Below are positions 1 to 64,000 of a stretch of 64,000 nucleotides of DNA, piece by piece (the first letter of the stretch is position 1; every line of letters starts with the position of its first letter). Both the position numbers and the translations under genes were made by a program. The notes beneath the pieces were generated by a model that saw only the letters and a list, made by a program, of their open reading frames with translations, searched no databases and was not told the origin of the DNA. This stretch comes from Thermoplasmatota archaeon (lineage in GTDB: Archaea; Thermoplasmatota; E2; JACPAO01; JAHFTW01): NCBI GenBank assembly GCA_041601615.1, contig JBFIHX010000007.1:11853-75852 (forward strand), in the 5' to 3' direction.

Positions 1-2
1 GC

Positions 3-797
3 TTTGCCTTTGGCAAAAACTGGAGCCGATACGCACAAGCCGTCGAAGAAGCCCACCTCGACGCGGCGACCCATTCCCTCCAACAAATGCTGGAAAGCGA
101 GAACCTGCAAGGCCAATCCTTTCTGGACATTGGCTGCGGCAGCGGCTTATTCTCCGTCGTTGCCGCACGACTCGGAGCCCAAGTTCGCGCCTTCGACTAC
201 GACACGGACTCCGTCGAGACCACCCGCGCACTCTGGAACCGCTTCGGCCCCAGCAAGGCTCCGCTCCACCTGGAACAAGGCGACGTATTGGATGCGGCAT
301 ACATGGAACGCCTCGGCACCCACGACATCGTCTACTCCTGGGGCGTTCTGCACCACACCGGCGCCATGTGGGACGCCATGAACCACGCCGCCGCCCGCGT
401 CAGGCCCGGCGGGACTCTGTTCATTGCCCTCTACAACCATCAACCCTTCTGGAGCAGCTTCTGGAAGGTCACCAAGCGCACCTACTGCCGCGCCCCCCGG
501 CCAGTCCAAGCCGCCATGTACGGCACCTACACCATCCAACAAACCGTGCGCGGATTCCTGGTGGATGTACTGCGCGGCCGCAACCCCCGCACACGCTACA
601 AAGTCGGCATGCGCGGCATAACCATCCACCGCGACCGACTCGACTGGCTCGGCGGATACCCCTTTGAAGTCGCAACACCCGGCCAAGTGTTGCAATGGGC
701 CGACGAACACGGATTCGATCTCGTTCGCTCCGAACTGGTGGGCCGGCGGCTGGGCTGCAACCAATATGTGTTCAGAAACAGGGCGAATGAGGCCTGA
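3..797 (+). CDS. class I SAM-dependent methyltransferase (5' truncated by window edge)
   Basis: Motif I FLDIGCGSG and YSWGVLHHTG; frame is open from position 3 (FAFGKNWS...), so the true start lies upstream. Confidence 0.85.
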   Translation, partial: FAFGKNWSRYAQAVEEAHLDAATHSLQQMLESENLQGQSFLDIGCGSGLFSVVAARLGAQVRAFDYDTDSVETTRALWNRFGPSKAPLHLEQGDVLDAAYMERLGTHDIVYSWGVLHHTGAMWDAMNHAAARVRPGGTLFIALYNHQPFWSSFWKVTKRTYCRAPRPVQAAMYGTYTIQQTVRGFLVDVLRGRNPRTRYKVGMRGITIHRDRLDWLGGYPFEVATPGQVLQWADEHGFDLVRSELVGRRLGCNQYVFRNRANEA

Positions 798-866
798 GGG
801 AGCCGTCTGACCCATCGGGCACATACCTGGCGCCCGCCTTAGCACTCGAAGATCAAACTTCGGCCA

Positions 867-1424
867 TCATTCCAACGTCGCATGGCGCTGGCGCATGCCA
901 GCCTCCGTCTCGCCAAGGCGCTCCATGAGCATGGCGATGACGCCGTCAAAAAACAGCCACGCGGCGGTCTCGAAGACAGTGCCGAGCGGGGCGTACTTGG
1001 CGCGCTCACCGTTGCCAGACCCAGGAACAAGGGGAATGGCAACGTGCGAGAGCCGGGCGACCTCACTGTCGGCATGGGCCGTGACCGCCACCACATGCGC
1101 GCCCTGCTTGCGGCCCAGTTCCGCGGTCATCACGACCGGGTAGGTGGTTCCGCTGCCGCTCACACACACGACCACGTCGTCGTTCTGTACCGGCGCCGTG
1201 ATGGTCTCGCCCACCACGTACGTCTGGTAGCCTAGGTGCATGAGCCGCACTGCGAAGGCCCTGGCCACGAAGCTGGACCTGCCGCGACCGTAGACGAACA
1301 CGCGCCGCGCCGGCTCAAGGACATCCAAGAACTGGCGCAGTGCGGCATCAGGCACATCCAGGGCTTCCCTGGTGGCTGCGTGGATCCAGTCGAGTGGTTC
1401 GCGCAGATCCATGCGGTGCTTCAC
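867..1424 (-). CDS. hxlB: 6-phospho-3-hexuloisomerase (SIS domain)
   Basis: YGRGRS, RLMHLG, VVGETIT, SGSGTT, APLGTVFE and C-terminal RHATLE motifs. Confidence 0.9.
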   Translation of the reverse strand: MKHRMDLREPLDWIHAATREALDVPDAALRQFLDVLEPARRVFVYGRGRSSFVARAFAVRLMHLGYQTYVVGETITAPVQNDDVVVCVSGSGTTYPVVMTAELGRKQGAHVVAVTAHADSEVARLSHVAIPLVPGSGNGERAKYAPLGTVFETAAWLFFDGVIAMLMERLGETEAGMRQRHATLE

Positions 1425-2812
1425 TCCTTGGCGTTGCGAAGCAGCGGCACGCCGTTGCGGTTGTAGGCGACTTCCTTGCCGTCAGGGACCTTGAAGACGA
1501 GGCTGAAGCCTTCCTTCTTGGTCTTGGAGAAGTAGTACCGCTCCTCCTTCTTGTAGAGCTTGTAGATCTCAGGCACATCCGACGGCGTCTGGTCGATGCC
1601 GTAGACGCGGGGCACACTCACTTGCTTGCGGCCAGAGTCGTCCGTTTGGGTGACCTCGGGAATCATGTTCTCGCAGAGGTCGCCGAGGGTGTGGCCGCGC
1701 CAGCCTTTGTGCTGAATGCAGAACTTCGCCTTCTCGCGGGCGTACTTCTTGCACGGCTCCAAGGTCTTCGTCAAGGCCTCGCAGGGGCGCTTGCGGGCAG
1801 CCTCCTCGGCCTTGCGCTTCTCTTCCTCGACGCGCTTGCGCTCGGCTTCGGCGTCCGCCTCGGCCTTCTTGATTGCCGCTTCCTCTTCTCGGACGCGCTT
1901 CTCTTCCTCTGCGATCTTCTTGCGCTCCTCGTCGCGTTTGCGCTTCTCTTCGGCCTCTTGGGCCTCGCGCATTTCGCGTGCGATGCGAGCGTCGCGGCGC
2001 TCCTTGACACGGTCGAAAACGATGTTCATGTACATCGCATCGTGCTCAAGAATCGGACTCGTGGAGATGATGGTGGCGCTGATGTTGTGCTCGAGGAGCA
2101 CCTCACACAGTGGCTCGAACTTCAGGTCGCCCTTCTTGATCGGCAGGCGGTAGCGAGCGTTGCCATTCTCGTAGTGGATGCCCGTGAAGTGGACCAAGTG
2201 GTGCTTGATGCCCAGCGTTGCCAGGCGCTCGAAGACACCCAGGAAATCCTCCGGGTTTTGCAAAATGCCGTTGCCGCGAGCGTGGATGTGGGCAAAGTCC
2301 ACGACGGGCACAATGCCCTTGACGCGGCTGCATACGTCCAACACCTCGTCGAGGGAGCCAAACACGTTGCGCTTGCCCATCACCTCGACGCCAAGGCGGG
2401 GTTTCCAGCCTTCGCGCACGAAGACATTGCGGATGTTGCGCAAGTTCTCGACCACACGATTGGCAGTCTCCTCCTTGCTCATCTCGCCGTAAAAACCCGG
2501 GTGAATGACCACGGTCTCAGCACCCATCAAGTGGGCAAGTCGTCCCGTGGCGAGGATTTTCTGCGCAGACATCTCAATGTTGCGCTCGTCGCCGGCCAGA
2601 TTGATGTAGTACGGCGCCTTGACGTGCAACTCAATGCCCGCCTCCTCGGCCGTCTCACGCACCTTGATGGCGTCCTCCTCTGTCATCCGGATACCCCGGA
2701 CAAACTGGACTTCCATCGCGTCCAACTCTAGGTTGCGCGTGTAGATGATGCCGTCTCGCACCGTACGTCCCTTGCATGAAAGCGGTATACCCGCAGGTCC
2801 GAACTGGATCAT
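1421..2812 (-). CDS. nfo: endonuclease IV (AP endonuclease family 2) with long C-terminal extension
   Basis: FGPAGIP, APYYINL, HPGFYG, EVMGK, DFAHIHAR; then coiled coil, Cys/His finger and an extra C-terminal domain. Confidence 0.8.
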   Translation of the reverse strand: MIQFGPAGIPLSCKGRTVRDGIIYTRNLELDAMEVQFVRGIRMTEEDAIKVRETAEEAGIELHVKAPYYINLAGDERNIEMSAQKILATGRLAHLMGAETVVIHPGFYGEMSKEETANRVVENLRNIRNVFVREGWKPRLGVEVMGKRNVFGSLDEVLDVCSRVKGIVPVVDFAHIHARGNGILQNPEDFLGVFERLATLGIKHHLVHFTGIHYENGNARYRLPIKKGDLKFEPLCEVLLEHNISATIISTSPILEHDAMYMNIVFDRVKERRDARIAREMREAQEAEEKRKRDEERKKIAEEEKRVREEEAAIKKAEADAEAERKRVEEEKRKAEEAARKRPCEALTKTLEPCKKYAREKAKFCIQHKGWRGHTLGDLCENMIPEVTQTDDSGRKQVSVPRVYGIDQTPSDVPEIYKLYKKEERYYFSKTKKEGFSLVFKVPDGKEVAYNRNGVPLLRNAKE

Positions 2813-2971
2813 ATGCGCCCCGAAGCGGGGCCGGCGAAGGTAGGTACCCTATAAAACGGCCGGGACGGGGCAAGCGACGCCGGGCAATCCGCCCGAGGGG
2901 CCAAAACGCCCATTTTGAACCAGTCTTCAAAGGCAATGGCCTTATGTGGCCGTTTTCTTGAAGGAGTCATA

Positions 2972-4162
2972 ATGTCGACCCGAGTGGATTCCCTCCGGAA
3001 CACGCTCGACCACCTCGCGCTGGACACCCGAGCCAGTGAGGACCGTCGCTACCTAGTGTCCATGCTCCGGCGCCTGGGCTATAGCGACGCCGAGATCGAG
3101 GCTGAAATGGGCTCCCCTGTGAGCACGGGTTCGGAGGCCCGCGTCATCGAGGTGGAGTACGAGGGCCCCGTTGCTGGGACCCCGCGCTCCGCCGCCGGCC
3201 GCGAAACCACGTTCCAGGTGGCCCAACCCGGCGACGATGGCCTGACGTTCCGGCTCTCCGGCGACGACGGCCCCGCAGGCGCTGGCATCGAGGAAGTGCA
3301 CGCAGCAGACCTCAGTGGCGTCGAATCGGACTTGGGCGACTGGGGCGACGACTTCGAGCAGGGCGAACGCGACGACTTTACGAGCGTCGAAGGCGATGCG
3401 CCTGATGATTTTGGACCCAGCAGCACCGAGGACGGCGCTTTCACCTTCAACGATGGAGAGGACGAGGACGAAGAACTCGTGGAGTTCCGCGCCGTCGAGC
3501 GTCCAGATGTTGCGGTTGCGGCAGGCTGGCACGAAGCCGGCGACGCCGAAGCTGCTGGTTGGACCGAGGACACCACTCCCGAGTGGAATCCCGAAGCAAC
3601 CGATGATCAGGCCGCTTCTGCTTGGGACACCGCAGCCAATGCGACCCACGAGGAAACCGACGCCTGGAATACCCCGGCGGATGATTCTGCCTGGGATACA
3701 GCACCCGCCGCCTCCGAGTGGGACACCGCCGAGGAGACATCGGCGTGGACCGAAGCCGAAACGGTCGAGGAAACCGCATGGCCCGAGGCAGAGCCAGATG
3801 CGAACCTGGATGAACAGGCCGCCTGGGCCGAAACTGAGCTGCCCGAAGCTACGCAAGCCTCAGAAGAAGCCGAGGAATGGGTGGACGCTGATGCCCCCGG
3901 CACCACTGCACCGACCACCACCGAGCCATGGCCCGAGCCAGAAGCCATGCCGGAACCGGAACCCGCGGCGACCGAAGCGTACCACCACGGCGACTACGCC
4001 CTGTACACGCGCGAAGTGCAATTGAGCACCGGCCGCAAGCAACGCATCTTCTTCTTTGCCAAGAACGAGCCCCAGAGCGGCGACCCGTGTCCGCTTCCCG
4101 ATGGCTACGAAGTCATCGAGAACGAGAAAACCGGCCTGCCGTTCCTGCGGCGCCAACGCTGA
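2972..4162 (+). CDS. acidic low-complexity Trp-repeat protein with conserved C-terminal domain
   Basis: AAGGAG before ATG 2972; D/E-rich with periodic W; C-terminal YALY...FFFAK...PDGYEV.EN.KTGLPFLRR. Confidence 0.75.
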   Translation: MSTRVDSLRNTLDHLALDTRASEDRRYLVSMLRRLGYSDAEIEAEMGSPVSTGSEARVIEVEYEGPVAGTPRSAAGRETTFQVAQPGDDGLTFRLSGDDGPAGAGIEEVHAADLSGVESDLGDWGDDFEQGERDDFTSVEGDAPDDFGPSSTEDGAFTFNDGEDEDEELVEFRAVERPDVAVAAGWHEAGDAEAAGWTEDTTPEWNPEATDDQAASAWDTAANATHEETDAWNTPADDSAWDTAPAASEWDTAEETSAWTEAETVEETAWPEAEPDANLDEQAAWAETELPEATQASEEAEEWVDADAPGTTAPTTTEPWPEPEAMPEPEPAATEAYHHGDYALYTREVQLSTGRKQRIFFFAKNEPQSGDPCPLPDGYEVIENEKTGLPFLRRQR

Positions 4163-4182
4163 AGACAAGATCGGGGAACTTC

Positions 4183-4746
4183 ATGGCCGAAACGGGCGTC
4201 CGGGACATCCTTCGGGAGTCGCTGCCGCTTCTACTCGGCATGGCCATGCTGGAAGTCATCGCAGGCTCGTTTCTGGGCCGCATGGAAACCAGCCTTGAAC
4301 GGTTGCCTGGCTTGCTTGCACTGGTTCCTGCCGTGCTCGCCATGCGCGGCAACATCAGCACCAGCATGGGCAGCCGCCTCGGCACCCTGACCCGGTTCGG
4401 ATTGATTCCCCGCGACCGCTGGGTCAGCCCCCTCGTCTGGCACAATGTCACCGCGTCGTTGGTGCTGGGCGTGGTGCTCGCCTTTGTCGCCGCCGCCCTT
4501 GCCCACATTGTCACCGTCGCAGCCGGCCTCCCCTCCGCAGGCATCCTACGCTTGGGCGCCATCGCCGTTTCCGCCGGCCTCCTATCAGGAGTCGTCATGG
4601 GAGGCGTCGCAATCGTCACAATGCGCATCGCGTTCCGGCGCGGCCTTGACTTGGACAACGTCGCCGGCCCCGTGCTGATGACCATGAGCGACGTGTTCAC
4701 GCTTCTGAGCCTATTTGCCATGGCGCTCCTGTTCGGAGGTGCCTGA
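4183..4746 (+). CDS. MgtE-type divalent cation transporter membrane domain
   Basis: LVPAVLAMRGNI..MGSRL and GLDLDNVAGPVLMTMSD motifs. Confidence 0.85.
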   Translation: MAETGVRDILRESLPLLLGMAMLEVIAGSFLGRMETSLERLPGLLALVPAVLAMRGNISTSMGSRLGTLTRFGLIPRDRWVSPLVWHNVTASLVLGVVLAFVAAALAHIVTVAAGLPSAGILRLGAIAVSAGLLSGVVMGGVAIVTMRIAFRRGLDLDNVAGPVLMTMSDVFTLLSLFAMALLFGGA

Positions 4747-5318
4747 TGGAAGCAAACGTCCCGGCGCACGCAACCTGGAAAACCATCACCCTCCACTCCC
4801 TGCCGGTGCTTGGCGGCGCCGTGCTCATTGGCGTCCTTTCCGGGCAAATCCTCGTCCACTTCCAGGACCGCCTCTTCGACATCCCTGTCCTGCTCGCCCT
4901 CATCCCCGCCGTAAACGGCATCGGCGGCAACGTCGGCAGTGTGCTCGGCTCCCGCGTCGCCTCCGGCCTCCACTTGGGCGGCCTCTGGAGCAACAACGCC
5001 CGCGGCTTCAAACGCGACATCCTCGCCAGCCTCGTGCTCGCCGCCGCCACCTTCGCATTCCTGGGCGCATTCGCCCGACTCGCAGCCCCCTTCTTGGGCA
5101 TCCGAATTACACTGGGCCTCGGGGAAATCGTCCTCGTGACCCTGCTGGCCGGCCTTGGCTTGATGCTCGTCATGGTCGTCCTCGTCATCCTCGTCGGGAT
5201 GCTCAGCCACCGCTACGGCTGGGACCCCGACAACGTCGTCGTACCCGTGCTCACCACAGCCGGCGACACCCTCGGCATCGTCTTTCTCCTGCTTTCTGCG
5301 GGGGCCATCGGCCTATGA
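4746..5318 (+). CDS. MgtE-type transporter membrane domain (second paralog)
   Basis: IPAVNGIGGNVGSVLGSR and GWDPDNVVVPVLTTAGD; 1-nt overlap with the previous gene. Confidence 0.85.
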   Translation: MEANVPAHATWKTITLHSLPVLGGAVLIGVLSGQILVHFQDRLFDIPVLLALIPAVNGIGGNVGSVLGSRVASGLHLGGLWSNNARGFKRDILASLVLAAATFAFLGAFARLAAPFLGIRITLGLGEIVLVTLLAGLGLMLVMVVLVILVGMLSHRYGWDPDNVVVPVLTTAGDTLGIVFLLLSAGAIGL

Positions 5319-5941
5319 GACTCTGGAAAAAACGCACCATCGACACGTACGAAGAAGTGGAGTACGAACCGCTCAACGTCCTTGAAATCCTCAAGGAAAT
5401 GAAAGACCTGAGCGAACTCGCCACCGACCTCGCCTACAGCGCCCTCGTCCTCGATTCCGACCCGATCGGCGAGGAAGTAGAAGCGATTGCCAAGCGCATG
5501 GACTGGCTCAAGTACCAACTTCGACTGACCGCAAGCCTCGGTGTCCGCACCAAGGAGGAAGCCGAGCAAGTCGCCGGCATTCTCCAAGTAGCAGACGCAA
5601 GCGAGCACATCGCCAACGCGGCCAGCGACATGATCGAACTCCTGGATGCCAACGTAAAACTGCGCCCCTTCCTGGGCAAAGTCTTCGAGGAAGCAGACGA
5701 CCGCGTGGGCACCGTCAAGGTCGCCCCCGACTGCCGCCTCGTCGACCGCAGCCTCGGTGACCTGCGCATGGAGTCCGAAAACGGCGTCCGGGTCTTGGCG
5801 ATCCGCCGTGGCAAACGCTGGATCTGCGACGCGGACGCATCAAGCATCATCCGCGCCGACGACACCCTGCTGATCCGCGGCCAACGCGAGGGCGCCGAGC
5901 ACCTCAAACGGTTCATCGCCGGCCAGGAGGAAATCCTATGA
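5315..5941 (+). CDS. PhoU-like + TrkA-C (RCK-C) domain protein
   Basis: EMKDLSEL..DLAYSAL helical domain; SLGDL...GVRVLAIRRG; ATGA overlap. Confidence 0.8.
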   Translation: MRLWKKRTIDTYEEVEYEPLNVLEILKEMKDLSELATDLAYSALVLDSDPIGEEVEAIAKRMDWLKYQLRLTASLGVRTKEEAEQVAGILQVADASEHIANAASDMIELLDANVKLRPFLGKVFEEADDRVGTVKVAPDCRLVDRSLGDLRMESENGVRVLAIRRGKRWICDADASSIIRADDTLLIRGQREGAEHLKRFIAGQEEIL

Positions 5942-6570
5942 GCACCACCGCCACCTCAGCATCCACTGAGGCCAGTTCCTCCAAAGCCGCATCGCGCAAG
6001 GAACGCATCGAAGAGCTGCTGCTGGAGATGAAGGATACCAGCGAATTGATGGTGGATCTTGCCTACTCCGCCGTGTTCTACCACAGCCAGAGCATTGCCA
6101 AGGAAGTTGCAGAACTCGAAGAAGACGTGGGCGAACACCTCACCCAACTCCAGCGCCTCACCCTCGAAGCCGTCGAAGCCGGCACCCTGCCCGTGGACAC
6201 CGCCCTCGTGCTCATCCGTGTCGCCCAAGGCGCCGAAGTCATCGCCAACAGCGCCCTGGAGATCGCCGACGTGGTCCTTCGCGACGTGGAACTCCACCCG
6301 GTGCTCGCCGAAGCGATCCGCACCAGCGATTCCACCATCACCAAGGCGACCATCCACGCCGAAAGCGAGTTCGCCGGCAAAACGCTACGCCAAGCCGAAT
6401 TCGAAACCGAGACCGGCATGCGCGTGCTCGCCGTCAAACGCCACGCACGCTGGCAAAGCGGCGTCGAAGGCGACTTCCGACTCGAATCCAACGACTTGCT
6501 CATCGCCACCGGACCCCAAGAAGCAGAACACGAATTCCTGCATCGCTGCGACCCGCACCACGAAGACTAA
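5938..6570 (+). CDS. PhoU-like + TrkA-C domain protein (paralog)
   Basis: EMKDTSELMVDLAYSA; AGKTL...TGMRVLAVKR. Confidence 0.8.
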   Translation: MSTTATSASTEASSSKAASRKERIEELLLEMKDTSELMVDLAYSAVFYHSQSIAKEVAELEEDVGEHLTQLQRLTLEAVEAGTLPVDTALVLIRVAQGAEVIANSALEIADVVLRDVELHPVLAEAIRTSDSTITKATIHAESEFAGKTLRQAEFETETGMRVLAVKRHARWQSGVEGDFRLESNDLLIATGPQEAEHEFLHRCDPHHED

Positions 6571-6618
6571 CCTGGCGCTGCCCCCAGCCCCGACTGGCCC
6601 GAAATGCTCAGAAGCTAG

Positions 6619-8148
6619 CTAGTCGACTAGGATGTCCATCGTCTCGATGCCCTGCACCGACAGGACCTCACGAAGCTCGCGCCGATGCACTGCACCCCGG
6701 TAGCCCTGAGGAGGCCGCACGCCAAACTTGCGATACGCTGCGCGCTTGGCATCCATGCTTGGCTGCGGCAAGATCAATGCACCGACCTTCGTGCCGCCGC
6801 CACCCAGCCGCGACATGAGCTGGATGACCGCCTCGTCCACAGTCTCCAAGTCCGTGAGCAAAATCACACCCATTTGGCTGCCCGCCATGCCGCGAAGCAC
6901 GCGCTGCAGCCGCACCGCAAGAGGCTCAGGATCCGGATCCTTCCTCGCCTGACTTAGAGGGCGCCGATCCGCCAAGCGCTGGAACGCCTCCTGAACTTCA
7001 ATGGGGAGCACCCTGGAGCGCGACGGGCGCACTTCCTCCACGACGCGAGACTCGTCAAACGCCACGAGTCCAATCTGGTGGTTGCGTCGCGCCGCCTCCT
7101 CGATGATCTCCGACGCCGCCTCCAGCGCCGCATCCAAATTGCGCTTGCCACCCTGCACGAGCCGCATGCTTGCCCCCGCATCCACGAGAATCAACCCCAC
7201 ATTCAGGCTCTCATTCTTGACATCCCGCACCATCATGCGCTGCGTCGTACTCATGCGCTTCCAGTCCACGTCCTTCATCCGGTCACCCGGCATGTAGTCA
7301 CGCAAACTCTCGTGCTCCACGTCCCGAAACAAATGTACCAACGCACGCGGAGCACCATCCGGGAACGCAGACCGAGCCGTCAGCATACTGCGAAGCTGCA
7401 GCGCCGGAAGCCCAGGCCGCACCTCCACCCAGTCCTCCAGTTTGTAGATTCGCGAATGCTCCCACAAGCCAACTTCATCGCGCATCAACACCTCAACACC
7501 GGCAAACGCTTGCTTGCCGCGCCGCTGCGCTCGGGCCTTGAAATCCACAATCCGCGGCTGCTTGAGCACAATCGAGGAACCCGTTTCAAACCCCGGAACC
7601 GGCGCCTCCCGAAGCCGCACTACGAGCCCCTCGGGCCAACTGCAACCGCTGGCGTCCAGCCGCACGCGAAGCACATCGCCTTGGATCACCTCCGAAGCAC
7701 TGAGCTGACGCTTCACATCAAAACGCGCCATGGCAATGCGCCGTCGCGTGCGCGAACGCCCAGCAATCAACAACGAAAACAGAAACACACTGAACATCAA
7801 CGTCACCACGGCAGCCGCGCCAAAGTACCAACGAAACGCGCTGGTGATGGCGGCGGCAACGCTGACCATGAATGCAAAAAACAGGAGTGCAGCCAGCCCC
7901 GCAAGGAGTGCCGCGGCCCACGTTGGATGCAACGGCGTCGAATCCACCAAATCCATGTGCTCGGCGTGATCACTTGCCGGCGGCGGATTCAAGTCGGGAC
8001 GCGGTGGCTTGGCCACTCGCTTTGCACCCTTGCGAGCCTTCCTTCCCGCGCCGGCGTCGGCATCGTCCAGGGACTCGAACTCGACGACTTCCTCGTCCCC
8101 TTCGCTCCCCTCGGCCTCTGAGACCCCAAAGGCCTCCACATCGTTCAT
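6619..8148 (-). CDS. DUF58 family membrane protein (vWA-like, MoxR partner)
   Basis: Two TM helices; LRDYMPGDRMKDVDWK; DAGASM MIDAS-like motif; lies downstream of moxR. Confidence 0.8.
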   Translation of the reverse strand: MNDVEAFGVSEAEGSEGDEEVVEFESLDDADAGAGRKARKGAKRVAKPPRPDLNPPPASDHAEHMDLVDSTPLHPTWAAALLAGLAALLFFAFMVSVAAAITSAFRWYFGAAAVVTLMFSVFLFSLLIAGRSRTRRRIAMARFDVKRQLSASEVIQGDVLRVRLDASGCSWPEGLVVRLREAPVPGFETGSSIVLKQPRIVDFKARAQRRGKQAFAGVEVLMRDEVGLWEHSRIYKLEDWVEVRPGLPALQLRSMLTARSAFPDGAPRALVHLFRDVEHESLRDYMPGDRMKDVDWKRMSTTQRMMVRDVKNESLNVGLILVDAGASMRLVQGGKRNLDAALEAASEIIEEAARRNHQIGLVAFDESRVVEEVRPSRSRVLPIEVQEAFQRLADRRPLSQARKDPDPEPLAVRLQRVLRGMAGSQMGVILLTDLETVDEAVIQLMSRLGGGGTKVGALILPQPSMDAKRAAYRKFGVRPPQGYRGAVHRRELREVLSVQGIETMDILVD

Positions 8149-8149
8149 G

Positions 8150-9142
8150 TCAGCCGCCCTTGACCACGAGGCGCGGCTTCGGAACGTGCTTCAACACATC
8201 ATCCAGAATGTTGCGCGTCGTCTTGCCACGCGCTTCCGCATCCACACGAAGCAAAATGCGGTGGCCAAGCACACGAGGCGCCACATAGGCAACATCATCC
8301 GGGACACAGTAAGGCCTGCCGTTGATGAGTGCATACGCCTGCGCCGCCCGGAGCATTTGTTCCATGCTGCGAGGCGAAGCACCCACTCGAACATCCGGGT
8401 GCTCCCGGGTCTTGGCGGCGATGCGCTGCAAATACCGCACCGTCTCGCCACCCATGTGGATCTTGCGCGCAATGTCCTGGCCCTGGCGCACCGCATCCAC
8501 GCGAAGCCTCTGCTGGTTCTCCTCCAATTTCTTGTCCGCCAGTTTCAGTTGCAACATCTTCTCTTCCTCCTCGGCCGACAAGTAGTGCATCTGAGCTCGA
8601 ATGATGAAGCGATCCAACTGCGCCTCGGGCAACCGGAAGACACCCTCGTTGTCAATGGGATTCATGGTCGCGACCACCATGAACGGCCGGTCCAATTTCA
8701 CGGTCCGGCCCTCAATTGTGACCTGCTTTTCCTCCATGGTCTCCAGCATCGCAGACTGGGTCTTGGGCGGGGCGCGGTTGATTTCGTCCGCCAGCATCAA
8801 ATTGGTGAACACCGGACCCTTACGCAGCACAAATTCGTGCTTTTCCTGGTCGTAAATGAAGTGGCCCGTGATGTCCATCGGCATCAAATCCTGGGTAAAC
8901 TGGACCCGGTGGAAATCCATGCCTAGCGTCTGGCTGAACACTTTCGCAAGCGTCGTCTTGGCCGTACCCGGGACACCTTCCAGGAGAACGTGCCCCTGCG
9001 CAAGAAGCGCGATCATCAAATCCGTGACAACCTCACGGTAGCCAATGATGTACTGCCCCACAACGCTCTGGAAGTGCTCGTGGTTCCGCTTGAAACGAGC
9101 GAGGTCCTGCGCCTCCACTTGGTAGCCATTCGCCATGCGCAT
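8150..9142 (-). CDS. moxR: MoxR family AAA+ ATPase
   Basis: GHVLLEGVPGTAKT, LADEINRAPPKTQSA, LPEAQLDRF. Confidence 0.95.
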   Translation of the reverse strand: MRMANGYQVEAQDLARFKRNHEHFQSVVGQYIIGYREVVTDLMIALLAQGHVLLEGVPGTAKTTLAKVFSQTLGMDFHRVQFTQDLMPMDITGHFIYDQEKHEFVLRKGPVFTNLMLADEINRAPPKTQSAMLETMEEKQVTIEGRTVKLDRPFMVVATMNPIDNEGVFRLPEAQLDRFIIRAQMHYLSAEEEEKMLQLKLADKKLEENQQRLRVDAVRQGQDIARKIHMGGETVRYLQRIAAKTREHPDVRVGASPRSMEQMLRAAQAYALINGRPYCVPDDVAYVAPRVLGHRILLRVDAEARGKTTRNILDDVLKHVPKPRLVVKGG

Positions 9143-9234
9143 AGGAGGAGTCTTCTCGGGGGGTTATAGGGTTTCTACATGCTTCGTGCAAGTTTGATTC
9201 GCGCAATTCAAGTCCAATTCAACCATGTTCCAGC

Positions 9235-9456
9235 ATGGCCAGCCGGCAAAAAGACACATTGAATCGAGCGTTGCAGGAGCCCTTTGGGCGCATGCAGCTC
9301 GCAGCCGGCATGATGGCCTCGGCGCTTTTGATTCTCATGGGAACTCTCATGGGCGAACCTGTGCCGTTGAAACTCGGCGCAGGAATTGCAGGCCTTGTGC
9401 TGATTGGAATTTGGATCAATGCCCGTGCTCGTCGCGTACATGGTTCGAGCCCCTGA
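9235..9456 (+). CDS. small hypothetical membrane protein
   Basis: 73 aa with two hydrophobic segments. Confidence 0.4.
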   Translation: MASRQKDTLNRALQEPFGRMQLAAGMMASALLILMGTLMGEPVPLKLGAGIAGLVLIGIWINARARRVHGSSP

Positions 9457-9505
9457 GTTTCAGGGACCCGAATTGCTAAGTACAGCAACGAAGCATGTAC
9501 TTCGT

Positions 9506-9877
9506 ATGCAGGCTTACGAGTTCTTCGGCGCGTCCGACGATGCGGATGTAGAGTATCGCCTCGCACACAAACTCCTAGGCGCCCGCAGCGACCTAGACCG
9601 CCGTGTTCTGGGTGCGCTCGTGGGCCGACCACAACGATTCCTAGAACTGAAACGAGTCCTGGATGGGCGCGCGGATGCCAATCTTACCCAAAGCCTAGCG
9701 CGCCTCCACCGCGACGGCCTCGTACAATCTCGCCTCCAAGCGCGGAAAGCCCCCGCGATCAAGGTCCACGAACTGACCCAACTCGGTGGCCTCGTCGTGT
9801 TCCACATCGCCGAAATGAGCACCGCCCACACCTCCGCCCAAGCACTACTTCGCGGCCAAGCCGCAGCGGAAGCATGA
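9506..9877 (+). CDS. winged helix-turn-helix regulator (HxlR-like)
   Basis: PQRFLELKR...LTQSLARL.RDGLV...ELTQLG pattern. Confidence 0.65.
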   Translation: MQAYEFFGASDDADVEYRLAHKLLGARSDLDRRVLGALVGRPQRFLELKRVLDGRADANLTQSLARLHRDGLVQSRLQARKAPAIKVHELTQLGGLVVFHIAEMSTAHTSAQALLRGQAAAEA

Positions 9878-10329
9878 TTGCAGGTCGCCCCCGCGACTAC
9901 CGCGACGTAATCCATCCAAGGCGGCTCGATACCCGCGTATTTCTCGTCGCGAACACACAACCGTGCATTGATTTGCGCGACGCCGCCGCCCGTCCAACGG
10001 GCCGCGACTACCGCATTACGGACCTAGGCGCGTGGAGAGACCAGGCAGTGCCACCCTCCTGGGTGCTCGCCGCGATCCTCTGCCCAGGAGACGACACCCA
10101 AGAACTAGTACATTGGTTGGCGACCCAGAATGGCGACGCAGAGCGAGTCGTATTCTTCATGCACCCGGACACGGACCCAGTAGCGGCTCTCGAAGCATGG
10201 TACGGTGCGGGCCACGGCGACCCCGTCGTTCACGAGGCAGCAACTTGGATAGACCTCGCAAGACCCCTTGGCCAATTTGTCAACGACTTGATCTACCTAG
10301 ATGCAGTCGGTCAGGGCTGGCCACTGTAA
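9874..10329 (+). CDS. hypothetical protein
   Basis: 151-aa ORF with ATGA overlap to the wHTH gene. Confidence 0.55.
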   Translation: MIAGRPRDYRDVIHPRRLDTRVFLVANTQPCIDLRDAAARPTGRDYRITDLGAWRDQAVPPSWVLAAILCPGDDTQELVHWLATQNGDAERVVFFMHPDTDPVAALEAWYGAGHGDPVVHEAATWIDLARPLGQFVNDLIYLDAVGQGWPL

Positions 10330-10395
10330 TTGAGGTCGCTCAATGATGCAGCGCCCCCGCACCCCTGAAATCCCCCTTCCCTCTGCGCCGCCTCA

Positions 10396-11613
10396 ATGCC
10401 TGTCCTGACCCTGGAAGACGGAGCCGCCGCGAATGCATTCCGTGGCAAGCGTGTTCTGTTGCGCGTGGATTTCAACGTCCCGCTGCGCAAGGGCCGGGTC
10501 CAGGACGATTTGCGCATCACGGCAGCACTCCCGACGGTGCGGTTCCTGCAATTGGCGGGCGCCCGCGTAGTGCTCGTATCGCATTTGGGCCGACCCAAGG
10601 GCCAACGCGTACCCGAAATGAGCCTCGAACCGGTCGCCAAGCACATGACCAAGGTGCTCGGGGTGCCCTGTGGCTTCGTTCATGAAACCGTGGGCCCGAA
10701 CGCAACCTCGGCTGTAGCGGCACTCAAGGACGGCGAGGTGCTGTTGTTGGAAAACGTGCGATTCCATGTGGAAGAGACAGACGGCAACGAGGAGTTTGCG
10801 CGCCGCCTCGCCAACCTTGCGGATGTGTTCGTCAATGACGCCTTTGGCACCGCCCACCGCGCCCATGCCAGCACCACGCTGGTTGCCGAGCACTTGCCAA
10901 GCTATGCGGGGCTTTTGATTGCCAAGGAGCTTGCGGCCCTCGGTGGAGCGCTCGCCGAACCCGCTCGCCCGTTCACAGCGATTCTTGGCGGCGCGAAGGT
11001 CAGCGACAAAATCGCCGTCATCGAAGCCCTCCTGGAGAAGGCGGACCGAATCATCATCGGCGGCGGCATGGCGTTCACGTTCCTGCGTGCCCAGGGCCAT
11101 GAGGTCGGCCGCAGCATCGTGGAGGAAGACCGCCTGGACCTTGCCCGCGATTTTCTGGCCCGCGCCGAGGCCAAGGGCGTCGAGGTGTTCTTGCCGGAGG
11201 ATGTGGAGGAGGCCGATCGATTCGACGAGAAGGCCGACCACCGCGCCGTGAAGGTCGGACATCAAGCCAAGGACTGGATGGGGCTCGACATTGGCCCTCT
11301 CACAATCACACGCTTTGCTGAGGCGGTGCGCACGAGCCAAACCGTGCTCTGGAACGGCCCGATGGGTGTGTTTGAGTGGGACGCGTTCCGATTCGGGACC
11401 AAAGCGATTGCCGACGCGCTCGTGCAGTGCCCTGGCGCGACCGTGGTGGGAGGTGGCGATTCAGCGGCCGCGGCGCGAAAGTTTGGGATCGCCGACAAGG
11501 TGACCCATGTCAGCACCGGCGGCGGGGCAAGTCTGGAGTTCTTGGAGGGCAAGATTTTGCCTGGAATCGAAGCGCTGGAACGGGCGGCTCGGCGCACGAC
11601 GCCTTCCTCGTAA
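10396..11613 (+). CDS. pgk: phosphoglycerate kinase
   Basis: RVDFNVP, SHLGRP, LLENVRF, DAFGTAHRAH, GGAKVSDK, HVSTGGGASLE. Confidence 0.97.
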   Translation: MPVLTLEDGAAANAFRGKRVLLRVDFNVPLRKGRVQDDLRITAALPTVRFLQLAGARVVLVSHLGRPKGQRVPEMSLEPVAKHMTKVLGVPCGFVHETVGPNATSAVAALKDGEVLLLENVRFHVEETDGNEEFARRLANLADVFVNDAFGTAHRAHASTTLVAEHLPSYAGLLIAKELAALGGALAEPARPFTAILGGAKVSDKIAVIEALLEKADRIIIGGGMAFTFLRAQGHEVGRSIVEEDRLDLARDFLARAEAKGVEVFLPEDVEEADRFDEKADHRAVKVGHQAKDWMGLDIGPLTITRFAEAVRTSQTVLWNGPMGVFEWDAFRFGTKAIADALVQCPGATVVGGGDSAAAARKFGIADKVTHVSTGGGASLEFLEGKILPGIEALERAARRTTPSS

Positions 11614-11672
11614 CAGGGTCATCGGAGCGCAGCGACGGTGGCCCCTGGGGCCCGCAGGGGCAAAGCCCCGCG
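11614..11672 (+). repeat. hairpin element (GAGCGCAGCGA motif, then GGGG-led stem-loop)
   Basis: cgcaggggc-aaa-gccccgcg stem at 11653-11672, preceded by GGGG. Confidence 0.6.
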
Positions 11673-11753
11673 TTGGAGTTCCGGGAGGGCAAGATTTTGC
11701 CTGGAATCGAAGCGCGGGAACGGGCGGCATTGCGCTTGACAACCTCGGCGTAG
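11673..11753 (+). pseudogene. diverged duplicate of the pgk 3' end (27 codons incl. stop)
   Basis: Ungapped match to 11533-11613; LEFREGKILPGIEARERAALRLTTSA* vs LEFLEGKILPGIEALERAARRTTPSS*. Confidence 0.9.
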
Positions 11754-11765
11754 GCGGCTTGCCGC

Positions 11766-12578
11766 TCACTTGTGGTAGTCAGGCCCGAGCATGGCGCCGA
11801 GCATGTTGGTCTCTTTTTTCAGGTCCCCAAAAGTGTACCAATTCTTTTCGAGCCCCTTGGCGACGTGTGCTGCGGCGACCACGGCCAGTCCTGCGAGCGG
11901 GTCTGGGACGACGGTGGCGGCAAACAGCAGCCAGATGGTCACGTCTCGGTTGAACAAGAACGGAATGTAGAACGTGGTGGAGCCGCCCTTGGTTCGATTG
12001 CTCACGGGAACATCAAGGACGAGGGGTGCCGGCGCGAGCGTTGTGGCGCGAAGGAGCTTGAGTTCCTTTTGGACCATGTAGAGATCATGCTGAATCATGG
12101 ACCAGCGGAAGTAGACGATGCTGAAGGCGGCAATTGCAGGAACGGCCACGGCTGCCCAGGCGGGCCAGTCGAGGACCCCTTGATGAGATGGTCGAACCAC
12201 GGCCCCGACGGCGAGTGCCGCAATCCAGCCGACTTCCACCCAGCGATCAATGATGGTGTCCAGCAATCCACCCGCCAATGTTCCCGTTCCCGTGGCGCGG
12301 GCGACTTGGCCATCGCAGTGGTCCCAGAGCAAGCCAACAATCAACAGTCCGCCACCCAACCACGCGCTGTATGCAATGGGCGCAAGCGCGAGCACCGCCA
12401 TACCTGCAATACTGATGGCCAGCGAGAGGAGACTCACTTGCGTCGGGGTTAGACCGATGCGCAAGAACACCCGCGTGAACGGCAGCGCCATGCGCGTCGT
12501 GATGTTGGCCACGAAGGATCGGTTCCAAATTCCTTCACTGTACAATTCTTTGAAGGGTTTGGGCTGGGCCACGTCCAC
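11766..12578 (-). CDS. CDP-alcohol phosphatidyltransferase family protein
   Basis: DHCDGQVAR...GGLLDTIIDR signature. Confidence 0.88.
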   Translation of the reverse strand: MDVAQPKPFKELYSEGIWNRSFVANITTRMALPFTRVFLRIGLTPTQVSLLSLAISIAGMAVLALAPIAYSAWLGGGLLIVGLLWDHCDGQVARATGTGTLAGGLLDTIIDRWVEVGWIAALAVGAVVRPSHQGVLDWPAWAAVAVPAIAAFSIVYFRWSMIQHDLYMVQKELKLLRATTLAPAPLVLDVPVSNRTKGGSTTFYIPFLFNRDVTIWLLFAATVVPDPLAGLAVVAAAHVAKGLEKNWYTFGDLKKETNMLGAMLGPDYHK

Positions 12579-12639
12579 GACGCGGGCCGGCGTGTTATGG
12601 CTGTTTTGGTCTTCCCCACCCGCTTCGCACCGATTCGGC

Positions 12640-12942
12640 TTACGACCGCATGACGCTCATCACGAACGTCCCCACGGCCAGCAGGCTCCCGATCGTCGCC
12701 GCAAGCACGGCCACGAGGCTGCTTGCGATGATGGTGGCGTTGAACCTGGGCTCGATGCCGGGAACAAGCGGCCAAGTGAGGGCTGCAAATAGGCCGATGA
12801 GCAGAATGGCCACGAGCGCAAGCGCGAATCCGATGCCCCTGCTGCGGCCTTGGCCAAAGTAGGAACCGAACAGGCCGGCAACGAGGAGGGTAAATCCGAA
12901 TCCCAGGAGGACGGTCGAAAGGAAGATGCTGCCGAGCGCCAT
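12640..12942 (-). CDS. small membrane protein
   Basis: Three hydrophobic helices; YFGQGRSR loop. Confidence 0.7.
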   Translation of the reverse strand: MALGSIFLSTVLLGFGFTLLVAGLFGSYFGQGRSRGIGFALALVAILLIGLFAALTWPLVPGIEPRFNATIIASSLVAVLAATIGSLLAVGTFVMSVMRS

Positions 12943-13175
12943 CAGAATTTGGTGCCCGTCAGGGTCTTGGTGTCCACGACGCCCTCGATGGAGCGGATTT
13001 TGTTGACGATGACGTGCCCGAGCGTGTCGAAGTCTGCGGCCTCCAATTTGGCAATGAGATCGTACTCACCGAAGAGGGGGTGCAGTTCCACAATTTCCGA
13101 TACTTTCAGGAGCGTGTTGTACACGTCGTGCTCCTTTTGGGGAGCGGCGCTGATGAGGACGAATCCGACTGCCAT
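12942..13175 (-). CDS. stand-alone Lrp/AsnC ligand-binding domain protein
   Basis: MAVGFVLI...LFGEYDLIAK...IRSIEGVVDTKTL. Confidence 0.9.
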   Translation of the reverse strand: MAVGFVLISAAPQKEHDVYNTLLKVSEIVELHPLFGEYDLIAKLEAADFDTLGHVIVNKIRSIEGVVDTKTLTGTKF

Positions 13176-13261
13176 GGGCGACGACCGTTTGTGTGGATGG
13201 GGGAGTCGTGGGCTTAAGCGTTCCGAGGATTCTGCGGGGTTTGGGCGTTGCGGGGAGCTGC

Positions 13262-13828
13262 TCAGGGGTAGCGATAGAGGGCAACGTGCACGTTCACGAT
13301 GCCTTCGGCGGTCGCTTCGACGGTGTGGGTGCCGGCTTCGAGGAGGCCGCAATTGTGTTGCTTGCCGCGGCTGAGACCGTTGGTGCTGGCGCCTGCGCCG
13401 GCGACGATGGCTCCGCCCCCGCCGTAGCTGGAAACATGTTGGCAGCTTCCGAGGCTGCCGCCTGCCGAAAGGAAGGCGCCCGTCATGGGTTCAAACAGGA
13501 GCGTGTATTCGCCCGCCTCCAAGGCAAAGTCCAGGCTGCCTTCAAGAAGTCCGTCAGGGCCCAAGGTAACGTTGCGTGCGGCGACGCGGTACTTTGGCGC
13601 GAGGGGCATTCCGGGTCGGCCCGGTTGGCCAGGCTCGCCCGAGGTGCCGTTTTCGGCTGCAGCGGTTTCCTCCGTTTCCGGCTCGGTGTCCGGGTCCGCG
13701 GGTGCCGTGGGTTCTAGGTCCGCGTCGTGCGTAGGTTCGGTACCCTCGTCGGTGTTTGCACCGTTTTCGTCTTCGAGGCACCCACCAAGGGTTGTCAAAA
13801 CCAGCAAGAACACAATCAATGTGCGCAT
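13262..13828 (-). CDS. hypothetical lipoprotein
   Basis: Signal peptide with LGGC lipobox and acidic linker. Confidence 0.65.
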   Translation of the reverse strand: MRTLIVFLLVLTTLGGCLEDENGANTDEGTEPTHDADLEPTAPADPDTEPETEETAAAENGTSGEPGQPGRPGMPLAPKYRVAARNVTLGPDGLLEGSLDFALEAGEYTLLFEPMTGAFLSAGGSLGSCQHVSSYGGGGAIVAGAGASTNGLSRGKQHNCGLLEAGTHTVEATAEGIVNVHVALYRYP

Positions 13829-13879
13829 GGGCACCGCGATTCGTAGGGGTTCTTGATGTTTTTGCTGGATTTCCAGTAT

Positions 13880-14701
13880 TTACCAGGGGTGCATGATGCC
13901 TGCAGCGTCGCGGTGTCCGACACCAAATTCGGGAACGTGCGCAAGCGTTTCGCTGTCCAAGACCGGTCCTTCGACGCAGACGCGCAAGCCGTCGCCCACG
14001 GTGCAGGCGTCACAGATGCCCACGGCGCACTTCATGTAGCGCTCCAGAGAAGCTTGGCACGCAACACCCGCCGTTCGGCATTGGTCGACGACGCGCACCA
14101 TCATGCCCTCGGGGCCGCAGGCGTAGACGGCATCGAAGCTGCCTTCGCCTAGTTCTGCGAGTCGCTGGGTCGTGTATCCGTCGAAGCCGAGCGTGCCGTC
14201 GTCGGTGCAGGGTTCGTAGTGGAGGCGGCCTTGTTCTTGGCGCTTGGAAAGGTACGGGTGGAGCAGGAGTAGATTCTCCGAGCGCGCTCCACTTACGACT
14301 GTGACTTCGTGGCCCTCTGCGTGTGCTTGGGCAGCGCCTCGCGCCATGGGTGCAATGCCGGTGCCGCCGCCGACGAAGCAGACGCGGCCAGGCTCGGCTG
14401 GGAGTTTGAAGCCCGTGCCGTAGGGGCCGCGCACACCGATGCGGTCGCCGGCGGCCAATTCGAGAAGCGCCTTGGTGCAGTCGCCCTTGGCTTCGACGGT
14501 GAGTGTCACGCGCCCGGCGGCGTCCGTGTAGCCCGTGCCCATGGGGACCTCGTCGACGCCCGGCACCCACACCATACAAAACGTTCCGGCCGGACTCGCG
14601 GCAATGGCGTCGTCGAAGAACCGAATGGTTGCGTGGCGCTCCGTTTCCCACTCCACCGATTCCAGGCGCGTGATGCGAGGACGTTCCAGGCCGTTTTGCA
14701 C
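13880..14701 (-). CDS. pyrK: dihydroorotate dehydrogenase electron-transfer subunit
   Basis: RGPYGTGF, VGGGTGIAP, CGPEGM, MKCAVGICDAC...C Fe-S motif; start codon uncertain. Confidence 0.9.
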   Translation of the reverse strand: MQNGLERPRITRLESVEWETERHATIRFFDDAIAASPAGTFCMVWVPGVDEVPMGTGYTDAAGRVTLTVEAKGDCTKALLELAAGDRIGVRGPYGTGFKLPAEPGRVCFVGGGTGIAPMARGAAQAHAEGHEVTVVSGARSENLLLLHPYLSKRQEQGRLHYEPCTDDGTLGFDGYTTQRLAELGEGSFDAVYACGPEGMMVRVVDQCRTAGVACQASLERYMKCAVGICDACTVGDGLRVCVEGPVLDSETLAHVPEFGVGHRDAAGIMHPW

Positions 14702-14787
14702 AAGGGGGCCCAGGCCGGCGGGGTCAAAAAAGCAGGCATCGGTCCAAGATCGTGGGGGAAGAACCGGCACCCAGCCTTATTCCCCTA

Positions 14788-15498
14788 GTGCAAGCGGTCC
14801 ACGAGCGCCTCCGTGGCGCTCCGCTGCGCCCGGACCCGCACGTTGCGTTCTACCCCTACACCTCGGCCAAGAGCACGATTCGCATCCGTGATGGCCGGGT
14901 CCTGTTTCGTTTGAGTGACCACTTGCGCGATGCTCCCGACGCGGCGATTCGTGGGGTGGCGGGGGTGCTTTTGGTGCGGCTGTTTCGACTTCCGGATGGG
15001 CGGTTGGACAGGGATGAGGTGCGGGCGTATCGTTTGCATGTGGATTCGGACAAACTTCGGTCTCGTCGCCGGGAGACGGCGGGGGCGCGGGGGCGCAAGC
15101 ACATGGATCCTATCGGGGATCATCGAAGTCTCTTGGAGTCGTTTCTGCGCGTTAGCATGGATATGAACCTCGCACTTCCAGATGCGCCGAAGTTGAGTTG
15201 GAGTCGCACGCGGAGCCGGCGGCGGTTTGGCCATCACGACGCGGACCATGGCGTCATCGTGCTTTCTCGGGTGCTCGACGACCCAAAGGTGCCGGAGTTT
15301 GTGCTTGATTTCGTGGTGTACCACGAGTTGCTGCACATTCTGCATCCGCCCTTGATGGGTTCAGGTGGCAAGCGGATGATTCACCATCGGGCGTTTCGCG
15401 AGGCGGAAGCGCGCTTCGGGCAGCGGGCGGAAGCGGAGGCGTGGCTGCAGCGGTTGGCTTCGGCGCGGCCCGTCAAGCGTGGTGTGCGGCGCCGGTAA
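14788..15498 (+). CDS. YgjP/M48-like zinc metallopeptidase domain protein
   Basis: VVYHELLH...HHRAF motif; start uncertain. Confidence 0.75.
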   Translation: MQAVHERLRGAPLRPDPHVAFYPYTSAKSTIRIRDGRVLFRLSDHLRDAPDAAIRGVAGVLLVRLFRLPDGRLDRDEVRAYRLHVDSDKLRSRRRETAGARGRKHMDPIGDHRSLLESFLRVSMDMNLALPDAPKLSWSRTRSRRRFGHHDADHGVIVLSRVLDDPKVPEFVLDFVVYHELLHILHPPLMGSGGKRMIHHRAFREAEARFGQRAEAEAWLQRLASARPVKRGVRRR

Positions 15499-16381
15499 CG
15501 TCGGCAAGGGTCCGGACGTTTTCCTTTTCCATCCACGCCGTGAGGTCTTCTTCGATGGCCGAGAACACATCCCAGCCTTGGTGCATGACGGCGGTGCCGA
15601 TTTGGAATGCTTGGGCGCCGGCCATGGCGTATTCGAGCACGTCGCGCGCTTCGTAGATGCCGCCGCTGGCGATGATGGGCACTTCGACTTTCTGGTAGAG
15701 GTCCCAGACCGCGCGTAAGGCGACCGGTTTTAGCGCCTTGCCGCTCAGACCGCCGACTTTGTTGCCAAGCACGGGGCGGCGCACGTCCGGTTCGATGGCG
15801 ATCGCTTTGAGGGTGTTGGTGGCCACGAGTGCATCGCTGCCAGCCTCTTGGGCGGCGAGTGCGATGGCGGTGATGTCGCTGGTGTTGGGGGTGAGTTTGG
15901 TCCAGATGGGAACCTTGACTGCGTCCTTGACGGCCGCGACGACGCCATGCAAGACTTTGGGGTCGCTGCCGAGTTCCGAGCCGTAGCCTTTGGCGTGGGG
16001 GCAGCTTACGTTGAGTTCGATGGCGTGGACGCCGAGTGCTTCCATGTCTGCTGCGAGTCGTGCATATTCGGCGGCGTCGCCGCCAAACACGCTGCCGATG
16101 ACGGTGGCGCCGGCTGCGAGGGCGGGTTCGATTTCCTCGCGAAAGTGCGCGACGCCGGGACCTGGCAATCCCATGGCGTTGAGGAGGCCGCCGGGTACTT
16201 CGACGACGGTGGGGTTGGGGTGTCCTGGCCGCGGTTTGGGCCCCATGGATTTGGTGACCACGGCGCCCACGCCTTCGCGCACGGCGCGGGCCATGCTGGC
16301 GCCTGTTTCGTCGAGCACACCGGAGGCCAGTAGGAGCGGGTTCTGGAGTTCTAGGCCAGTCAAGCGCGTGCGCAGGTCCAC
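15473..16381 (-). CDS. pyrD: dihydroorotate dehydrogenase class 1B catalytic subunit
   Basis: LNAMGL, ELNVSCPH, KLTPN, TNTL, GGLSG. Confidence 0.95.
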   Translation of the reverse strand: MDLRTRLTGLELQNPLLLASGVLDETGASMARAVREGVGAVVTKSMGPKPRPGHPNPTVVEVPGGLLNAMGLPGPGVAHFREEIEPALAAGATVIGSVFGGDAAEYARLAADMEALGVHAIELNVSCPHAKGYGSELGSDPKVLHGVVAAVKDAVKVPIWTKLTPNTSDITAIALAAQEAGSDALVATNTLKAIAIEPDVRRPVLGNKVGGLSGKALKPVALRAVWDLYQKVEVPIIASGGIYEARDVLEYAMAGAQAFQIGTAVMHQGWDVFSAIEEDLTAWMEKENVRTLADVTGAAHHA

Positions 16382-16453
16382 GGCGTTGGCGACGGGGGGC
16401 GGTGTTTCAAAGGTATGGCTTGCGTGCTCCTGGCCGGTTGGCTCGTGGCGGGT

Positions 16454-16762
16454 TTAATTCCAGACGAAGCAAACGGTGCGTGGTTTGCCTTGGACGTAGA
16501 GTTGGGCGCTGTTGGGGCCGGCGCACTGGCGTACTTCCACGGGTTGGTCGGCGGCTTCGGGCAGGATGACGAAGCACTTGCTGGCGGGTTGGCCGTTGAT
16601 CCAGAGTTGGAAGCTTTCGTACTGGGAATGGCAGGGCCGGATTTCGACGGGGAATGCGGCTGTGTCCAGCGCGGTTGCGGGGTTGGCGGTTGCGGCGGGT
16701 GCCATGGCGAGGGCGGTCACGAGGGTTGCGAGGAAGAGGCCGAGCAAGCGTGGTGCGTGCAT
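16454..16762 (-). CDS. secreted Cys-rich protein (two 2-Cys modules)
   Basis: Signal peptide ending ATA-NP; modules similar to the neighbouring gene. Confidence 0.7.
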   Translation of the reverse strand: MHAPRLLGLFLATLVTALAMAPAATANPATALDTAAFPVEIRPCHSQYESFQLWINGQPASKCFVILPEAADQPVEVRQCAGPNSAQLYVQGKPRTVCFVWN

Positions 16763-16848
16763 GGGCCCAAAATCATCGACGGGGTCATGATGCTTGTCTC
16801 GTGGACCGTTGGTAGCCAATCCGGGCGGTTGTGTGTGGAAGCGGCGGT

Positions 16849-18033
16849 TTAGACGCCGTGGGGCAGCGGGATGCAGGCGGTCTTGAGCACGTTGAGCACG
16901 ATGATTTGGACGCCGTTGTCGGGGTGGTTGCAGCGGTCATTGACGACGACGGGTGGGCCGTTGGTGCCGATGCATGGGGTGACGGGGCTGTCGTTGACGT
17001 AGACGCGGACGCCGCGGGGGACGCAGGGGCGCACTTCCACTTCGGGCGGCGCGTCGGAGCTGGCGTCTTGAGGCGGCGGCACGAGGAAGACGCAGGGCCC
17101 GGTGGCCTTGCCGGAGAGGTACAGTTGCCAGCTTGGGTAGTGGGCGTTGCAGCGGGCGCGTAGTTCGATGGGGTTGGCGGCTTCGGTGGTGGAGCCGGGG
17201 CAGCACGGGGGGCATTCGCCGACGGTCACGAGCCGGAAGACGGTAAGTTCGTAGGTGCCGTCCGAGCAGGGCTGGGCGCGCAGCACGAGGGTGCACTCGG
17301 AGGGTGGCAGGGGTTCATTGAAGCGAAGGGCGAGGCCTCCGGGGCCTTCACAGCGCTCGACGGGCCAGGAGTGGTCGCTGCTGGTGGGTACGGAGCCGAG
17401 GGTGCCGGTGGGTTCGCAGCAGGGGCGGCAGGCGCCGGTTTGGATGTGTCCGGCCACGACGAGGTATCCGCCGCCGCCGGGGCAGTAGTACACTTCGACG
17501 AGTTTGATGCACCTGGTTGAGGCGGGACCTAGGTCGATTTGGTAAGCCAGTTCGTCGCATTGCTGGATGGGGTTCTCGAAGCCGCTCGTGGCGCGGGGCG
17601 GGTTGATGCAGCAGGGCGGGCAGTTGCCGATTCGCGTTCCGCCAAGGACAGTCACTTCGACGTTGGAGCCGTCGGGGCAGACGAGGATGCGCACGATGCG
17701 GATGCAAGGGGTGGGCGCCAGGGGGTCGACGACCATGACTGCGAGTTCTCCGCGGCCGCCGCATGCTTCGACGGGGAAGGGGCGGTCGCTGCCATCGAGG
17801 CTCGCGGCGCCGAGTTGGACGCATTGGCCAGCGACTTGGACGCCGCCGTCGCAGTGCCAAATGATGGGTGGTTGGCAGTCCTGGACGCGGTGGCCGTTGA
17901 CGTCCATGGTCATGCCTTCGCCTTCGGGACAGGGGCCTGTTTGGATGTCCAGCGGGTTGGCGGTGGCGACGGGGGTTGCCACAAGCGTGGCTGCAAGTAG
18001 GATGCTTAGGGTAAGCAAAGCGAGTGTTCGCAT
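16849..18033 (-). CDS. secreted Cys-rich modular repeat protein
   Basis: Signal peptide; about 10 Cys-paired modules; three CxPCC linkers. Confidence 0.75.
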   Translation of the reverse strand: MRTLALLTLSILLAATLVATPVATANPLDIQTGPCPEGEGMTMDVNGHRVQDCQPPIIWHCDGGVQVAGQCVQLGAASLDGSDRPFPVEACGGRGELAVMVVDPLAPTPCIRIVRILVCPDGSNVEVTVLGGTRIGNCPPCCINPPRATSGFENPIQQCDELAYQIDLGPASTRCIKLVEVYYCPGGGGYLVVAGHIQTGACRPCCEPTGTLGSVPTSSDHSWPVERCEGPGGLALRFNEPLPPSECTLVLRAQPCSDGTYELTVFRLVTVGECPPCCPGSTTEAANPIELRARCNAHYPSWQLYLSGKATGPCVFLVPPPQDASSDAPPEVEVRPCVPRGVRVYVNDSPVTPCIGTNGPPVVVNDRCNHPDNGVQIIVLNVLKTACIPLPHGV

Positions 18034-18185
18034 ACGGGGACTGGAAGGCGGGCGCCGCATGAGTGTTGGCCGGCGGTTCTGGATTATCCAGACACGGATG
18101 GGTGCCTCAAGGGGGGGGGCTGGGGTCAAGTGGGCAAAGCGTGCACGAGTCTTGCTCGGCCAAGCATCGACGAGGTGCCTTGGGC

Positions 18186-18428
18186 CTAGTCGTAGCAGCG
18201 GATGATTTGGACGGCCAGCACCCAAACCGCGTTGCCGCCGCCAGCGCAGGGCTCTTCGTGGTAGATGCGGGTGTGCGGTTCGCCGCCGATGCACTCATCC
18301 ACCGGCCCGGCCACCACATGCAGGCCCCAGGAGCGACATTCGCCGACCTCTACTTCGGGCCCGGCGCTGGCGACGGGGAGGGTCAGGAGTACGAAGATGG
18401 CGGCGGCCGCGAGGGCAAAAATGCGCAT
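18186..18428 (-). CDS. small secreted Cys-rich protein
   Basis: Signal peptide ending ASA; 4 Cys; PEVEVGEC resembles neighbours' modules. Confidence 0.65.
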   Translation of the reverse strand: MRIFALAAAAIFVLLTLPVASAGPEVEVGECRSWGLHVVAGPVDECIGGEPHTRIYHEEPCAGGGNAVWVLAVQIIRCYD

Positions 18429-18564
18429 CAGATTGGCATGAACTAGCGGCTATTAGGTTGAGACAGGTGACAAATGGGAAACCACGCGACAATCACGGCA
18501 TCGTGCGCACCGGAGGTGCCGGGAGTCAACTAGCCGTAGAACCTCGCTCGCCCCCGCCAATCCA

Positions 18565-18633
18565 CTAGGCACCCAGAAGGTGCCGTGCGATGACAAGCCG
18601 CTGAATCTCGCTCGTACCTTCGAAGATTCCAAA
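18565..18633 (-). pseudogene. diverged duplicate of the acyl-CoA dehydrogenase 3' end (23 codons incl. stop)
   Basis: Ungapped match to 18703-18771; FGIFEGTSEIQRLVIARHLLGA* vs FEIFEGTSEIQRLVIARHLLGG*. Confidence 0.9.
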
Positions 18634-18700
18634 CGAAGGGCCCTCCGCGCCCTTCGCAACCCCGGGAGCGCGGCACTCGCTCCGCTCGGCCCCGCCGCTC
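18634..18700 (-). repeat. hairpin element (GAGCGGAGCGAG motif, then GGGGT...CGAAGGGC-GCGGAGG-GCCCTTCG)
   Basis: Perfect 8-bp stem at 18634-18656; core AGGGCGCGRAGGGCCCT shared with copies at 33.3, 35.1 and 48.3 kb. Confidence 0.7.
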
Positions 18701-18702
18701 CA

Positions 18703-19848
18703 CTAACCGCCCAGTAGGTGCCGCGCAATGACAAGCCGCTGAATCTCGCTCGTACCTTCAAATATTTCGAAGATTTTGATGTCGCGCATGTACCGTTCCA
18801 CGTTGTAGTCGGTTGTGTAGCCGTTGCCACCATGGATCTGTACACCCTCGATTGTGGCCTTCATCGCCATTTCGCTGGCAAACAACTTGGCGCGGCTGGC
18901 GGCGTGCGTGACGGGCTTGCCTTGGTCCTTGAGCCATGCCGCCTTGAGGTACATGTTGCGGCTTGCTTCAACATGGACGTCCATGTCCGCTAGTTTCCAC
19001 TGAATCGCCTGGTTGGCCGCGATCGGCTTGCCAAATTGGTGCCGCTCCTTGGCGTACGCGATGCTGTCTTCCATGGCGGCGCGAGCGATGCCGGTGCTTC
19101 CAGCGGCGGCCATGATGCGGCCCGTGTCCAGGGTGCTCATGGCGACTTTGAAGCCGTCGCCCTCGCGCCCGAGCAAGTTTTCGGCGGGAACGTGCAAGTT
19201 CTCAAAGAAGAGTTGATTGGTGTAAGAGGCGTTGAGCCCTAGTTTGTGCTCGTTGCGGCCCACCGTGAATCCTTTGCTCTTGGTATCCACCACGAATGCC
19301 GATACGCCGCGTGCGTCCGTCGTTGCGGGGTCCGTTCGAGCAAACAGGATGCAGGTGTCTGCCACCGCCCCGTTGCTGATGAACATCTTCTGGCCATCGA
19401 TGATGTACTCGTCGCCTTCGCGCCGTGCGGTGGTTTTGAGGCTGCCCGCGTCGCTTCCCGCTTCGGGTTCCGTCAGGGCGTAGCAGCCAAGTTTCTTGCC
19501 GCTGGCAATGTCTGGAAGCCATTGCTGTTTTTGCTGCTCGTTGCCCCAGTGCAAAATCGGACTGACCGTGAGGCTGGAGCAAGCGCCGAAAATGACCGAG
19601 TGGCTAGCGCAGGCCCAAGCGAGTTCTTCGGCCACCAGTGCAAAACTGATGTAATCCGCGCCCGGGCCGCCGTATTTTTCGGGCACCGTGATGCCCAGCA
19701 AGCCCAGTTCTCCCATGCGCTTCGTGGTCGCCTCGGGAAACGAATGCTCGCGGTCGTGCGTGCGCGCCACGGGCTTGATTTCGGTTTCGGCAAACTCGTG
19801 CACCATGTCCCGGATCATCTGCTGCGACTCGGAGAGGGCGAACTCCAT
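18703..19848 (-). CDS. acyl-CoA dehydrogenase
   Basis: ALTEPEAGSDA, GQKMFISNG, QIHGGNGY, IFEGTSEIQR. Confidence 0.95.
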   Translation of the reverse strand: MEFALSESQQMIRDMVHEFAETEIKPVARTHDREHSFPEATTKRMGELGLLGITVPEKYGGPGADYISFALVAEELAWACASHSVIFGACSSLTVSPILHWGNEQQKQQWLPDIASGKKLGCYALTEPEAGSDAGSLKTTARREGDEYIIDGQKMFISNGAVADTCILFARTDPATTDARGVSAFVVDTKSKGFTVGRNEHKLGLNASYTNQLFFENLHVPAENLLGREGDGFKVAMSTLDTGRIMAAAGSTGIARAAMEDSIAYAKERHQFGKPIAANQAIQWKLADMDVHVEASRNMYLKAAWLKDQGKPVTHAASRAKLFASEMAMKATIEGVQIHGGNGYTTDYNVERYMRDIKIFEIFEGTSEIQRLVIARHLLGG

Positions 19849-19991
19849 GCAGCGCTGCCATGCGGGCTCGACTTTAGAACGGCGTCGTCACGGCCCGGCG
19901 AGCACTGGGAATTCCGCGCCGTCTTAGTTTGTGCCGGCAATCGGCCAAAGTCCGCCAAAATAGGGATATACGGGAACGTCTCGGCTCAACC

Positions 19992-20132
19992 ATGGTCCTC
20001 CGAACGATTGACGCCTACTGCGCCCGCTGCAAAGACCCGACGCGGCACGAGGTCGCCCAAAACGACCCCGGCAGCGCACTTTGTTTGACGTGCGGCACCG
20101 TGCAGCCCTTGGTCTCTCCTGTGGAAGGCTAG
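19992..20132 (+). CDS. zinc-ribbon microprotein (46 aa)
   Basis: CARC...CLTCG; directly abuts the next gene. Confidence 0.6.
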   Translation: MVLRTIDAYCARCKDPTRHEVAQNDPGSALCLTCGTVQPLVSPVEG

Positions 20133-20780
20133 ATGGGCGCACGCAGACTCACCATTGCGGCGGTCCTTCTAGGCGCCTTCAGCCTCCTCACGGCAGTGTT
20201 TGCAGCGCCCGTGGTGCTCAATGTTGCGTTCCAACCAGACAGCACCACCAATCTACCAGGTGGAATTCTTGTGGTGGAAATCCTCGACGGCAATCGACCG
20301 ATCAGCGGAGCCAACGTCTCCATCTCCGCCGTGGATGGTTCGTGGACCGAAACGTGCAGCACGGACAGCTACGGTCTATGCGCCTTTGATCCCCTCCCCG
20401 GTGCCAAGGGAACCGTCACGGCCGGCAATGCCACTCGCGCTTTCTTCTTGCCCCAGAGCCAGTTTGGGCGCTGGGACCGCAACCTTGGCGAGGACGACGA
20501 AGGCGCACCGATTGGCCTTGGCCCCGTCGATGCGCTGCCCTCGGCCCTCGTGCTTGTGGCCAGTCTCTTCGGGTTTGCGGCTGCCATTTCCATGTGGAAG
20601 CGTGCCTCAGCTCGGCTCGCCTTGCTTGGCGTCGGCTTGAGCCTCTTGGCACACTTGTGGGTGTTCCTGCCCATGGGGTTGGCCATTGCTGGATTTGCCG
20701 GCTACGCCCTCGTCAAGGATGCGGCGCAGTTTGGAACCGTGCCGCTGGATGACGTGGACACGGACGAGGAAGAAGAATAA
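20133..20780 (+). CDS. membrane protein with carboxypeptidase-regulatory-like beta domain
   Basis: PISGANVSI...TDSYG motif plus TM helices. Confidence 0.65.
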   Translation: MGARRLTIAAVLLGAFSLLTAVFAAPVVLNVAFQPDSTTNLPGGILVVEILDGNRPISGANVSISAVDGSWTETCSTDSYGLCAFDPLPGAKGTVTAGNATRAFFLPQSQFGRWDRNLGEDDEGAPIGLGPVDALPSALVLVASLFGFAAAISMWKRASARLALLGVGLSLLAHLWVFLPMGLAIAGFAGYALVKDAAQFGTVPLDDVDTDEEEE

Positions 20781-20799
20781 CCATGAGCCAGCCGGCTCG

Positions 20800-21453
20800 T
20801 CAAAACCAGGCCTTCAGGGGCTCGATGAGCATTGGCCCTTGCGCGTGGCTGTCTCCAACCGCCTTGTCCACCGCGTGGCCGTCCAAAACCTCCTTGGCCG
20901 GGCGAGCCAGATCTTCCCAGCCATCAGAGCGGGTCAGCCACCTCGACGCTTCTTCGGGCTCCAGCACTACAGGCATCCGATTGTGCAGACCCGCCATGAA
21001 CTGATTCGGAAGACAGGTGAGAATGCTTGCCACAGGTGCAGCCGGAGAACCTCCCACAAGGCCGGCAAACAACAATGGCGATTCGTCCGTGCGCGTGATC
21101 CAAAATGGCGTTTTTGCGGCGCCTGATCCTGTCCATTCGTAGAAACCAGTGGCTGGAATGACGCAATGGTCGCGGCCCCAGTGCGATGCCCACATGGGAC
21201 TGGTTTGCGCCGACTCGATGCGAGCATTGAACACCGGCTTGCCGCCAGGGCCCGGAAAACCCCACTTGGCGACCTCGACTTGAAGCCTGGCGCCGCCCCC
21301 TGCTCCGTCCGCCGTGGCTACGACGATGGGTTGCGTGGGTGCAATGTTGTAGCGCGACTCCACCGCGAGACCTTCTTGCGGCACGGAGCCGATGGTCCGC
21401 TCATACCAAGCACGCATCGGCCCGGAGAAGATGTACCCGAAGCGTCCGCACAT
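20800..21453 (-). CDS. SOS response-associated peptidase (SRAP/HMCES, abasic-site protection)
   Basis: N-terminal MCGRF, RYNIAPTQ, NARIE, GFYEW, HNRMPV. Confidence 0.92.
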   Translation of the reverse strand: MCGRFGYIFSGPMRAWYERTIGSVPQEGLAVESRYNIAPTQPIVVATADGAGGGARLQVEVAKWGFPGPGGKPVFNARIESAQTSPMWASHWGRDHCVIPATGFYEWTGSGAAKTPFWITRTDESPLLFAGLVGGSPAAPVASILTCLPNQFMAGLHNRMPVVLEPEEASRWLTRSDGWEDLARPAKEVLDGHAVDKAVGDSHAQGPMLIEPLKAWF

Positions 21454-21506
21454 GTGACGGCCATGGGCAGCGAGAGTATTGGAACCACGCGGCCCAGCAT
21501 CGGCGA

Positions 21507-22469
21507 TTATGCGAAGGTGACCGCGCCGACAACGCGCTGCGGCTTGTTGTCCACATGCCACATGACTCCTTGCTCGCCGGGCGCGTACACGAGGCCCTTT
21601 TGCAAAACACCCGTCACTTGCGCATCCTGGCCCGCCGCGGGTGCCGCTTCGTCGAGGCGAACAGGAACGAACTGCATGCCCGTGCCCACATGGACAACAC
21701 TACCGGCATCCAAGGGCTGCTTGCTGTACGGACTGCGGCGCAGCTGGAATGTCACTTTCTCGCCGGTTTTTTTGGCCACGAGCGGCGCGTCGCTGGGTGC
21801 AAGAACCATGCCTCGATCCAGCATGTCCGCCTTGGTGTTGCGAAGAGCAAGCCCCACGCGGTCGCCGGGGACAGCTTGGGGCACGTCCACGTCGTGGCAC
21901 TGAATGCTGCGCACCGGGCAAATCACCTTGTCGGGCCAGGCGTACAAAGTGTCGCCCTTGTGCAGCGTGCCCTTCTTGACGACTCCGAGAATCACGGCGC
22001 CGACACCTTTGACATCGAAATGGTGGTCGATCGGCACAACCACCGCAGCGTCAGTCTCGGTGCGCTCTGGCGCTTCGGCCAAATGGGCACGAACGCGAGG
22101 CCAGTCTTCCTCAGTCAGCAAGAGCCACGATTCGAGGTGGGTGCCCTTGAGAAGCGGCGCCACTTGCTCGGGTTGAAGGTAGTCTTGGAGCACAATCACG
22201 CCGTGTTTGATGCCGGCAGCGTCGGCGGCAAGAATCTGTTCGCCCATGGCCGCATCCATTTTCGGAATGACCAGAACCGCCGCGTCAACGCCCGTTACGG
22301 TGTAGCTCAGGCACTTGAGTTGGTCCGGGTAGCGCGCCGGCACGAGCACCGTAACGTCGCGGCCGGCCTCCTTGAAGTCGTGCAAATGAATGTCGCTCTG
22401 GGTCCCTACCTTGCCGAGTTCACGGCGGGCTTCCAGGTTGCCTAGCAATGCAACGGTGAGACCGGGCAC
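21507..22469 (-). CDS. EF-Tu/SelB domain II-like protein with degenerate G domain
   Basis: PIDHHFDVKGVGAVILG, RSIQ.HD, GDRVGLAL; no intact GxxxxGK(S/T). Confidence 0.8.
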   Translation of the reverse strand: MPGLTVALLGNLEARRELGKVGTQSDIHLHDFKEAGRDVTVLVPARYPDQLKCLSYTVTGVDAAVLVIPKMDAAMGEQILAADAAGIKHGVIVLQDYLQPEQVAPLLKGTHLESWLLLTEEDWPRVRAHLAEAPERTETDAAVVVPIDHHFDVKGVGAVILGVVKKGTLHKGDTLYAWPDKVICPVRSIQCHDVDVPQAVPGDRVGLALRNTKADMLDRGMVLAPSDAPLVAKKTGEKVTFQLRRSPYSKQPLDAGSVVHVGTGMQFVPVRLDEAAPAAGQDAQVTGVLQKGLVYAPGEQGVMWHVDNKPQRVVGAVTFA

Positions 22470-22521
22470 GGGCGCGCCACCGGGGCCGGATACATATTCG
22501 TTGGCAGGGCCGTGGCTCCGG

Positions 22522-23370
22522 CTAGCCTTGGGCTCCGTAGGCGCGCCAGACCTCATTCATGGCGTTCTGCGTATTCACGAAAAGGATGATGATGAACACC
22601 AATGCAGTCACAGCCACAAGGGCACCGAGGATGGGAATCCCGCTGATGATGGCACTACAGTAGTAGAAAATCAGGAAAAACAACATCGTCCCCGCGGCAA
22701 TGGGCGTGCGCCCGATGCGAGTCTGGGCCTGTGCCGTAGTTTTCCAGAGCCGGTCCATCCCGATGATGTGCAGGATGGCGGCCACGAGTTGGATGATGCC
22801 TCCGATCGCGATGATCACAAGAGCCGCCAACACTTGCGTGATGAATTCCTCCATTTGCTCGTCCGAAAGATCGGAGCCTTCGGATTCCATGACCAAATCA
22901 AGATAGGGAACAAACGCCATCAGGCCACCAATGAAGAGGATGACGCTCGCGACGGCCCCCAGAATGACATAGAGGCGCAAGGGTTTGCCCACATTCGCAT
23001 CCTCCTGGAAGGCGTCCATTTCCGCGCCTGCTTTCCAGTGCCACACGAGGCCGTAGATGCCGAAGGTGACGACATACAGCAGAAAATTGATGCCGGGGCT
23101 ACGAATCTTTCCCGGTTTCGCGCCCGACGCCGATCCAGTCATGGCGGCAGCAGGCGCTTGCGGCGCACCATAGGGATTGTGTTCGGGTGAAAGGCCGCCC
23201 GATGGCCAGGGATTCGGTGCCTGTGCTCCTGCGGGAGGCGCTGCAGGGATGGCCGAATCGGTGGGTGCACGTCCTGCCGGCGCTCCGAATCCACATTGGA
23301 AACACTCTGGCGGTTCGCCTGCGGCAATTTCGACGACGGTGGAACAACGGGGGCAACGGACGCGAGGCAT
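22522..23370 (-). CDS. zinc-ribbon membrane protein with DUF4234-like segment
   Basis: CPRC...CFQCG, Pro/Ala linker, VTFGIYGLVW, TM helices. Confidence 0.7.
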   Translation of the reverse strand: MPRVRCPRCSTVVEIAAGEPPECFQCGFGAPAGRAPTDSAIPAAPPAGAQAPNPWPSGGLSPEHNPYGAPQAPAAAMTGSASGAKPGKIRSPGINFLLYVVTFGIYGLVWHWKAGAEMDAFQEDANVGKPLRLYVILGAVASVILFIGGLMAFVPYLDLVMESEGSDLSDEQMEEFITQVLAALVIIAIGGIIQLVAAILHIIGMDRLWKTTAQAQTRIGRTPIAAGTMLFFLIFYYCSAIISGIPILGALVAVTALVFIIILFVNTQNAMNEVWRAYGAQG

Positions 23371-23463
23371 AGGCATGATGGCCACGGAGCCCGTACTTTA
23401 TCGGTGTGCCGAGACGCAACCGCTTATGGTCGGCGCGGCCTCGCCGGCTTCGTGGAAGAGCGC

Positions 23464-24294
23464 GTGCAGTGCGCCGAGTGCGGCAACCAGTACGATTCCA
23501 ACGAGAACGCCTTCTGTCCGCGCTGCGGCTCTGTCCCGCGTGCCCGAAGCGGCGACGCTGCGGCACCCCCGGCAGCCACCTTGAGGCTGTCCCGGTTGGA
23601 CCCGTCCCTAAGAAGACTGCGCGCCGCAGGCCTGGTGCTGATGATTCTTGGCTCTCTAGCCGCGCTACAATTTCTCTACGTCGTCGCGGTGGCTCCCGGC
23701 CCCGACGAGCAATTTCTGAACGACGTGTCCGATTTGGAACCGTTTGCATCCCAGCCCGGCGGCAAGATTTCCTTGTACATCTCAGGAGGTGCCGGCAACG
23801 AATCCATTGCCGCCACCGCCCCCAATGGCACGGTCATGGCGCAAACAGCGCTCGAAAACGGCAAGGGCTGGTTCAACACCACCCTCGCGACCACATTTTC
23901 CAACATCACCATCACCGACTCGGACCACATCACCCGCGTCCTACTGCGCGTCTACTTGCCCGCCGGAAACGACCTCGATTCGACGGTGGACCTCGCAACC
24001 GTCGACTTCGAGGCCGAGCCAACCTGGCTCGTGGCCGACACCAGCACCGTAGTGCGCACCCTGGCAGGCTTTGCCACGTTCATGGCGCTCGTGGTCGTCG
24101 CGGGTGGCCTCGGAGCGTGGCGGCAACGGACCCGGGGACTTGCCCTGTTGGCAGGCTCCCTCGCGGTGTTTCCGGGCTTGCTCGTGCTGCCGTTCCAATT
24201 CCTAGCCGGAGTACTCCTGTTGCTGCCCGGTGCCATTGCCCTAGCGTTCATCATCGCTGGCCGGCGCCACTTTGTGCGCAAGGACCAGAGCTAA
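23464..24294 (+). CDS. zinc-ribbon membrane protein
   Basis: CAECG...FCPRCG N-terminus; TM helices; extracellular part with NxT sequons. Confidence 0.7.
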   Translation: MQCAECGNQYDSNENAFCPRCGSVPRARSGDAAAPPAATLRLSRLDPSLRRLRAAGLVLMILGSLAALQFLYVVAVAPGPDEQFLNDVSDLEPFASQPGGKISLYISGGAGNESIAATAPNGTVMAQTALENGKGWFNTTLATTFSNITITDSDHITRVLLRVYLPAGNDLDSTVDLATVDFEAEPTWLVADTSTVVRTLAGFATFMALVVVAGGLGAWRQRTRGLALLAGSLAVFPGLLVLPFQFLAGVLLLLPGAIALAFIIAGRRHFVRKDQS

Positions 24295-24439
24295 CACGAA
24301 CGCTCCGCCCAAGCGGGCGCAGGGGATTGGAAACCATGCTCAGACCCGGCTTAAGGCCCACTCGCTGGCCTCGGTGCGAAAGCGGACGCTGCTTCGGTGG
24401 CAGAATCAAGTTCCACTCCCGGCGAGCTTCGAACCGGTT

Positions 24440-25216
24440 TCAGGTGGCGTCCGGCGACTCCAACACTTGCTTTGGCAGCCCATGCAGAGGCGGCAAGACC
24501 TCTTTTTCACCGCATTGCGGACAAACCAAGGCCACTTCTTCATACGGATCGGCTTGAGCATCGAAGGAGTGCTCGTTCGAGCAAGTCACATGCAGAATGC
24601 GCGTCGGAGGCCGCACGGGGCGCTTCCAAGGCAGCAACGGGGTGCTGCCGCCCAAATCCCGCACTTCTTGGCGAGCCTGGGCAACCCCCTCAAAGCCACT
24701 CATCCGCTGGCGCCAGCGGTCCTGGCGTTGGCGCTGGCGACGGTCAAACCGGCTGCCCGTGACGTACGAATCCAAGCGAGCCGCCTCCAATTCCTTGAGA
24801 AACTCAGGATCGCTTTGGAGGCCCACATCGATATCGATGGCGTGGCTCGGGTCCGCCTTTTCCAGGGCCCAGTACTTATTGAGCCGGTCCTGACTCCAAC
24901 CAATGAACGCGGCGTTGCCCAGAATCGGCACCAATCCGAAGGCGCAGAGCGCCGGCGTCGGCCCATACCCTAGGTCCGAGTCGCTCAGAACATGGTTCAA
25001 TCGCGCCGCCGTCTGGCACTGCACAATGAACGGACCAATGATGGGCAGCAAAAGCAGAACCAGATTCAAGCGGTGGTTCAAACCGAGCGCCGCATGCCCG
25101 TCCACCTCTTTGTTGACCCGGTACAACCACACGCGACGCGTGACGCCCAGCGACAACAGATAGTAGACGATCCGCTTCCAGACCACTCGGTCCCGGCCCA
25201 CGAACACGACGCGCAC
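24440..25216 (-). CDS. DUF4234-like membrane protein with C-terminal zinc ribbon
   Basis: SLGV...WLYRVNKE, QDRLNKYW; CSNEH...CPQCG. Confidence 0.65.
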   Translation of the reverse strand: MRVVFVGRDRVVWKRIVYYLLSLGVTRRVWLYRVNKEVDGHAALGLNHRLNLVLLLLPIIGPFIVQCQTAARLNHVLSDSDLGYGPTPALCAFGLVPILGNAAFIGWSQDRLNKYWALEKADPSHAIDIDVGLQSDPEFLKELEAARLDSYVTGSRFDRRQRQRQDRWRQRMSGFEGVAQARQEVRDLGGSTPLLPWKRPVRPPTRILHVTCSNEHSFDAQADPYEEVALVCPQCGEKEVLPPLHGLPKQVLESPDAT

Positions 25217-25350
25217 AAACCGCCCACGCAGCCGCCACGATATGATGTGTTCGGAGGAAGCGCATGAGCGATTGCAGCAGCGCCAGCGTCATGCGACGCT
25301 TTTTCTAGGGCTCCACAACCCTTAACACGATGTGCTCCAACCCCTGATTC

Positions 25351-26499
25351 ATGAGTCTCAAGGCCGCACTGGTGGCCCTCCTGATGGCCAGCGTCGCTCT
25401 TGCCGGTTGCAGCGGCAGCGCCGACGACGGTGCCCCGTTCACGGTCAAGCAAGCCAAGGACCCCATCACCGAACCATTCACCTTCACAGCCAAGGTCAAC
25501 GCTGACGAATACAAGTGGGAACTCGGCGACGGCAAGGCCCCCAAATTCGGCAAGACCATCGAGTACGTCTACGGCTTCACCGACGGGGAAGTGCGCGCCA
25601 AGCTCACCACCACCAAGGACACCGTCGTCACAGTCCACCCCGCCAAGACCCTCGTGCTCGGCTCGGGCCAAAACGCCAAGCCGGCGTTCCAACTCGACGT
25701 GGAACACAACTGGGTCCAAGCCGGCGAACAAGTCACCCTCAGTGGCGCCAGCAGCACCGACGCCGACAACGATCCGCTGCTCTTCAACTGGTTCTGCGTG
25801 CGTCAAAGCGACATCGGACCCGCCGGCGCCGGACACGCCCACGGCCCCGGAGGAGTCGCCTATGGCTCGACTGGACCCGACCCGATTCCCGCTCGCGTCC
25901 TCAACGGCACCGACGTCCCCGCCGCCGACCGCAACGTGCAAGGCGACTTGTGCGCCAACATGGCAGGCGACGGCTTCTTCAGCACCAATGCCACCCTGCG
26001 CGGCGCATTCGAGACCGCCGGCATCTACAAAGTGACCATGCTGGCCAAGGACCCCAAAACCTCCAGCCTGCCCGGCAGCATCCTCATCTACGTCACGGAC
26101 GCACCGCGCCAAACCGAAGTGGAAGTCATCGAACTCACCGGCAGCCTCGGCACCGGCAAACCCGCCGAACTCGACGGTCTTGCATGCCAAGAGAACATCA
26201 ACCAATGCGACCACCTGGCAGACGAGCGCTTCCAAGTCCTGTACCCCGTCTTGGGCTTCAAGTCCGAAGTTGCGTCCAGTTCCAACGTTGGCCAGGCACT
26301 CTTTTCGTCCTGCTCCAGCGAGAAGGCCTCGGAAACCACCGACGCCATCACCGGCAGTGTCGCGTACCTCGACCCGGGCCAACACTGCCTGCGTGTCTAC
26401 AACCGCAGCAACGGTGCCAGCGCCGACTACACGCTGACCCTGACGTTCCAATACGTCACGGACCCAGTGCTCCTGTTTGACGACCCCAACGGCCACTGA
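25351..26499 (+). CDS. PKD-domain lipoprotein
   Basis: LAGC lipobox; YKWELGDG; LSGASSTDADND..FNW. Confidence 0.8.
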   Translation: MSLKAALVALLMASVALAGCSGSADDGAPFTVKQAKDPITEPFTFTAKVNADEYKWELGDGKAPKFGKTIEYVYGFTDGEVRAKLTTTKDTVVTVHPAKTLVLGSGQNAKPAFQLDVEHNWVQAGEQVTLSGASSTDADNDPLLFNWFCVRQSDIGPAGAGHAHGPGGVAYGSTGPDPIPARVLNGTDVPAADRNVQGDLCANMAGDGFFSTNATLRGAFETAGIYKVTMLAKDPKTSSLPGSILIYVTDAPRQTEVEVIELTGSLGTGKPAELDGLACQENINQCDHLADERFQVLYPVLGFKSEVASSSNVGQALFSSCSSEKASETTDAITGSVAYLDPGQHCLRVYNRSNGASADYTLTLTFQYVTDPVLLFDDPNGH

Positions 26500-26520
26500 A
26501 CCAGGAACTCGGAGGCGAAC

Positions 26521-26670
26521 CCCACGCCCCCAATCCCTCCTTGATCCCTCCTCCTCTCTCCTCATCCCTTCCTCATCCACACTCCTCCACCCCCATTCCA
26601 TCCCTGTCTCATCCACCCCCATTCCATCCTTTCCTCCTCCACATTCGTTTCCTTGCATTCCCCTCGCATG
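26521..26670 (+). other. C/T-rich, G-depleted tract (possible terminator region)
   Basis: About 150 nt with very few G, directly after a stop codon. Confidence 0.45.
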
Positions 26671-26907
26671 TTTGGCACCCCATTTTGGGCTCCAAACCCG
26701 ACGAAACACCTGACGGACCCCCGCGCAACAAAACGGGAAATCGCGCCACGAGCACCCCTTCCGTCGGACCCGGGACACAACCCTTATGCAGCACGGCTCC
26801 AACGCCAGAGCGAACGCGTCCGCCGCCCAGCCCAGCCGCAGACTTCACCAACCCGCACGGAAGGTATGAGTAGCGGCAAAGACAGGTGGACCCCTCGAGG
26901 AACCCCC

Positions 26908-28623
26908 ATGCGACGAACAGCCCCCCTGATTGCCCTCGCCATGCTCACCCTCACCCTCTCTGGGTGTTTCGGCGGCAGCGACGACGGCTTCGACTACACG
27001 CCGGGCTCCGGCTTCAAGCCCACCGGCAACACCGTCCACCTCAAGGCGAGCGTCGTCGACTGGACCATGCACCAAATCTACCCCGGCTTCGTCGCCAACC
27101 TCTGGGCATTCTGCTTCGAGGCAGCCGACCCCACCGACACCTACAGCGCCAACGCCATCGAATACTGGCCCGGCGTTGCCACGGACGGCAGCGTGGGAGA
27201 AGGCTACGAACCCTTCGACGGCAAATGCAGCGTACCCGGACCCACCCTCCGCGTCCAACAAGGCGACCGCGTCATCGTGGACTTCGCCCACAACCACTTC
27301 CACGCCCACACCATCCACTGGCACGGCCAACACACCCCCTGGGAAGACGACGGCGCACCCGGCGTCAACCAAGACAGCGTCCAACCCGGCGAAAGCTTCA
27401 CCTACGACTTCGTTGCCAAGCGCGCCGGCAGCCTCTGGTACCACTGCCACGTCGACACCCAATTCCACGTCATGCAAGGCCTCTACGGCGTCTTCATCGT
27501 CGAACCCCAAGACGACCGCATGGAACCAGAAGTGGACGAAGAATACATCCTCGTCTACTCCAGCCTCAACCGCGAACACGTCCAAGTGACCCCCGAACGC
27601 CTCGCAGACCCCCACAAAGACCACCGCCACAAAGCCGGTGAATGCGGCGCCAGCGGCATCCAAAACTGCCAGAACCCGCCCATCGACGTCACCCCCGACA
27701 CCTGGATGCTCAATGGCCGAAGCCTGCCCTTCAGCGTCGAAGACCCAGCCAGCGTAGTGCGGCTTGACGAAGGCGACACCGTCCGATTGCGCCTGTTCAA
27801 CATGGGCGAGACCTTCGAAACCATCCACACCCACGGCCACGACATGCTCGTGACCCACCGCGACGGCAACCCGCTCCAACCCGAGGCACAATTCTGGGTC
27901 GACACCCTCACCATCGGCCCCGCCGAGCGCTACGACGTGCTCATCTTCGGCGACAACCCCGGCCTCTGGATGATGCACTCCCACGTCGACCACCACGTCA
28001 CCAACGACCACATGGCCCCCGGCGGCGCCATGGGCATCATCGCCTACCGAGACGTAGAGGCGGAAGTCGGCAGCCTGCGACCCTTTGCCGCAGAACTTGC
28101 AGGCGGCCTCGCATACACGACGCCCCTGGCCCTCCCCGGCGATGTCTACCGCACCACCGGCGAGCTGAACGTGGGTGAAGCAAGCATCCCGATCAGTACC
28201 GTCGGCGACAACGTCCAAGAATCCCTCGGATTCGACGTGGGCCTCCCCTGCGCGGCCCGCAGCATCCAAGTGGTTGCAGCCTACGACACCGGCGTCTTCA
28301 ATGGCATCCCCAACATCCCCCGGGACCTCACCCTGCGACTCCGCGACGGCAACGGCGACTTGATCGAAGGCGCCGAAATCGCCCTCGTTGCAGGCCAATC
28401 CAGGAACATCACCCTGGTGGACGTGGCGGTCGTGCCCCTGCTTGCCCCCGGCACCTGGACCGCAGAAGTCAACGGCAACAGCATCCAGGGCACCCTGAAG
28501 ATCGACGCCATCGTTGACAACTTCGAGACCGAGGAGAAGGTGTTCTACGAAGACGCCAACCGCAACGTGCGAGGCACCGACTGCGACCCGGCCCAGCGCG
28601 TCTTCAACCCGCTCAACCCGTAA
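26908..28623 (+). CDS. two-domain multicopper oxidase lipoprotein with C-terminal extension
   Basis: LSGC lipobox; HTIHWHG, WYHCH..H, IHTHGH, WMMHSH copper motifs. Confidence 0.9.
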   Translation: MRRTAPLIALAMLTLTLSGCFGGSDDGFDYTPGSGFKPTGNTVHLKASVVDWTMHQIYPGFVANLWAFCFEAADPTDTYSANAIEYWPGVATDGSVGEGYEPFDGKCSVPGPTLRVQQGDRVIVDFAHNHFHAHTIHWHGQHTPWEDDGAPGVNQDSVQPGESFTYDFVAKRAGSLWYHCHVDTQFHVMQGLYGVFIVEPQDDRMEPEVDEEYILVYSSLNREHVQVTPERLADPHKDHRHKAGECGASGIQNCQNPPIDVTPDTWMLNGRSLPFSVEDPASVVRLDEGDTVRLRLFNMGETFETIHTHGHDMLVTHRDGNPLQPEAQFWVDTLTIGPAERYDVLIFGDNPGLWMMHSHVDHHVTNDHMAPGGAMGIIAYRDVEAEVGSLRPFAAELAGGLAYTTPLALPGDVYRTTGELNVGEASIPISTVGDNVQESLGFDVGLPCAARSIQVVAAYDTGVFNGIPNIPRDLTLRLRDGNGDLIEGAEIALVAGQSRNITLVDVAVVPLLAPGTWTAEVNGNSIQGTLKIDAIVDNFETEEKVFYEDANRNVRGTDCDPAQRVFNPLNP

Positions 28624-28639
28624 GCAAGCCGCTTGGAGC

Positions 28640-28790
28640 CTTCTTTCCCCCTCACCCCTCCTCCATCCCGCGATCCTTTCTCCCTTCCTTTCCCCCTTCC
28701 TTTGCCACCCTCCCATCGCATCCCCTCCTCCGCCCCCACGTCTTGATTCATTTCATCCACCATTTCCCCATCAATTCCCCCTCCGCGCCC
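28640..28790 (+). other. C/T-rich, G-depleted tract (possible terminator region)
   Basis: About 150 nt pyrimidine-rich tract after the oxidase stop. Confidence 0.45.
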
Positions 28791-28900
28791 AATTTGCCCC
28801 CGGAATCCGTTCCGCACTCCCGGAATCTTCCATCCGATACCCTAGCATCATTAGGGAAGAATGACGGATTTCTTGAAATTCCCCCCGCGTATGACGGCCC

Positions 28901-29146
28901 ATGCGCGTAGCCCTCATCTTCGCCGCCTTGCTCCTGACCGCCGGCTTCGCCTTCGCCCCCTCCAGCAGTGCCGCAAACTGCGGCGGCACCGTCGACATCG
29001 ACTGCGACGCCTCCTACTGCACCATCTACGCATTCAACGGCATCCGCCCCTACTGCGTCTACGGCGAAAATGGCCACTGCATCGTCTACACATCCGTCAC
29101 CATCGCCAGCATCACCACCAACGCACTCACCTGCATCCCAAACTAG
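28901..29146 (+). CDS. small secreted 6-Cys protein
   Basis: Signal peptide ending SSA; 6 Cys in about 57 mature residues. Confidence 0.65.
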   Translation: MRVALIFAALLLTAGFAFAPSSSAANCGGTVDIDCDASYCTIYAFNGIRPYCVYGENGHCIVYTSVTIASITTNALTCIPN

Positions 29147-29223
29147 TCCCAGCCGCCCCCACCTCTTCCTAAACCCTTAAACCACGGCCAACTTGGCGCA
29201 GCCCGTCCCTGGGAGCGCACGCC

Positions 29224-29799
29224 ATGTACCGTATCATCCAAATGGAAGACACCGTCCGGATCCCGCCCGAGCGGATGACCGACGAACTCACGACGACCAT
29301 CGCTGTGCTTGTGCAGGAATCCTTTGAAGGACGCCTGACCAAAAACCACGGCATCACCGTCCTGACCACCAACGTCCTGCCCAAGGGCCAGGGCAGCGTC
29401 ATCCACGGCGACGGCGCCATCTACCAAAAGGTCGGCTTCGACGCGCTTGTCTTCAAGCCCGACGTTCAAGAAGTCGTGGACGGCATTGTTGCCGAAGTCG
29501 TCGAATTCGGCGCCTTCGTCCACATCGGCCCCCTCGACGCACTCGTCCACATGAGCCAAGTCATGAACGACTTCATGACCGCCGACGTGCACAACGAGCG
29601 CCTGACCGGAAAGGAATCCGGCCGCTTCCTCGATGTTGGCGACAACGTGCGCGCCCGCATCGTCACCGCCAGCCTCAACGAACTCTCGCCCCGCGAATCC
29701 AAGATCGGCTTGACTATGCGCCAGCCCGGTCTCGGCAAATTCGAGTGGATCGAAGAGGACCGCATCCGGGCCCGCGAACAGGCCGCCGCAGGAGCCTAG
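29224..29799 (+). CDS. rpoE1: RNA polymerase subunit Rpo7 (E')
   Basis: VRIPP, GDGAIY, FGAFVHIGPLDAL.H.SQ, IGLTMRQPGLGK. Confidence 0.97.
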   Translation: MYRIIQMEDTVRIPPERMTDELTTTIAVLVQESFEGRLTKNHGITVLTTNVLPKGQGSVIHGDGAIYQKVGFDALVFKPDVQEVVDGIVAEVVEFGAFVHIGPLDALVHMSQVMNDFMTADVHNERLTGKESGRFLDVGDNVRARIVTASLNELSPRESKIGLTMRQPGLGKFEWIEEDRIRAREQAAAGA

Positions 29800-29805
29800 A
29801 ACCCC

Positions 29806-29985
29806 ATGCAGCGCGCTTGCAAGAACGATCACTTCCTCACCGAGGAAGCCATCTGTCCCCTCTGCGGCGGACCCACCAGCAAGAACTGGAGCGGCATCCT
29901 GACCATCATCGACGTAGAAAACAGCCAGATGGCTGAAGCGATGAACGTCACGAAACCCGGCAGCTACGCCCTCAAGGTCCGGTAG
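29806..29985 (+). CDS. spt4: transcription elongation factor Spt4 (RpoE'')
   Basis: Not in the ORF track (59 aa): MQRACKNDHFLTEEAICPLCGGPTSKNWSG...PGSYALKVR; canonical position after rpoE1. Confidence 0.92.
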   Translation: MQRACKNDHFLTEEAICPLCGGPTSKNWSGILTIIDVENSQMAEAMNVTKPGSYALKVR

Positions 29986-29989
29986 TCCC

Positions 29990-30178
29990 ATGACGACTAC
30001 CCTAGAGTCGGTCCCCAAGCTCGTCAAGGCACTGCCCGACGACGCCAAGGCCCTCTGGGTCGAGGAATACAACCGCGATTTCGCCTGGCGCTGCAGCGAA
30101 TCCCACGCCGAAAAGGCCGCCTGGCTTGCCGTGCGCCAATCCTACAAACAGGACGGCGACGCATGGTCGCGCCGGTAG
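29990..30178 (+). CDS. ChaB family protein
   Basis: LP..A..LW...YN...E..A...AW.AV...Y.....W pattern. Confidence 0.75.
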   Translation: MTTTLESVPKLVKALPDDAKALWVEEYNRDFAWRCSESHAEKAAWLAVRQSYKQDGDAWSRR

Positions 30179-30726
30179 CCGACGCCTCCACCAACCCAGA
30201 CCTGCGGCCCACGCGAGCCTACGCACTGCCCATGGCTTTGCGTCATCGCTTTGCCGAGCCTTGGGGCCCGGTCCTCTCCACGAAGGAACTTGCTGAAGCA
30301 CTTGGACCAGGCGACGTGCTGGTGGCCGTGGGCGATGTGGTAAGCCTTACGCTGAAGGACCTTGGGCACACGCCTCGACTTATCGTGGTGGATTACAAGA
30401 CCCAGCGCGGCGACGAAGACCCCGCGTTGCTTGCCGCGCTAGGATCGTGGGGAACCCGAGAAATCCGTGTCATCAACCCGGCAGCACAACTCACCCGAGA
30501 CGCCTGGACCGCCGTGCGCCGCGCCATGCTGCTTGAAACCGGCGGCCCCGTGCGCATCGTCGTGGAAGGTGAAGAGGACATGGTGGGCCTTGCGTGCTTC
30601 TTGGAGGCGCCACTCGGAGCGAAGGTGATGTACGGAGTCCCCGGGTGCGGCGTTTGCCTCGTGGAGGTCTCCGAAGGCGTTCGCCAGCGATTGCGTGCAT
30701 TGGTTGCCGACCTCGATTCCATTTGA
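30163..30726 (+). CDS. GTP-dependent dephospho-CoA kinase (DUF359)
   Basis: VGDVVS, VDYKTQR, NPA, VEGEED, YGVPG; conserved synteny. Confidence 0.9.
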   Translation: MVAPVADASTNPDLRPTRAYALPMALRHRFAEPWGPVLSTKELAEALGPGDVLVAVGDVVSLTLKDLGHTPRLIVVDYKTQRGDEDPALLAALGSWGTREIRVINPAAQLTRDAWTAVRRAMLLETGGPVRIVVEGEEDMVGLACFLEAPLGAKVMYGVPGCGVCLVEVSEGVRQRLRALVADLDSI

Positions 30727-30886
30727 GGCATGTGTTTTTCATCCCCGTGATTTCATAATTCTAATATCTTGCGAAGAGGCCTCATTTCTACTGGTTCGCT
30801 CATTCAAATGCCAAATGAGAAGGATACGTTCCAACGAGATAACCAGCCGCACGGGCTTTGTAGTAGCCTCGACTCCGGAGCAATCG

Positions 30887-31924
30887 ATGAAGCGTTCATG
30901 GTTCCTCCTAGGAGCACTCTTGCTCCTAGCAACCGCCTCCGCGCAGACGCCCGCCGCCTACCCCGTGGTTGAATCGACGCTCTACCTCAGCCAAGCCACG
31001 GCCGACGTTCCCGGCTTCGGCACCGTGCTTTTGATGGGCCCCGACGCGCCACAAGGAGCCGCTCCCGCCGGAGGCGCCACGCCCTACGCGCCCCTTCTGG
31101 ACGTACTCGGCGTCGAAGACGGAACGCTTCTCTGGATGTACCCAGACACCCCCACTGTCGACCTCGAAATGGTCGGCGATGTGGAATTCACACTCGAATA
31201 CAGCCTCACCGTCGAAGCCGCCGCGGACCGCGTCGTGCGCCTCCTGGCAGCCGGCCCCAACGGCGAATTGGTGCAACTTGGCGAAGCTCGCCGCCAAACC
31301 TCCGCCCCCGACCTGCTTCCCTCCACAGAAACCTTCCACATCCCCACCCACGGCCAAATCATCCCCGCCGGCCACCGCATCGCTCTGGAGATCTCCATTG
31401 AAGGCACCTCCATGCTTGGCATCATCACCTTCGGCAACACCGGCAGCACCAGCGCCATCGACCGCATCTCCCTCCGCGTCCTCGACTCGGACCACGACGG
31501 CGTCGGCGACACCCTCGAACGCATCCTGGGCACCGACCCCTTCCACGCCACCCCAACCCCAACCTGGACCGACACCGACGGCGACGGACTGCCCAACACC
31601 GTCGAAATCGGCATCGGAACCGACCCCGCCAACCCTGACACGGACGGCGACGGATTTGGCGACGGCACAGAGGTAGCCGCCGGCTCCAACCCCAACGACC
31701 CCAACAGCACACCCTGGGACCGCGACAACGACGGCGCCCCCGATCTACTTCCTGACGCCCTAGACAACGGCACGCCGAGCAGCTCCCCCGGAGGCCCCTC
31801 GCTCACTGGAGACCTAGGCTCGAACACGCCGGACCTCACCGGCACCGGACCCATGCTCGGAGGCGCACTCGCCGCCACCAGCCTCGGGTTCGCCGCACAC
31901 GCACTCGGGAGGACCCGACCATGA
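30887..31924 (+). CDS. secreted/anchored protein with thrombospondin type-3-like Ca-binding repeats
   Basis: Signal peptide; DSDHDG, DTDGDG x2, DRDNDG; C-terminal hydrophobic anchor. Confidence 0.75.
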   Translation: MKRSWFLLGALLLLATASAQTPAAYPVVESTLYLSQATADVPGFGTVLLMGPDAPQGAAPAGGATPYAPLLDVLGVEDGTLLWMYPDTPTVDLEMVGDVEFTLEYSLTVEAAADRVVRLLAAGPNGELVQLGEARRQTSAPDLLPSTETFHIPTHGQIIPAGHRIALEISIEGTSMLGIITFGNTGSTSAIDRISLRVLDSDHDGVGDTLERILGTDPFHATPTPTWTDTDGDGLPNTVEIGIGTDPANPDTDGDGFGDGTEVAAGSNPNDPNSTPWDRDNDGAPDLLPDALDNGTPSSSPGGPSLTGDLGSNTPDLTGTGPMLGGALAATSLGFAAHALGRTRP

Positions 31925-32601
31925 ACAAATACACCCTGTACCACCGCATCGCCGCAGCCATCAGCCTCGCCCTGTTCGCCCTCATGATCTGGGACCACTT
32001 CGGCAACGACGGCAACTGGCTCGTCCCGCTCGTCATCCTGTTTGCGCTGCACATCCTGATCCAATTCCTGGTCATCATCAGCATGCGCGTCACGAACACC
32101 GAGTACATCCCTGCCCCCGTGCCAACCCCCGCGCCCGAGCCGGCCCCCGAGGCTGAGGAAGACGACGGCCCCTTCCGCTACGGCGACTACACCCTCTACG
32201 CCACGAAGACCCAAGACAAAGGCGGCAACTCCCGCTTGTTCTACTTCTTCAGCAAGCGCATCCCCCGCAAGGGCGCCCCCGTGGCCAAACCCGCCGGACA
32301 CCACGTCGGCGTCAACAAAATCACCGGCCTGCCCTTCCTGAAGCGCGGCGCCGGAGCCGATGGCGAGGTGCTCAAGGACGTAACTCCGCACGTCGCCAAG
32401 CAGTGCCAAGCCCTCACCGCCGCCGGTGGCCAATGCCGCAATTCCGGCCGCGTCGACAGCAAATACTGCGCCAGCCACAAAGGCTACCGCCCGCCTGCCG
32501 CCGACTCCGTCACCATGGAAAGCGACACCACGCCACGCAACCGCAAAGCCGTCGACACCGTGCCCAGCACCCGCAAGAGTACGTCCAACCCGCCCTCCTA
32601 A
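31921..32601 (+). CDS. membrane protein with shared ~55-aa domain and Cys/His finger
   Basis: 2 TM; YTLY...FYFFSK...VNKITGLPFLKR; CQALT..G.QC...YC..H. Confidence 0.75.
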   Translation: MNKYTLYHRIAAAISLALFALMIWDHFGNDGNWLVPLVILFALHILIQFLVIISMRVTNTEYIPAPVPTPAPEPAPEAEEDDGPFRYGDYTLYATKTQDKGGNSRLFYFFSKRIPRKGAPVAKPAGHHVGVNKITGLPFLKRGAGADGEVLKDVTPHVAKQCQALTAAGGQCRNSGRVDSKYCASHKGYRPPAADSVTMESDTTPRNRKAVDTVPSTRKSTSNPPS

Positions 32602-32694
32602 ACAGGCACGAAACGTTGAATAACGAGCACGGCTGGGCGACCCTGTCCTACCTGGGACGCCCGGCCCCTCGGGGCCTGGTCGAGGTGAACCATC

Positions 32695-33003
32695 ATGAAC
32701 ATCGAAATCACGAAGAAATTCGACAACGCACTCTTTGGCCGCAAGGACATCGAGTTCGTCCTGCGCCACGACGGCGAACCGACGCCCAACCGCGTCCACA
32801 TCCGCCAACTCGTCGCCAGCGAAATCGGCAGCAAGACCGAGCACGTCGTCATCGCCCGCATGCGCAGCGAGACCGGCATCTCCGCCACCCGTGGCATCGC
32901 CCGCGCCTACGAGAACGCCGACCTCGCCCGTGCCCAAGAGCGCGTCCACTTCCTGAAGCGCAACAACCTCTTCAAGGACCCCAAGAAGGAGGCTGAAGCA
33001 TGA
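32695..33003 (+). CDS. rps24e: 30S ribosomal protein S24e
   Basis: NALFGRK..F...H..EPTP.R, G.ARAY, RN; GAGGTGA Shine-Dalgarno. Confidence 0.93.
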
Positions 33004-33146
33004 GCTCCTTCTACCAAATCGACGGCGACAAGCTCGTCCGCCTTCGCCGCGCCTGCCCCAAGTGCGGCCCCGGAACGTTCCTCGGCAAGCACAAGGACCG
33101 CGAAGCCTGCGGCAAGTGCGGCTTCACCGAGTTCAACACCGCCTAA
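33000..33146 (+). CDS. rps27ae: 30S ribosomal protein S27ae
   Basis: Not in the ORF track (48 aa): [40 protein letters not shown]. Confidence 0.95.
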
Positions 33147-33294
33147 GCGGTCCAATTCGGGCGCTGCCCGCCTCCTCCATCCTTCTTCTTCCTTTTCCTT
33201 TTGAAGCCAAGGCCTCGTTTGGATGCCCTTGGCGCTTTGACAAAAACCCTGGTTTTTCAGGGCCATAAAGCCGACGATTCCTGGAGACTATGGT

Positions 33295-33397
33295 TTCGCC
33301 CCGGGTCGTCGGCCGTAGGCCGGCGGCCCCTCCGGGGTACTCCGAGGGCGCGAAGGGCCCTAGGGGCGTAATCCGAGGGCGCGAAGGGCCCTAGGGG
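33295..33397 (+). repeat. dispersed hairpin element, copy with two tandem stem-loops
   Basis: ttcgcccc-gggtcgtcggcc-NNN-ggccggcggccc, then 2x ccgagggcgcgaagggccctagg. Confidence 0.88.
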
Positions 33398-33545
33398 AGG
33401 CAAACTCGTCCGCCTACGCCGCGCCTGCCCCAAGTGCGGCCCCGGCACGTTCCTCGGCAAGCACAAGGACCGCGAAGCCTGCGGCAAGTGCGGCTTCACC
33501 GAGTTCAACACCGCCTAAGCGGTCCCATTCGGGCGCTGCCCGCCT
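33396..33545 (+). pseudogene. duplicate of the rps27ae 3' part (41 codons) plus 3' flank, no start codon
   Basis: Matches 33024-33146 with 5 substitutions; 3' flank also duplicated. Confidence 0.92.
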
Positions 33546-33633
33546 TTCCTTCCTTATTCTCTCCTCTTTTGCCGTACTTTTTGTCGCCCCGGTCTAGGAA
33601 ATCCTTGAAACGGAGCCCCCGCGTCGCGCGCGC

Positions 33634-35070
33634 ATGCTCGGACGCACCACCACACTCCTAGCCCTCGCACTCACCGCCACCACCCTGGCCGGATGCGTCG
33701 GCGACAGCACCGACAACCTCGACGCCAACCTCGGCCCCGCCCTGCTGGACGCCGGCCTCAACTTCGCCCACGACGGCTACCCCGGCTTCGGCGTCTCCGC
33801 CGCACTCTGGGAAAGCCCCGATGGACGACTGCAAACCCTGCACGACGACGGCACCATCCAATGGTTCAAGCCCGCCTACAAGGGCCTCCCCGACGTCCTC
33901 ACCCGCGTCGAACCCGTCGCCCACGTAGACAACACCACCACCGGCGGCGGCATCACCGTCTTTGGCCCCCTCGCCTTCATCGGCGGCCGCAGCCAAGGCC
34001 CCCTCAGCGTGGTCAGCATCATCGACCCAACCAACCCCGTGGTCATTGGCACCGCCGAGGATGTCCCCGTGCGCGACGCCGACACCATCCTCTACCCCGG
34101 CGGTCAACTCGTTCTCATCACCACCGCCGGCGGCAAGAACATCTTCTCCACCAACGTCACCGACCCCTGGAACCCCACCCTCGTCGGCAACTACGAAACC
34201 CCCGGCGGCAACCACAACATCGCAGTCGTCCCCGGCACCCCCATTGTCTACAACACCGCCATGGACATCGTCGACTTCAGCGACCCCGCCTCCCCCGTCC
34301 TCGTGGGAACCTTCGAAGGCGGCGACGGCTGCCACGACATCGCATTCAGCATCGACCGCAGCGCCGACCGATTCTGGGCCCTCTGTGCCGGCTACGCGCA
34401 AACCGAGATCTGGGACATCCACGACCCTCTGGCCCCAAGCCTTCTGGTGGCCATCGACTACCCCAGTGTCGACAAGGGCCTCCCCATCGTCGGCGGCGCC
34501 CTCGATGACGCCGGCGTACCCCAAGATGTCGCCAGTGCCGCGCCCTGTGTTCCCGTCGCAGGCGTCTGCCCCAGCGCCGCGTTCCCCCTGAGCTTCAGCC
34601 ACCTCGCCATCGTCAACCACGACGCCACCGTCCTCATCATGGGCGACGAAACCGGCGGCGGCGGCATGAACGGCTGCGACTTCTACTACGAAGGTGCCGA
34701 CGGCCAAACCTACAGCGGCCCCATCGGCAACTTGTGGTTCTACGACATCACCGACCCCCAGAACCCCGACCTACGCGGCCACGTCAGCCCCGGCTACCGT
34801 GACGCCGACGACACCGACCCCATCAACGGCAGCCCCCTTGGCCAATCCTGCACTGCGCACTTTGGCCACACCATCGAGGACACTCCGTTCCTCGTCATGG
34901 GCTACTACACCGCTGGCGTCGTGCTCGTGGACTTCAGCGACCTCGACAACCCCCGCATCATGGACCGCTGGGACGAACAAACCGACATCTGGGATGTGCA
35001 ATACTACCAGGGCTACCTGTTCACCGGCGACATCGTCCGAGGAATGGACGTTCTGAGCTTGTCCGGGTAA
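33634..35070 (+). CDS. LVIVD-repeat-like beta-propeller lipoprotein
   Basis: LAGC lipobox; repeated D(I/V)(S/T)DP.NP motifs; CHDI, FSH, CTAHF. Confidence 0.8.
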   Translation: MLGRTTTLLALALTATTLAGCVGDSTDNLDANLGPALLDAGLNFAHDGYPGFGVSAALWESPDGRLQTLHDDGTIQWFKPAYKGLPDVLTRVEPVAHVDNTTTGGGITVFGPLAFIGGRSQGPLSVVSIIDPTNPVVIGTAEDVPVRDADTILYPGGQLVLITTAGGKNIFSTNVTDPWNPTLVGNYETPGGNHNIAVVPGTPIVYNTAMDIVDFSDPASPVLVGTFEGGDGCHDIAFSIDRSADRFWALCAGYAQTEIWDIHDPLAPSLLVAIDYPSVDKGLPIVGGALDDAGVPQDVASAAPCVPVAGVCPSAAFPLSFSHLAIVNHDATVLIMGDETGGGGMNGCDFYYEGADGQTYSGPIGNLWFYDITDPQNPDLRGHVSPGYRDADDTDPINGSPLGQSCTAHFGHTIEDTPFLVMGYYTAGVVLVDFSDLDNPRIMDRWDEQTDIWDVQYYQGYLFTGDIVRGMDVLSLSG

Positions 35071-35071
35071 G

Positions 35072-35172
35072 TTCGCCCCGGGTCGTCGGCCAGAGGCCGG
35101 CGGCCCTCGGGGGTAATCCGAGGGGGCAGAGCCCCCTAGGGGCGTAATACCGAGGGCGCGAAGGGGCCTAGG
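35072..35172 (+). repeat. dispersed hairpin element
   Basis: Same layout as 33295-33397 with variant loops and a stem-preserving variant ccgagggggc-aga-gccccctagg. Confidence 0.88.
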
Positions 35173-35253
35173 CGTGGTTTCACCCACCCTCCTCGGCCGT
35201 CCGTCGGCTTTTATAACCGACCTTCGTGCTTTGGACTCGAGGCCCCACGCCCC

Positions 35254-36306
35254 TTGTCCGTCGACCCGTTGTGGTATCAAACTGCTGGCCTGATCGCGCT
35301 GATTGGAGCTTCTGCGTTCTTTTCCATGTCGGAGACCGCTTTGATTTCGGCGGATCGCTTTGAGCTGCACGACCGCGTGGCCAAGGGAAGCCGTCGAGCC
35401 AAGCGCTTGGAGGCGATGCTGGATGAGCCGGAACGGCTCTTGACGACGATTTTGCTGGGCAACAACCTCGTGAATATCGCGGCCACGGCGCTTGCCACGA
35501 GCATGGCGTTGGGCTTGTTTGGCTCCTACGCGGTGGCTATCAGCACGGGCGTCATGACGTTCGTGGTGCTGGTGTTTGCGGAGATTACGCCCAAGAGCAT
35601 CGCGGTGCGCCAAAGCCTGGATCTTGCACTGCGAGTTTCGGCGCCGCTGCGCATTTTTGAAAGTGTGTTGTGGCCGTTCGTGCGCATGTTCACGGCGATT
35701 GCCAAGGTCCTGTTGCTGCTGATCGGCATCAAGACCGACGAGCGTACCCCGTTCGTGACGCAGGCGCAGATCGAGGGCTTGGTGCGCATGGGGGCCAAGG
35801 AAGGCGAGGTCGAGCAATTCGAGCAGCAGGTCATCAGTGAGGTGTTCGAGTTTACGGACACGGACATCCACGAGATCATGACGCCCGTGGAAATCGTGCA
35901 GTACGTGCACAAGAGTGCGGCGATGCGCGAGGCGCTGGAATTGTCGGCGCGCACCGGACACAGTCGTTTGCCTGTGGTGGATGGCGATTTCAATCAAGTG
36001 CTCGGTTTCGTCCATGTCAAGGATTTGCTGAAGTTCACGGACGAGGAATTGAGCCTGGAGCCGGTGACGGACATCCTGCGTTCGGTGTTGTTTGTTCGCC
36101 ACGACGCCCACAGCGACAAGGTCCTGGTGCGCATGCAGCGCGAGCACAAGTTGATGGCCATCATCCAGGATGAAGAGGGCCGGAACATCGGCATTGCCAC
36201 CGCCGAGGATTTGCTGGAGGAATTGGTGGGCGAGATTACGGACGAATTCGATACGGCGATTCGGCCGCGTGGGTCGCGCTACGATGTGCGTAAGGATTCG
36301 AGCTAG
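35254..36306 (+). CDS. CNNM/CorB-like (DUF21 + CBS) membrane protein
   Basis: FFSMSETAL, TILLGNNLVNI, FAEITPK, HSRLPV, EDLLEELVGEI.DE. Confidence 0.92.
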   Translation: MSVDPLWYQTAGLIALIGASAFFSMSETALISADRFELHDRVAKGSRRAKRLEAMLDEPERLLTTILLGNNLVNIAATALATSMALGLFGSYAVAISTGVMTFVVLVFAEITPKSIAVRQSLDLALRVSAPLRIFESVLWPFVRMFTAIAKVLLLLIGIKTDERTPFVTQAQIEGLVRMGAKEGEVEQFEQQVISEVFEFTDTDIHEIMTPVEIVQYVHKSAAMREALELSARTGHSRLPVVDGDFNQVLGFVHVKDLLKFTDEELSLEPVTDILRSVLFVRHDAHSDKVLVRMQREHKLMAIIQDEEGRNIGIATAEDLLEELVGEITDEFDTAIRPRGSRYDVRKDSS

Positions 36307-38237
36307 GCGACTTCCGCTTTCGCCATCGGCGGCGCCGTGATGACGGCCGCGGCGGCCCAGCGCTGCAGGCTGGAGTAGTAGGGGTTGTCGAGGGAGTTCT
36401 GGACGAAGTCGCGGGGGCCGAGGATGATGAGCAGGTCTTGGGCTCGGGTGAGGCTGACGTTGAGGCGCCGGTGGTCTTCGTGGGGTTTGGCGGGGCGGCG
36501 GGTGGTGAGGTCGTAGACGATGACGCGGCGTTCGCTGCCTTGGAATGCGTCGACGGTGCTGGCGGTGATGCGGCCCCAGATGTCTGCGCGTTTTTCGCGT
36601 ACGGCGCGGTCTTTGAATTCCTGGGTCTGGGCCTTGAAGGGGCTGATGTAGCCGATTTGTTCGGGGGGGATGCGTTGTTCGAGGAGGCCTCGAATGATTT
36701 CGTAGGCGACGGTGAGGTTGGTTTCGTTGATGCGGCTGGTTTTGATGCGGCGGTCTGCTTCTCGCAGGCGGCTGGTGTCGACCCAGGCGACGGGTCCGAC
36801 GAGTTGCCCGAGCACTTTGGGAATGTCGGCAGCGCTGCCGCGTCGGCTTTCGACTTTGCTGTTGTAGACGGCGTCGGCGCTCCAGCTGTAGATTGCGGGG
36901 TCGCAGCGAAATTGTTCGTCGAGCATGACGCTGAGGTCGGGCCGCATCATTTGCAGGACTTCGAAGTGGCTGCGTTTGTAGTGGGCGTCGTCTTTGTAGC
37001 TCCAGGCGCGGATGATGGGGGGCAGTTGCATGGGGTCGCCAACCAGCACCATGCGTTTGCCGGCGGCGCGGGCTACGGCGATTTTGGGGAATGCGTTCAT
37101 GCCGGCTTCGTCGACGACGACGTGGTCGAAGGGGCGGATTTCTTGGTCGAGTCGTTCGGCGTTGACGAGGGCGCAGGCGAGGGCGTCGAGGGTCATGCCG
37201 ACGATGGGGGTGTCGCGGGTGATGCTCTCGAAGAGGGGGATGGCGTCTTCGTCTTCGGGGTCCATCCAGTAGCCGCCCATGGTTTTGTTCCAGGGCAGCA
37301 AGTCGGCGCTGACGTTGCGGCCTTCGCCGAGGCGCACCATTTTGCTGACGAGTTTGCGGTCGCCTTGGACGGCTTTGCGCATGGCGTTGTCGATGGCGAC
37401 GTGGGTGTGGCTGGCGATGAGCACGGATTCGCCGCGTTTGGCGGCTTCACTGATGAAGCGGGCGATGACGGTGGTTTTTCCGGTGCCGGGTGGGCCTTGG
37501 ATGAGGGTGAGGCCGCCAAGCGGGGAGCGGAGCATTTTGCGCAGGGCTTCGGCTTGGGCGGGGCGGAGGCCTTCGTCGCGGACGGGGGCGCCGGTGTCGG
37601 CGGGGAGATTGGGGAGGCGGGCGGGGTGTAGGAGTTCTGTGAGGCCGTGGTCCCATTTTCGGCACACGAGGAACGCCTTCAGCAGGTTGCGGTAGAGGGT
37701 CGCGTTGGTGGTGGGCGACAGTTTCAGTTGGGTTCCTTGGGATAGTTCTGCCCACGTTGGGTCGTCGGCTTCGATGTCCAGTACGCTGCCGGCGCGTTGC
37801 TCCACTTTGACGTTGACGGTGTCGGCGCGAGCGCCTTTGGCTTTCTTTTCGAGGCTGCCTTCGAGCCGGGCGCCTTTGGGTACGCGGCGCGGGTCGCCTT
37901 GCATCACTTGGACGCGCAAAATGGCCGCTTCCACTTCGCGGCGGGCTTCTTCGACGACGACAGTGAGGATGTCTTCGTCATCGACACCTTCCTTTTCCTC
38001 CACCATGATTTCTTCTTGGAGGCACTTCAAGTGGTCCTTGAGGGACGGTACGCGAGGATCGGTGAGGGGGCGGGAGTCGAGGGCGTGGCATTTCGTGCAC
38101 GCGGTGACGAAACTTGGCCCGAACTGGGTCCATTCGGTGGTGGCCCCGCACCGGTGGCATCCCAACGGGTCGGCGGAGGAGGGGGTGGTTCTTGGGCGTT
38201 GGGTTGGCGGCCAAGCCCAGTTGGGCAACTGGTGCAA
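36303..38237 (-). CDS. SF1 (Upf1/Dna2-like) helicase with N-terminal Cys4 motif
   Basis: IQGPPGTGKT, VDEAG, GDPMQLPP, QFR, TVDAFQGSE, RLNVSLTRA. Confidence 0.9.
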   Translation of the reverse strand: MHQLPNWAWPPTQRPRTTPSSADPLGCHRCGATTEWTQFGPSFVTACTKCHALDSRPLTDPRVPSLKDHLKCLQEEIMVEEKEGVDDEDILTVVVEEARREVEAAILRVQVMQGDPRRVPKGARLEGSLEKKAKGARADTVNVKVEQRAGSVLDIEADDPTWAELSQGTQLKLSPTTNATLYRNLLKAFLVCRKWDHGLTELLHPARLPNLPADTGAPVRDEGLRPAQAEALRKMLRSPLGGLTLIQGPPGTGKTTVIARFISEAAKRGESVLIASHTHVAIDNAMRKAVQGDRKLVSKMVRLGEGRNVSADLLPWNKTMGGYWMDPEDEDAIPLFESITRDTPIVGMTLDALACALVNAERLDQEIRPFDHVVVDEAGMNAFPKIAVARAAGKRMVLVGDPMQLPPIIRAWSYKDDAHYKRSHFEVLQMMRPDLSVMLDEQFRCDPAIYSWSADAVYNSKVESRRGSAADIPKVLGQLVGPVAWVDTSRLREADRRIKTSRINETNLTVAYEIIRGLLEQRIPPEQIGYISPFKAQTQEFKDRAVREKRADIWGRITASTVDAFQGSERRVIVYDLTTRRPAKPHEDHRRLNVSLTRAQDLLIILGPRDFVQNSLDNPYYSSLQRWAAAAVITAPPMAKAEVA

Positions 38238-38326
38238 GAATCAAAGGGGTGGTGGAGCAGCTACGCATGGCGGGGGGCGAAGGGGGCAGAGGAAGAGGGG
38301 TACTGTCTGGCGCAGGAGCGCGGTGC

Positions 38327-38668
38327 CTAGGTCTGTGCTGTGACGGGCAGAATGCAGTAGATTTGCTTGAAGCCGAACCAGAGTTGGCACTCTTCGCGGG
38401 GGGCCCAGCAGACGCCGGGCCACTCGGGGGCCGCGCTGGAGCAGGTGCCGATGTAGGGGACGAGGCAGTGTTGGTTGCCGCCTCCGAGGCCCACGTAGAC
38501 GTCGCAGTCGTCGTAGTCGTCGGGGTCGTAACAGACACCTGGTAGTTCAGGGCCCTCGTCGCCGATGCAGAAGATGGGCGATTCGTGGTGGGCGGACGCG
38601 GCAGGGGCTGCAAAGACGGTTGCGGCCAGCAAGCAGGCAAGGATGGTGGTGGGGGTGCGGGTGTTCAT
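38327..38668 (-). CDS. secreted protein with two 4-Cys modules
   Basis: Signal peptide; PELPGVC / PEWPGVC internal repeat. Confidence 0.7.
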   Translation of the reverse strand: MNTRTPTTILACLLAATVFAAPAASAHHESPIFCIGDEGPELPGVCYDPDDYDDCDVYVGLGGGNQHCLVPYIGTCSSAAPEWPGVCWAPREECQLWFGFKQIYCILPVTAQT

Positions 38669-38676
38669 GGATGCTC

Positions 38677-39045
38677 CTAGGTCAGGCAGGTGTTTCCGGG
38701 GTTCTGGTAGGTGCGGTAGTACCAGACCTGGCAGGTGTCGCGGCTTAGGTCGTAGCAGATGCCTTGGTCGATGTCGGGGCCGACGAAGAGTTGGATGCAG
38801 GTTTCGTCAGGTGCGCCGCGGTGGGTGATTGGTTTGGCGACGTAGCAGGTGTCGTTGCCGAATTTGTTGTACCAGAGGACGATGCAGTCGGCAGAGGGGT
38901 CGATGCAGTAGCCTTGGTCGATGTCTGGGCCGACGAGCACTTGGCGGCACTGGGGCCAGGGGTCTACGGCCTGGGCCGAGGGTGCTAGGGCCAGGAGGGC
39001 GGTGGCGGCCAGGATGCTTGCGAGGAGGATGGCTCTTGCCTTCAT
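38677..39045 (-). CDS. secreted protein with two GPDIDQG 4-Cys modules
   Basis: Signal peptide; tandem CxQxxVGPDIDQGxC...C...C. Confidence 0.78.
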   Translation of the reverse strand: MKARAILLASILAATALLALAPSAQAVDPWPQCRQVLVGPDIDQGYCIDPSADCIVLWYNKFGNDTCYVAKPITHRGAPDETCIQLFVGPDIDQGICYDLSRDTCQVWYYRTYQNPGNTCLT

Positions 39046-39207
39046 CGATGCGGTGGAGGCGTGTTAGCACAAGAGGTCGGCGCTGCGGTTCTCACTTATC
39101 GAAATCGTGCCGGTTTCTCGAAGGAATTGGCGGCGGCCGAAGGCGAGGCGTCGACGGTCAAAGGAAGGAAGGGTGAGGTGTGATGTGGCGTAGGCATACT
39201 TGGGGAT

Positions 39208-39570
39208 CTACGCGAGGCAGAAGCCGCCGTTGCCAAAGTTGTCGTACCACTCGATGCGGCAGGAGCTGGCGCCGGGGCGCACGCAGACGCCTTGGTCGAT
39301 GTCTGGGCCGACGAGCACTTGTCGGCAGATTTCGCCAAAGCCGAGGGTGACGGCGGGCACGATGCAGGTGTCGCGGCCGTAGTTGTTGTAGATCCAGACG
39401 AGGCAGTCTTCACCTTTGACGTCGTAGCAGATGCCGGAGTCGATGTCGGGGCCGTAGAACAGTTGCTGGCACGCCGCAGTGGGTGCGCTGTCGGCGCTGG
39501 CGGTGGGAGCGATGGTCACGAGGAGTGTCGCGGCCAAGATGCTTGCGAGGAGGGGACGGTGTCCAATCAT
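39208..39570 (-). CDS. secreted protein with two GPDID(S/Q)G 4-Cys modules
   Basis: Paralog of 38677-39045 with a similar signal peptide. Confidence 0.78.
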   Translation of the reverse strand: MIGHRPLLASILAATLLVTIAPTASADSAPTAACQQLFYGPDIDSGICYDVKGEDCLVWIYNNYGRDTCIVPAVTLGFGEICRQVLVGPDIDQGVCVRPGASSCRIEWYDNFGNGGFCLA

Positions 39571-39619
39571 CAATCGCAGTATGCGGACGGGTTCATGAGT
39601 CCGCTGCTTTGGTCCTGTT

Positions 39620-39826
39620 CTATCTAGGTTCGGCCGATATAGGGCCTTGTTTGGACGGGCAGCGGACGGAGCCGTAAGAGCAGTAGACGCAGCAATCGCC
39701 GGGAAGCAGGCGCAGCATGGCACCACATCCAGTGCAGGTGTAGGCAATTTGACATGCGTCTATCGGCATTCGTGCTTCGTTGGCCGTGTGGCATCGCGAG
39801 CAGGTAATGGTCGAATGAATCCGCAC
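39620..39826 (-). CDS. GDCCVxC domain small Cys-rich protein
   Basis: STITC..C...MP.DAC...Y.C..CG...PGDCCVYCSYGSV.CP. Confidence 0.75.
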   Translation of the reverse strand: MRIHSTITCSRCHTANEARMPIDACQIAYTCTGCGAMLRLLPGDCCVYCSYGSVRCPSKQGPISAEPR

Positions 39827-40046
39827 ACCATTCCATGGCCGCAGCGTAGCAAGGATGCTTTGATTGGGGCCGGATTTTGGACAGCTTTTCATCACACACT
39901 TTTTCTAATAACCAATGGTAAGGAATAATTTATCATCGTTGACATTTCACGGGACTCATATTATTGCTTCAAATCCCAACCATCAAATCAAAATCCGCTA
40001 GGGAGCGGCAAAGCGTTCAACTATCGCCGCGGGGCAAGAGGGTATC

Positions 40047-40427
40047 ATGGACAGAATGCACCCCATCAGAATCCTCTTGGTCGAGGACGAGGTGACGGAC
40101 GCCCGCATCGCCTGCTTGGGCTTGCCCCCGGAAGCCGGCTACCACATCCATCATGTGCGCACCGGCCGCGATGCGCTGGTGGCCGCTCGCAGCCACGCCT
40201 TCGACCTAGCGCTCCTTGACCATAGGCTCCCGGACCTTTCCGGCGTTGAGGTCGGCAAGCGCCTGCGTAGCGACGGTTTTCGCGCCCCGCTCGTGATGAT
40301 TTCTGGCGTCCTTCAAGACGCCCTAGTAGACAAGGCGTTTCAAGCCGGCATCGACGATTTCGTGGTCAAGGAACATGGCTACGGTGATCGCCTTGCGGAC
40401 GCGGTGCACGCCGCACTCGGAGTATGA
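40047..40427 (+). CDS. stand-alone response regulator receiver
   Basis: LLVEDE, LLDHRLPDLSG, MIS, FVVK. Confidence 0.88.
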   Translation: MDRMHPIRILLVEDEVTDARIACLGLPPEAGYHIHHVRTGRDALVAARSHAFDLALLDHRLPDLSGVEVGKRLRSDGFRAPLVMISGVLQDALVDKAFQAGIDDFVVKEHGYGDRLADAVHAALGV

Positions 40428-41665
40428 ACTCCACCCGCGAACTCGTCCAGAAAGTTCAGCAGTTTGGCGTACCGGAACCTGAGGGACGCCTCTACTACCA
40501 CCTGTGCCGCCTGGGTCGAAGCACCGCAGCCGAAGTGGCCCGAGCCGCCGGCATCAGCCGCACAGACGGTTATCGCCTTCTGAGCCAGATGCAGGAGCGC
40601 GGCCTTGTGGAGAAGACCCTGGAGCGACCCGCCCGTTTCGTACCCGTGCCGGTGCGTGAAGTGCTGGACCGGTTTCTGACGGATCGCCGACGGTCCCTCG
40701 ATGAACTTACGACCCTACAGGACGCCCTCGCATCGGCCTGGCCGCATGGCGAGGAATTGCAGACACCGGACCGTCGCATCAGCACCCACAGGGGCCGCAG
40801 CCAAGTCCAAGGACTCGTGGAACGCATCATCGACGGCACTGAAGAAGACCTGATTCTCTCGACAAACCTGCGTGCCCTGGCGACCCTAAACCTGCAACGC
40901 ATCCTGGAAAGGCTCAAGGGAAGGCGCGACGCGGGAGTTCCCGTCCGTGTGTTGACGTGCATCGAAGTACCGGATATTCCAATCATCAATCAACTATCCA
41001 AGGTTGCCATGATCCGCCACCTGGCCCTGGGCGAATACCATGAGATGCTCATCGCCGACACCAATTCTATTGCATTGTTTGTAGGTGGCAGCCATGGCCG
41101 CGACCCCGACGGAGGCCACGAGACATTGCTGCACCTAACCGCCCCGCCGTTCGTCATGGCACAAAAAGCGCTCGTGGACCAAGAATGGAGCCGAGGCATC
41201 GACCTAGCGGAGCGAATCCGGGAACTTCGCACTGGGTCCTTTCCCGAGCGCGCCGAATTGCTTCGAGGTCGCTGGATCCGCACCGAGCGCATGAAACAGA
41301 TGCTGTTTCGAAACGACCGCGTCACCATCCTGGCCCCCGCACACGAATTGCGCCGCTGGGAATCCAATGGAGTGGCTCGCGTGCTGCGCCGGCGCCAAGC
41401 CGAAGGTTGCGTCATGATCGTCTTGAGCAACACCCAACCAGCCCCCGGCACAAGCGCCGGACGAGGCTACGAATTGCGGCGCATTGCGGGCACCCGCCGC
41501 CTGCTCGTACTAGGCGGAACCAGAGAGTTGCTGACTGTCGAGGAATGCCCAGACAAAGCCGGCTCCACCAACGAAGCTGAATGGAGCACGTGGACCACAA
41601 TTCGCTCCGCCATCGACGAGGCCCGCGACCGGTTGGACGCTGCTTTGGCTCGCGCCAAATTCTGA
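40424..41665 (+). CDS. TrmB family transcriptional regulator
   Basis: FG..E.E..LY, EVARAAGISR...Y..L..M.ERGLV, RPARFVPVP; ATGA overlap. Confidence 0.85.
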   Translation: MNSTRELVQKVQQFGVPEPEGRLYYHLCRLGRSTAAEVARAAGISRTDGYRLLSQMQERGLVEKTLERPARFVPVPVREVLDRFLTDRRRSLDELTTLQDALASAWPHGEELQTPDRRISTHRGRSQVQGLVERIIDGTEEDLILSTNLRALATLNLQRILERLKGRRDAGVPVRVLTCIEVPDIPIINQLSKVAMIRHLALGEYHEMLIADTNSIALFVGGSHGRDPDGGHETLLHLTAPPFVMAQKALVDQEWSRGIDLAERIRELRTGSFPERAELLRGRWIRTERMKQMLFRNDRVTILAPAHELRRWESNGVARVLRRRQAEGCVMIVLSNTQPAPGTSAGRGYELRRIAGTRRLLVLGGTRELLTVEECPDKAGSTNEAEWSTWTTIRSAIDEARDRLDAALARAKF

Positions 41666-42092
41666 ATTGAATGCAGCAACGCATGGCTATTCTTGGAGGC
41701 CCCATGGTTGCTTTGACGCGGCGCGCCCGGGCCACTTCTGCGGCCGCCCCGTTTTCCGGCTACCTTCTGGCCCACGTGCCCTTCTGCCCCATTTGAACCA
41801 AACCAAGAGCAGGTCGATTTCGACGCTCCAAGCAGCCCAAGCCGATGCCCGCGCCACCCCTCTCCCCGGCCCCGACTCGCGCCCGGTACCTCGGAAGACG
41901 GTGAGAACTCCACGGGACGGCCCAGAACGGCCCGCCACTGCACGGCACGGCGCTGCCCGAATCTCGGTCCGAATCAGTTCATGCTGGTCCGCGACCGGAT
42001 TTGTCTGTCTGTCCACGGACAAAAAACGAACCATCACTCCCAGCGGCTCCTGGCGCTCCGCCCTCGGCTAGAAACCGGGGGCGGTGACCCCC

Positions 42093-42632
42093 ATGAACAC
42101 CACAACCGCCGCAACCCACGCCCGCATCCACGCCCTCGTCCGCGCCGACCCCGGCATCCACATCCGCCGCATCGCCTTCTTGACCGGCCTCTCCTGGAAC
42201 ACCATTCAATACCACCTGCGCCGCATGGAAGCCAAAGGCTCCGTCGCCAGCCGAAAAGTCGAAGGGAACGTCTGCTACTTCGACCGAAGCTCCGGCGCAT
42301 TCCCCGGCAAAGTGGGCCAGGCACTCCTGCGCGACGCTCGCAACGTGCAACTTGCCCGCCACCTCGTTCAGCACGACGGCCTCAGCCAGAAAGAACTCTC
42401 CGAAGGACTAGGACTCGCCGCCAGCGTCATCCACCGCCGGGTCAGCAAATTCGAGGAAGCCGGCCTCGTCGACCGCGTGCCGGAAGGCCGGTCGATTCTG
42501 GTGTTTGCCCGCGACGACCTAAGCGTGGGTTTGAACCGCGTGGGGTTGCTGCCCCGGGAAGTGGAGGCCGACGTGACGATTCGCACCGGCATTCCCGTTG
42601 TCGAGCCCACCGCGGTCCACGCAACCCTGTAG
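42093..42632 (+). CDS. double winged-helix transcriptional regulator
   Basis: PGIHIRRI...TIQYHL and GLSQKELSEGLGL...HR..K.EEAGLV. Confidence 0.85.
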   Translation: MNTTTAATHARIHALVRADPGIHIRRIAFLTGLSWNTIQYHLRRMEAKGSVASRKVEGNVCYFDRSSGAFPGKVGQALLRDARNVQLARHLVQHDGLSQKELSEGLGLAASVIHRRVSKFEEAGLVDRVPEGRSILVFARDDLSVGLNRVGLLPREVEADVTIRTGIPVVEPTAVHATL

Positions 42633-42661
42633 TCTAGGCCCGACTTGTCCCGGAAACGAGG

Positions 42662-42969
42662 TCGACCCCCCAGCTCCGAATAAGCCCCATCCTGTTCCCC
42701 CATGACCCTCACGAATCATGGGCTTGCGGCATCCGACTAAGCGTCACGAAGACTTGCACCAGGGGACCGTGGCACGTTTCATCAGTTCCCTCGGCGATGT
42801 CCGGAGCTTGCCCGGCAAGCCGGCCCTCCTTCATCCCGCTCCGAGGACTGTGTCGTTTCTGCGCCCGGACGGCCACTCTCGCAGCCACCCCTTCTGGGGC
42901 ACCCATTCGCGGTGTGGGGACTTTCCTCACTGCTAGGCAGCGTAAGCCGCGCTGAAGCGAGGGGGTCGA
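42662..42969 (-). ncRNA. rnpB: RNase P RNA
   Basis: Minus strand carries GAGGAAAGTCC, GCAGAAAC, TGAAAC, GGTGCAAG, GCTTAGTCGGATG and AACAGGATGGGGCTTA; ends pair (tcgaccccc / gggggtcga). Confidence 0.93.
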
Positions 42970-43109
42970 AGTGCGGCGAGACAGGAGCTGGTTATGGCCG
43001 TTTCCGAGGCCCCCGCCTCACTTGCTGCCGTGGCGTTCGCGTCGAACGTGTCGTCGATTGCCGCCGTAGACTCCAGAACACTCTTTTGCTGTGCTGCTGC
43101 CCTGGGTGA

Positions 43110-43505
43110 ATGACGACACGCGAGGGTCAAATTGGCCTTGCATTGATGGGGAGTGTGTTTCTTGGCATCTGGTTGTACGGATTGATGTTCAGTTTTGACC
43201 CGGTCGACGGGGAAACCCAAGACGTGGGGCGTTGGTTTGGCTGGGGCATGGTGGGCCTCGTGATGGCGGCGGCCGGTTACGGCATCCGGGCCCTTGGCGG
43301 TGTGCCGCAATTGGTGTCCATGATTTTGCTTGGCTTGTTGTCCACGCTCGTGGTGATGGGCGCGGTGCTCAACGAAAACGTATACATCTTTGCCACCCTT
43401 TGCTCCGGCATCGGTGCTGGCTTGATTGTGGCCGCGATGCCTCCTCCTCGGGTGCGGGACCATGCCCCAGGGCATTTTGGCGAATCAGACCAGGATCAAG
43501 CGTAG
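43110..43505 (+). CDS. hypothetical membrane protein
   Basis: Four hydrophobic segments. Confidence 0.65.
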   Translation: MTTREGQIGLALMGSVFLGIWLYGLMFSFDPVDGETQDVGRWFGWGMVGLVMAAAGYGIRALGGVPQLVSMILLGLLSTLVVMGAVLNENVYIFATLCSGIGAGLIVAAMPPPRVRDHAPGHFGESDQDQA

Positions 43506-44500
43506 GCGTCGTTCCAGGGCAAGACCTCGAGTGTGTGGCCAGTGCACGTGGTGTGGCATGCGTCGGTGGCACTGAGGGTCCAGGTGCCGGGGACGGGAAA
43601 CACGACGCGAGCCTCCCAGGTGCCGGGGTCGCTGGTTTCGCTCCATTCTGCATAGACGGGCTCCGCTCCTTCCATGCCCCAGCCGGATTTTCTCGGGTCG
43701 AACGATTCGCCCGTGTCTTCCACGTCGTGCACGAGCATGTGCACGGGGTGACCGGCGACCATCCATAGTGGGTGGTCGAGGGTGCCGAATCCAATGTTCC
43801 ATTCAATGCCGGCGTCAAGGGCGCGCACGAGGCCAAGGGCGTCTAGGTCAGCGGGCGGTGGCAGCAAATGGGCGGTGTTGAGGACCACGTCGGTGATGGG
43901 TCGGTCGAGGCCGGGAATGGTGGGCTCTGCGTTGATGGCGCGCACCACGTCGAGGCCTTCGAACACCTGCCCGAACAGTGTGTAGGAGCCGAACACTGCG
44001 CCCGTTGGGCCGGTGGGGTTGGTGAGGTGCGGCTGGGGCGTTTCTGCGATGAACCATTGCGAGTCGCCGGAGTTGGGATCGAGGTCGCGGGCGAGTCCGA
44101 CGCTGCCGGCGGCAAAGTGCAGGCGCGCATCCGATTCGAATGCCACCGTCTGGCCGCTGCCCAGTTGCCCGGTGCCGCTTGGATCTCCGCCTTGGATGAC
44201 GAAATCGTCCACGACGCGGTGCACGATCGTGCCATCGTAGAAGCCTCGGTCTGCCAGTCCGCCAATGTGGGCGACGGTATGGGGCGTCCAGGCTTCGAAC
44301 AGAATCATGCGGATTGTGCCATGGTCGGTCTCGAAGCGCAGTTCGGGCATGGCTCGGACTTCCTCTAGAAACTTGAGCAACTCAGGGTCCGGCAAAAGAT
44401 CCGTGTGCGTGTCCGGGATCAAGTCTGAATCCGTGTCGGAAAGGCAACCAGAGACCATCACCAGTGCCAGGGTCAGCAAGGCAATCGACAGGCGGGTCAC
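43496..44500 (-). CDS. cyclophilin-type peptidyl-prolyl isomerase lipoprotein
   Basis: VSGC lipobox; FYDGTIVHRVV..FVIQGGDP, SGDSQWFI, YTLFGQV; start uncertain. Confidence 0.88.
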   Translation of the reverse strand: MTRLSIALLTLALVMVSGCLSDTDSDLIPDTHTDLLPDPELLKFLEEVRAMPELRFETDHGTIRMILFEAWTPHTVAHIGGLADRGFYDGTIVHRVVDDFVIQGGDPSGTGQLGSGQTVAFESDARLHFAAGSVGLARDLDPNSGDSQWFIAETPQPHLTNPTGPTGAVFGSYTLFGQVFEGLDVVRAINAEPTIPGLDRPITDVVLNTAHLLPPPADLDALGLVRALDAGIEWNIGFGTLDHPLWMVAGHPVHMLVHDVEDTGESFDPRKSGWGMEGAEPVYAEWSETSDPGTWEARVVFPVPGTWTLSATDACHTTCTGHTLEVLPWNDAYA

Positions 44501-44644
44501 GCGGAGGGCAGGGCGGCGCACAGGCTCGCCATCGGTGCTCCGGTGAAAGAGTTTGGAAGCAGCGGCTAGGACGCACGGCGTGTGCGTGGGTACCTGGGTT
44601 TGCTTGCGGTACGGCCTTATGGCGCGGCGGCTCGGTCCGTCGTG

Positions 44645-45391
44645 ATGCGTGAGGCGCTTGAGAACTTCTACCGCAACCACCGGGTCGTTCGACCGCCAAC
44701 GCAGCAACCCGACCCGACCGTTCCCGTGGACCTTGTGTGCTTCGACATGGACGGTGTTCTCATCGATGTGGGCAGCAGCTGGGTCATGGTGCACCGCCAC
44801 TACAAGGTAACCAACGAAGCAGGCCTCGAAGCGTATCTCAACGGCGAATTCGACGACGAGGAGTTCATCCGCCGCGATGCCGCCTTATGGCTGCAACATC
44901 AACCACAAATCACGCGCCGCCATTTCGAGGAGATCTTCCAAGAACCCCCGTTCATGGGTGGCGTGCAGCGCACCATCGAAACCTTGGTGGGCGAAGGCAT
45001 CGAATGCGCCATCGTCAGCGGCGGCGTGGACGTCATGGCCGAAAACGTGGCCGCCCGCCTCGGCATCCACCACGTCAGCGCAAACGGCTTCGTGTACGAC
45101 GAGACGGGCCACATCACGGGCGAGGGCGTCGTGCGCACTCCCCTCAACGACAAGGCCCGGCCGGTGCTGGAATTTGCCCGCGAACTTGGCGTGCCACTGG
45201 ATCGAGTCCTAAGCATCGGCAACAGCATGCCCGATGTCAGCATGTTCGAAGTCACAGGCCGCAGCATCGCATTCCACCCCGAAGACGATTACACGCGCCA
45301 ACACGCAACGTGGACCATCGAAGACGGGCCCCTGGACCAAATCCTGCCCCTAGTGCTTCGTCCCGGCGAGCACCAACCCTACGTCGAGTAG
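44645..45391 (+). CDS. HAD family phosphatase (phosphoserine phosphatase-like)
   Basis: FDMDGVL..SSW, VSGG, K, IGNSMPD. Confidence 0.85.
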   Translation: MREALENFYRNHRVVRPPTQQPDPTVPVDLVCFDMDGVLIDVGSSWVMVHRHYKVTNEAGLEAYLNGEFDDEEFIRRDAALWLQHQPQITRRHFEEIFQEPPFMGGVQRTIETLVGEGIECAIVSGGVDVMAENVAARLGIHHVSANGFVYDETGHITGEGVVRTPLNDKARPVLEFARELGVPLDRVLSIGNSMPDVSMFEVTGRSIAFHPEDDYTRQHATWTIEDGPLDQILPLVLRPGEHQPYVE

Positions 45392-46071
45392 GCCCCGCCT
45401 CGGGCCGAGGATGCTTCCAAACCGGAAACGTGCTCCAGGTCGTCCGCAAGCTCTCGGATGTGCACCACATGGGTTTCCATCTCCCGCAGCACTTCCAATT
45501 GATCCAAACTCAGCGAATCATGCAGTTCTCGCTGCAAGCGCCGGATGTCCTCCGCCAACACCCCCAGTGGTTCGCGTAGATTGCGCGCCGCCGCTTGATA
45601 GAATCGGGTCTTCTCCGATTCCAATTGCGTGCGCAGCCGACGCTCCATGTCTTCGCCCAGAATCCCCATGCGCTCCTGTTCATGCCGGGCACGGGCCACG
45701 GACATGCGAATCTCCTGGCACAAGTCCTCACGAGTGATGCCGGCCTTGGTGAGCAAGTCCTGAGCGCCCGCCCGCACGGCCGCAACACCTTGCCCGGCCT
45801 CCTCCATGCCGGTGAGAATGATGATTGGGACACTGGGAACGAGTGCTTGGATCACCTCCACCGTGTCGAGGCCGCTGCTATCGCTGAGGTTCAAATCCAG
45901 AAGAATTGCATCCAGGGGTTCGCCGCCGCGCAATCGGTCACGCGTCGCGAGCAGGCTCGTGGCAGATTCGGTGACAAAGCCGCCGTCGGCCTCCAGCCAA
46001 GCCGCCAACAAGTGCTGAAACACCGGATCATCTTCCACCACGAGGACGCGAAGGGGCTCAGTTGCTTGCAT
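45379..46071 (-). CDS. response regulator receiver with degenerate HisKA-like helical tail
   Basis: VVEDD, LLDLNLSDSSG, ILTG, GAQDLLTK; then RNLREPL. Confidence 0.82.
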   Translation of the reverse strand: MQATEPLRVLVVEDDPVFQHLLAAWLEADGGFVTESATSLLATRDRLRGGEPLDAILLDLNLSDSSGLDTVEVIQALVPSVPIIILTGMEEAGQGVAAVRAGAQDLLTKAGITREDLCQEIRMSVARARHEQERMGILGEDMERRLRTQLESEKTRFYQAAARNLREPLGVLAEDIRRLQRELHDSLSLDQLEVLREMETHVVHIRELADDLEHVSGLEASSARGGAYST

Positions 46072-46316
46072 GAGTCACCGTACTTGCGCCATCACGTGGG
46101 CAAAAAATGAATGGAATCAAGACCCCAATACACGAATTTAGCCCATTGGCATCTTGGATACGAACCAATTGTCGGCTTAGCCCCGCGACCCCATCATCAG
46201 GCACTCTTCCAGGTTGACCTTCACCCACGCAGCACGCCCCCACTCGCCCAGACACGATAGGTTCGAGCCAATTGCAGCGTTTTTAGCCTTTGCCCCTGGA
46301 ATGGGTGGCAAGCACT

Positions 46317-46646
46317 TCAATGGCTCGCCAGCAATGCACCCTCAAGCCGCAAGTGCGTCATGCGCCCATCTCGATCAAAACTCAAGACCGCGCTCCCCTG
46401 TCCGCCCCCGCCATCGACGCGGGTCACGTCCCAATTCACCATCACCACATTGCGCACCGCCCGCACCACCACGACCTGGCACGAAGCAAGCGGCAGCACC
46501 GCAAATTCCCCAAGCATCGCACGCAAATCCCGCTCGACGCCAAGGCTTGGCAACGACACTCGGGCATCCGGGCTTGCCCAAGCATCCACGTCAAAACCGG
46601 CTGAATCAACCACCGCTTTGGCCAGTTCCGCAACGCGCTCGCGCAT
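46317..46646 (-). CDS. hypothetical protein (possibly NTF2/SnoaL-like)
   Basis: 109-aa ORF; beta-rich end SAVLSFDRDGRMT. Confidence 0.5.
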   Translation of the reverse strand: MRERVAELAKAVVDSAGFDVDAWASPDARVSLPSLGVERDLRAMLGEFAVLPLASCQVVVVRAVRNVVMVNWDVTRVDGGGGQGSAVLSFDRDGRMTHLRLEGALLASH

Positions 46647-46706
46647 GTCCACGGCCCGGCAAGTCGGAGGATGTGGTTTAAGCGCCGCTGCCCGGTGGCC
46701 GCCTCC

Positions 46707-48239
46707 ATGAAGCTCTCCTGTGTTTCGCCCAAGCAGGCCAAGGCCCAATTCGCCGTGGTCGGTGTGGCCTCCAAGGACGACGTCCGCACCGCCCCCAGCC
46801 TCGCCACCTTCGGCCTCCAGGACGACAAGCACATCCAATGGCTGCTGTCCAACGAAACCACCGGCCTCGGCCTCAAACAAGTGGTCGCCATGCCGACCCA
46901 AGGCGAGTTCGGCATTTGCCTCGTGGGTCTTGGCGAACCCGAAAAACTAGACCAGGAAAAACTCGCAGCTGCATTTTCCGCCGCACTCAAACACCTCAAG
47001 GGACTCGGAGTTGCCACCGTCGCAACATCCCTCATCACCGACGCCACCGCCAACTCCAGCGCAGACGCAGGCCTTGACGAAGCAACCGCCATCCAAGCCC
47101 TCGTGCACGGCGCCATCGCCGGCGACTTGAGTTTTGACCAATGGAAAGGCAAGGGCGACGACGCAGAAACCGGCAAGAAGGCCAAGAAGGACAAAAAGAA
47201 GGCCGCAATCGACGTGGTCCAATTCATCCACGACAAACCGGCTAGCATCCGCAAGAACGTGGACGCCGCCGAAGCAATCCAAGAAGCCGTCAACGACGCT
47301 CGCCTCATCGCCAACACGCCCGCCAACATCGCCACACCCAAGTGGATGGCCGACGAAGCCCGCGCACGCGGCAAAAAATACGGATTCAAAGTCAGCGTCA
47401 AAGGCCGCGCTGCCCTGTTGAAAGAAGGCTACGGTGCCCTGACCGGTGTAGCCCAAGGAAGCACCAACGAGGAGCAACTCGTTGTCATGGAATACACACC
47501 CGAGAAGACCACGAAGGCCACCAAGACCATCGTGGTCGTCGGCAAGGGTGTCACTTTCGACTCCGGCGGCATCAGCATCAAGCCCGGCCAGGGCATGTGG
47601 GACATGAAGTACGACAAGTGCGGCGCCTGCAACACCATCGCCCTCATGGGGACCCTCCAGCGCCTCGGCGTCAAGCACCGCGTCATCGGCATCACGCCCT
47701 GCGTTGAAAACATGCCCAGCGGCACCGCCCAGCGCCCCGGCGACATCGTCACGAGCAAAGACGGCACCACGATCGAAGTCCTCAACACGGACGCCGAAGG
47801 TCGCCTGATTCTTGCGGACGCCATCACCTTCGGCCGCAGCTTCAAACCCGACTGGATGTGCGACATGGCGACCCTCACGGGTGCTTGCGACTTTGCCGTT
47901 GGACCCACCTATGTGGCCGTCATGAGCAAAAATGATGAGCTTGCCACCAAGTTTGTCGACGCAAGCAACAAGTCCGGCGACAAGGCCTGGCGCCTGCCCC
48001 AGGGCGAGGAATACGACGAGGCAAACAAGGGCACCTACGCCGACTTGCAAAACATCAGCCTCACCAACAAGGCCGGCACCAGCATCGGCGGCAGCTTCGT
48101 GAGCCACTTTGCCAAAGACACGCCCTTTGTCCACCTAGACATCGCCAGCAAGGCCTGGACCGGCGGAAACGGCGTCTTCGCGAAAGGGCCGACCGGCGCT
48201 GGCTTGCGCATCGTCGTGCAAGCAATCCTCGACAGCTAG
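46707..48239 (+). CDS. pepA: leucyl aminopeptidase (M17)
   Basis: VGKGVTFDSGG, MKYD, NTDAEGRL, HLDIA. Confidence 0.95.
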   Translation: MKLSCVSPKQAKAQFAVVGVASKDDVRTAPSLATFGLQDDKHIQWLLSNETTGLGLKQVVAMPTQGEFGICLVGLGEPEKLDQEKLAAAFSAALKHLKGLGVATVATSLITDATANSSADAGLDEATAIQALVHGAIAGDLSFDQWKGKGDDAETGKKAKKDKKKAAIDVVQFIHDKPASIRKNVDAAEAIQEAVNDARLIANTPANIATPKWMADEARARGKKYGFKVSVKGRAALLKEGYGALTGVAQGSTNEEQLVVMEYTPEKTTKATKTIVVVGKGVTFDSGGISIKPGQGMWDMKYDKCGACNTIALMGTLQRLGVKHRVIGITPCVENMPSGTAQRPGDIVTSKDGTTIEVLNTDAEGRLILADAITFGRSFKPDWMCDMATLTGACDFAVGPTYVAVMSKNDELATKFVDASNKSGDKAWRLPQGEEYDEANKGTYADLQNISLTNKAGTSIGGSFVSHFAKDTPFVHLDIASKAWTGGNGVFAKGPTGAGLRIVVQAILDS

Positions 48240-48259
48240 GCAGTACTGCCTGACCTGAG

Positions 48260-48356
48260 CCGGGTCGTCGGCCACCGGCCGGCGGCCCCTCCTGGGTAAT
48301 CCGAGGGCGCGAAGGGCCCTAGGGGTGTACTACCGAGGGCGCGAAGTACCGCTAGG
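48260..48356 (+). repeat. dispersed hairpin element (second stem degenerate, overlaps the nhaC stop)
   Basis: cgggtcgtcggcc-acc-ggccggcggccc...ccgagggcgcgaagggccctagg. Confidence 0.85.
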
Positions 48357-50067
48357 TTTCCGCTGCGGCGCGAGCGTGTCGTTCGCTGCGTTCGAGGCGT
48401 CGGTCGGCTGCGTGCCCGAGGAAGCTTGCCACCACCACGACGGAAACCAGCAGCACGCCGTTGACCAACCAGGCGACCCAGAGTTGCTTGGTGAAGGCGA
48501 GGGCGAGGTAGCCCGTGGAGCCGATGCCGGCAACGGTGAGCGCATAGGGCAGTTGTGTGCGGACGTGGTCGATGTGGTCGCATTGTCCCGCCATGCTGCT
48601 CATGACAGTGGTGTCGCTGATGGGCGAGCAATGGTCTCCGAATACGGCGCCGCCTAGGGTGCTTGCGAGTACGGGTGCAAACCATGCGGCGCCGCCAGGG
48701 GTTGCTGCGGCTACGGTGAGGGTGACGGGGATCATGATGGCGAAGGTGCCAAAGCTGGTGCCGGTGGCGAATGCGATGACTGCGGAGAGCAGGAATGCCA
48801 ACAGGGGTAGACTAGAGGCGTCGGTGAGCCAGGAGATGAATCCGTTGCTGCTGTCTTGGGCGTTTCCAACGGCCTCCGAGAGGTATTCGCCGAGGCCGAC
48901 GCCGCCAAAGTGGGCTGGTGTTGTGGCGTCGCCGGCGACGAGGTCGGTTTGGGTGGTTCCCACGGCGTTGCCGATGGCCCACGCGAGGGCGAGCAGGGCG
49001 AGGGCGGGCACCATGGCTTTGAATCCGGTGATGACGGTGTCGATGTATTCGTCCTGCTTGAGTGTCCCTTGTACGCCGTAGAGGACCATGGCAAACAGGA
49101 GTGTGAGGAAGCTTGCGACGGCGAGGCTCAATTCGGCGCTGCTGTTGCGCAGGGCGGAGGCAAAAGAATCTCCTTCGATGCCCCGTCCGGTGACATACAG
49201 AGCGGTGATGGCGGAGGCGAACAGAAACAGCATGGGCCACAGGAGGTTGCGGGCCTTGGGTTTGGCACCGAGGGCGACTTCCATTTCGCTGACTTCGCGG
49301 CTCATGAGGGGTTTGGCGCCGTCGCGCATCAGTTTACCTTCCCGTAGGGCGCGTTGTTCTGCTTTGCGCATGGGTCCGTATTCCATGGGCAAGAAGGCGA
49401 TGAGGCCCACGAATACGACCGTGAGGATGGCGTAGAAGTTGTAGGGGATGGAGTCCAAAAAGAGGCTGAATGCGTTGAGGCCTGCGGCTTGGACGGCAGC
49501 GACTCCGGCGACGATGCCGATGATGACACCGACCCAGGTGCTGATGGGCATCATGATGACCATGGGGGCGGCGGTGCTGTCGATGATGTATGCGAGTTTT
49601 TCGCGGCTGACGCGCAATTTGTCGGTGACGGGCCGGAATACGCTGCCGGCGGCGATGACGTGGAAGTAGTCGTCGATGGCCAGAAAGGCGGCGCCGAAGA
49701 ACCACGCCATGCCTTGGCCCATGCGTCGGTCGTGGGCGTACTTCATGGCGGCTTCTCCAAAGCCTCGAATGGCGCCGCTGCGCTGCATCACGGCGACGAA
49801 TCCGCCCAAAAACAACGTGAAGGCGATGACGCCAGCGTGGCCGGGGGTGGCGATGCCGTAGATGATCCATTGGATGGTTTGGAAAACCCCTCCTGCGACG
49901 GCGACAAACGGAAGCAGGAACGAGGAGCCATCGAAGGCGGCCCCGGCGACCATGACGGCGGCTACAAGGATGCCAATCAGGAGGCTCTGGTAGACTCGGC
50001 GCGTCAGCATCGCCGCGATGATGGCGATCGTGGGCGGAAGTAGGGTCCAGGCTCCAAAGTCAGCCAC
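48352..50067 (-). CDS. NhaC family Na+/H+ antiporter-like transporter
   Basis: IDDYF, SREKLAYIIDSTAAP, GTSFGTF, FGDHCSPISDTT, HVRTQLPY. Confidence 0.92.
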   Translation of the reverse strand: MADFGAWTLLPPTIAIIAAMLTRRVYQSLLIGILVAAVMVAGAAFDGSSFLLPFVAVAGGVFQTIQWIIYGIATPGHAGVIAFTLFLGGFVAVMQRSGAIRGFGEAAMKYAHDRRMGQGMAWFFGAAFLAIDDYFHVIAAGSVFRPVTDKLRVSREKLAYIIDSTAAPMVIMMPISTWVGVIIGIVAGVAAVQAAGLNAFSLFLDSIPYNFYAILTVVFVGLIAFLPMEYGPMRKAEQRALREGKLMRDGAKPLMSREVSEMEVALGAKPKARNLLWPMLFLFASAITALYVTGRGIEGDSFASALRNSSAELSLAVASFLTLLFAMVLYGVQGTLKQDEYIDTVITGFKAMVPALALLALAWAIGNAVGTTQTDLVAGDATTPAHFGGVGLGEYLSEAVGNAQDSSNGFISWLTDASSLPLLAFLLSAVIAFATGTSFGTFAIMIPVTLTVAAATPGGAAWFAPVLASTLGGAVFGDHCSPISDTTVMSSMAGQCDHIDHVRTQLPYALTVAGIGSTGYLALAFTKQLWVAWLVNGVLLVSVVVVASFLGHAADRRLERSERHARAAAET

Positions 50068-50167
50068 AAATCAAGCGAGTCGCGGCAAGACTTGATGCTT
50101 GCGTTGGAACCATGCAAGCGTGGTGCGGCGCCGAAGCCCTCTTGCCGGGGCGGCGACTCGCTCGGGC

Positions 50168-51238
50168 GTGGGCATTGATCTGGGCGACGTGGTGGTCAAG
50201 CACCAGACAGAGTTGGCGGCTCTTCGTGGCAAGCGCGTGGCGTTTGATGCGTGGAACATTCTGTATCAGTTCTTGTCGAACATTCGTCAGCCTGATGGCA
50301 CGCCCCTGAAGGATCGCCAGGGCCGAGTCACGAGCCACCTTGCGGGCACGCTCTACCGGACGGCGAACATCGTGGAGGCAGGCATCAAGCCGGTGTTTGT
50401 GTTTGATGGCGAGCCTCATGTGTTGAAGCGTGAGACACTGGCGGCCCGGTCGGCGCGCCGGGAGCAGGCGAAGGTGGATTTGGAGGAGGCTCAAGCGGCG
50501 GGCGACGAGGAGCGGGCGTTCAGCAAGGCGCAGCAGACGAGCAAGATGACCTCCGAGATGGCGGACCAGGCGAAGGCGTTGCTGCGCGCACTTGGGGTTC
50601 CCGTGGTGGATGCGCCCCATGACGGAGAAGCGCAAGCGTCCTACCTCTGCGCCCAGGGCAAGGTCGATGCCGTATGCTCTCAGGATTTTGATTGCCTGCT
50701 GTTTGGCGCCCCGGTTTTGCTGCGAAATTTGACCATGAGCGGCCGGCGAAAATTGCCGGGAAAACAGGTGTGGGTCCCGGTGTTGCCGGAGCGAATTGAG
50801 CTTGCCGAGAGCTTGGGAGCCGCTGAGCTTTCGCGGGAGCAACTTGTGGATGCGGCGATGCTTGTAGGTACGGATTTCAATCCCGGCATCAAGGGCATCG
50901 GGCCCAAGAAGGCGATTGCGCTCGTGCAGAAGAACGGCGACCTGGACACGCTGATTGCCCGCCTCGATTCGGACCCCAGTAGTGCCGACAGCGCCGTGGA
51001 GCGGGCCATCATCGAGCAGGCCGACGCTCTTGCCGATCGCGTGGAGATCCGCCGCATTTTCCTTGCTCCTGAGACCGCCGAGAACGTGGATTTGACGCCG
51101 GGCCGTGCCGACGGGGCCGCAGTGCTTCAGATCATGGTAGAGGAGCACGATTTTTCCAAGGAACGCGTTGAGGGCGCTTTGAAGCGGTTTGGTGCAGCGG
51201 CGGAGGCGGGCAAGCAGCAGTCGTTGTTTGATTTCTAG
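50168..51238 (+). CDS. fen: flap endonuclease 1
   Basis: DAWNILYQFL..IRQPDG, FVFDG, DGEAQ, SQDFD, GTDFN.GIKGIGPKKA; C-terminal PIP box QQSLFDF. Confidence 0.96.
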   Translation: MGIDLGDVVVKHQTELAALRGKRVAFDAWNILYQFLSNIRQPDGTPLKDRQGRVTSHLAGTLYRTANIVEAGIKPVFVFDGEPHVLKRETLAARSARREQAKVDLEEAQAAGDEERAFSKAQQTSKMTSEMADQAKALLRALGVPVVDAPHDGEAQASYLCAQGKVDAVCSQDFDCLLFGAPVLLRNLTMSGRRKLPGKQVWVPVLPERIELAESLGAAELSREQLVDAAMLVGTDFNPGIKGIGPKKAIALVQKNGDLDTLIARLDSDPSSADSAVERAIIEQADALADRVEIRRIFLAPETAENVDLTPGRADGAAVLQIMVEEHDFSKERVEGALKRFGAAAEAGKQQSLFDF

Positions 51239-51291
51239 CGGCCACGGGACCACCGACAGTTCTTTCTTTCCTGAATCCCCCGTTCGGCCTC

Positions 51292-52464
51292 GTGCTGCGT
51301 GCCGCTGCCGTGCTCGTTCTCGTCGCTTTTTCTGGTTGTACTGCCAATCTTGCTCCATCCTTGCCGGACATTGCGGCGCCGGAGCCCGTCGACCGTTATC
51401 CGGCCCTGCATGAGTTGTTTGCGGACGATGAGCCGTTCACCTTGCGCGGACGCGTCACGGACCCCGATGGACGGCCTGTGGCGGGGGCGCTTGTGTGGGT
51501 GGAGGCGGAGGATCTTCGTCAACCCGTCAACAATCTGGCAGCATACAGCGAAGGACGCGCGGCGACGATTCGCAACACTGCGGCAGACGGCACGTTTCGC
51601 ATTCAAGCGGACGACGGATTGTACTCGATTGCGGTGGAGGCGCCGGGATTCAGGGCGTTGCGTAGTGTACCGCTTGCCACGTCCGAACCCTTGGAGTTGC
51701 GGCTGAGTCCGCACGACGGTGTGCTGGTGATGGCGCATCGAGGTGCGAGTTTCTATGCGCCAGAGAACACCATTGCCTCCATTCAGAAGGCGGCGTGGCT
51801 CGGCGCAGACTGGGTCGAGGTGGATGTTCGTTTGACCCGCGACGGTCGCTTGGTGTTGATCCACGACATGAGCCTAGAGCGCACCACCGGCCAGTCCGGC
51901 GAGGTCGCCTCCACTTCCTGGTCTCAATTGCGCACGTTGGACGCGGGGGCGTGGTTCCACTCGTCCTTTGCAAATACGCAGGTGCCAAGCCTTGCCGAAG
52001 CGATTCAAGCGGCTCGGGATGAGGGAACGCGGCTTGTTTTGGACATCAAGGCGCCGGATGCAAGAGAGGCCGCGAGGGTTCGCTCGGCGCTGTTTTTGGA
52101 ACTTGATGCCCTCGGGGCCAAGAGCGAAGTGGTGGTGGCGGCGTTTCGCAATGCCACCGTGGACGATTGCGTTCGCTCCGGCCTTGCTTGTGCCAAGATC
52201 AGCGCGGGTGCCTCGGATATGGCGGCATTGCTGGACGATGCTTGGGCTCGGGGTGTTTCCACGGTTATGTTGGACCAGGCCGTGGTGGATGCGAGTGTTG
52301 TCGCCACGGCGCACCGCAGGGGGTTGTCCGTACACGCTTGGACCGTGAACGATGAACCGTCCTGGCGTCGCCTATTGGCCGCTGGCGTGGATGGAATCCT
52401 CACGGATCGCCCGGGGTACTTGTTGGACGTGCTCAACGACCGTCCGGCTCAGGAAGTGCCGTAG
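51292..52464 (+). CDS. glycerophosphodiester phosphodiesterase lipoprotein with carboxypeptidase-regulatory-like domain
   Basis: FSGC lipobox; AHRGA...PENT, EVDV.LTRDG, WTVND, GILTDRP. Confidence 0.9.
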   Translation: MLRAAAVLVLVAFSGCTANLAPSLPDIAAPEPVDRYPALHELFADDEPFTLRGRVTDPDGRPVAGALVWVEAEDLRQPVNNLAAYSEGRAATIRNTAADGTFRIQADDGLYSIAVEAPGFRALRSVPLATSEPLELRLSPHDGVLVMAHRGASFYAPENTIASIQKAAWLGADWVEVDVRLTRDGRLVLIHDMSLERTTGQSGEVASTSWSQLRTLDAGAWFHSSFANTQVPSLAEAIQAARDEGTRLVLDIKAPDAREAARVRSALFLELDALGAKSEVVVAAFRNATVDDCVRSGLACAKISAGASDMAALLDDAWARGVSTVMLDQAVVDASVVATAHRRGLSVHAWTVNDEPSWRRLLAAGVDGILTDRPGYLLDVLNDRPAQEVP

Positions 52465-53912
52465 ACGGGGTGGCTGGTGGCGGGCGCGAAGGCGTACATG
52501 CCCATGTACACGTCGGCGGCGTACAGGTGTCCTTCGGGGCCCATTTCTACGTCCATGTAGGTGGGTGCGTCGAGCGTCAGGCCGAGGCCGCAGAGATTGC
52601 TCTCGATGGTCTGGTGGACGGGGTCTTGGAACAGGGTCTGTTCGCCATCGGCGTACACGGCGTAGGCGATTTCGGCGGGGTCGCTGCGCAGGTCGGGGTG
52701 GCGGAAGTCCATTTGCCAGAGGCCACCGTGGTAGCTGCTGATGGTGAGGATGCCGTCGTCGGTGAAGCGCGGGTTGTGCAGGCTGAAGCTGGTGCCAAGC
52801 GCCGTGTGGTTGCCGGGGTTGGCCCAGACGCCCGTTTGTTCGAGGAGCATCGGTTCCTCGCCGGTGCGGACTTGGTCGAGGCCGGTGCCGTCGAGGATCC
52901 ACATGGGGCTGACCCAGTCGAGCCAGTCCTCGGAGGTTACGATGACCACGATTTCGCCGTCAAAGAAGGCGACGTCGGCGGTGTGGAGGTAGTATTCGAC
53001 GCCGGTTTGTTCCTTGATTTCTTGGCGGTTGGGGAGGTCCCAGTTGCCGATTTCGACGGGGTTGCGCACGTCGGTGATGTTGTAGATTTGCAGTCCGCCG
53101 CCGCCGTTGGCCGAGAGGGCCCAGACGTCGCCCCAAGGGGTGTCGCGGACGTACATGTCGTGGCCGACGTTGATGCTGCTGCCGGTGTCTTCGAGGTGGG
53201 CGCCGGTGAGTTCGTCGGCGACGATTTCGAAGATGTGGCCAAAGACGAAGGCGTAGTCGCGGTCTTGGATGCGGTGGACGGCGATGCTGTGTTCGCCGGG
53301 GAGGCCGGGCGCGAGGCCGGTGGGGCTCGTGGAGGAGCGGCCGGCAGCGGTGATGACGTCGACGATGAGGGGTTGTGCTTTGTTGCTGGTGTCGAAGAGG
53401 TAGACGTCGACGGGGACGGGGTTGACTTGGCCAAGGCAGGTGATGGCTTCGGTGCCCATGACGACGTAGTTGCCGTCGATGGTGGCTTCCATGCTGCGGT
53501 CGCCTCCGACGGCGCCGGGGAGGTTGACGCGGCCGGTGAGGGTGGGCACGGAGGGGTTGCTGAGGTCCCAGATGGCGAGGCCGCCGTTGATGCTGGCGGT
53601 GTTTGCGCCGTAGACGGCGCCAAAGAGGTAGCCGGCTTGCAGGTCCAGAGCGTGTACGCCGGCGATTTGGGCGGCGTTTTGCATCAAGGGGTCGCGGGCG
53701 CCAAATTCGTAGTTCCAGAGGAATTTGTGTTGGCCGGGCGTGGTGTGGTCGTGGCCGGCGCCTTCGGGCATGGGGTCCTCGGGCAGGACGTAGCGCTTTG
53801 CTGGTTCGAGGTCAACGGGGTCTTTGCCGTCGGTTCCGCCGGTGTTGTCGTCGAGGCAGCCGGAGACGGCGACGAGTGCCGTCATGAGGGCGATCCATAG
53901 GGCCTTGTGCAT
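52449..53912 (-). CDS. LVIVD-repeat-like beta-propeller lipoprotein
   Basis: VSGC lipobox; WDLSNP, YNITDV.NP, SLHNP, SYHGG. Confidence 0.75.
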   Translation of the reverse strand: MHKALWIALMTALVAVSGCLDDNTGGTDGKDPVDLEPAKRYVLPEDPMPEGAGHDHTTPGQHKFLWNYEFGARDPLMQNAAQIAGVHALDLQAGYLFGAVYGANTASINGGLAIWDLSNPSVPTLTGRVNLPGAVGGDRSMEATIDGNYVVMGTEAITCLGQVNPVPVDVYLFDTSNKAQPLIVDVITAAGRSSTSPTGLAPGLPGEHSIAVHRIQDRDYAFVFGHIFEIVADELTGAHLEDTGSSINVGHDMYVRDTPWGDVWALSANGGGGLQIYNITDVRNPVEIGNWDLPNRQEIKEQTGVEYYLHTADVAFFDGEIVVIVTSEDWLDWVSPMWILDGTGLDQVRTGEEPMLLEQTGVWANPGNHTALGTSFSLHNPRFTDDGILTISSYHGGLWQMDFRHPDLRSDPAEIAYAVYADGEQTLFQDPVHQTIESNLCGLGLTLDAPTYMDVEMGPEGHLYAADVYMGMYAFAPATSHPVYGTS

Positions 53913-53985
53913 GATTGGACTGGACCGGGAGGGCTACATGACGGTTGTGGCGCTCCGATTTGGATGCAGCGCTGGTGCTGGCGAC

Positions 53986-55722
53986 CTACATGGTGTCGAG
54001 CGCGGGCAGGCCGAGTGCCTCGTGGCACCGCCTTAGCGCCATCCGCGCCGCGTCGACCACCGCGAGCCGGGTTGCGCGTTCGTCGGCGTCTTCGTGATCG
54101 AGGACGTGATGGTCGCGGTAGTAGCCGTTGAAGGCGGACGCCAGTTCGGATGCGTAGGCGCAGAAGTGGTGCGGGGCGGCGCGGTCGGCGGCGTCCTCTG
54201 CGACACTGGGCAGGCGGGCGATGAGGGACAAGAGTCTGGCTTCGCCGGCTTGGATGGCTTCGTCGTGGACGGCGGCTTCAATGTTCTGGGCCTTGGCTTT
54301 GGCAAGGAGGCTAACAGCGCGGGCGTGGGCGTACATGAGGTACGGTGCGGAGTCACCTTCGAAGTCGAGTGCTTCTTCCCAGCGGAATTTGATGGGTTTT
54401 TCTGGTTGCACTTTGGCGATGTTGTAGCGAATGGCGGCGATGCCGACGGCTTCGGCGATGGCGTCTACTTGGGTTTTGGTCATTTCGTCGCCGCGGCGGC
54501 TGAGCACGGCTTCGCGGGCCATGGCGACGGCTTCGTCTAGGAGGTCGTCTACGAAGACGACGCGGTTGGCGCGGGTGCTCATTTTGCCTTCGGGGAGGCT
54601 TACGAAGGCGTAGAAGACGACGTGGGGTTTGGTGGCGCCGAGTTCGTCGAGGGCAACACCCACTTGCAGCGATTGCAGACGGTGGTCTTCTCCGAGTACG
54701 TCGATGAGGCGGCCGCCGGGGCCAACGTGGTCGCTCTTCCATTTGTGGTAGGCGACGTCGCGGGTGGCGTAGACGCTGGTTTGGTCGCGGCGGGTGAAGA
54801 AGAACTTGGTGGATTTGTTGCCTTCCAGTTCGGTGCCAAGGTCCAGGTAGTTGGCGCCGTCGTCTTCTTGCGCGGCGCGGGGGCTTGCCTTGAGGCCTTG
54901 GATGACTTGTTCGACGGTGCCGTCGGCTACGTGGTCGGATTCGTCGTCTACGGAGTCGAAGGTGACGCCGAGGCGGGCTAGGCTTTCGCTCATGCCGGCA
55001 AAGCAGGCTTCATAGACGGTGCGCACGCCGGCAAGGAGTTCGGGGTCGGCGGTTTCGAGGCGGGCCACGAGTGATTTGACTTCGGCGGCGTACTCGGGGT
55101 CCTCGGTCATGCGTTCGTTGGCGGCTTGGTAGTAGCGTACGAGTCGGTGGTCGGCTTTGTCGCGGGCGGCGGGCGGCAGGTCGGCCTCCGCGAAGGTTTT
55201 CGAGCCAAGGTACAGGAGGGCGACTTGGCGGCCGAGGTTGTCCATGTAGTAGTGGGTCTCGATGTCGTAGCCAGCCACTCGGTGCAGGCGAGCAAGGGTG
55301 TCGCCGAGGATGGGGTTGCGAGCACGTCCCACGTGTAATGGGCCGTTGGGGTTGGCGCTGGTGTGCTCCAACAACACTTTGCCCGTTTTGGGGGATGCAG
55401 TGATGGCCGCCATGGGGTCCGAGAGGACCACGCGTGCAAGTTTGGCGGTGTCGAGGAAGAAATTTACGTAGGGGCCGACGGCGCGCACTTCTGCCACCCA
55501 TTCGGTCCCGGTGGCTTCGACGGCGGCGGCTAGCTCCTGTGCGATGGCGGGTGGGGCTTTGCGCAAAGCGCGCGCAAAGGGAAAGCAGGGCATTCCAAGT
55601 TCACCCATGGTGGGGTCGGGCGGGTTCTCGAGGCTGGGTCGCGCAGTATCGGGGGCAAGCTTTGCCACGGCGGCGTCCAGCAGCGATTCGACTTCGGCCC
55701 GGAAGGCGCGCAGTGCGTCCAC
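53986..55722 (-). CDS. argS: arginyl-tRNA synthetase
   Basis: EHTSANPNGPLHVGRARN, KMSTR, FEGDSAPYLMYAHAR, C-terminal M. Confidence 0.96.
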   Translation of the reverse strand: MDALRAFRAEVESLLDAAVAKLAPDTARPSLENPPDPTMGELGMPCFPFARALRKAPPAIAQELAAAVEATGTEWVAEVRAVGPYVNFFLDTAKLARVVLSDPMAAITASPKTGKVLLEHTSANPNGPLHVGRARNPILGDTLARLHRVAGYDIETHYYMDNLGRQVALLYLGSKTFAEADLPPAARDKADHRLVRYYQAANERMTEDPEYAAEVKSLVARLETADPELLAGVRTVYEACFAGMSESLARLGVTFDSVDDESDHVADGTVEQVIQGLKASPRAAQEDDGANYLDLGTELEGNKSTKFFFTRRDQTSVYATRDVAYHKWKSDHVGPGGRLIDVLGEDHRLQSLQVGVALDELGATKPHVVFYAFVSLPEGKMSTRANRVVFVDDLLDEAVAMAREAVLSRRGDEMTKTQVDAIAEAVGIAAIRYNIAKVQPEKPIKFRWEEALDFEGDSAPYLMYAHARAVSLLAKAKAQNIEAAVHDEAIQAGEARLLSLIARLPSVAEDAADRAAPHHFCAYASELASAFNGYYRDHHVLDHEDADERATRLAVVDAARMALRRCHEALGLPALDTM

Positions 55723-55824
55723 GGCGCGGCCACAGGGGCGTTGTTGAAAGCCCCTGCGACGAAGATTGCCCGTAGAGGCACGGTGTGGAAGCCGCGTGGG
55801 AGCCGCGCGGGAGCCGTGGAGGCC

Positions 55825-56706
55825 ATGCGGCGACCTTACGAAGGCCCCCCGCGCTTGCTCGTTGTGGAGGCGGTCGAGCTCTTCGTGGATGGCACGCGAT
55901 TGCATGGAGAATTCCATGCGGCAGCCAAGGGCAAAGCGGCGGTCGTGCTCCTTCATGGCTTCCGTTCTTCGATGCAAGAATTGGGAGACCTTCCCCAGCG
56001 CCTTGCCGATGCGGGGATTCATGCCTTGGCGATCGATCATCGGGGCCATGGCCAGAGCGATGGGGAGCGGGGCCGGGTCGGATTGGACCGGGCGTTGGCG
56101 GACACGGAGGCGGCGTTCGCGTGGTTGCAGCAGCGACTTGGTAAGCGCGTGCGGATGGGCCTCGTGGGGCACAGCCTTGGTGCCTCGCATGCCATCGGCA
56201 TCGCGGGGCGAACGAGTCTGGTACGCGCCCTGGTGCTTGCCCACCCGGTGGATCGGCTCCTGGATGAATTGGGACGCGCCGAGCGGCTCGTGTACCATGC
56301 ACTGGGTCGCTTGGGCCAGCGTCGTATGCGTCGAGGACGTGCGGCGGGGTTTGTGAAGCGGCCACCGTTGTACCGGCACCTCATGCGAGATTCGGAGGCC
56401 CAACAATGGGCCAGGCAGCATTCGTTGCTCCAGCAATCCGTGAACCTCGGCAACTACGCCTACGCTGTCACGATGCAAGCGAGCGATTGGGCGCGTCGCG
56501 CGGAAGCACCGGCGCTGTGCATTTTTAGCCCGCATGATCAAGTGGTGCATCCAATGCACACCCAGGCGGTGTTTGACAACCTTCGCGGCCCGCACGAATC
56601 ATTGCAGCACGACGGCGGCCATTCTTGTTTCTTGGACCAAGACGCGGACCGAGTCATGACGGCGACCGTGGAGTTTCTGCAGCGGCGACTGGCGGGGCGC
56701 GCATGA
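55825..56706 (+). CDS. alpha/beta hydrolase (lysophospholipase-like)
   Basis: LLHGF, DHRGHGQSDG, GHSLG, D, GGH. Confidence 0.88.
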   Translation: MRRPYEGPPRLLVVEAVELFVDGTRLHGEFHAAAKGKAAVVLLHGFRSSMQELGDLPQRLADAGIHALAIDHRGHGQSDGERGRVGLDRALADTEAAFAWLQQRLGKRVRMGLVGHSLGASHAIGIAGRTSLVRALVLAHPVDRLLDELGRAERLVYHALGRLGQRRMRRGRAAGFVKRPPLYRHLMRDSEAQQWARQHSLLQQSVNLGNYAYAVTMQASDWARRAEAPALCIFSPHDQVVHPMHTQAVFDNLRGPHESLQHDGGHSCFLDQDADRVMTATVEFLQRRLAGRA

Positions 56707-57452
56707 GCCCCGACAAGTCTGCCTCCGGGTTCGCTTTCTTTGATTTTGACAACACCATCCTGCATGGCGATGCGGGGCCGTTGTTTGGAAAGCATTTGCT
56801 CGCCGAGGAAGCCGAGCGCCTGCGAAAGCGGAGGCGGGGACCTCGGCGGGCGCTCCGCACGGCGCGGTTTTGGAGTGGAGTGCTGACGTTTGGAGCATGG
56901 ATGGGTGCCCAGTCGGCGCTGTACAAGGTGCGGGCGGTGCGACGCAGCACCATCGTTCGCAGTGCCTACCGAGGCTTGCGCGGCGTTCCCGCTGAGCCAT
57001 TTTTGGCCGATATGGAGGATTTTGCCAAGCGGCACCTACGACCCCGGCTGTACCCTGCGATGCTGCAAGAGATGGAGGCCCACCATGAGGCTGGGCGCAC
57101 CTGCGTCATTGTCACCACCGGTATGGAAGCACTTGTTCAGCACTGCATGGAGTGGTTGCCTGCGGGGACACAGTTGATTGGGTGCGAACTGGACGAACTG
57201 GACGGTCGACTCACGGGGCGTGTGGTTCGGGGTCCGCTTTATGGCCAAGATAAGGCCAACATCATTCTCGCTTATTGCCGGGCAACTGGCGTGGACCCGG
57301 CGGATTGCTGGGCCTACACGGACCATTACTCGGACCATCAAATGCTGGAGGCGGTGGGGCAAGCGGTTTGCGTGAATCCCCGTAGTCGGCTCCAAAAACT
57401 GGCACATCAACGAGGTTGGCTTGTTCTGGATTGTCCGGACCCTCGGGTGTAG
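56703..57452 (+). CDS. HAD-IB family hydrolase
   Basis: FFDFDNT, VTT, K, AYTDHYSD, VNP. Confidence 0.88.
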   Translation: MSPDKSASGFAFFDFDNTILHGDAGPLFGKHLLAEEAERLRKRRRGPRRALRTARFWSGVLTFGAWMGAQSALYKVRAVRRSTIVRSAYRGLRGVPAEPFLADMEDFAKRHLRPRLYPAMLQEMEAHHEAGRTCVIVTTGMEALVQHCMEWLPAGTQLIGCELDELDGRLTGRVVRGPLYGQDKANIILAYCRATGVDPADCWAYTDHYSDHQMLEAVGQAVCVNPRSRLQKLAHQRGWLVLDCPDPRV

Positions 57453-57543
57453 GTCGAGTAGGTCCCGAAGAAGACAACAGCTCGGCGTTCGGCCAAAAAA
57501 AGGGGGGATGAGGCGGGGAAGATGAGCGGGCGCCTAGGGCGTC

Positions 57544-58188
57544 CTACTTCTTGTTGGAGAAGTACATCATCGCGAGCAGGATGACGGCCAGGAAGGCGAG
57601 GGGCATCATGTAGGAGCTCCAGTCGCTGCTGCCGGCGCCGTGGGCACCGAAGACCATGCCGAAGAGCATCGGGACGCTGGCCCAGGTGTTGAAGCGGCTG
57701 GCCATAACGGCGTTCTTGACGCGGGGGCCGTTCTCGGCGGTCATCTTGGCTTTGTCAGCGTCGGAAGCGCCGGCGGCGATGGCCTTGTTGTTGCTGAGGA
57801 TCACTTGTTGGTTGGGCCAGATGATGAACCAGACGTTGAACCACATGACGATGCCGAGCAGAACGCCCATCAGGATGAGGTAGCCCGCAGGGCCGTTGTC
57901 GAAGAAGTAGCCGCTGTGGCTGCCAAATTGGGTGCCCTTGATGTAAATCAGGATCAACCCGAAGAGGAAGGTGAACATGGCGCCCCAGCGGAACCAGAAC
58001 AGTGTTTTGAGGGTGATGTTTGCCGTCGCCTTTTCGCCCATGGCCACATCGAAGGGCTTCTTGAGGGGGAATTTCAGAAGCGGCAGGTTGACGAGATTGA
58101 AGAAGTACAGGAGCCCAATCCAGGTGATTCCAGACAGGATGTGCAGATACCTGAACAGCGATTCGTACGCCAGGTCCGTGAAGGCCAT
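57544..58188 (-). CDS. PuuD/urate oxidase N-terminal-like membrane protein
   Basis: RYLHILSGITWIGLLYFFN, LFWFRW, NVWFIIWPNQ, SRFNT..S.PML. Confidence 0.8.
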   Translation of the reverse strand: MAFTDLAYESLFRYLHILSGITWIGLLYFFNLVNLPLLKFPLKKPFDVAMGEKATANITLKTLFWFRWGAMFTFLFGLILIYIKGTQFGSHSGYFFDNGPAGYLILMGVLLGIVMWFNVWFIIWPNQQVILSNNKAIAAGASDADKAKMTAENGPRVKNAVMASRFNTWASVPMLFGMVFGAHGAGSSDWSSYMMPLAFLAVILLAMMYFSNKK

Positions 58189-58301
58189 GGAGGCCGGAGT
58201 GGAGTCGGATATATCAATCTAAAGAACGTGTTGCCGCGACTTCCTGTGCATCCGGTGCAACCCATGCAACGACAAGCCGCCCGATTACGACACGCTCTAA
58301 T

Positions 58302-58931
58302 TCACAACGTGGCGGCCCGGCCAGAAATCATTGCTTCGACCCATGGAAGCCGGTCGTTGCCCCAAAACGATTCGCGCCGACCCACATCATCCTCCAGCAC
58401 GAAAAACGGCACACCCGGGGCACCCGCGGCATAAGCTTCCTGGGTATTGGCAATCATCAGACGCTTGAGGCCCTCCCCCAAGCAAAGGCTGGCCCCGCCC
58501 TTCAAGCCAATGGTGTTGCATAGATCGTCAAGGACCGCCTCGTCGCTGATATCCCGGCCATTCTCGAAGTACGCCAAGAACACCGCTTCCATCCACCGAT
58601 CCTCCATTCCGGGTGCGTCATGGTCAGCGGCCAGATGCAATCGGCCAGCCTTGATGCTGTTGACCGGCATTGCACCTGGCGTCCCGGCGGCCGGAGGAGC
58701 AAAAGGCACACCGTATGCGGCGGCCCAGCGACGCACGTCCGAAAGCAAATATCGACCCTGGTTGGGCAATGTCACGTTGGGTTGGCTGCCATCCTGCTTG
58801 AAAATGTGCCCCGCCGAGACCGGCTTCCAAAGAATCTCGCAGCCCTCGTAGCGGCCAGGGTGTGCACGAATCCGTTGCCAAGCCAAGTATGCGTAAGGGC
58901 TGCCATAGTCGAAGTAGGCGTGCAGGCGCAT
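58302..58931 (-). CDS. DsbA/HCCA isomerase (kappa GST-like) family protein
   Basis: YFDYGSPYAY, PGVPFF, FWGNDRL. Confidence 0.88.
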   Translation of the reverse strand: MRLHAYFDYGSPYAYLAWQRIRAHPGRYEGCEILWKPVSAGHIFKQDGSQPNVTLPNQGRYLLSDVRRWAAAYGVPFAPPAAGTPGAMPVNSIKAGRLHLAADHDAPGMEDRWMEAVFLAYFENGRDISDEAVLDDLCNTIGLKGGASLCLGEGLKRLMIANTQEAYAAGAPGVPFFVLEDDVGRRESFWGNDRLPWVEAMISGRAATL

Positions 58932-58986
58932 GGGCGCGGGCAGTAGCAATCCGTCTATGGATATGCCGTTCGAGGCGGCACCACCC

Positions 58987-59310
58987 TCATTCCACCCAAG
59001 GCGCCCCCTGCACCGTGCTCGGGGCGTTTCCGTGCAGCCACGCCGACGGAAACACCACTTGCAAGGAGCCACCCCACAATCGACCCATTTCGTGGCGAAG
59101 CAGCGGGTATGTCCTTCGCATCCCTTCATCCAATTCTTCCACCGCATCCCCCACTGCAGCTACAAAGGGTCCGGGGTCTTCGTCGGCGTCCACCAGGAAT
59201 CCGCCACCCACTCGAAGCACCCGCAACCCGGGTACGCCGCCGAGACTGTGCACAAGGTCACGCTCCAATCGACGCCCAAGATCTCCTGAAAGCCACGCGG
59301 CGTAGCGCAT
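58987..59310 (-). CDS. hypothetical protein
   Basis: 107-aa ORF filling the gap; no recognisable motif. Confidence 0.4.
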   Translation of the reverse strand: MRYAAWLSGDLGRRLERDLVHSLGGVPGLRVLRVGGGFLVDADEDPGPFVAAVGDAVEELDEGMRRTYPLLRHEMGRLWGGSLQVVFPSAWLHGNAPSTVQGAPWVE

Positions 59311-59688
59311 CGGGATGAGAATTCGACTTCGCTGCTCCATGTGGGTACGATTGCTCGGCCGTGCATGAGGGCTACCCATAGAAGGCAGAAACAGCCCGCT
59401 TCTTGGCCTGTGCCGCACACAACAAGGCCTGCGTAACACACATGTTGGTGCCCAACCGCATTCATTCATGCATTAATGATCAATAAACTGCCAAACTGAG
59501 CAAGTATGGGTTTTTCCGGGCAATTTTGGCAAATCCGCAAGGACCGCTCCGAGGAACCGCTGCACAAGCGCACAATCTAGCGGCCCGTTGCACCCCTCCA
59601 AAATAGCCACCCGTCCCCCCTGCCCACGCCATCATGCTTGTGCGGACCGACAACAACCGTTTTGTCGTCGGCCGTTGCTCGACCGCCT

Positions 59689-60606
59689 ATGCGAACGATC
59701 CTCTTGACCATCCTGAGCCTCTTCATGGTCACCCTTGCCGGTTGTGCCCAGAGCAGCGACGGCGGCGTGGACGAGAAAAAATTGGACAAAATCCAAGTCA
59801 CCGACACTACAGGCGGAATCCGCGGGGTCGTGGTGGACACCAGCATCACCCCCGTGGCCGACGCCCGCGTGCTGCTCAACACAGGCGCGGAAACAGCGAC
59901 CGACGCTAGCGGCGTCTTCACATTCACGGGACTAGAACCGGGAACCTACTTTGTCACTGCGGAGAAACTCCTGTACGAAGGCGCCCAAGCGAGCACCCTC
60001 GTACAAGCAGGCGTGGACGAACCCCCCGTGCTCACCATCCAGATTGCACGGCTCGCCGGCGTCGTCCCCTTCGTAGAAGTCAACCAATTCGACGGCTTCT
60101 ATGACTGCGCCTTTGCCGGCCCCGGCATCACCGACAGCTGCGACATGGCCACCCGAACGGTCCACGACGCAGGCGTCGAACCCGTCCCCCGCAGTCTCCA
60201 AAACAACGTCAACACCGGCTTCATCACCGTAAGCCCCCAGGTCCAGACCATCATCCAAGAAGGATTCTACGACGACTCCGTCACGAGCCGTTTCTGGACC
60301 ATGGTCAGCAGCACCCCAATCGACAACGGTTGCGACTGCAGCGACATCGACTACATCGACAACATCGGCGATGACGGCACCACCTACGGCCGTGGCGACC
60401 GCTCGACCGGTGAACCCTTCCCCGCTACCAACGGCGAGGAAGAAGTAGCCGTGCGCGGCTTCATCCCGTGGTTTGGCTTCGCCGACCCCGGAGTAGACTA
60501 CGCACTCGGCCTCGAATTCCAGATCTTCACGACCCTGTTCTACAACTTTGAAGCACAGGACGGCTGGAACATCCAAGCCCGCGAAGACTACCCGCTCCCA
60601 AGCTGA
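59689..60606 (+). CDS. lipoprotein with carboxypeptidase-regulatory-like domain
   Basis: LAGC; GGIRGVVVD..ITPV, TDASG.F.F.GLEPGTY; CDC motif. Confidence 0.8.
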   Translation: MRTILLTILSLFMVTLAGCAQSSDGGVDEKKLDKIQVTDTTGGIRGVVVDTSITPVADARVLLNTGAETATDASGVFTFTGLEPGTYFVTAEKLLYEGAQASTLVQAGVDEPPVLTIQIARLAGVVPFVEVNQFDGFYDCAFAGPGITDSCDMATRTVHDAGVEPVPRSLQNNVNTGFITVSPQVQTIIQEGFYDDSVTSRFWTMVSSTPIDNGCDCSDIDYIDNIGDDGTTYGRGDRSTGEPFPATNGEEEVAVRGFIPWFGFADPGVDYALGLEFQIFTTLFYNFEAQDGWNIQAREDYPLPS

Positions 60607-60692
60607 TTGGACCCATTCGTCGGCACCACCCAAGCAATCTTCCATCAAAGCCACAACAAGGGCTAAGAACGAGCCCGTGCGGTCCTGAGCCC

Positions 60693-61682
60693 ATGCGCAC
60701 GTGGGTCATCTGCGGACTCTTCCTTTTGACAGCCCTGGCCGGATGCTCCGACGCTCCTCCGGCCACCGACAAGGAAGACGACGGGTTCAAGGACATCGAC
60801 TACAAAGTGGACGACCAAACCGGCGCCATTCTCGGCATCGTCGTCAACGAAGTCATCGAACCGGTCTCCGGCGCCACGATCACCCTGCAAGACGGCACCG
60901 GCCGTTCCACCCAAACCGATGCGCAGGGCCGCTTTGTCCTGGACGAACTCGACGAAGGAAGTTACTTTTTGAGCGCGAGCAAACCGGGCCACACCGAGAG
61001 CCAATTCAGCGCCCAAGTCGCCCCCGGCTCCGCCAACCCTGCCATCATCAAGGTTCAACTTCCCCGGCTCTTCGAGGCAGACCCCTTCATGCAAGCCTTC
61101 AGTTTCGAGGGCTTCTTTACATGCAGCCAAAACGGAGTCATTCCGCTCTGGAGCAGCAGCCCGTGCGTCTTCGACCACACCAAGCACAGCTTGATTCCCG
61201 CCCCCGCAAACGGCATCCTCCCGATGCTGGACAACGCCACCCCGCAAATCCGTGATTTCCACGCAGACGTGGGCGCCGGTTGGCAGAGCATGATCTGGGA
61301 GATGACCTGGGAAGCCAGCGCCCAAGGAACCAGCGAAAACATGGGCATCGTGGTCAGCACCTACAAACCCGAACGTTGCACCTGCCACTCCTTTGCCAAC
61401 TACGGCAGCGCAAACCCACTGCGCTTGCAAATGGACGTGGGCGCCCCGCACGAGACCGCAGCGGCAGCCGAACCCACCGCGATTCCCCCGGAAGGCATCG
61501 AGCAAATGAGCTTCTTTACCTCCGTGCGCGCCCCCGACGGCAACATCAACACCGGGCTAGGCCCCCGCGCCCCGCCTGGACTTGCCGTGGACCAAGATTT
61601 CACGATCTTCTACCACCAGTTCTACTACGCGGCGCCGCCGGAAGGATGGTCGTTCCTGAACGGCGACGGAAACCCGTTCTAG
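60693..61682 (+). CDS. lipoprotein with carboxypeptidase-regulatory-like domain (paralog)
   Basis: LAGC; GAILGIVV..IEPV, TDAQG.F; CTC motif; shared F.IF...FY....GW end. Confidence 0.8.
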   Translation: MRTWVICGLFLLTALAGCSDAPPATDKEDDGFKDIDYKVDDQTGAILGIVVNEVIEPVSGATITLQDGTGRSTQTDAQGRFVLDELDEGSYFLSASKPGHTESQFSAQVAPGSANPAIIKVQLPRLFEADPFMQAFSFEGFFTCSQNGVIPLWSSSPCVFDHTKHSLIPAPANGILPMLDNATPQIRDFHADVGAGWQSMIWEMTWEASAQGTSENMGIVVSTYKPERCTCHSFANYGSANPLRLQMDVGAPHETAAAAEPTAIPPEGIEQMSFFTSVRAPDGNINTGLGPRAPPGLAVDQDFTIFYHQFYYAAPPEGWSFLNGDGNPF

Positions 61683-61733
61683 TCCTCGATTCGCACCCGA
61701 CCATTTTTCCATTCCTCTCGTCTCGGCGCCCTC

Positions 61734-62864
61734 GTGCAGGAGGAGTCGTGGCCACTCGACCGAGTCCAAGCGGGGCTCCAGTCGGCCCGCGCCAAGGACG
61801 CATCGTTTGCGTCAGGAACCATCCTCGGCTCCATGTGCACCGCCCCGCACGAGGCCGCTTCCTGGGCGTTCTCTTCGTTCTTGGAAACAAACCTTGGAGA
61901 TCCGGACCACTGCACCGGCACCGCCGAGCTGGAACGAGAAGTCCTTGCAGATTTTCGCGCACTTGTCTCTGCGAGCCCCGCCGCTGGCGCCAGACTCCTG
62001 ACGGGCGGCAACGAGGCAAATTTGCTTGCGTGCTACCTGGCCCGTGAAAAAACCGGCAACCGCCGCATCGTGGTCCCGGACTCCTGCCATTTCAGCTTTG
62101 AAAAAGCGGCACGCATGCTGAACATGGAACTGGTGCGCGTGCCGACCGTAGGCCACCGCGCCGACCCCGATGCCATGGCGGCGGCCGTGGACCACGATAC
62201 CGCCCTCGTGGTGGCCATCGCAGGCACGACGGAGTTGGGCCTCGTAGATCCGATTCCGAAACTGGCCGCAGAGGCAGATGACGCCGGCGCCTTGCTGCAC
62301 GTGGACGCAGCTTGGGGCGGCTACGTGTTGCCCTTTTTGGCAGCGGCTGGCGAACCGGAGAAGCCGTTTGGCCTAGATGTGCCAGGAGTATGGTCCGTCG
62401 GCCTTGACCCGCACAAAATGGGCATGGCAGCAATCCCGGCCGGTGCGCTCGTAGTGGCCGACGAACAGGATTGGCAGCGCGTGGCCGTGGAAACCAGCTA
62501 CGTCAGCACCAACGGCCAAAGCACCATCCTCGGCACCAGACCAGGGGCCGCCGCTGCATCCGTCTGGGCCGTGCACCGCGCCATGGGCACCTTGGGGTAC
62601 GCAAAACTGGTACAGCGCTGCCTTGCCACCACTAGGCGCATTGCGACGCGCTTGCAAGCGCACGGAGCCGAACTCGTCGCCCAGCCCGAACTGAATCTTC
62701 TGACCTTCCGCTTCGGCGACCCGGCCCAAACGCACGAACGACTGGCGGCGGCCGGATTCCGCCTCAACATCGTTCCCCGCTTCGGTGCCATGCGCATCGT
62801 AGTCAATCCCCACGTAACCGACGAAGTCGCCGATCGATTCCTCGAAGCCTTTGAACGCTTGTAG
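61734..62864 (+). CDS. mfnA: PLP-dependent tyrosine/aspartate decarboxylase
   Basis: ILGSMCT.PH, TNLGDP, HFSFEKA, HVDAAWGG, DPHKMG, GTRPG. Confidence 0.9.
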   Translation: MQEESWPLDRVQAGLQSARAKDASFASGTILGSMCTAPHEAASWAFSSFLETNLGDPDHCTGTAELEREVLADFRALVSASPAAGARLLTGGNEANLLACYLAREKTGNRRIVVPDSCHFSFEKAARMLNMELVRVPTVGHRADPDAMAAAVDHDTALVVAIAGTTELGLVDPIPKLAAEADDAGALLHVDAAWGGYVLPFLAAAGEPEKPFGLDVPGVWSVGLDPHKMGMAAIPAGALVVADEQDWQRVAVETSYVSTNGQSTILGTRPGAAAASVWAVHRAMGTLGYAKLVQRCLATTRRIATRLQAHGAELVAQPELNLLTFRFGDPAQTHERLAAAGFRLNIVPRFGAMRIVVNPHVTDEVADRFLEAFERL

Positions 62865-62878
62865 CGTCACCGGCAATC

Positions 62879-63439
62879 GTGGACATCGACGAGAGCCTCC
62901 GCCAGGCGACCGTAATGGACCGGGGCGGCTACCCATACCTGATTCATCCGCTCACCGACGGAGTGCCCCGCTGCGACCCCAAATTGCTTCGAGAATGGGC
63001 AACCTGGGCCGCCGCGTCGCCCCTACTTGCGGACGCTACCGTGCTCCTCGCGCCGGAGGCGATGGCCATCCCACTCGCCGTGGCACTCAGCCTTGAAACT
63101 GGCCTTCCCGTGTTGACAGTGCGCAAACGGCGCTACGACTTGCCCGGAGAAGTGGTCGCCTACTGTGAAACCGGCTACGGCGAAGCCTGCCTGCACGTCA
63201 ACGATGTGCACCCGGAGGACAAAATCGTCATCATCGACGATGTGCTCAGCACCGGCGGCACCCTCGACGCCCTTCTATTGACATTGTCGGAGATGAACGC
63301 CAACGTCCTCGGAGCCTTGGTGTTCCTGGACAAAGGCCGTGTGCGCGACAAGCTCGCAGTCAAACACGCACTCCCCATCCACGTCATGCGCACCGTCCAA
63401 GTGGCCAGCGGAGTCGTCACACCGGGCCCCGGCGGATGA
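62879..63439 (+). CDS. hpt: archaeal purine phosphoribosyltransferase (Hpt-like)
   Basis: YPYLIHPLTDGVP, EAMAIP, RKRRY.LPGE, IIDDVLSTGGT. Confidence 0.88.
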   Translation: MDIDESLRQATVMDRGGYPYLIHPLTDGVPRCDPKLLREWATWAAASPLLADATVLLAPEAMAIPLAVALSLETGLPVLTVRKRRYDLPGEVVAYCETGYGEACLHVNDVHPEDKIVIIDDVLSTGGTLDALLLTLSEMNANVLGALVFLDKGRVRDKLAVKHALPIHVMRTVQVASGVVTPGPGG

Positions 63440-63500
63440 ACAAGACCTGCCATGACCTACCGATGCACTGATTAGATTCCAACGCCACCAAGGTTGCGTC

Positions 63501-64000
63501 ATGGATCGGTACGCATTGCAAGCTCGAAGCCTTCGCAAGACCTACGGCTCCGGCCCCAACGCCGTCCATGCATTACGCGGCGTCGACTTGGACATAAGGC
63601 AAGGAGAATTCGTCAGCATCATGGGCCCCAGCGGCAGCGGCAAGTCCACGCTCCTGCAAATGCTCGGCCTCCTGGACGGCCCCACCGGCGGCCGCATCCG
63701 CATCCAAAACCAAGAAGTGACCCACGCCGACGCTCGCCAACGCGCCCTGACCCGCCGCAGCACCATCGGCTTCGTCTTCCAATCCTTCCACTTGCTGGCA
63801 CGCGCCACCGCCCTCCAGAACGTCATGCTCCCCATGGCCATATCGGGCGTCCCTCGCAACCAGCGCCGCAGCCGAGCCCTTCGCACCCTAGATGCCGTGG
63901 GATTGCTCGACCGCGCCGATCACCGCAGCACCGAAATGAGCGGCGGCCAAAAGCAACGCGTCGCCATCGCCCGCGCCCTCGCCCTCAATCCACCCATCCT
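63501..64000 (+). CDS. ABC transporter ATP-binding protein (LolD/MacB-like, 3' truncated)
   Basis: GPSGSGKST, IGFVFQSF, MSGGQKQRVAIARAL. Confidence 0.92.
   Translation, partial: MDRYALQARSLRKTYGSGPNAVHALRGVDLDIRQGEFVSIMGPSGSGKSTLLQMLGLLDGPTGGRIRIQNQEVTHADARQRALTRRSTIGFVFQSFHLLARATALQNVMLPMAISGVPRNQRRSRALRTLDAVGLLDRADHRSTEMSGGQKQRVAIARALALNPPI

Follow-up and report, generated by a model that had tools for sequence, protein, structure and literature searches.

How does a gene come to be followed by a hairpin and then by a second copy of its own 3′ end? The question is raised by three loci in the window, a 64,000-nt stretch of the 2.8-Mb metagenome-assembled genome (MAG; 93% complete, 62% G+C) of a marine Thermoplasmatota archaeon. 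A repeat search of the window recovered the duplicates reported in a preliminary description, at pgk (11534-11612 vs 11674-11752; offset 140 nt, 84% identity), an acyl-CoA dehydrogenase gene (ACD; 18545-18633 vs 18683-18771; offset 138 nt, 85% identity) and the gene for S27ae (33024-33173 vs 33396-33545; offset 372 nt, 96% identity), which Pfam identifies as PGK, acyl-CoA dehydrogenase and ribosomal protein S27a/S27ae, respectively. Each locus reads, in gene orientation, as gene end (X), short spacer, GC-rich double-hairpin element (E) and second copy (X′). All three downstream copies are ungapped and start-less, with the stop at the homologous codon, and by folding each begins at the base directly after the final stem of the spacer.

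10396..11613, + strand: pgk gene (Pfam PGK, 511 bits)
11533-11613, + strand: pgk copy X, the last 27 codons (repeat search)
11614..11672, + strand: pgk spacer and element E of family F4 (terminal hairpin ~11653-11672 by folding)
11673..11753, + strand: pgk X′, start-less tail copy (stop 11751-11753; repeat search)
11766..12578, − strand: convergent CDP-alcohol phosphatidyltransferase gene, the native downstream context of pgk (Pfam)
18545..18633, − strand: ACD X′, the last 22 codons, stop and ~20 nt of UTR (stop 18565-18567)
18634..18702, − strand: ACD 3′ UTR and element E of family F2 (folding)
18703..19848, − strand: ACD gene (Pfam), with the tail 18703-18771 being copy X by repeat search
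33000..33146, + strand: ribosomal protein S27ae gene (Pfam Ribosomal_S27)
33024-33173, + strand: S27ae copy X, 41 codons and 27 nt of UTR (repeat search)
33174..33294, + strand: S27ae unique spacer U with small hairpins (~85% conserved in sister species G002 by alignment)
33295..33395, + strand: S27ae element E of family F3, the second module consisting of two tandem copies (repeat search)
33396..33545, + strand: S27ae X′, 41 codons, stop and 27 nt of UTR (junction identical in G002)
35072..35180, + strand: solo F3 element directly behind the stop of the gene at 33634-35070, no flank duplicate (best upstream-vs-downstream score 17)
48260..48346, + strand: solo F3 element behind a stop codon (C7:60112-60198), no flank duplicate

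The stop of the pgk X′ lies 12 nt away from that of the convergent gene, which is also the neighbour of pgk in G002, and the 26-nt hairpin core of the pgk element occurs elsewhere only at the carB locus (C5:144943-144968), likewise flanked by a duplicate. In the ACD element the first hairpin (hp1, ~18665-18701) carries GAGCGGAGCGAG in its loop and the second (hp2) occupies 18634-18656; this element has 94% identity over 47 nt to the one behind a paralogous ACD gene (C3:212893-212939). The F3 element at S27ae has 15 matches in the genome and 97% identity over 71 nt in G002.

Validation of the junctions

Looped or strain-chimeric contigs could in principle mimic this arrangement, and the assembly has features of that kind: 141-nt, MEGAHIT-style end overlaps, several 100%-identical repeats at contig ends, and loop contigs at ~60% of flank depth (15.2 vs 26; 18.2 vs 25-29). 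X and X′ also have exact words of ≥31 nt in common and therefore form a loop in the assembly graph. However, the copies are only 84-96% identical, independently assembled MAGs of other species have the same architecture and junctions, and at ACD and S27ae both the X|spacer and the E|X′ joint lie inside single Logan contigs from two samples. In run X3, record 17 spans 17947-18727 (ACD) with zero differences, while in run X1 record 2 corresponds to 18637-18757 (ACD) and record 6 to 33124-33476 (S27ae); contig bridging was examined at these two junctions only, that of pgk lying outside the stretch compared. The ACD and S27ae duplicates are confirmed not to be assembly chimeras, and an artefactual origin of the pattern is extremely unlikely. 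As a separate observation, many contig ends of the assembly fall inside E/duplicate structures.

A genome-wide class of hairpin-bounded duplicates

By inspection of the MAG, the order X, short spacer, E, X′ was found at 22 loci, with X′ beginning at base 1 past the final hairpin across the class. A perfect stem of ≥6 bp ending ≤6 nt from the downstream copy is present at 16 of 62 short-range direct-repeat loci, a conservative count, since some known cases are lost to BLAST edges and imperfect stems, vs 87 of 4000 random positions; the hairpin association of duplicates is above chance. The same architecture is present in the sister species (at S27ae and a pyrophosphatase gene, with identical junctions) and in three other genera, and 8 of 11 F1 copies in relatives have a copy of the upstream flank at position 0-1 after the element. 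The three window loci are members of a genome-wide and lineage-wide class, and the recurrence proposed from them in the preliminary description holds.

The proposed limitation to the 3′ ends of housekeeping genes does not, as the class also covers tandem arrays (C5:91934, C1:24136, C5:35052, C1:235617 and locus L103 in G012) of near-identical units (94-100%), one gene 5′ end (carB, with E running antisense to the gene on either side), a single tRNA end and a single 5.8-kb cargo case. The latter, at NucS, has the order X, E, 5.76 kb of lower-GC cargo ending in another copy of that hairpin (hp2), then X′; its cargo ORFs gave no nuclease match in Pfam, PHROG or PDB. Duplicate length across the genome varies from 15 to 200 nt, and some copies of E have no duplicate, including solo elements directly behind stop codons.

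The far edge of X′ differs between loci. Several copies run on through the UTR and into an E, of which the first 10-30 nt are present (C2:306458, C1:421679, ACD, G020 L105 and G002 L111). In at least five loci (pgk, C2:181894, C3:92343, ACD on C3 and NucS) the likeness stops at or inside the stop codon, and there X′ gives way at once to the native downstream sequence, in which no remnant of a second spacer and E is visible. The E|X′ joint shows no microhomology at the loci inspected. These edges bear on in-situ tandem duplication, by which E would insert behind a stop codon and a replication or repair error (a stalled fork or uncut hairpin flap) would copy the segment from the gene interior to the hairpin foot, followed by conversion, unequal crossing-over and allele turnover through homologous recombination. 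The near-identical array units, the X′ copies that run on into E and the solo elements behind stop codons all fit this scheme, as do concerted evolution at S27ae and profile searches of the genome that found no mobile-element enzyme (see below). It would, however, require five precise deletions at the loci lacking a second spacer and E, and neither the joints without microhomology nor a pN/pS far under that of drifting copies (0.128; see below) agrees with it. Overall we consider it possible but unlikely.

Families and folding of E

E is non-coding, 55-110 nt long and composed of two separate hairpins, and falls into several sequence families (F1-F4) of low copy number (2 to ~12 loci), almost every copy having a duplicate; F1 is found at ≥8 different genes. 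In every family the joint is the last base of hp2, with TT following at few loci only (NucS, pgk and ACD, by inspection). The spacer between X and E is unconserved within a family, and no terminal inverted repeats were seen at the ends of the elements inspected. Cross-species identity is 97% for F3 and 82-93% for F1, vs 78-82% for the pgk, ACD and S27ae regions, so that E is better conserved between species than the genes. Spacer folding z-scores are -0.34 (pgk), -1.52 (ACD) and -2.28 (S27ae), with 66, 16 and 2 of 200 shuffles, respectively, folding as well or better; by folding energy alone the hairpins are unremarkable for 62% G+C DNA, and the pgk spacer folds no better than its shuffled versions. 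That the hairpins are real is argued instead by conservation within families and by compensatory changes, the fourth pair of the hp2 stem being C-G, A-T or G-C depending on the genome.

Long, variable target-site duplications are known for IS1549 and IS1634, and E could be viewed as a miniature transposon making very long, variable staggered cuts, with the duplicate as its target-site duplication. Dispersed low-copy families with defined ends would suit such an origin, as would an element always flanked by a duplicate and the presence of two DDE_Tnp_1 ORFs (545 and 481 aa) on contig C2. Those ORFs, however, have no flanking direct or inverted repeats and lie in mutually dissimilar regions, and E lacks terminal inverted repeats, its distance from X is filled by unconserved sequence, the right edge of the duplication is a stop codon in five loci, and the copies show a synonymous bias. 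This makes a transposon of that kind very improbable.

Selection and reading frame

Between X and X′ there are 8 synonymous and 2 non-synonymous base changes at ACD (22 codons), 4 and 1 at S27ae (40 codons), and 6 and 8 at pgk (26 codons), in keeping with the mainly synonymous change previously noted for two of the copies. Pooled over 12 loci, pN/pS is 0.128 (60 synonymous vs 24 non-synonymous changes), against ~0.5 expected by our own arithmetic if X′ were drifting freely. X and X′ are thus shown both to bear the mark of purifying selection, which upholds the earlier view that they are unlike neutrally decaying duplicates. Differences are concentrated in the first 12 nt past the junction and are mostly third-position, comprising all kinds of change; a GAx-to-GGx change recurs at codon 2 of X′. 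At 15 of 17 loci the junction coincides with a codon boundary.

Both the codon-boundary and the hairpin-foot edge would be accounted for if a stable mRNA 3′ fragment, its 5′ end frame-locked by co-translational decay and its 3′ end set at a protecting hairpin, were circularised or copied back into DNA in tandem, and so would the common orientation of E and gene in the 3′-end cases. The antisense E at carB, the absence of E after X′ in most loci and the absence of RVT_1 from the genome speak against this RNA-mediated origin, which we judge very unlikely indeed.

Relatives, polarity and age

In relatives the convergent gene follows pgk directly, with no copy between, and a second pgk match was found at one of 12 loci, that of this genome. 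Neither the element nor a second copy is present in the 330 nt behind four orthologous ACD genes (G001, G002, G005 and G007). The ACD X′ is similar to G001 and G002 in its tail (GA*) and in how its UTR begins, and the X-side tail and UTR are unlike the X′ side at ACD and at S27ae of G002. Judged from the orthologues without E, X′ and the sequence downstream of it are shown to be the ancestral gene end, as supposed when X′ was first described as the displaced old end. Identity to the nearest relatives is 51 (X) vs 50 (X′) of 81 positions for pgk and 39 vs 37 of 51 for ACD, and no donor lineage or one-sided recombination event is evident from these values. Neither a free circle nor an empty site nor a donor allele was observed.

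At S27ae the junction is identical in this genome (G000) and G002. Six (+1) sites are species-specific yet common to X and X′ within each species, and two are copy-specific and common to both species, showing that the duplication arose before the two species parted and that gene conversion has kept the copies alike everywhere but close to the junction (concerted evolution). Because the structure pre-dates the split and the copies evolve in concert, much of the X/X′ likeness is attributable to gene conversion and not to recent import of a relative's DNA. The import model suggested in the preliminary description has linear DNA from a relative recombining homologously inside the gene while its hairpin-cleaved end is joined illegitimately within the old tail (homology-facilitated illegitimate recombination). 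The synonymous bias, a native tail in X′ and the differing X-side tail and UTR (ACD; S27ae of G002) would follow from it, but E must already sit at the same gene in the donor, a donor signal was looked for without success, the S27ae structure has been passed down and not recently imported, and the arrays, the carB 5′ end, the joint register and the cargo case are left unexplained. We regard this route as quite improbable.

Recombination enzymes

As first described, the window is free of recombinase genes; the genome's three Phage_integrase matches are on contigs C16, C13 and C8. That on C16 is an integron-type integrase, IntI (L133:850-2160; TIGR02249 414.7 bits, cut-off 265), and the genome has a complete integron and canonical attC arrays, with RYYYAAC/GTTRRRY boxes in the C16 attC sites. 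E and attC have in common only a loop motif (GAGCGNAGCGAG, in hp1 of E) and an 8-nt word, and the AAC...GTT box pair is absent from families F1-F4. The 12-nt loop motif occurs 38 times in the genome, ~16 times in attC sites and ~10 in E by our reading of contexts, with ~8 occurrences expected by chance on our own base-composition estimate. The junction of E is at hp2, whereas the motif sits in the other hairpin. Among the 32 genomes searched, 10 carry F1 and 9 carry IntI, with G000 and G012 the only two to have both. E has no enzyme tied to it, IntI being unlinked to it in this genome, and the term 'allele-replacement system' in the preliminary description was accordingly an overstatement.

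Searches of the 93%-complete genome with PF01797 (Y1/RAYT) and PF07282 (TnpB) gave no match, although positive controls did, and LAGLIDADG_3, HNH and RVT_1 were likewise without a match in the genome. There is no ORF within the insert of an E unit. Assignment of E to known classes was rejected in each case: a canonical attC (IntI is present; E has two hairpins and lacks R″/R′ boxes); a REP/RAYT or IS200/IS605 hairpin element (no Y1 (HUH) or TnpB in the genome); a diversity-generating retroelement (no RVT_1; differences mostly third-position, not adenine-specific); a homing-endonuclease mORF (divergence is mostly synonymous as in a tail swap; E is non-coding); a site-specific integrative element (no integrase in the insert; F1 alone at ≥8 genes); and, by structure, a MITE/DDE transposon (no terminal inverted repeats; variable duplicate length).

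Comparison with known systems

One account of fungal mitochondrial mORFs (mobile endonuclease ORFs; PMC3630166) describes swapping of gene C-termini in Allomyces (atp6) and Glomus (atp6, atp9, cox2, nad3), with the displaced native tail still similar to the relative's gene, its differences from that gene reported as synonymous, and inserted and native tails far more diverged in DNA than in protein. The order of gene core, replacement C-terminus, mobile element and displaced native C-terminus is the one seen here, but an mORF owes its mobility to the LAGLIDADG or GIY-YIG endonuclease that it encodes, while E is a 55-110 nt non-coding hairpin element, with more than 20 different target genes for its units and a joint fixed at the hairpin foot.

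Archaeal integrons (PMC9668308) and insertion of integron cassettes into genomes outside att sites (10.1101/2022.09.11.507474) have been described. Both attC cassettes and E units have a folded hairpin site at the 3′ end of each unit, and attC loops and hp1 of E carry GAGCGNAGCGAG; a joint fixed at the 3′ foot of the hairpin and arrays of units each ending in the site may be further points of resemblance. They differ in that E is two separate hairpins without RYYYAAC/GTTRRRY boxes, that the 'cassette' is a fragment of the neighbouring gene, placed in its own gene and in register, and not a free gene, and that IntI and E are mostly not in the same relatives.

Integrative elements in gene or tRNA 3′ ends (attL/attR) similarly duplicate the gene end around the insert and leave the gene intact, and this genome has typical ones that carry low-GC cargo (C2:299112/301902, C3:341563/342754 and C9:78303/80023). 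They carry kilobases of cargo with no hairpin at the joint, however, whereas E units are 60-220 nt without genes, and the many different targets of E would require many integrase specificities. REP/BIME, MITEs and mitochondrial double-hairpin elements (DHEs), the last known from Allomyces, are also small GC-rich hairpin repeats, dispersed intergenically and often just behind stop codons; E differs in its low copy number, the absence of a Y1/RAYT transposase from the genome and the lack of terminal inverted repeats. We know of no REP/BIME, MITE or DHE followed by a copy of its own upstream flank, and a literature search found no report of a hairpin element with this property.

Proposed mechanism

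What stands of the original interpretation is the recurrence, the hairpin boundary, copies at odds with neutral decay and X′ as the old end; the donor, the 3′-end limitation and the replacement system are not supported. Our best reading, held tentatively, is that [X-spacer-E] is a hairpin-bounded, cassette-like tail-replacement unit. On the right it always ends at the 3′ foot of the final hairpin, and it is present singly, in tandem arrays or with 5.8 kb of cargo. The unit would reside in the end of a gene, which therefore now finishes in X, with the original end X′ remaining beyond the last hairpin. A hairpin-specific recombinase acting in trans may cut or close the unit at the hairpin foot; the sole candidate seen would be the integron-type tyrosine recombinase of the genome, whose attC sites have the loop motif of E. 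The unit would then move into the homologous end of the gene in a relative or on a chromosome copy; entry would use either X as the region of homology, by Campbell-type single crossover of a small circle, or a secondary site. Such insertions would survive because the gene stays intact. Later unequal exchange and conversion could build arrays and hold X and X′ alike.

The codon-boundary bias and the GAx-to-GGx change are not predicted by the tail-replacement model. They might, together with the divergent first 12 nt, be the footprint of a secondary site if E elements were attC-derived recombination sites at stop codons and [gene tail + E] nascent, partly selfish gene cassettes. Excision would take place between the hairpin foot and a loose secondary site within the gene, and the cassettes would then be re-installed in that gene on further chromosome copies or in relatives, where the tail would be replaced harmlessly, amounting to nuclease-free homing. 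We regard this derivation from attC as improbable.

Implications

If the tail-replacement reading holds, a non-coding hairpin of 55-110 nt enters the ends of essential genes by supplying a spare copy of the end, persists through speciation and can bear cargo, which would be a new minimal route for DNA spread or storage in compact archaeal genomes. In practice, look-alike gene ends break assemblies and can mislead gene callers and strain-level variant calling. The built-in direct repeats may toggle 3′ UTR elements within a population. The loop motif of attC and E makes the joining of attC to a gene, the step of cassette formation and a long-standing question, testable in one organism; were the attC-derived reading true, integron cassette genesis would be under way in this lineage.

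Duplicated gene ends in the window

The window (C7:11853–75852) belongs to a 2.79-Mb Thermoplasmatota MAG (30 contigs, C1 onwards; 62% G+C) from marine metagenomes. A repeat search placed the three duplicated gene ends, of the PGK, acyl-CoA dehydrogenase (ACD) and ribosomal protein S27ae genes, exactly where the preliminary description had them, with offsets of 140, 138 and 372 nt and identities of 84, 85 and 96%, respectively. All three second copies are, as described, ungapped and without a start, carry the stop at the homologous codon and begin at the base directly after the spacer's last stem. The claim of a hairpin boundary holds for the position of the joint but not for folding energy alone, which does not single out the spacers in this GC-rich DNA (z-scores −0.34, −1.52 and −2.28, versus +0.85, +0.11 and −0.23 for equal-length control stretches just past each downstream copy).

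Other features of the window are:
10396–11613: PGK gene of bacterial type
38584–39553: repeat families D1, D3 and D5 (54–110 nt, 64–87% identical, spacing 144–528 nt), which look like repeated modules within coding sequence
42669–42962 (−): archaeal RNase P RNA (129.5 bits), the sole Rfam family above threshold in the window

The best PGK matches in the genome collection are one Thermoplasmatota MAG (71%), then Firmicutes and other bacteria (52–59%); scans with PGK reached at most 71% identity among genome contigs and 59% among metagenome contigs.

Contigs running from gene through hairpin into copy are present for ACD and S27ae among Logan contigs (assembled contigs rather than raw reads, from four runs of one study, over a 20-kb stretch): record 17 of run X3 covers 17947–18727 with zero differences, and records 2 and 6 of run X1 cover 18637–18757 and 33124–33476. 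Logan contig breaks fall exactly where gene end and copy have common words of ≥31 nt, which is what an assembly-graph loop would give. In run X1, depth of the loop contigs is ~60% of that of the flanks (15.2 versus 26 for 18637–18757; 18.2 versus 25–29 for 33124–33476), which could mean that the unit is missing from some cells or that GC hairpins are poorly covered. The duplicates are not an assembly artefact, an explanation given next to no credence here, and the same architecture is found in independent MAGs of other species.

A genome-wide class of hairpin-bounded duplicates

Whole-genome self-comparison (offset ≤700 nt, identity ≥80%, length ≥40 nt) gave 83 rows of short-range direct repeats in 62 loci. 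The proposed association with hairpins extends genome-wide: a stem ends near the downstream copy in 16 of the 62 loci, versus 87 of 4000 random positions, by an automatic, conservative control (perfect stem ≥6 bp, ending ≤6 nt from the downstream copy). Inspection identified 22 loci with a constant anatomy in element orientation: the gene end kept by the intact gene (X), a short spacer (U), a GC-rich, non-coding element of two hairpins (E, with hp1 and hp2) and, from the next base after the 3′ foot of hp2, the second copy of the gene end (X′). Beyond the three in the window, these loci include:
Ends of genes for GAPDH, proton pyrophosphatase, a second ACD and NucS, and of a trpA-like gene
carB, 5′ end, with E antisense to both adjoining genes
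One tRNA, 3′ end
C1:24136, C1:235617, C2:114747, C5:35052, C5:91934, C10:84236 and C17:7449: arrays with two or three units in tandem

Tandem repeats (95–100% identical, periods 63–128 nt) lie at contig ends, and in several of them E-like hairpins accompany the last part of a long ORF:
C9:1–209, C10:4–230, C14:63346–63603, C18:31219–31454
C8:100149–100260, C4:235625–235753, C6:179219–179352

Since the assembly breaks inside these arrays, array copy numbers in the assembly may not be the true ones.

E sequences comprise families F1 (~10 loci), F2 (~4), F3 (15 matches), F4 (2) and F5, plus singletons. F1 consists of a long hp1, a conserved linker and a 7-bp hp2, pair 4 of which is C-G, A-T or G-C across genomes; the outer pairs co-vary too. 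A duplicate flanks nearly every E copy. Solo copies exist (best upstream-versus-downstream score ≤25 in 9 of 12 copies checked), and those read lie immediately 3′ of stop codons in gene orientation. E is better conserved across species than the adjoining genes: F3 at S27ae shows 97% identity across 71 nt between this genome and its sister species (G002) and F1 copies are 82–93% identical, versus 78, 81 and 82% for the regions beside E at pgk, ACD and S27ae. The Rfam search of the window gave no family matching E, and the F1 and F3 cores had 0 matches in viral contigs.

Among known systems, the parts follow one another as in the endonuclease mORFs of Allomyces and Glomus mitochondria, which swap a gene's C-terminus and are arranged like X-E-X′; the mORFs encode an endonuclease, however, whereas the E unit is without any ORF (PMC3630166). 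REP, MITE and double-hairpin elements have only small GC-rich hairpins in common with E. A literature search, supplements aside, yielded no account of a hairpin element with its upstream flank repeated behind it.

Gene-end duplicates of the ordinary att-like kind are present at C2:299112–302087, C3:341563–342828 and C9:78303–80115 (186, 75 and 93 nt; 89–95% identical), flanking inserts of 1.1–2.6 kb that encode secreted or unknown proteins and, on C2 and C3, are AT-rich at the printed junctions. The joints of these three inserts are without a hairpin and the inserts without a recognisable integrase.

Differences between the two copies

Codons of X and X′ were compared at 12 loci of this genome with checked frames (367 codons). 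Synonymous changes number 60 and non-synonymous ones 24 (pS 0.224, pN 0.029, pN/pS 0.128), distributed as 16, 10 and 58 over codon positions 1, 2 and 3. By our own arithmetic, a copy free to drift next to a gene under constraint would be expected to show a ratio of ~0.5, so the pooled value indicates that purifying selection marks both copies, and the earlier observation from two window loci, that changes are mainly synonymous and unlike neutral decay, is upheld. Copies at pgk and C6:159469 appear more decayed than those at other loci. The main rival to the reading that we prefer below, in-situ tandem duplication bounded by the hairpin and followed by conversion and allele turnover, does not predict so low a pN/pS and requires that the distal element was lost precisely five times; in its favour are the arrays and those loci in which a partial E comes after X′. 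It is regarded as unlikely but worth serious consideration.

Differences crowd at the joint: the first 12 nt of each copy (144 nt in total) hold 30, whereas 54 are spread over the other 957 nt (odds ratio 4.4, p = 2e-8). At least two fall in those 12 nt in 11 of the 12 loci, and third codon positions account for 22 of the 30. Inspection showed three further regularities. Among the 17 loci whose hairpin end is well defined, 15 have codon position 1 directly past the hairpin (p = 4e-6 against one third; 0.004 even when tested against 0.55, a generous value). In seven loci, X′ reads GGA, GGC or GAA at codon 2 and X reads GAA, GAC or GAT. Likeness of X to X′ stops at or inside the stop codon in five loci. 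No consistent microhomology was seen by eye at the joints.

At NucS (C4), X and a complete F1 are separated by a 5.76-kb stretch of lower G+C from another copy of hp2 alone, after which comes X′; the two gene ends differ at 7 synonymous sites and 1 non-synonymous site. This order implies that the hairpin foot can also close an insert carrying genes. The cargo codes for TPR, winged-helix and two unknown surface-type proteins, with no integrase, recombinase or nuclease match in Pfam, PHROGs or PDB sequences.

Units in related genomes and the ancestral gene end

F1 was found in G002 (same genus) and in three other relatives, G012, G020 and G007; in 8 of 11 copies examined in relatives, a copy of the upstream flank begins at position 0–1 past F1. 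All four F1 copies of G002 are at loci orthologous to F1 loci here. The pyrophosphatase joint is identical in the two genomes, while that of the gene at C2:181894 is shifted by 6 nt (two codons) in G002. A locus of G012 (L103, G012:C84, around locus positions 1381–1680) holds an array of at least four units of tail plus F1, the first without a stop codon, such that the ORF appears to run through F1 into the next unit; one hp2 in this array is split by a 55-nt insert.

The S27ae structure is wholly orthologous in G002, including spacer, E and joint. In a four-way comparison (123 nt), 6 sites (plus 1) are species-specific and common to X and X′ within each species, and 2 sites within the first 6 nt are copy-specific and common to both species. 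The duplication is thus older than the split of the two species; gene conversion has homogenised the copy interior in both lineages but spared the bases next to the joint. The model of the preliminary description, in which a relative's DNA recombines within the gene and is joined at a hairpin-defined end, captures the two-allele signal, but fails on this inherited, concerted structure, as it does on the arrays, the 5′ end of carB and the NucS cargo, and is considered improbable.

No second copy is present at pgk in the loci of 11 relatives, and ACD orthologues in G001, G002, G005 and G007 have neither element nor second copy in the 330 nt behind the gene. The downstream context of X′ matches that of relatives (at pgk, a convergent gene 12 nt away; at ACD, the GA* tail and UTR start). 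Thus X′ with the DNA downstream of it represents the ancestral gene end, to which X-U-E was added; this answers, for these two loci, the question of the ancestral copy that had been left to sister genomes. Identity of X versus X′ to relatives gave no signal of polarity (51 versus 50 of 81 at pgk; 39 versus 37 of 51 at ACD).

Integron and candidate enzymes

Recombination functions in the genome include:
C16, about 15954–17264 (L133:850–2160): integron integrase IntI (TIGR02249, 414.7 bits; cut-off 265)
C16:2895–11880, C21 and C25: canonical attC sites, the folded integron recombination sites (RYYYAAC/GTTRRRY boxes), every ~0.7–2.5 kb
C1:1943, 2882 and 204498; C2:251459; C4:186276 and 187261; C5:16725: scattered attC sites
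C13 and C8: further tyrosine recombinases
C2:312907–314544 (−): single-copy DDE_Tnp_1 transposase-like ORF, 545 aa
C2:206188–207633 (−): single-copy DDE_Tnp_1 transposase-like ORF, 481 aa

The integron of this archaeal MAG is complete. The attC loops carry a conserved motif, GAGCGNAGCGAG, which is the hp1 loop of F1 and F2; it has 38 matches in the genome, ~16 in attC sites and ~10 in E from a reading of contexts, versus ~8 expected by chance from our base-composition estimate. In their joint at the hairpin foot, their arrays and the motif in common, E units bring to mind integron cassettes (PMC9668308) and the insertion of cassettes at sites in the genome (10.1101/2022.09.11.507474). E is not a canonical attC, as it has two hairpins and the boxes that define attC in integrons are missing from it. 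IntI is above cut-off in 9 of 32 family genomes and F1 present in 10 of 32, overlapping only in this genome and G012.

Y1, TnpB, HNH, Piwi, LAGLIDADG_3, RVT_1 and rve domains were not found in the 93%-complete genome, in which positive controls matched; the HUH/Y1 recombinase sought as cognate enzyme accordingly has no counterpart here. A guide-RNA, TnpB-like reading of the E|X′ joint was dropped, with no TnpB, HNH or Piwi domain in the genome, and a retro-copy reading is weakened by absence of RVT_1; an RNA-mediated origin is given only a very slight chance. The DDE_Tnp_1 ORFs have no flanking direct or inverted repeats and no link to E was seen; transposition with a long duplication is rated highly improbable.

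Two whole tRNA genes are doubled (96–97% identical), at C4:142560–142747 (105 nt apart) and at C2:252292–252571 (201 nt apart), the latter ~800 nt from an attC site. Contig C26 (5182 nt; lower G+C, 0.585; ORFs of unknown function) has identical ends (bases 1–141 and 5042–5182), indicating a circular 5041-bp element, which may be a plasmid or virus.

The best fit to these observations, held tentatively and at less than even odds, is a cassette-like unit of gene tail, spacer and E residing in gene ends. IntI is the sole hairpin-specific recombinase in sight, and its link to E is circumstantial. An activity recognising the last hairpin would set the right edge of the unit, which would be inserted in register within that gene's own end, keeping the gene intact and leaving the old tail behind; arrays and concerted evolution would then arise from later unequal exchange and conversion.
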